Shown one piece after another: positions 1 to 20,000 of a DNA stretch of 20,000 bases. The translations under genes were made by a program, and so were the position numbers. The DNA lies in IMG/VR virus record IMGVR_UViG_3300047668_001392. One strand, given 5' to 3'. Below the pieces are notes generated by a model, which worked only from the letters and a program-made list of their open reading frames with translations, ran no database searches and was not told the DNA's origin. Position 1 is the first letter of the stretch; each line of letters starts with the position of its first letter. The DNA is from an uncultured virus (IMG/VR IMGVR_UViG_3300047668_001392). Lineage: Duplodnaviria > Heunggongvirae > Uroviricota > Caudoviricetes > Crassvirales.

Positions 1-17
1 TTTAAAACTTTATCCAT
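1..17 (-). CDS. 5' start of a leftward gene running off the window (MDKVL...)
   Basis: Minus-strand ATG at 17-15 preceded by an AT-rich leader (AATTTAATATATATAGTT), typical of Bacteroidota initiation regions; only 5 codons visible. Confidence 0.4.
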
Positions 18-78
18 AACTATATATATTAAATTGCCGTCCCAAAAGTTTGGGTTTCGGTTGGTATTAAAATTTGTT

Positions 79-96
79 GCAGGGTTTTAGCCCTGC
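79..96. other. Stem-loop in the leftward leader
   Basis: GCAGGG-TTTTAG-CCCTGC perfect 6-bp inverted repeat. Confidence 0.5.
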
Positions 97-171
97 GTCC
101 GTTGTTGTTCGTGTGGCACCACTAGGTTGAATGTCAACCGCCTTGTATGTTGTCCGCACTTGCGGACGTTT

Positions 172-378
172 TTAATTTCTTTTCATTCGTCGTTCATTTC
201 GTTGTTCAATACTTCGGTCTATCTTATAACCTATTTTGTCTTCGTTCACGTTCTTAGTGCGCCAATGTCTATTGACCTTTTGCCCCATCGAACTACTATA
301 AGACTTATCGCTGTACTCCTTGCGATAACGCTTGTCGTATAAGATTGTGTCTTTATATATTATTGCTTCGTTACTCAT
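172..378 (-). CDS. Possible leaderless 68-aa basic hypothetical protein (or non-coding leader)
   Basis: ATG lies just downstream of a minus-strand TAGATTTG box (391-384); no recognisable motif. Confidence 0.25.
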   Translation of the reverse strand: MSNEAIIYKDTILYDKRYRKEYSDKSYSSSMGQKVNRHWRTKNVNEDKIGYKIDRSIEQRNERRMKRN

Positions 379-401
379 GTCTACAAATCTATGGTAGACA
401 T
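377..401 (-). promoter_or_regulatory. Leftward Bacteroidota-type -7 box (TAGATTTG, 391-384) embedded in an 8-bp inverted repeat
   Basis: ATGTCTAC-N9-GTAGACAT; CAAATCTA on + equals TAnnTTTG on -. Confidence 0.6.
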
Positions 402-436
402 TTCGAACTGAAAAGCCAAAAAATACTAATACGACT

Positions 437-1300
437 TAACTCATTGATAATCAGTGCTCCCAGCTCTAAAATAATAGTATCGCTTTAAGTAAACGCTGTA
501 ACCTATTGATACTCAGGCACTTAGCTAATTATAGAGCGCTTCCCCTTTTGCTGTAATGGTATCCCGCGCATACACATACACGCACACATACACCCGCGCG
601 TGAAACAAAAAACTTAAGAAAACAAATCGTAAAGCATTGACAATCAAGCAGTTAGGAATTAACATTTGTTAGCATATCGTAACTCATTGATTATCAGTTA
701 GTAAGCGTTTCAGGAGGTCATCTATACTATACCATTACTACACCTGAGAAAGTCGCTTAAAACGGCTTAAAATGGTTTTGTGATTAATTAACATTTGAAT
801 ACATTTGTAACTCATTGGTTTAGACGTAGTTACAAACAATTAACAATGCAGTGTTCATAACTATATACGGACGACGTCGAAGTGTAGCACTATTGTTGTA
901 TGCACTCTATTTAGAATGATTACAGATAAGGTAGGAAATGGGGTAATGAATTGTCCCCCTCCTCTAAGTAGCTAAGCCCTAACAACATACGATTGAATAC
1001 TTATAGTATACGTCTATGTGATGCCTTGTATGTTATTGATTGTCAAGTGATTGCACTGAAAAGCTGAATATATACGGCAAAAATGTTCAAAATCCTAATG
1101 GGGGGTGTTAAAAAATGTGAATTTCTTTTATGGAATCCAACGCCTGACAATATAGATAATCCCCGATCTAAACATTTCTCCAATTTTTTTCCAGGTATAG
1201 TCTTTTGGCGTATTTTCTCCCTTTTTCTCCCGTTTTTTATTAGGCGAGTCTTTATTTCACTTAAACCCTTACTTGAGTCAAATCCTTTAACTCCTTGATT
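437..1300. repeat. Array of IHF-consensus-like boxes (YAA-N4-TTGATW / WATCAA-N4-TTR)
   Basis: Exact matches at 437, 499, 642 (opposite orientation), 680 and 1288; one-mismatch copies at 630, 808 and 1029. Confidence 0.65.
565..602. repeat. Alternating purine/pyrimidine low-complexity tract
   Basis: CGCGCATACACATACACGCACACATACACCCGCGCGTG. Confidence 0.7.
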
Positions 1301-1535
1301 ACGTGTCGTTTACCTTACTTTACTTAAACCTTTACATTAGACTTGACTTTGCAAAAAAAAAGTGGTACCTTAGCAGCATATTAGCGTTCACCGTGTATAA
1401 CTTCCGAAATATTTTGTTTTGTATACGAGAGCGAGTCTATAAGAGACTGATCGAGTATTGGCAGTGGAATATGCCCTTGTTATGTTCGGTTGTTTCTAAG
1501 CCTTTTTAAACGTTATACTATAAAGGCCTTTTAGT

Positions 1536-1543
1536 TATCTTTG
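1536..1543 (+). promoter_or_regulatory. Bacteroidota -7 promoter box TATCTTTG
   Basis: Matches TAnnTTTG, 21 nt before ATG 1565. Confidence 0.7.
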
Positions 1544-1564
1544 TCCAAAACAACATTATTAATT

Positions 1565-1891
1565 ATGCCTAAAGTAAAAAAGACAAGGACCACAGGACCA
1601 AGGAGTTCTACCTTTACAAATACAAAAGACACTTCAACGGGTACAAAGAAAAAAATTGTTAGTTACGTACGCAACGAAGATGGCACGGTTACAAAAACAG
1701 TAACTAAAACTAAAGATGAAGACTACCTTGCGGGGTCTAAAGGCAAACCTGTAAGTAAATCTAGCTCAAAAGTAAAGAGACAAAAGACTATAAGTGCAGA
1801 GAAGGCAGCGAGACAGAAAGCAAGACGAGATAAAAGAATTAGGAGAAATGAGGATCGACGTAAGGGCCAGGGCCCTAGATTAACAAGATAG
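1565..1891 (+). CDS. Basic Lys/Thr/Ser-rich hypothetical protein (108 aa)
   Basis: ORF track starts at TTG 1541, which lies inside the promoter box; in-frame ATG 1565 has an AT-rich leader; shares NEDGT with 19169..19537. Confidence 0.7.
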   Translation: MPKVKKTRTTGPRSSTFTNTKDTSTGTKKKIVSYVRNEDGTVTKTVTKTKDEDYLAGSKGKPVSKSSSKVKRQKTISAEKAARQKARRDKRIRRNEDRRKGQGPRLTR

Positions 1892-1906
1892 TTGTAAGTT
1901 AAACTA

Positions 1907-4900
1907 ATGCCTAGAGTAAGAAAATATCATGAGGGTGGGAATATCATGCCGCATGATCACCCACACGGACCTGTTAAGAGAGAGTCGTGGATACCAGCTG
2001 GAAATGGAGGGGCAGGTAGTTATAAAAAAATTACTAAAGATTTGTTCCCAGCGGGAAACCGTCCGCAAGCACCCATCTTAGAGCTTCTTAAGCCTAGAGT
2101 CACAACAGTAGATCTAGATTCAAAAGAGTTACAAGAGAGTAATGTATCTGTCTCTAAAGGCCCTAAGTATCCAACTCAGAGGGTAATGAGATACAGTAAT
2201 AAGGTGAGAACTAATCAGATACCTAGCCACGATATGGTTTGGGATAAAAAAAGAAATCAGTACGTTGTAAGATCAATACCTCAAGAAGAAATAGATTATT
2301 ACATAGAAGAGAATAAAGTAGTAAAAAAACCATATGTTGCACCTGTATATCGCAAATATCATGAGGGTGGGAAAGGTCCAGGCTATCCAGGCCATCCACA
2401 TCCTCATCCTTATGTTGCCGTATCTGAAAACACTCAACCTCATGGGTATACTGCACCAGTAATACCTGGCCTTACAGACAATAATCCTTTAATAGGGCTA
2501 ATAGATGCACCTAGAGAGGATCGTTTATCCGAGTTTGACGAGGTAAAGAAAGCGGATTGGAGTACTATACTGGCTAACCCTATGCAGGCGTGGGAGTATA
2601 TCAGCAAGAATGGGTTTACGAGAAGAAACGCTAAGGGTAAACTTGAGTTTACGAGACCAACACAAGCAGAGCTCGATGTTCAGAAGCACAATGTATACGA
2701 TGGTGTTATGTCTATGTTTAACCCTGCGGCCTATGTAGAGGCTGTTAAAGGTTTAGATTCTTCTCTTACTGCGGCTGACGAGGCTTTATTAAGTGGTATA
2801 GAAGATGGAAGAATGTCTCCTGGAGACTTATCTAAGGTTATAGGGAATTTGTCTGATGCGGGAATGCAGGCTTTATTCCTTACTATAGCTCCTACAGCGG
2901 GCAGGACGTTACTTGGGGCAGCAAAAGAGCTTCGTAGACCCGCACTTAATACATTAACTCAAGAGTTTAGAGGTAGTAGGTTGTTAGGGGAAACTAAAGG
3001 TGTAGAACCTGTACCTTCTTCTCCTTTACAGCAGTTAACTGGGGAAAAACAGCTAGCTATTAAACCAGCACCACCTAAAGTAAAAGGGAAGGGGAAAGTA
3101 AAGAAGTACGAGCCTAGTAACCCGTATCAGGATAGCAATGTAGCTAAAACTATTACGGAGGGAGGAAACTGGAGTACAACTAACGTTGGAGTATACCAAT
3201 ACCCATCGTTTATGACGGGCAGTAAGCTAGAGGGTCAAGTATCTGCTAAAGATGGGACTATATCTAGGTCTGTATTAGAGCAGTTAGTAAAGAATAAAAA
3301 CACTAAAGCTAGTGAGGCCTTAGCTGTAGAGAAGATTTTAGGTGGTTTTGATGATAAGAGAGTTCCGTATGAATATTTTAAAGAGGAACTGGCTTTAGGA
3401 ATACACCCTGCGGAGATTATACCTACTTCAGGATTACAGGGCTACGCTAGCACAGGGGTTGAAGCATTAGGATATAAAGTTGTAGGAAACATAAACAATG
3501 CGGGAGCGCTGCCAGAAGGTGGGGTAACTGCAATAACTAACCTTTATAAAGATAAATCTTTAGGGTTAACGAAAGAAGGGGAGAGTCACTTCCCAGACCA
3601 ACCTCATAGCTTCTGGATAAGGAGTATGAGTACTGCAGAAGAACCTAATGTACTAAAAGCTTTAGAGTGGCAAACGGATGTAAAGTCTTTAAAAGACCCT
3701 TCAAAAGGCCTTCCAGGATCTGAAGAGGCTGCGGATTATTATCCTGAAAGAATAGATGAGCGATTTGGTAAAATGTTTAGTTTAGATCAGCAGATTAAAG
3801 TATTTAAAGATGAAATAGGAAATACGAAAAAGAATTTCGGTCCTCTTGAACAAGTTCCAATTGGTTATACAGAGTATTTAGCAAAAATAGAGAAAGGTTT
3901 AGAGATAGCATTAGCCGCCAGATCAAAAGGAGGAGAGGTAAGAATAGCAAAATCAAAATCAAAAGGCCTCCCACTTAAGTTTGTAAACGAGTCCTTATTG
4001 GATGCTGCTAGGCAAGGGAAAGAATACCTAGACGTACCTACAGCAGAAACGGTATTTACTATTGAAGGGTGGACTAAACCTAATGTAATTGAAAGTACAA
4101 AGCAAATCACTAATCAATATAATATACTTAGAGAATATGATAAGTCTTTAATGCAAATAGGCCGAGGAAGCTTTGGTGAGACAGAAGATATAATATCAGA
4201 GATTGAGAGGACACTTTCAATTAACAGTAGCGTAGAGTCATTAATTAATAAAAATGTTAAAGAAAAAGAGGTAATTTACGATCGATTAATCAATAGTATC
4301 GAAAAGAATCAGCCAGTTACCATGGGTATGTTTAGTAAGTTAGGTACAGGTTCGGATTTTGAGGATATGTACCTAGACCTTAGGAGAAAAATAGAAGACC
4401 CTACGTCGCCTCCAGATATTAAAGAGTTTTGGAAAGAACAGGTTATAAAAAATATTAAAAACCTTAAATCAGAAGTTGGAATAAGAGCGAAGCAGGATAT
4501 AACAAAATATAAAGAGGCTCAAAAGAAAGTAGATGAGATAAAAGCTAAAGGATTTGATCTCTCTAAGATAAGTGAGTCTGAGATGTCAGTAACGAAAAAC
4601 TACAGGAACTTCCCTAAGCTATGGAGGAGTGAGTTTGGTACGGATGTTAAGCAAGTAACAGACCAGAAAGGGAATAGCTGGATGCGTGTCAAGATCCCAG
4701 AGAACTTCTATCAAAACGACATATCCCTCCCTTTATCGGAGATTAAGACATATAGAAAAGGTGGAAAAGCATTAAAAGGCCTTATTAAGAAGTATGGGGG
4801 TGGAGGTAGCGTTGGTGGCTGGGGAGCACAAGGGAACTTTAGTACAGAATACAACTCTAAACAGCCTAGCGTAGCGGAATTACCTGATCCGAACTCTATA

Positions 4901-5938
4901 CCTGAGCAGAATGCTCTAGACGCTCTAGTAGAGTCTGGTGAAGAACCTTTAACTGAAGAAGAGAAGAAAAAGCAGAAGAATCAAAAAGCCTTACAAGGGG
5001 CTATGAAAGGGGCGAGTATGGGTATGAGTTTTGGGCCTTGGGGGGCAGCTATAGGCGCGGTTGCTGGAGGTGCGTTAGCGTACTTTGCAAAACAAGGCGC
5101 GAAAATAAGGAAACTTTATAAGGGGGGAGGAGAGGTATCTGAAGGAAAACCTGACGTAAAGGATTTATTACATATGCTGAAGCGGTTTGGTAAAGAACCT
5201 AGGCAGCCGCAGGGATCATGGAATATGCCTCCTGATAAAGAAGGGTGGGTTCCTCGACATGACGATATATTTAAATATCTAGCTTCTCGTGATATAGATA
5301 CTAAAGATGATGAGATAGCTAAAGCGTATATAAAGCCTGGATCAGTAGCTGGTGCGGGGTTTGCAGATGGATATGATGCTTCTGCGTATTCGGAAAAAGG
5401 TCGGTATGTAGACCCTACAAAACCATCTAAGTTTGACAACGTAAGTGGATTAGCATACCCTAACTCTAAAGGCCAGAGGATTATATTAGCTAGTACTCAG
5501 TTGAAGAACCCTACTACTAGAATAGAAGAAGCTGTGCACAGCCTTCAGCAGCAGAGATTCCTTGATCCTTCTGTATCCGACTCTAAGATAGGAGGGAATA
5601 AACGTCGATTATATAGGATGCTAAAAAAGCAACCGTGGCTTGATGAGTTATCACCCGATCTGAAAAAAACGCTTACTAAAGGTAATTATGCTCTAAAAGG
5701 AGGGGGAAGTACGTCTGAATTCGAAGCGAAACTTATCGCAGCCAAGATGACTATGATACACGAAGGAGTCCTTCCTGAGGATGGAAATGTATCGGATAAA
5801 GACCTAGAGGCTATAAAGCAATGGTATGAAGACCGTAAAAACAAGACGGGTGAGACGCTATGGGAGTCAGTTTTATTCCAGGATTTCAGCGACACAAAGT
5901 ATAGAGATGAGATGTTAAGTACTCTAAATAAAATATAA
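1907..5938 (+). CDS. Large multidomain putative virion cargo/ejection protein (1343 aa)
   Basis: Long intact ORF; five [KR]x[YF]xxGG tags; glycine zipper (GAMKGASMGMSFGPWGAAIGAVAGG); HF..R..LEWQTD domain; degenerate zincin-like EEAVH..Q / EFEAK. Confidence 0.75.
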   Translation: MPRVRKYHEGGNIMPHDHPHGPVKRESWIPAGNGGAGSYKKITKDLFPAGNRPQAPILELLKPRVTTVDLDSKELQESNVSVSKGPKYPTQRVMRYSNKVRTNQIPSHDMVWDKKRNQYVVRSIPQEEIDYYIEENKVVKKPYVAPVYRKYHEGGKGPGYPGHPHPHPYVAVSENTQPHGYTAPVIPGLTDNNPLIGLIDAPREDRLSEFDEVKKADWSTILANPMQAWEYISKNGFTRRNAKGKLEFTRPTQAELDVQKHNVYDGVMSMFNPAAYVEAVKGLDSSLTAADEALLSGIEDGRMSPGDLSKVIGNLSDAGMQALFLTIAPTAGRTLLGAAKELRRPALNTLTQEFRGSRLLGETKGVEPVPSSPLQQLTGEKQLAIKPAPPKVKGKGKVKKYEPSNPYQDSNVAKTITEGGNWSTTNVGVYQYPSFMTGSKLEGQVSAKDGTISRSVLEQLVKNKNTKASEALAVEKILGGFDDKRVPYEYFKEELALGIHPAEIIPTSGLQGYASTGVEALGYKVVGNINNAGALPEGGVTAITNLYKDKSLGLTKEGESHFPDQPHSFWIRSMSTAEEPNVLKALEWQTDVKSLKDPSKGLPGSEEAADYYPERIDERFGKMFSLDQQIKVFKDEIGNTKKNFGPLEQVPIGYTEYLAKIEKGLEIALAARSKGGEVRIAKSKSKGLPLKFVNESLLDAARQGKEYLDVPTAETVFTIEGWTKPNVIESTKQITNQYNILREYDKSLMQIGRGSFGETEDIISEIERTLSINSSVESLINKNVKEKEVIYDRLINSIEKNQPVTMGMFSKLGTGSDFEDMYLDLRRKIEDPTSPPDIKEFWKEQVIKNIKNLKSEVGIRAKQDITKYKEAQKKVDEIKAKGFDLSKISESEMSVTKNYRNFPKLWRSEFGTDVKQVTDQKGNSWMRVKIPENFYQNDISLPLSEIKTYRKGGKALKGLIKKYGGGGSVGGWGAQGNFSTEYNSKQPSVAELPDPNSIPEQNALDALVESGEEPLTEEEKKKQKNQKALQGAMKGASMGMSFGPWGAAIGAVAGGALAYFAKQGAKIRKLYKGGGEVSEGKPDVKDLLHMLKRFGKEPRQPQGSWNMPPDKEGWVPRHDDIFKYLASRDIDTKDDEIAKAYIKPGSVAGAGFADGYDASAYSEKGRYVDPTKPSKFDNVSGLAYPNSKGQRIILASTQLKNPTTRIEEAVHSLQQQRFLDPSVSDSKIGGNKRRLYRMLKKQPWLDELSPDLKKTLTKGNYALKGGGSTSEFEAKLIAAKMTMIHEGVLPEDGNVSDKDLEAIKQWYEDRKNKTGETLWESVLFQDFSDTKYRDEMLSTLNKI

Positions 5939-6600
5939 TGGAAATACGTAGAAAGTTTCAACCAGGTATGAAAGTAAGAAGATTCCACAATGGAGGGAAA
6001 GGTCCAGGCCACCCACATGGAGATCTTACCACAGCTAAATTAGACAGCATATTATCTTCTAATGTAGAGGGCGCTATCTTTGAATTCTCTCAATTTAGAG
6101 ACCTTGTAGGTAGTCACGAAGGTGCATCTGGAGGTTATTCTGCTCGCCAAATAGGGGGTGGTCCAGGAAGAGGAATGTATCAATTTGATGAAGCCTCCGC
6201 TCAAACAGCTTATAACAGGCTAAAAACTATAGCTAGCGACAGAGGTTATGAGATACCTATATTAACGTCTGAGGACTTTAAGAATATGGATAAGGTCTCC
6301 CCTGAGATACAAGACCTCCTGTTTACGGCTAATATTGCAAAATCTCCAAATACATCTATAAGTACTATATTGACTGATAAATCACAATGGGATAATCAAT
6401 GGCTTGACGGTCATTGGAGAGGTAAAGATGAAGATAGAGAAGTAAGACGCGCTTCTTTCCAACACACTCAAGATAATTTTCCTGTAAAAACCACAGAAAA
6501 AAATCCATCAATTAACTCAGCATTTGGGAATATGTTCCCCGATGAAAATACTGTGACTCCCGATAAAAATAACTTTCAATATATACAAGCAGAATTTTAA
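5938..6600 (+). CDS. Lysozyme-fold muramidase/lytic transglycosylase, probably virion-associated
   Basis: SHEG..GGYSA...GRGMYQF...SPEIQDLL pattern of lysozyme-like families; N-terminal RRFHNGG tag; TAATG coupling to upstream gene. Confidence 0.65.
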   Translation: MEIRRKFQPGMKVRRFHNGGKGPGHPHGDLTTAKLDSILSSNVEGAIFEFSQFRDLVGSHEGASGGYSARQIGGGPGRGMYQFDEASAQTAYNRLKTIASDRGYEIPILTSEDFKNMDKVSPEIQDLLFTANIAKSPNTSISTILTDKSQWDNQWLDGHWRGKDEDREVRRASFQHTQDNFPVKTTEKNPSINSAFGNMFPDENTVTPDKNNFQYIQAEF

Positions 6601-6602
6601 AT

Positions 6603-6749
6603 ATGACTAAACCTAAAAACGATTTCGACCTACCTCTTCCGTCTTTCCTTGATCAAGTAAAGCTAAAAGAACAAGAGGCAAAAATAGAGTCTGGAGAAAC
6701 GGTATGCAATACGGACTCTCCAGAAGACTGCGAAAGTTGTAGCGGATAA
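6603..6749 (+). CDS. 48-aa protein ending in CNTDSPEDCESCSG (RNR-alpha C-tail-like)
   Basis: Hand-translated ORF filling the gap between two genes; not in ORF track. Confidence 0.75.
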   Translation: MTKPKNDFDLPLPSFLDQVKLKEQEAKIESGETVCNTDSPEDCESCSG

Positions 6750-6754
6750 TATAT

Positions 6755-6762
6755 TATATTTG
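6755..6762 (+). promoter_or_regulatory. Bacteroidota -7 promoter box TATATTTG
   Basis: Intergenic, 16 nt before ATG 6779. Confidence 0.7.
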
Positions 6763-6778
6763 TAAAAAATAAAGAGTT

Positions 6779-7018
6779 ATGCAAATTAGAAAATACAATA
6801 TGGGTGGGCAGATGCAAGAACAGATGCAAGGACCACCACAGCAAGGGGGACCTGAACAGCCTGCTCCAGTTGATGTAAATCAATTATTAGAGATGTTGTC
6901 ACAGATGCCACCCGAAGCAAAGCTTTCTCCTGAGGAGGTAGCTCGATTTATTATGGGGGATCTTCCTATGAATGTACCTCAAGGGCCTCCAATGTCTCAA
7001 GGAGGAGGAATGCAGTAA
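6779..7018 (+). CDS. Small Met/Gln/Pro/Gly-rich protein with RKYNMGG tag
   Basis: Promoter upstream, tight gene packing, shared N-terminal tag. Confidence 0.75.
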   Translation: MQIRKYNMGGQMQEQMQGPPQQGGPEQPAPVDVNQLLEMLSQMPPEAKLSPEEVARFIMGDLPMNVPQGPPMSQGGGMQ

Positions 7019-7021
7019 TAA

Positions 7022-7498
7022 ATGGCTACTTTAAACGTAACTATAACAGAAGAGCTAACTCTTAATGGAGCTGACAGGGGGTCTACAAACACCCTTGCTG
7101 TAGCTTCTGTTACTCAGGTATACCATAGGATCGTTACCTGCCCTGCAAGCCAAGATACTACAGTAGCAACGTTTGCCAGTACAGTAGATGACAGCACAAG
7201 TGCAGCTGGCAGTATAAATGTTGCTGATGTAAAATACGTAAGATTAACAAATCTAGGTACACAGCCTGTAAACTTGTCTTTACAAGTAGGTACAACAGAC
7301 GGTGGAGATGGTGCTGCTGACGAATCGGCTACAATTCTTATTGCAGCTGGAAGAAGTTTTGTTATGGGTGCTACGGCTAACGCTATGGCTGTCAATGACA
7401 CAAATGCAAACATAGACGTTTCAATGCATGAGTTAGAATCACTACTTGTTGATCCAGGATCTAACGCAGTAACCGTAGAAGTATTTATAGCTAGTTAA
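7022..7498 (+). CDS. Putative virion structural protein (beta-rich, Ala/Thr/Val-rich)
   Basis: MATLNVTITEELTLNG start and KYVRLTNL...VEVFIAS pattern, as I recall from small structural proteins of aquatic phages. Confidence 0.6.
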   Translation: MATLNVTITEELTLNGADRGSTNTLAVASVTQVYHRIVTCPASQDTTVATFASTVDDSTSAAGSINVADVKYVRLTNLGTQPVNLSLQVGTTDGGDGAADESATILIAAGRSFVMGATANAMAVNDTNANIDVSMHELESLLVDPGSNAVTVEVFIAS

Positions 7499-7499
7499 G

Positions 7500-8177
7500 A
7501 TGAAACCTATGTATAGGCAATATAAACATGGGGGTTGGCATCCTTTTAAAAAAGACAAAGGGCCAAAACCCGTTTTAAAGATGTCTGAAAGAGAGCCTTC
7601 ATATGGGACTGTATCGCAACAGCTAGGTGATGCTGTTCAATACAGCGGAGGGGATAACAGCGATATTTTAAAGATGTTAGCTTTAACTAAAGAAAAGGAC
7701 CCCTTTCTTTCCGACTATTCAAACGTAAACTTTTCGTTGCCTGGAGAGAAAAACAGCAAGCAATCTGAAATACTCCCTCAATTTAGAGCAGCACGAGATG
7801 GAGATTCAGACAACATTAATTTCTTTAAATTAGATCCAGAGTCTCAAAAGTATGTTAGGAGTAAAATGGGTGGCGGCGATTTATCTGAGATGTTTGGGAG
7901 AGAACTAAAGCCATCTGAAGAAAGATATGTTCGAGGTCAAGTATTTAAAAACCCAGCTTTGTTGTCTTATTTTATGGGGATCGGCGAAGAGCCTGGTAAG
8001 AGAGAGATGAAAAAGTTTAAAGTTCACTCAGGAAAATTTTCTGGGGGCTCTAGAGGCGGAAACGGTACTACAACAGGTGGAGCTGGAAGTAAATCGTTAG
8101 CCAAAGAACAAAGAGGGAATATTTTTAAGAATTTCTTTGCTTGGTGCAAACTAGACGGAACATGTAAAGCAGAATAA
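7500..8177 (+). CDS. Hypothetical protein with RQYKHGG tag
   Basis: 225-aa ORF, tightly packed, shared N-terminal tag. Confidence 0.75.
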   Translation: MKPMYRQYKHGGWHPFKKDKGPKPVLKMSEREPSYGTVSQQLGDAVQYSGGDNSDILKMLALTKEKDPFLSDYSNVNFSLPGEKNSKQSEILPQFRAARDGDSDNINFFKLDPESQKYVRSKMGGGDLSEMFGRELKPSEERYVRGQVFKNPALLSYFMGIGEEPGKREMKKFKVHSGKFSGGSRGGNGTTTGGAGSKSLAKEQRGNIFKNFFAWCKLDGTCKAE

Positions 8178-8180
8178 AAT

Positions 8181-8399
8181 ATGCCAAACGTTATTAAAGG
8201 AAAGAAAAAAAAGAAAGGGAAAACCGTAGACTTCAACCTACCTTACGAGGGAGCGATGGGAAAATCGGTTAATAGGGAGGTAGCAAAAAAAATATGGGGA
8301 AACTCCGCTTCTGCAGACGAACATACTCTAGGATATGAACTAACTAGAGATGCTGACGGGAATTATATAGCGAGGACTAAATTAAGTTCAAAAGCTTAA
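8181..8399 (+). CDS. Small basic hypothetical protein
   Basis: Fills the gap with 3-nt spacers on both sides. Confidence 0.7.
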   Translation: MPNVIKGKKKKKGKTVDFNLPYEGAMGKSVNREVAKKIWGNSASADEHTLGYELTRDADGNYIARTKLSSKA

Positions 8400-8402
8400 A
8401 AA

Positions 8403-8918
8403 ATGAAATTAGAAGTAATTAGATTTAACAAAGGAAAGGATTCAACAAATGGGATACTATTTAATACAACGAATGAAAGAAAATTTTTATGCTATACTCT
8501 CGAAGATGAGAGTCGTACTGAAAAAGTGTGGGGAGAAACTTGTATACCTGAAGGAGAGTATAATCTCGGTCTTCGAACTGTGGGCGGGCTTGATGCCAAA
8601 TACTCTAAAAGGTTTTCTGATATCCATATGGGAATGCTTCATGTACTTGATGTACCTAATTTTAAATATATTCTTATTCATTGCGGTAATACTGACGAAG
8701 ATACTGCTGGATGTCTTCTCTTGGGCGATTCGCAAGAGAACAACAACATCAAAGAAAACGGATTTATAGGGCGGTCTACCCAAGCGTATTTCCGTATCTA
8801 CGAAGACATTGCTAAGGCAATTGAAAGCGGGGAGAAAGTAACTATAACGTACCGAGATTTCGCAACATGCCTTCTTTTATCGCAAGACGACGCGATAAAG
8901 ATGCTTGACGAGTGTTAA
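8403..8918 (+). CDS. DUF5675-family protein (L,D-transpeptidase-like fold, putative endolysin)
   Basis: CYTLED..KVWGETCIPEGEY...DVPNFKYILIHCGNTDEDTAGCLLLG signature. Confidence 0.85.
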   Translation: MKLEVIRFNKGKDSTNGILFNTTNERKFLCYTLEDESRTEKVWGETCIPEGEYNLGLRTVGGLDAKYSKRFSDIHMGMLHVLDVPNFKYILIHCGNTDEDTAGCLLLGDSQENNNIKENGFIGRSTQAYFRIYEDIAKAIESGEKVTITYRDFATCLLLSQDDAIKMLDEC

Positions 8919-8919
8919 G

Positions 8920-8943
8920 AGGGAGTTACCCTTCGAGCTCCCT
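8920..8943. terminator. Possible hairpin at the junction of convergent genes
   Basis: AGGGAG...CTCCCT inverted repeat between/overlapping the converging stops; no U-tract. Confidence 0.3.
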
Positions 8944-9348
8944 ATAGGCTCTCTGTACAAGTAACCTAGCCTTTTGAGTCAAAGCATACCTCACTCTGTA
9001 GTTAAACTTCGTTTCATCTCTAAATAGATGGTCGGCAAAAGTCTTAGACGGAGTAAGTTTATCGAAATGTTTATATAGATAACCCTTTTTTACTAACGGG
9101 TATATAAATCTATTCTGGGTGTTATTCTTATTCATAACTAAGCTTTCTGCTGCGTATTTTATCGTAAAGAACTGAAGGTCATACCCCCAGAAAAGAAACT
9201 CTACATGGGAGAAGTTAATATCGTACTCTTTGTTTACAAAGTGCTTAACAACTTTTAATTTCTTCAGATAGTTCCTGTGGATATATTTCTTATCTTGCAG
9301 TGAGAACTCTCTAAACAGTCTCTTTTTAGGTACTTTACTTTTAGGCAT
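8926..9348 (-). CDS. Putative winged-helix (MarR-like) DNA-binding regulator
   Basis: Basic 140-aa ORF with PLVKKGYL...RVRYALTQKAR wing pattern; only minus-strand gene in the late module. Confidence 0.6.
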   Translation of the reverse strand: MPKSKVPKKRLFREFSLQDKKYIHRNYLKKLKVVKHFVNKEYDINFSHVEFLFWGYDLQFFTIKYAAESLVMNKNNTQNRFIYPLVKKGYLYKHFDKLTPSKTFADHLFRDETKFNYRVRYALTQKARLLVQRAYRELEG

Positions 9349-9364
9349 TAAATAGATTATTATT

Positions 9365-9682
9365 ATGAAAGATATAGCTTTTTTATTAGAAATTCAAAAA
9401 TTAGCTCTAGAAATGGATGATCTTGTTGATAAGTATGACATGAGGGATAGATTTGTTTCTATATTAGTTTCTGGTTTTTTACAAGAAGATGACTACGGGG
9501 AGATGAATATGAACGCTATATATAGTTACCATCTATCTACTATCTTTGAGTTAACGGAGATATTGGATTTTATAAACAATACATTTGAACACGAATTTGA
9601 ATACGATACCCCAGAAACCTTTGAAAACTTCGACTCTGACGTAGATGATTTTCTAGAGAGCCTTGGGATAGATACTGAATAA
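9365..9682 (+). CDS. Highly acidic hypothetical protein
   Basis: 105-aa ORF, Asp/Glu-rich, coupled to the next gene. Confidence 0.7.
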   Translation: MKDIAFLLEIQKLALEMDDLVDKYDMRDRFVSILVSGFLQEDDYGEMNMNAIYSYHLSTIFELTEILDFINNTFEHEFEYDTPETFENFDSDVDDFLESLGIDTE

Positions 9683-9683
9683 A

Positions 9684-9923
9684 ATGGAAGGAATTATTAG
9701 AAAAATTGTGGTTGGAAGAGACCCTAAAGACGGAATGGCTTATTATGTAGGGATGAGAGCAGGAGCAGGGAAAGTAAGTACTATAGTCCAAGACGAAAGA
9801 TATCTAGTTAAATATAGCAAAGACAGATACCTTGTATATATGCAAGATTCAGAAGGTGTTCAGACCTTATGGAAAGCTATAGATAGCATGCCGTGTATGT
9901 TAGAATTTGATTGTAATTTTTAA
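9684..9923 (+). CDS. Conserved Bacteroidota-phage hypothetical protein
   Basis: IIRKIVVG.DPK..M.Y.VG...LWK....MP...EFD pattern recalled near GroES/terminase in such phages. Confidence 0.75.
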   Translation: MEGIIRKIVVGRDPKDGMAYYVGMRAGAGKVSTIVQDERYLVKYSKDRYLVYMQDSEGVQTLWKAIDSMPCMLEFDCNF

Positions 9924-10066
9924 TGAAATTTGTAAAAAGTAAAGGTTTTGGAGACAGTGTTGCGAAAGTAACGAAATCTTTAGGGTTAGACAAGCTAGCC
10001 CCTAAAGATTGCGGTTGTAAAAAACGCCAAGAGTTTTTAAATAAAATATTACCTTATAAAAAATGA
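9923..10066 (+). CDS. 47-aa phage protein with GxGD and DCGC motifs
   Basis: Hand-translated MKFVKSKGFGDSVAKVTKSLGLDKLAPKDCGCKKRQEFLNKILPYKK; TAATG and ATGA overlaps with neighbours. Confidence 0.8.
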   Translation: MKFVKSKGFGDSVAKVTKSLGLDKLAPKDCGCKKRQEFLNKILPYKK

Positions 10067-10659
10067 AAACGTTTAATTTATTTGTAGTTAAATTAGAGAG
10101 CAGGCTTAAGGATACAATTACCTCGGATAGCGGATTTGAGCTATATGTAGACGCAAGGTTTAACGACTTTGATAACCGAACAACTGAAGGACCTGTTGTA
10201 TGTGTCCCTTTTAAGTTTGATACAGGAGTAGAGGTAGGGGATACCTTATACTTTCATCACTTAGTAGTTTTAGGTGGGGACAATAGCGGTCAAATCTTTA
10301 CTGAAGACGACAACACTTATATCGTTACCTACGATCCAAACAATGCGATTGGGAACCAAGCCATAGCGTATAAGAGCCAAAAGGACGGTAAGATACGTTG
10401 CTTAGCAGGTTGGTGTTTATTAAAATCTGTAGAACAAGAGGAGCTAAAGCTTCAATCAGATCTTATAGAAATAGTAGACCTAACGGAAACCTTACCTACT
10501 AAAGGTGAAGTAGCCTATACGTGTAAGTCGGCTGACGAACAGGGGGTTATGCCAGGAGACGTCGTAGGGTTTAAACAGAACAGAGATTATCGTATAACTA
10601 TAGACGGGGTGGAATATTACCGCACTCGCGCAGAAGATTTAATGTATGTCGAAATATAA
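10063..10659 (+). CDS. groES: Phage co-chaperonin with two GroES-like domains
   Basis: GVEVGDTLYFHH and GVMPGDVVGF...IDGVEYYR..EDL halves, each GroES-like. Confidence 0.75.
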   Translation: MKTFNLFVVKLESRLKDTITSDSGFELYVDARFNDFDNRTTEGPVVCVPFKFDTGVEVGDTLYFHHLVVLGGDNSGQIFTEDDNTYIVTYDPNNAIGNQAIAYKSQKDGKIRCLAGWCLLKSVEQEELKLQSDLIEIVDLTETLPTKGEVAYTCKSADEQGVMPGDVVGFKQNRDYRITIDGVEYYRTRAEDLMYVEI

Positions 10660-10936
10660 ATTCACTACCGTAAGCGCCTCTAAAAGGCTTATGCAAAGCA
10701 TGGAGATAGCTATAGACAACATGATTGAAGAGATTAAAAAACCTGTAGATCCAGAGATAAACGGGAGTGCACGTAAAGCGGAACTTCAGTCTATAAAGCA
10801 AACCGCCACGGACTGTAAGGAGCTTATTATAGAGAGGCAGAGGTTAGCGCAGATGGTAAAGGATCTTGAGGTTAGCGGGGATATAAAAGACATAAAGGAC
10901 TACTCTGGAGGATTTGCAGAAAGATTTTCTAAGTAA
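10646..10936 (+). CDS. Helical protein, candidate terminase small subunit
   Basis: 96-aa alpha-helical protein ending GGFAERFSK, upstream of TerL; function inferred from context only. Confidence 0.45.
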   Translation: MSKYKFTTVSASKRLMQSMEIAIDNMIEEIKKPVDPEINGSARKAELQSIKQTATDCKELIIERQRLAQMVKDLEVSGDIKDIKDYSGGFAERFSK

Positions 10937-11310
10937 TGTGTATTGTTACTGAATATAAAGAATGTAAAGATTGTAAAGAAGTTAAACCTAAAAAGGACTT
11001 TACCCCCCATAAAAAATGCGTAGATGGGGTTGAGGGCTCATGTAAAAAGTGCAGAGCAAAAAGAAAGCGTGAAACTCATCAAATAAAGAAAAAACAATTA
11101 GTTTCTCTTGCAGGCGGAAAATGCGAGGTTTGCGGTTATAATAAGTGTGATTCGGCTTTAGAATTTCACCATCGAGATCCATCACAAAAATCTTTTGCTA
11201 TTAGCGAGTCTAAAAGATCATTTAAAAACTTATTAGCTGAATCTAAGAAGTGCGCTCTTTTATGTGCTAATTGCCATAGGGAGCTTCACGCGGGGTTAAT
11301 TAAGTTGTAA
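10936..11310 (+). CDS. HNH endonuclease with N-terminal Zn finger
   Basis: CKDC...CKKC; CEVCGY.KC..ALEFHH.DP...KCALLCANCHRELH. Confidence 0.9.
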   Translation: MCIVTEYKECKDCKEVKPKKDFTPHKKCVDGVEGSCKKCRAKRKRETHQIKKKQLVSLAGGKCEVCGYNKCDSALEFHHRDPSQKSFAISESKRSFKNLLAESKKCALLCANCHRELHAGLIKL

Positions 11311-11319
11311 CTTTACGGT

Positions 11320-11679
11320 ATGAAGAAATTATTATTTATCTTACTCTTACTGCCTGTATCTGTTCTATCTCAATGTAATCAGCATGTCTTTAGCTCTGTA
11401 GGGGCTGAGAAATGGACAAACTTTCAGTACCAAGACTGCGATGGAGGGGCTCATTATTTTGGGTTGCCTGCAGGTGGATATACTATAATATATTGCGCCG
11501 ACATAGGTACTGCATTTGTCCTTAATGGTGATGGGTTTGTTTACCCACTACAAGCAGAACATCCTGCATATGCTTCGTGCGTACAGGATGATTGTCCAGG
11601 TGATTTAAACAACGACGATGTAATTGATGTACAGGACTTACTATTATTTTTAGAAAACTATGGACTTCCATGCGAATAA
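11320..11679 (+). CDS. Secreted Cys-rich protein with C-terminal dockerin/EF-hand-like repeat
   Basis: Signal peptide MKKLLFILLLLPVSVLS-Q; CPGDLNNDDVIDVQDLLLFLENYG. Confidence 0.8.
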   Translation: MKKLLFILLLLPVSVLSQCNQHVFSSVGAEKWTNFQYQDCDGGAHYFGLPAGGYTIIYCADIGTAFVLNGDGFVYPLQAEHPAYASCVQDDCPGDLNNDDVIDVQDLLLFLENYGLPCE

Positions 11680-12902
11680 ACCTAATACTTTTATTAGCTT
11701 TATGGGCCCCTATTTTATCTGCTCAATGTGATGTAAGCATAAGTAGCTGGGATGCGGCATCAGGGGATATCGTCATTGAGGCTATCAACAGTGAGAACTG
11801 CGGGTGTAATGAGTTTACGTCTGAAGCCAACACCTGCGAGAATAGTGGGAGTCCTTCCGTAAATAATAATACAACTGTATCTCATATAGTCCTGGGACTG
11901 CACGTAGAGGGATTAGATTATAACTGGGGATGCATTTCCGCTACTAATCATCCAGGGTGGACGTTTAAAGCGTTTACTTTATTTGGGAATCAAGTCTTAG
12001 AGAGCGGAGATACATGGAGTGCTAATGTATATGACTCCCCAAGTAGTAATGACTGCTGGGCTGAGATACTATCAAATGATACTTTGTGTACCGAATTGGT
12101 ACTATGGCAGATTAACCTATCTCAAACGGCTACAACAGATAACGGAGGGTGGGCCGTAAACCCTAACGTTGCGGCTCAGACACAGAGTTACCCTGATGTA
12201 GATCTATCTAATAACACTGCGGTTAACTGCGCTCTTCCTGCGTGTGACACAGTGTACGTAGATGTAGAAGTTATTGAATACCTTACTGATACTATAGTAG
12301 AATATGTAGATGTTGAGTGGATAACAATTGACACTTTTTATATTACGCAAGTGGACACATTAGTAGAGTATGTCCAATTACCCCCAGATACTGTACAGGT
12401 AGTTGAGTATGTAAATATTATAGAATACCTATACGATACTATTGTATTAGTAGAAACAGATACTCTTGTTGAGTATGAGTATATCTACTTAACCGATACG
12501 ATGTATGTAGAAACGGTTGTATACGAATACATCTATATTTACAATACAGACACTATAACTGAATTTGTATCTGAGTCTATATATATTGATTGTAATACTG
12601 GAGAGCAGTGCAATCAAACATTCCCGTGTGACGAGGTATCTATTTTTGCCCCTAATGCCGTTACCCCAAACGGGGATGGCTGGAATGATACGTGGATGGT
12701 TATTGCGGACGGAGCTTGTTGGGATCAATGGGAAGTTCGTATTTACAACCGATGGGGTGGGCTAGTGTGGATTAGCGCTTCCTCAATGGATGAGTGGGAT
12801 GCTGACGTAGCTACGGGGGTTTATGTATATACCATAACGGCTCACAGCGCTGTAAATGTTAATGTGTATCAATTTAACGGAACAATAACGGTATTGTATT
12901 AA
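11670..12902 (+). CDS. Secreted protein with gliding-motility-associated (T9SS type B, CHU_C-like) C-terminal domain
   Basis: Signal peptide ending LSA-Q; IFAPNAVTPNGDGWND...IYNRWG...WD...TGVYVY...GTITVL; DT-rich repeat stalk. Confidence 0.85.
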   Translation: MRINLILLLALWAPILSAQCDVSISSWDAASGDIVIEAINSENCGCNEFTSEANTCENSGSPSVNNNTTVSHIVLGLHVEGLDYNWGCISATNHPGWTFKAFTLFGNQVLESGDTWSANVYDSPSSNDCWAEILSNDTLCTELVLWQINLSQTATTDNGGWAVNPNVAAQTQSYPDVDLSNNTAVNCALPACDTVYVDVEVIEYLTDTIVEYVDVEWITIDTFYITQVDTLVEYVQLPPDTVQVVEYVNIIEYLYDTIVLVETDTLVEYEYIYLTDTMYVETVVYEYIYIYNTDTITEFVSESIYIDCNTGEQCNQTFPCDEVSIFAPNAVTPNGDGWNDTWMVIADGACWDQWEVRIYNRWGGLVWISASSMDEWDADVATGVYVYTITAHSAVNVNVYQFNGTITVLY

Positions 12903-12924
12903 TATTTAGTATATTGCAAGAGTT

Positions 12925-13152
12925 ATGAAAGCTATAAAAAGAGATTATAAAAAAGAGTACGCTAAGTACGGATCTAAGCTTAAAGCTAAGCAATATCGTG
13001 CAGAGTTAAATCAAATTAATAGAGAAAAAGGGAATTACGGAAACGGAGATGGACTGGATGAAGCTCATTTTGGAGGAGGTGGAAAAACAAGAAAACAAAA
13101 AGCATCTATAAATAGAGCTAACAATAGGCCTAAAAAAAGGAATAGCGTATAA
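12925..13152 (+). CDS. Small basic HNH-like protein
   Basis: RDYKKEY...RAELN...GDGLDEAH...ASINRA resembles minimal beta-beta-alpha-Me proteins of podoviruses. Confidence 0.55.
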   Translation: MKAIKRDYKKEYAKYGSKLKAKQYRAELNQINREKGNYGNGDGLDEAHFGGGGKTRKQKASINRANNRPKKRNSV

Positions 13153-13176
13153 GCTATTAAATTTAATTTATATATA

Positions 13177-13386
13177 ATGAAATATTTACTTATCTTCATG
13201 TCTGCTATATTACTAGCGTCATGTTCTGTTCAAAACAAACACAGAAGGTCTCAAGTGAGACATTACAATCAATGCTGGTGTTTAGACCCCTGGAATGGTG
13301 GTGCTGAATGGTGTTGTGATGGACCAGCGCCAAAATACATGGCCCCATACAAACACTCTAAAGGTTACATTAGAGCTAAATTTTAA
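13177..13386 (+). CDS. Small Cys-rich lipoprotein
   Basis: MKYLLIFMSAILLASC lipobox (LASC). Confidence 0.7.
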   Translation: MKYLLIFMSAILLASCSVQNKHRRSQVRHYNQCWCLDPWNGGAEWCCDGPAPKYMAPYKHSKGYIRAKF

Positions 13387-13390
13387 TAAG

Positions 13391-13579
13391 ATGGCAGAGT
13401 ATAAATGTGAATGCAGCGATGACGTTGTAGATAAATCAGGTGTAACAATAAGATATATTGAGGGGGAAGGGGTAATACATGACGTAAAGTGCGAAAAATG
13501 TGAGAAGTACATGGATTTAGCTAACCCAAAATCTGGTGCGCCTGGTTTTCGATCTAATAGATATGGTCAGACATTTTGA
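13391..13579 (+). CDS. Zinc-ribbon (FmdB-like) protein, 62 aa
   Basis: In-frame ATG 13391 avoids overlap with the lipoprotein gene; MAEYKCEC...CEKC. Confidence 0.65.
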   Translation: MAEYKCECSDDVVDKSGVTIRYIEGEGVIHDVKCEKCEKYMDLANPKSGAPGFRSNRYGQTF

Positions 13580-15693
13580 GTATACTCCTAGATGTTAAAG
13601 ATTATGAAGACCCAGCTGTTAAGATTTGTCCCAACGGTACGGAAGGTGAGCTTATCGAACTCGGTGGGTTACTCATTTGTCTTCCAAAAAGGCCTCCGAA
13701 GAAAGAAATTTCAGGATATAAAGAACCAAACTCTATGCAAATGTGGGGAAGGGTACTTATGCCGCAGGAATTGTCTCGTATTCGTTCTATGGATGAGTGG
13801 GCGGAAATGCCACGGGAGTTTAGAGCGAGGTTTCGTCCATATATCGAGGAAGAGTTTAGGCGTAGGCGTGAAGGTTTTTGGTTTTATAACAACGGTACAG
13901 CTACATATATTACGGGGCGTCACTACATGATGATACAGTGGACCAAGATGGACATTGGTTACCCGTACTTCCTGAACTTTCAAAGAGATATCTTCTTGCA
14001 TTTAGCTGCGTGTGAAATCGATCCTAGATGTATAGGGCAGCTATATACTAAGTGTCGTCGTAGTGGGTACACAAATATGTGCTCATCTGTACTTGTAGAC
14101 GAAGGGACTCAAGTAAAAGATAAACTTATGGGTATACAGTCTAAGACTGGTAAAGACGCCCAAGAAAATATATTTATGAAGAAGGTAGTCTTTATGTTTA
14201 GAAACTATCCTTTCTTTTTTAAACCTATTCAAGACGGTACAACTAATCCTCGTATGGAGTTAGCTTTTAGGGAGCCGTCGAAAAGAATAACCAAGAAGAA
14301 TAAAACCTCTCAAATGGGGGAAGCTTTGAATACGGTTATCAACTGGAAAAACACAACAAACAATGCATATGACGGTGAAAAGCTACACCTGTTGTATTTA
14401 GATGAAGCAGGAAAATGGGAAAGACCTACAGACATAAGAGACGCTTGGAGGATTCAGAGGACTTGTTTGATCGTCGGAAGAAAAATCGTGGGGAAGGCAA
14501 TGGTCGGAAGCACGGTAAATCCAATGGACAAAGGAGGGAGTCAGTACAAGGATCTATGGGAGGACTCAGATCCTTTGGAGAGGAACGCGAATGGGAGGAC
14601 TAGAACTGGTCTATATAGACTTTTTATCCCTGCATATAACTCTTTAGAAGGATTCTTTGATAAGTTTGGCTACCCTGTAGTTGACGACCCTATAGAGACT
14701 ATAGAAGGTATAGACAATGAGTATATCTATACAGGAGCTAAGACATTCTTAAAGAATGAAAGAGACTCTTTAAAAAACGATGCGTCGGAATTAAACGAGG
14801 TGGTAAGGCAGTTCCCGTTTACCGAAGATGAGGCCTTTAGAGATAGTATAGAGGGGAGTGTATTTAATATCGGTCAGATTTACGAGCAGATAGAACATAA
14901 TGACGAGCTTTTCCCAAACCCCGTTGTAGCGGGAAATTTTGTATGGAAAGGGGGGGTAAAAGATACTGAGGTAGTATTTAGCCCAAATGCTCAAGGTAGA
15001 TTTAAAATTGCTTGGATGCCTCCTCCTGACTTTAGAAACCAAAAGAAAACAGAAAGAGGTAAGCGAGTAGCCCCTCATTCAGACTTTGGCGTAGGAGGGG
15101 TTGACTCATATGACCTTGACGCTACCGTAGATGGCAGAGGATCTAAAGGTTCTTTGCATTTATATAACAAGTTCCATATGGAGCACCCTTGTAACATGTT
15201 TGTTTTGGAGTATGCCTCAAGGCCACCTTTAGCTAAAATATTCTACGAAGACGTTTTAATGGCCGCTGTATTTTATGGTTACCCTATATTAATAGAGAAT
15301 AATAAATATGGTATAGCGAGGCACTTTGAAGCTAGAGGGTATGACGGGTACCTAATGGATAGACCTAAACACTTAGTTAGCGCTAGTGGGATGAAGTCTA
15401 AAACAAAAGGTATACCATCTAACTCTCAAGACGTTATCCAGGCTCACGCACACGCTATAGAATCCTTTATACATGACCATGTAGGAGTGAATAGAGAAAC
15501 GGGAGATGTTGGGAAAATGTATTTTAATAAAACGCTAGAGGATTGGATAGGTTACAAAATAGACGATAGAACTAAATATGACCTTACAATTAGCTCTGGA
15601 TTGGCTCTACTAGGAGCGCAAAAAGCCAAGCCAAAAAAGACTTCTGACTTGTCTGAAAAACGATTCTTTAGGAGATATCAAGTAATCGGATGA
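13576..15693 (+). CDS. terL: Terminase large subunit
   Basis: Walker A KCRRSGYT, Walker B LLYLDEAGK, motif III GST, nuclease GGVDSY...IENN...DLTISSG; TTG start overlaps upstream TGA. Confidence 0.93.
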   Translation: MSILLDVKDYEDPAVKICPNGTEGELIELGGLLICLPKRPPKKEISGYKEPNSMQMWGRVLMPQELSRIRSMDEWAEMPREFRARFRPYIEEEFRRRREGFWFYNNGTATYITGRHYMMIQWTKMDIGYPYFLNFQRDIFLHLAACEIDPRCIGQLYTKCRRSGYTNMCSSVLVDEGTQVKDKLMGIQSKTGKDAQENIFMKKVVFMFRNYPFFFKPIQDGTTNPRMELAFREPSKRITKKNKTSQMGEALNTVINWKNTTNNAYDGEKLHLLYLDEAGKWERPTDIRDAWRIQRTCLIVGRKIVGKAMVGSTVNPMDKGGSQYKDLWEDSDPLERNANGRTRTGLYRLFIPAYNSLEGFFDKFGYPVVDDPIETIEGIDNEYIYTGAKTFLKNERDSLKNDASELNEVVRQFPFTEDEAFRDSIEGSVFNIGQIYEQIEHNDELFPNPVVAGNFVWKGGVKDTEVVFSPNAQGRFKIAWMPPPDFRNQKKTERGKRVAPHSDFGVGGVDSYDLDATVDGRGSKGSLHLYNKFHMEHPCNMFVLEYASRPPLAKIFYEDVLMAAVFYGYPILIENNKYGIARHFEARGYDGYLMDRPKHLVSASGMKSKTKGIPSNSQDVIQAHAHAIESFIHDHVGVNRETGDVGKMYFNKTLEDWIGYKIDDRTKYDLTISSGLALLGAQKAKPKKTSDLSEKRFFRRYQVIG

Positions 15694-15698
15694 TTTAC

Positions 15699-15706
15699 TA
15701 TATTTG
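15699..15706 (+). promoter_or_regulatory. Bacteroidota -7 promoter box TATATTTG
   Basis: Intergenic between terL and portal. Confidence 0.7.
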
Positions 15707-15732
15707 CTAAATAGAAATACCATATCTTAAGG

Positions 15733-18171
15733 ATGTATAATAACGATAATAAAAGTAAGCAGGGTTTCCCCGATCCATTAGAATCTACGGAATTAAAACA
15801 GGGGAAAGAATATGGTATTCAGTATGCTAAAGCTATTGAGTCTCAATGGGGGAAAACTACGGATGACTCTTCTTTGGTAGGCAAAAGGAATAAAACCTTT
15901 GAAAAAGACCGAGATTACGCTATTGGAGTTCAGGATACAAGTATATATAAACAACTATTAAGCTCTCTCAATCCAAATAAAGCGGACGGAGCTTTGTTGA
16001 ATATGGATTACACCCCAGTTCCTATCCTACCTAAATTTGTAAGAATTGTAGTTAATAAGATACTGTCTGTAAATCCCTATCCTAATTTAGAAGCAGTAGA
16101 CCCATTGTCTTCTTCTGAAAAGAATGAAAAAAAGAAGAAGATTTTAATGCAAGTTGAATCTAAGGGTAAGCTTAAAGAGCTAAAAGATAAGACTGGTGTT
16201 GTTTTAGATATGGATCCAGATTCCATTCCAGACACTCCAGAAGAAGCAGAAATTTTATTCGACACTAATATTAAAACAGACGGAGAGATATCTGCTCAGC
16301 TAGGGGCGGAACTTACTCTCACTTGGAATAACTTTGTAGACAACACTTTCCGTAGGTGTGTAAACGACTTAGCTACCCTAGGTATGTCTGTAGTAAAAAG
16401 ATCTAACGATCCCAACGAAGGCATTAAAACATCCTACGTAGATCCGTGTATGTTTATACATAGCTACACAGAAGACCCTAATTTTGAAGACCTTATATAC
16501 GCTGGGCATATAAAAAAGATCTCTATACAAGAGTTAAAGCGTTTGGCTGGAGAGGAGTTGAATGAGGAGGATTATAAAAAGATTGCTGAAAAATCTAAAG
16601 GAAGAAATGGAAATGATTCTAATAAGTATAACAAATCTAACTATAGTCACGCTTTAGGTAAAACCTCATTTGGCTATGACGACTATATGGTTGAAGTTTT
16701 AGATTTTGAGTTTATTTCTGTTGATTGTATTCACTTTGAAGAAAAAGAAAACAAACACGGTAACACAGGGTTTTATTTTAAAGGCTTTGAAGCTCAACCT
16801 AATAAGAACAGCGTTTTCGAGCGCACTCCTCATAAATTAGAGGTGTCTACTGTTTATGGAGGCAGCTATGTATTGGGTTGTGATTATCTATTTGGATATG
16901 GCAAAACTAAGAACGTACCTAAAAACATACACGATATATCTAAAGCTACATTATCTTACTCTGTAACGGCGACTAATATTCGTAACATGATGCCTAAATC
17001 TATGGTAAATAGCTGTGTAGGCTTTGCCGATATGCTACAGCTCACTCACTTAAAGATACAGCAGGCTATAGCAAAAGCTAAGCCAGATGGTTTGATCATA
17101 GATATAGAGGGTTTAGAAAATGTACAGTTAGGGAAAGGTGGGGAGTTACAACCTTTAGACCTTCACGATATATACGAGCAGACAGGTGTTTTCTACTACA
17201 GGAGTAAGAACCCCGAAGGTGGATTTCAAAACCCTCCTGTTAGAGAAATAAGCAACAGCATAAGAAACATTAATGAACTTGTAGGTTTATACAACCATTA
17301 CTTAGGTTTAATAAGAGACACAACGGGTATTAATGAAGCAATGGACGCATCTTCCCCTAAAGGTGATGCTTTAGTTGGTGTTCAAAATCAGGCTATAGCT
17401 GCGGGTAACAACGCTATATATGATATAACAAATGCCGCTATGGTTTTGTTTAAAAAAGTATGTGAGGATATAGTTAAATGTATTCAAATTATACCTCCTG
17501 AATCCGTTCTATATAAAATATACGAGAACGCTATCGGAGACACGAATATGGAGGCTTTAGCTTCCTTCAGAGACCTTCCTATGTATAACTTCGGGGTTGT
17601 TGTTGTAAAGGATATGGAGGAGAAAGATAAGGCCTACCTAGAGCAAAACATCCAGATGGCTCTCCAACAGCAAGAGTTAGATTTAGAAGACGCTATAGCC
17701 GTTAGAGGTTTAAAAGATATTAATCAAGCGGAAAGGCTTCTTGTTGTTAGGCGTAAAAAAAGAATGGCTATGAAGCAGCAGATGGCTCAGCAGAGCTCTG
17801 AGCAGCAAGCTAAAATGCAGGGTCAAATAGCTCAGCAGGCACAACAAGCTAAAATGGCTGAAATGCAAGCGCAGGGTCAAATTGACACTCAAAAAATTCA
17901 AATGCAAGCGCAGGTCGATATGAAGATGGCGCAAATGAGGCATGAGTTTACTAAAGAAATTGAGATGCTTAAAGCTCAGGCTACGCTTGGCTTTAAAGAA
18001 GATGACAAAGAGTTTAAAGAAAAGCTTGAGGTTTTAAAAGAGACCCGTAAAGATGACAGGCTAGACCAACAGACTTCAGACCAAAGTAAACTTATATCCC
18101 AAAGGCAAGGCAAAAGAGAAGAGCTACCTGAAGGGTCAAACAAACTAATTAATGCATTATTAAACGAATAA
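15733..18171 (+). CDS. Portal protein
   Basis: 812 aa directly after terL; PVPILPKFV, IRDTTGINEA motifs; long Gln/Met/Ala-rich C-terminal coiled coil as in podovirus portals. Confidence 0.88.
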   Translation: MYNNDNKSKQGFPDPLESTELKQGKEYGIQYAKAIESQWGKTTDDSSLVGKRNKTFEKDRDYAIGVQDTSIYKQLLSSLNPNKADGALLNMDYTPVPILPKFVRIVVNKILSVNPYPNLEAVDPLSSSEKNEKKKKILMQVESKGKLKELKDKTGVVLDMDPDSIPDTPEEAEILFDTNIKTDGEISAQLGAELTLTWNNFVDNTFRRCVNDLATLGMSVVKRSNDPNEGIKTSYVDPCMFIHSYTEDPNFEDLIYAGHIKKISIQELKRLAGEELNEEDYKKIAEKSKGRNGNDSNKYNKSNYSHALGKTSFGYDDYMVEVLDFEFISVDCIHFEEKENKHGNTGFYFKGFEAQPNKNSVFERTPHKLEVSTVYGGSYVLGCDYLFGYGKTKNVPKNIHDISKATLSYSVTATNIRNMMPKSMVNSCVGFADMLQLTHLKIQQAIAKAKPDGLIIDIEGLENVQLGKGGELQPLDLHDIYEQTGVFYYRSKNPEGGFQNPPVREISNSIRNINELVGLYNHYLGLIRDTTGINEAMDASSPKGDALVGVQNQAIAAGNNAIYDITNAAMVLFKKVCEDIVKCIQIIPPESVLYKIYENAIGDTNMEALASFRDLPMYNFGVVVVKDMEEKDKAYLEQNIQMALQQQELDLEDAIAVRGLKDINQAERLLVVRRKKRMAMKQQMAQQSSEQQAKMQGQIAQQAQQAKMAEMQAQGQIDTQKIQMQAQVDMKMAQMRHEFTKEIEMLKAQATLGFKEDDKEFKEKLEVLKETRKDDRLDQQTSDQSKLISQRQGKREELPEGSNKLINALLNE

Positions 18172-18172
18172 T

Positions 18173-18667
18173 ATGGCTAGTTCAGTAAATTTAGATACAT
18201 CAGATGTCTTAAATATAACGTGCAGGAAAGGGGACACCTTTTCTATTACGCTTACTCTAAAAGATTCTGCGGGTACTGCCCTTACGTTATCTACTAGTGA
18301 ATATACTTTTTTAATGCAGGTTAAATCTACGAGAGTAGCTAAAAGAGGAAGACCTAGTATATCAACTTTAATTTTAGGGACGCCTAATGCCGCAGCAAAA
18401 GATCAGGTCCGAGTTAAGTCTAAGTCTAGGATTACGCCACCACCTGTATCGTCTGGTGGAAAAACATTTGAAACCCCTACTGTTGACGATAGCGGAAATG
18501 TAACTATTGAAGCTTCTGCTGAAACTATGAGTAAAGTTCCTTCTGGAAGTTACTCTTACGACCTTCAGTACATCCTTCCTAACGCTTCTGGTTTGGATAC
18601 TCACAGGACTGTTTTAAGGGGAAAGTTTTCTGTTAACGCAGATATAACGGAAGCATTTGAAAGATAA
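18173..18667 (+). CDS. Putative tail/baseplate Ig-like (BppU-N-like) protein
   Basis: LNITCRKGDTF...YSYDLQ...LRGKFSV..DIT pattern. Confidence 0.6.
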   Translation: MASSVNLDTSDVLNITCRKGDTFSITLTLKDSAGTALTLSTSEYTFLMQVKSTRVAKRGRPSISTLILGTPNAAAKDQVRVKSKSRITPPPVSSGGKTFETPTVDDSGNVTIEASAETMSKVPSGSYSYDLQYILPNASGLDTHRTVLRGKFSVNADITEAFER

Positions 18668-18837
18668 TGAGTGTATCTGTAAACACAACACCTGGTAATA
18701 CTGTTAGCGTCTCTGTTAATGGTAACACATCTGTTAGTTTTATAAAAAAAAATTCTTTCGTTTCCGCAACTTTACCTTCTGCATCTTCAACAATATTAAC
18801 TGAAAAATCCCTTAAATCAATACAAGTGGTTGTTTAA
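18667..18837 (+). CDS. 56-aa Ser/Val/Thr-rich protein
   Basis: Hand-translated MSVSVNTTPGNTVSVSVNGNTSVSF...IQVVV; TAATG coupling; not in ORF track. Confidence 0.65.
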   Translation: MSVSVNTTPGNTVSVSVNGNTSVSFIKKNSFVSATLPSASSTILTEKSLKSIQVVV

Positions 18838-18848
18838 CAACATGTAAA

Positions 18849-19169
18849 ATGAAAGCCTGTAAATGCGAACATAAAGAAAATGAATACAAGAAAGGAGGTA
18901 AGACTCCTGCTTGGACACGCAAAGCAGGAAAGAATCCAAAAGGCGGATTAAACGCTAAGGGTGTAGCTTCTTACAGGAAGGCAAATCCAGGCAGTAAGCT
19001 TAAGATGGCTGTAACAGGGAAAGTTAAAGCGGGGTCTAAGGCTGCAAAGAGACGTAAATCTTTTTGCGCTAGAATGAGTGGAATGAAAGGACCTATGAAA
19101 AAGCCAAATGGCAAACCTACAAGGAAGGCTTTGTCTTTACGTAAATGGCGTTGTAGAAAAAAGAAGTAA
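18849..19169 (+). CDS. Highly basic conserved phage protein (DUF6321-like)
   Basis: PAWTRKAGKNPKGGLNAKG...KRRKSFCARM...LSLRKWRC; also carries EYKKGG tag. Confidence 0.75.
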   Translation: MKACKCEHKENEYKKGGKTPAWTRKAGKNPKGGLNAKGVASYRKANPGSKLKMAVTGKVKAGSKAAKRRKSFCARMSGMKGPMKKPNGKPTRKALSLRKWRCRKKK

Positions 19170-19537
19170 TGAAAGCAATTAAAAAAGTAATTAAGAAATT
19201 TAATCACGGAGGTAAGCATAGCGAAAAAGAACCTAGGGTTAGCCTATCCTCCACCAATTCGAGCACTTCGGAGGCCACTACGAGAACAAATAGGAGAGGC
19301 AAAAAAAAGACAACTACATCTTCCAGTAACACTAGAGTTAGCACTCATAAATATCCTGATGGAGAGAAACCAAATACCACTACTACATCTGTAAACACCG
19401 TGGTTTTTAAGCCAAAGATTTTTGGATCAGGGACGAGAAGGAGAGGCACAAGCACTACTGGCACTGAAGTTCTTAACGAGGACGGGACTCAAAGAAGCCA
19501 TACTTACAGTAAGAAAAAAGTAAAAAGACCTAAATAA
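19169..19537 (+). CDS. Basic Ser/Thr-rich protein with KKFNHGG tag
   Basis: TAATG coupling on both sides; shared tag and NEDGT. Confidence 0.75.
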   Translation: MKAIKKVIKKFNHGGKHSEKEPRVSLSSTNSSTSEATTRTNRRGKKKTTTSSSNTRVSTHKYPDGEKPNTTTTSVNTVVFKPKIFGSGTRRRGTSTTGTEVLNEDGTQRSHTYSKKKVKRPK

Positions 19538-19719
19538 TGAAACCCGTTAAAAAAAATACTAAGCTAAAGGTATCTAGTAAGAAGATAGAAGTAGCCCCTC
19601 CCAAGGGCTACCATTGGATGGAAGAGAAGGGCAGGTACTACCTCATGGAAGGTGAGTATAAACCACATCCTGGAGCTATTGAAAAGGCCTTATTTAAAAC
19701 AACTACCCATCCAAAATAA
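19537..19719 (+). CDS. Small hypothetical phage protein
   Basis: PPKGYHWM...LMEG.Y.PH.GA pattern; TAATG coupling. Confidence 0.7.
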   Translation: MKPVKKNTKLKVSSKKIEVAPPKGYHWMEEKGRYYLMEGEYKPHPGAIEKALFKTTTHPK

Positions 19720-19736
19720 GGCAACGTAATAATAGT

Positions 19737-19744
19737 TATATTTG
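19737..19744 (+). promoter_or_regulatory. Bacteroidota -7 promoter box TATATTTG
   Basis: Intergenic, 19 nt before ATG 19764. Confidence 0.7.
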
Positions 19745-19763
19745 CATATAAATAATTCTTAAA

Positions 19764-20000
19764 ATGGCTACGATCTCAGCGACAATAAATCTTACTAGTC
19801 CAGATATTACTGGCGACCCTTTAAATTTAAGTAAAAGAACTAACTTAAATAAAGCAGGTACTGCTACTGGTTTAGACCAGTTTACAGGCGTTACTACCGT
19901 AGTATATGCAACTGCTCAAACGGCAAAACAAATTGTTGATGCTGGAGATTATGTAGACACAACAGCTTCTCATAAGGTATATATTAAAAATTCTGCTATT
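19764..20000 (+). CDS. Partial putative structural protein (MATISATINLTS...KVYIKN)
   Basis: Open for 79 codons to the window edge; composition and YIKN motif resemble 7022..7498. Confidence 0.7.
   Translation, partial: MATISATINLTSPDITGDPLNLSKRTNLNKAGTATGLDQFTGVTTVVYATAQTAKQIVDAGDYVDTTASHKVYIKNSAI

Follow-up and report, generated by a model that had tools for sequence, protein, structure and literature searches.

Tagged proteins in the window

The window is a stretch of 20,000 nt from an uncultured marine podophage of the Bacteroidota type, with a genome of ~61 kb. Several of its proteins share a seven-residue peptide, [KR]-x-[YF]-x-x-G-G in its strict form, which we call the tag. The nine strict copies reported in the first-pass annotation are all at the positions given there, in frame on the + strand (Table 1), and the variant and the degenerate copy are also present. 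A tenth match in the six frames, at 6919, is not in frame and runs through a stop codon.

Table 1. Tags and tagged proteins in the window, with the untagged genes mentioned in the text
Feature	Position	Strand
Strict tags in the 1343-aa ORF (1907-5938)	1919, 2351, 4745, 4787, 5111	+
Strict tags in other proteins	5977 (220 aa), 6788 (79 aa), 7515 (225 aa), 19193 (122 aa)	+
1343-aa modular (polyvalent-type) protein, five tags; relatives shuffle modules at tags	1907..5938	+
N-terminal tag of the 1343-aa protein, aromatic at residue 7, behind a basic leader	1919..1939	+
First module of the 1343-aa protein, about residues 40-148	2024..2350	+
Internal tag, joint of modules 1 and 2	2351..2371	+
Tandem internal tag pair (4745-4765 and 4787-4807), basic spacer between	4745..4807	+
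Glycine-zipper hydrophobic segment, residues 1018-1069 of the 1343-aa protein	4958..5113	+
Internal tag ahead of the C-terminal module	5111..5131	+
C-terminal module, about residues 1108-1343, also in shorter proteins	5228..5935	+
220-aa protein: disordered tagged leader, then lysozyme-like fold (residues 29-187)	5938..6600	+
Degenerate copy (5950-5970) and tag (5977-5997), 220-aa leader	5950..5997	+
79-aa Gln/Pro/Met-rich protein, tag 6788-6808	6779..7018	+
225-aa protein of no known family, tag 7515-7535	7500..8177	+
Terminase large subunit and portal, untagged, taxonomic context	13576..18171	+
Basic DUF6321 protein, 106 aa, variant tag 18879-18899	18849..19169	+
122-aa basic Ser/Thr-rich protein, tag 19193-19213	19169..19537	+
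60-aa basic protein, no tag in the window; 4/16 family members tagged	19537..19719	+

Six proteins have a copy near the N-terminus if the variant is included: In their order along the window, the aromatic position of the first copy falls at residue 7, 16, 6, 8, 13 and 11. The claim of six unrelated tagged proteins needs some correction. Five of them fit the strict pattern near the N-terminus, while the sixth, the DUF6321 protein, has the variant only. The tags of the 1343-aa and 220-aa proteins are not independent, because they belong to a common longer leader, which includes the tag and a His/Pro-rich stretch. As noted earlier, there is no N-terminal tag in the TerL, portal, GroES-like, HNH and DUF5675 proteins. 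The basic proteins of 108, 72, 75 and 60 aa in the window also lack it.

We have compared these numbers with 2000 within-protein shuffles of the 28 genes (5974 aa) in the window, which preserve composition. Nine strict copies are found, 0.37 are expected (maximum 3). Five proteins are tagged in their first 20 aa, against 0.041 in the shuffles (maximum 2), and the loose pattern [YF]xxGG gives six N-terminal cases against 0.225. Since the pattern was picked on the window itself, the tests on related genomes, given below, weigh more.

The 1343-aa protein has no curated domain match. Its first module is also found alone, at C-termini and within other proteins, and the stand-alone copies end on the Phe which is the first tag residue in the fusions. 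The tag at 2351 is the start of a related protein (P0027), while another one (P0025) goes from there directly into the module at residue 947. The glycine-zipper segment weakly matches the family phrog_6056, annotated as "internal virion protein" (E 1.9e-5), and Gly-zipper matches are also found in relatives. In the place of the C-terminal module, relatives have an HExxH module; the module in the window has no intact HExxH and does not score against the HExxH profile (E 0.2).

The 220-aa protein is, judging from its predicted structure, a probable muralytic enzyme. The top 21 rows obtained by VIA-align with this model belong mostly to the lysozyme superfamily (lysozymes, chitinases, transglycosylases), with middling scores (Z 5.1-6.7, rmsd 3.6-4.8); Foldseek gives no match at E 0.001. 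An invariant Glu61 lies at the end of helix 50-61. The leader of this protein is also fused to unrelated SLT proteins (P0020-P0023). The DUF6321 family has the loose motif near the N-terminus in 8/8 members, and larger phage proteins contain its domain as one of their modules. The kinds of cargo named in the first-pass annotation can be recognized here: a lysozyme-like fold, a glycine-zipper segment (internal-virion-protein family) and small basic proteins.

Affiliation of the phage

TerL and portal place the phage near Pervagoviridae, Pachyviridae and Elemovirus. We do not place it in Crassvirales, since it does not show the crAss-type traits: The portal matches 87 database records, none of them crAss-like (0/87). 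In crAss001 we have found no match to the capsid, portal or ejection proteins of this lineage. crAss-type phages have three virion RNA polymerase proteins; in genome G002, two smaller ejection genes are followed by just one protein, of 2208 aa. G002 and G001, near-identical to the window (100% over 10,054 and 15,925 bases, respectively), have been used as its stand-ins. The tag is absent from four named relatives. An acidic 105-aa protein (9365) is conserved in the lineage and not found in the named kin; it gave no Atlas lead (score 0.75).

The tag in related phages

Relatives share the consensus basic-[Y/F/M]-x-x-G-G. The enrichment search over their proteomes finds the tag far above the shuffled expectation: 61 of 573 families are N-tagged, against 1.7. 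In five genomes, 17/242 late-strand ORFs are tagged, against 0/132 on the opposite strand. We have collected 231 distinct copies, of which 130 are N-terminal, 92 internal and 9 C-terminal. C-terminal tags are found in 9/47 N-tagged families and in 11/234 others, usually followed by a basic tail, and some proteins are tagged only at the C-terminus. The N-terminal leaders have a mean net charge of +3.0 and none of them is signal-peptide-like (0/61). At either end, a short basic peptide lies beyond the tag, which sets it apart from the body of the protein. Families may contain both tagged and untagged members (tagged in 3/10, 4/16 and 10/15, the last one being the family of the 225-aa protein). 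The major capsid protein has an internal look-alike of the tag in the 5/5 genomes examined.

The aromatic residue and both Gly are conserved, while the two middle positions tolerate almost any residue, Pro included. Codons also vary: Every Gly codon occurs, and there are 213 different codings among the 231 copies, which rules out a DNA-level motif. The tag is kept by selection as a peptide. A product of chance, of composition or of a DNA-level element read as peptide would agree with a pattern chosen post hoc, with Lys- and Gly-rich proteins, which inflate matches, and with the capsid look-alike. It is refuted by the shuffles, both in the window and in the relatives; only one of the strict six-frame matches falls outside a coding frame, and codons are free. 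We consider it extremely improbable. The first-pass description of the tag as a modular peptide holds, and the unrelated proteins that have it are late ones.

Module joints

Internal tags are concentrated at the limits of homology: 53 of 88 lie within 15 aa of a breakpoint, 19.5 are expected at random. Exact tag-to-tag deletions are seen among relatives. For three different modules, the stand-alone protein ends between -1 and +3 relative to the tag aromatic; these stand-alone copies are related to one another, and a joint that is not cut would give such ends just as well. The modules include enzymes of the polyvalent type: ART-PolyVal above the curated cut-off (P0035), SLT (L139) and HExxH (many). 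Tandem arrays of 6-8 tags, 7-9 residues apart and with no module between them, are found in G003 (172 aa) and G005 (278 aa).

The position at breakpoints and the families with tagged and untagged members might suggest that the tag is only a hinge or recombination joint, an ancestral flexible linker spread by gene shuffling and not read specifically. Loading would then depend on basic charge or on folded docking domains, such as the portal-binding domain in phi14:2 g070 and crAss001 gp45. We find this improbable: Many copies stand at residue 6-8 or 10 residues short of the C-terminus, where a hinge is pointless, and a hinge does not account for the conservation of the aromatic residue and both Gly when codons and middle residues vary. 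As 213 of the 231 codings differ, there is little DNA identity to drive recombination. Selection keeps the tag in the first ejection protein and, in fast-changing late proteins, at both termini and where modules join.

The first ejection protein and cultured crAss-like phages

The first ejection protein, whose gene is in the canonical position after the tail genes, has the tag before a conserved domain in 84/86 homologues. Comparable tags are found in virion proteins of two cultured crAss-like phages, crAss001 gp45 and phi14:2 g070, mostly as x-A-[F/Y]-G-G or A-x-x-G-G, which is off the basic-aromatic pattern. In gp45, a virion cargo protein with repeated copies, the resolved pieces (214-245 and 425-552) each lie between tags. 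The phi14:2 protein, annotated from virion MS/MS, has the order leader-tag-C1-like domain-tag-HExxH-tag-HExxH, and the HExxH module of our lineage matches it (E 1.9e-5 among 7 targets).

The post-tag domain has no significant match to the C1 domain of gp45 or to lambda gpH. PF25725 (C1) has no Pfam match in five ejection-protein homologues or in the G002 protein; hmmsearch both ways and hhalign are not significant (2.8% probability, shallow alignments). A low-confidence model (pTM 0.39) gives no C1 fold match by VIA-align or Foldseek, and tblastn of the domain against GenBank phages gives no match. Complex prediction of the domain with portal residues 1-690 scored 0.00 twice, controls not being folded, and we do not use it as evidence.

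A cut at or after Gly-Gly, of the adenovirus/ASFV kind suggested in the first-pass annotation, is excluded for the only copy with a structure, which is in crAss001 C1 and not in the window phage. Its density (PDB 7QOG chain M) begins at A425, covers F426-G427-G428 and goes on to 552. Because its first position is Asn and not an aromatic residue, the register can be compared only through the Gly-Gly alignment. Another xxGG, at 444-448, lies uncut inside the resolved domain. Bayfield et al. have interpreted gp45 as one continuous chain (PMC10172136).

We have re-analysed the published crAss001 gel spectra, which come from excised visible bands only. Full-length gp45 (90.8 kDa, 12 copies) is not found, with at most 1/26 peptides in each of bands 5-9, whereas the portal (93 kDa, 12 copies) gives 6/38 peptides in band 5. 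This absence is not specific, because the untagged gp46 (60 kDa) is undetected too. When the MALDI lists are searched for semi-tryptic peptides at each Gly-Gly of gp45, no neo-terminal ones are found beyond chance: The 22 matches are spread over the bands of other proteins and we take them as chance. PMC11972413 and 10.1101/2022.12.01.518664 contain no usable cleavage data.

Among the scanned late proteins of the window and G002, many of them family-less, no protease family is matched by Pfam or PHROG, nor is any cysteine protease of the adenovirus/ASFV clan. A conserved 450-aa late protein has no catalytic pattern. G005 has tags and lacks any late HExxH protein. DUF5675 is unlikely to be the tag protease, because G004 and G005 are tagged without it; in G005 its place is taken by a gene that is M15-like by sequence likeness. 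M-x-x-G-G starts, which would mimic a cut product, are found in only 1/2222 proteins, and C-terminal aromatic residues are not enriched in tagged families (2/57 vs 72/516).

Possible function of the tag

We tentatively propose, at close to an even chance, that the tag is a load-then-trim signal for internal virion cargo: Basic handles would load the protein and the tag would be cut, probably before Gly-Gly. The basic peptide and the tag would act as a handle for the entry of unrelated proteins into the assembling head, with the acidic scaffold, the portal or DNA as candidate partners. With less confidence, we suggest that a protease cuts at the tag, most likely directly after its first (aromatic) residue, which would strip the handles and release the modules of long proteins for ejection. 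The protease might be a cargo-borne HExxH module or a host peptidase.

A rival reading, which we regard as somewhat unlikely but not far behind in probability, keeps the tag uncut, as a docking motif for portal, scaffold or a loading chaperone. Repeats would add avidity, as the tandem arrays of 6-8 tags suit multivalent binding, and each module would keep its tag, so that it would be loaded wherever recombination puts it. The portal-bound C1 segment, which opens with tag residues A425-G428 in ordered density, agrees with docking, as do the tolerance of the middle positions and the failure to find a protease in the late proteins scanned. Docking leaves unexplained that a short basic peptide is set off by the tag at both ends and, as weak evidence, that full-length gp45 is missing; the post-tag domain has no significant likeness to C1 in profile or fold.

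The tag might also act inside the cell, where a host or phage protein would bind or modify it on late-made, DNA-binding or host-takeover proteins. The accessory cluster and the ejection genes are far apart, and there are many small, basic, family-less proteins among the tagged ones. Nevertheless, the tag is present in the ejection protein and in proteins of crAss001 and phi14:2 that MS has confirmed in the virion, and muralytic domains without signal peptide fit virion cargo best. We find this role improbable, slightly more so than a hinge.

The load-then-trim proposal may be extended to a plug-in cargo code across unrelated Bacteroidota podophage lineages, unlikely when taken as a whole. The product of any gene that acquires the tag, at whichever end, would be loaded into the head, with release by one post-aromatic cut; the enzyme would not be a known prohead protease; the code would be gained or lost with the tagged docking module of the first ejection protein; and a tag-like site might be the cleavage site of lambda gpH.

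Little has been established on the way in which podophages select the proteins to be ejected and bring them into the particle, and the short loading signals in the literature covered are those of T4 and P1. If the proposal is true, a seven-residue tag working at ends and between modules would explain the exchange of dozens of payloads in an abundant marine lineage, injected proteins might be recognized in metagenomes by the pattern, and the tag might be used to load chosen proteins into phage particles. It also makes an exact, cheap prediction for two cultured phages, in gp45 of crAss001 and g070 of phi14:2.

Comparison with known systems

We have found no description of the motif in the literature covered, which includes few subscription papers and in which motifs are not searchable by meaning. 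The maturation proteases of adenovirus and ASFV act on Gly-Gly sites inside the particle, freeing basic peptides and polyprotein modules; a viral cysteine protease cuts at or after Gly-Gly. The late proteins scanned here include no such enzyme, and for the C1 copy a cut in that register is excluded.

The capsid targeting sequence (CTS) of T4 internal proteins is removed by the phage prohead protease after Glu; no prohead protease was found among the late proteins scanned here. The analogy with T4 stands as regards a short peptide on unrelated late proteins, and fails in that the tag is also found at C-termini and inside proteins, at joints, with a different sequence, while the CTS is N-terminal. 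According to the accessible part of PMC3012670, the CTS is a short common peptide on diverse, fast-changing internal proteins which are otherwise unalike, and it has been the basis for loading foreign proteins (also Mullaney and Black 1996); the identical leader on lysozyme-like and SLT bodies is a likeness of this N-terminal type. P1 DarB, a large cargo protein of the polyvalent kind, is packaged by a short signal at its N-terminus. This is one protein, loaded via the Dar complex, and the accessible part of PMC9024508 reports no motif common to dozens of families.

Polyvalent proteins are likewise long late proteins in which several domains are shuffled, among them ART-PolyVal, lysozyme and HExxH modules, and their processing by zincins has been predicted (Iyer et al. 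2017, PMC5512222, accessible part). No junction motif is described there, whereas here stand-alone small proteins share the tag.

In crAss001 C1 (gp45; PF25725; PMC10172136) and phi14:2 g069/g070 we find the first ejection protein after the tail genes, a glycine-zipper N-part, repeated xxGG at segment ends and a tag right before the C-terminal domain, with a His/Asn/Gly-Glu pattern similar by eye. The motif and cleavage are not mentioned in that paper (0 matches for "cleav").

P22 gp7, another first ejection protein, is a precedent for trimming, with a basic N-terminal leader which is removed just upstream of Gly-Gly: 20 N-terminal residues are lost just before Lys-Gly-Gly, trimmed by the host oligopeptidase A (PMC4992974, accessible part; RefSeq). 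It differs in being one protein with one site, after Glu20, one residue before Gly-Gly, cut before assembly.

In gpH, the tape measure protein of lambda, a glycine-rich region contains F-A-T-G-G (at 733) as well as Y-A-T-G-G (at 778). A piece of ~14 kDa is cut from this region, by a protease and at a site called unknown in the accessible part of a 2025 paper (PMC12617516). It is a tail protein, and neither post-tag domain matches it by profile. Cutting after Phe733 would release 12.5 kDa, and we take this link as a lead only: The tag-like site is a candidate for the gpH cleavage site.

Genomic context

The window comes from an uncultured podophage whose lineage is not crAss-like, and it represents the beginning of the phage's late region. 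The nearest named relatives of its terminase and portal are found in Flavobacterium elemo phages, Cellulophaga phages phi38:1 and phi13:2 and a spring metagenome phage, with identities of up to 49% for the terminase and about 25–30% for the portal. These relatives, together with a type IX secretion signal domain encoded in the window, lead us to infer a Bacteroidota host. Two long related records extend the sequence: G001 matches window 1–15925 identically, G002 contains window 9947–20000 with full identity and continues for 41 kb more. Combined, they show a genome of about 61 kb. The late genes share one strand (a scaffold-like acidic protein, capsid, tail, three genes in ejection position and holin), the early genes are on the opposite strand. 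Other features of the window and of related loci (L numbers) are given in the Table.

Table. Additional features of the window, related loci and comparison proteins
Feature	Location	Observation	Suggested role
14-nt direct repeat	window 436–820 and 1287–1300	four copies, one pair partly palindromic, in the non-coding gap separating early from late regions	possible promoter, operator or origin sites
Ala-type joint	window about 5084–5098	Ala replaces the tag aromatic, often one Gly; immediately ahead of the tag at 5111; also in related proteins P0029, P0036 and P0050
Thr/Ala-rich proteins	window 7022–7498; L083:9818–11791	kept across the lineage, not found in named relatives; one family has four tandem paralogues downstream of the portal	probably capsid decoration
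DUF5675 gene	window 8403–8918	missing from long records G004 and G005; protein matches a crAss001 protein (E 7e-17)	probably endolysin
Gene in place of DUF5675 in G005	L094:6155–6625	presumably M15-like
Acidic 105-aa protein	window 9365–9682	64 homologues in the loci, none in named untagged relatives	candidate partner of basic leaders
Two proteins with signal-peptide-like starts	window 11320–12902	one has a type IX secretion C-terminal domain (CHU_C)	read as phage-encoded cell-surface proteins, swapped between relatives
Met/Gly-rich proteins	L089:8420–8938; L094:4737–5573	almost pure tandem tags, 6–8 copies, 7–9 residues apart
2208-aa ejection-position protein	L085:2463–9089 (G002 34463–41089)	DUF3293/SAM-lyase-like domain at residues 885–955; a 3694-aa protein of elemoA is likewise annotated with DUF3293	possible injected anti-restriction activity
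Lambda gpH	L184:143–2704	loose motifs at residues 733 and 778, inside its cleaved glycine-rich region

Abundance and distribution of the tag

The first-pass annotation described a short peptide, [KR]-x-[YF]-x-x-G-G, shared by unrelated proteins of the window. All the copies it reported are present, and they are far commoner than in shuffled sequences: 9 strict copies against 0.37 in the 28 window genes, and 5 proteins tagged N-terminally against 0.041. This pattern had been selected on the window itself, so relatives were tested too. The window and 176 loci gave 2222 distinct complete ORFs, which form 573 families. A simple ORF picker was used, and start codons are approximate. The pattern for these families, [K/R at -1 or -2]-[Y/F/M]-x-x-G-G, was fixed after inspecting a logo of the copies. 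It is found within the first 25 residues in 61 of the 573 families (34 of them singletons); shuffled sequences give 1.7, and at most 7 in 200 shuffles. On the late strand of the five long records, 17 of 242 ORFs carry an N-terminal tag (5/59, 7/54, 1/43, 3/55 and 1/31 by record), on the opposite strand none of 132; as the records are related to each other, these counts are not independent trials. N-terminal tags are absent from the core head, tail and packaging families of the 573-family set. The capsid protein holds an internal look-alike in all five long records, which we take as structural or due to chance.

The 231 distinct copies use all four Gly codons at about genome frequency, with 213 different 15-base codings. 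Such coding indicates that the tag acts at the peptide level, not as DNA. Conservation is 90% or more at the tag aromatic and at each Gly in the family of the 220-aa protein, whose leader is disordered in the predicted model (pLDDT under 50). The tag is real, under selection and present throughout the lineage.

Position of the tag in proteins

The direction of the tag is fixed. There are 130 copies near the N-terminus, 92 internal and 9 near the C-terminus. N-terminal leaders are short (the median tag aromatic is residue 7), with a net charge of +3.0, and none of the 61 N-tagged families has a hydrophobic leader. Most C-terminal copies are followed by a basic tail. Tags at both ends are found in 9 of 47 N-tagged families of at least 100 aa, a C-terminal tag alone in 11 of 234 other families of this size.

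Internal copies mark module joints. A homology breakpoint is no more than 15 residues away from 73 of 121 copies (31.6 expected at random); when a single protein per family is counted, this holds for 53 of 88 (19.5 expected). The related protein P0027 starts at the second tag of the 1343-aa window protein, and P0025 passes from this tag directly to the tandem tags at residue 947. Unrelated SLT proteins share the leader of the 220-aa lysozyme-like protein. The first module of the 1343-aa protein is found in 22 listed proteins: Standing alone it ends in Phe-stop in 7 of 8 copies, in 11 fusions the terminal Phe doubles as the tag aromatic, and the other 3 have different endings. Two further modules end at offsets -1 and -1 to +3 from the tag aromatic, each measured against a single fusion. 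These module-end copies are related, they represent about three observations, not thirty. Certain families contain both tagged and untagged members, which argues against the tag being strictly required.

The first gene past the tail genes in G002 codes for a protein with a glycine-zipper N-terminal part, then a tag, then a conserved domain at the C-terminus. The loose motif, [YF]xxGG, lies at most 90 residues ahead of the core of this domain in 84 of 86 homologues. Four named relatives have no N-tagged protein among the ORFs examined: for phi38:1 these cover the whole genome (98 ORFs), for elemoA and phi13:2 48 kb each (57 and 65 ORFs), and for the spring phage 50 kb (50 ORFs). The gene in first ejection position has neither tag nor domain in these four phages, where it was matched by position and composition only (13–16% identity, no HMM match). 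Since they lack both, the tag and the tagged ejection-protein module seem to arrive together.

Possible cutting or binding of the tag

The tag is probably read during head assembly or ejection. In cargo protein gp45 of crAss001, variants of the tag occur at about eight sites. The protein was detected in virions by MS, with pieces 214–245 resolved in the tail and 425–552 (C1) on the portal (PMC10172136); each piece is flanked by variant copies. Virion protein g070 of phi14:2, whose annotation derives from virion MS/MS, was recovered by a profile of the HExxH module of the window lineage. Its order is basic leader, tag, C1-like domain (E 3e-9), tag, HExxH, tag, HExxH. The post-tag domain of the window phage resembles C1 by eye alone, formal comparisons gave no significant match.

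The first-pass annotation suggested cargo loading, cleavage or both. That the tag loads cargo and is afterwards cut is our tentative reading, with somewhat less than an even chance. The tag might instead be bound and stay intact, a close rival reading that we consider somewhat less likely. C1 density starts at A425 and takes in F426-G427-G428, which excludes cleavage of this copy at or after Gly-Gly; the density would allow for cleavage one residue further upstream, or for mere disorder. We have also re-analyzed the MALDI peak lists of 13 crAss001 gel bands (source data of PMC6235969, supplement 8), with band sizes inferred from band order and protein identity. Fingerprinting retrieves the expected proteins (capsid, gp36, gp22, gp23, gp25, gp26, gp44, gp47, gp49 and gp50). 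For gp45 there are 0–2 of 26 peptides in each band (0–1 in bands 5–9), while the portal, of the same mass and copy number, has 6 of 38 in band 5. This scarcity fits processing to pieces too small for excision from the gel, but the test is weak because untagged gp46 is likewise undetected. No neo-terminal peptide stands out in the lists of the 13 bands.

Domain and family scans of the phage proteins recognized no protease. HExxH modules are frequent in tagged relatives and have been put forward as processing enzymes (PMC5512222), as has phi14:2 gp65 (10.1101/2020.03.07.982082). However, G005 is tagged yet has no late HExxH protein, and the C-terminal module of the 1343-aa protein has no intact HExxH. 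A host enzyme may possibly cut the tag, given the precedent of P22 gp7: 20 residues are removed by a host peptidase directly ahead of Lys-Gly-Gly (PMC4992974). A cut at residue 733 of lambda gpH would release 12.5 kDa, against a reported piece of about 14 kDa whose cleavage site is stated to be unknown (PMC12617516).

Comparison with known targeting signals

We have found no description of the tag in the literature searched, which comprised freely available papers and the main texts of bioRxiv preprints. The available part of the N4 paper (PMC13434306) discusses no such motif. The capsid targeting signals of T4 and P1 (PMC3012670, PMC9024508) would be similar in their mode of working. Nevertheless, the tag is not a member of this class, because it is used at both ends of proteins and also inside them.
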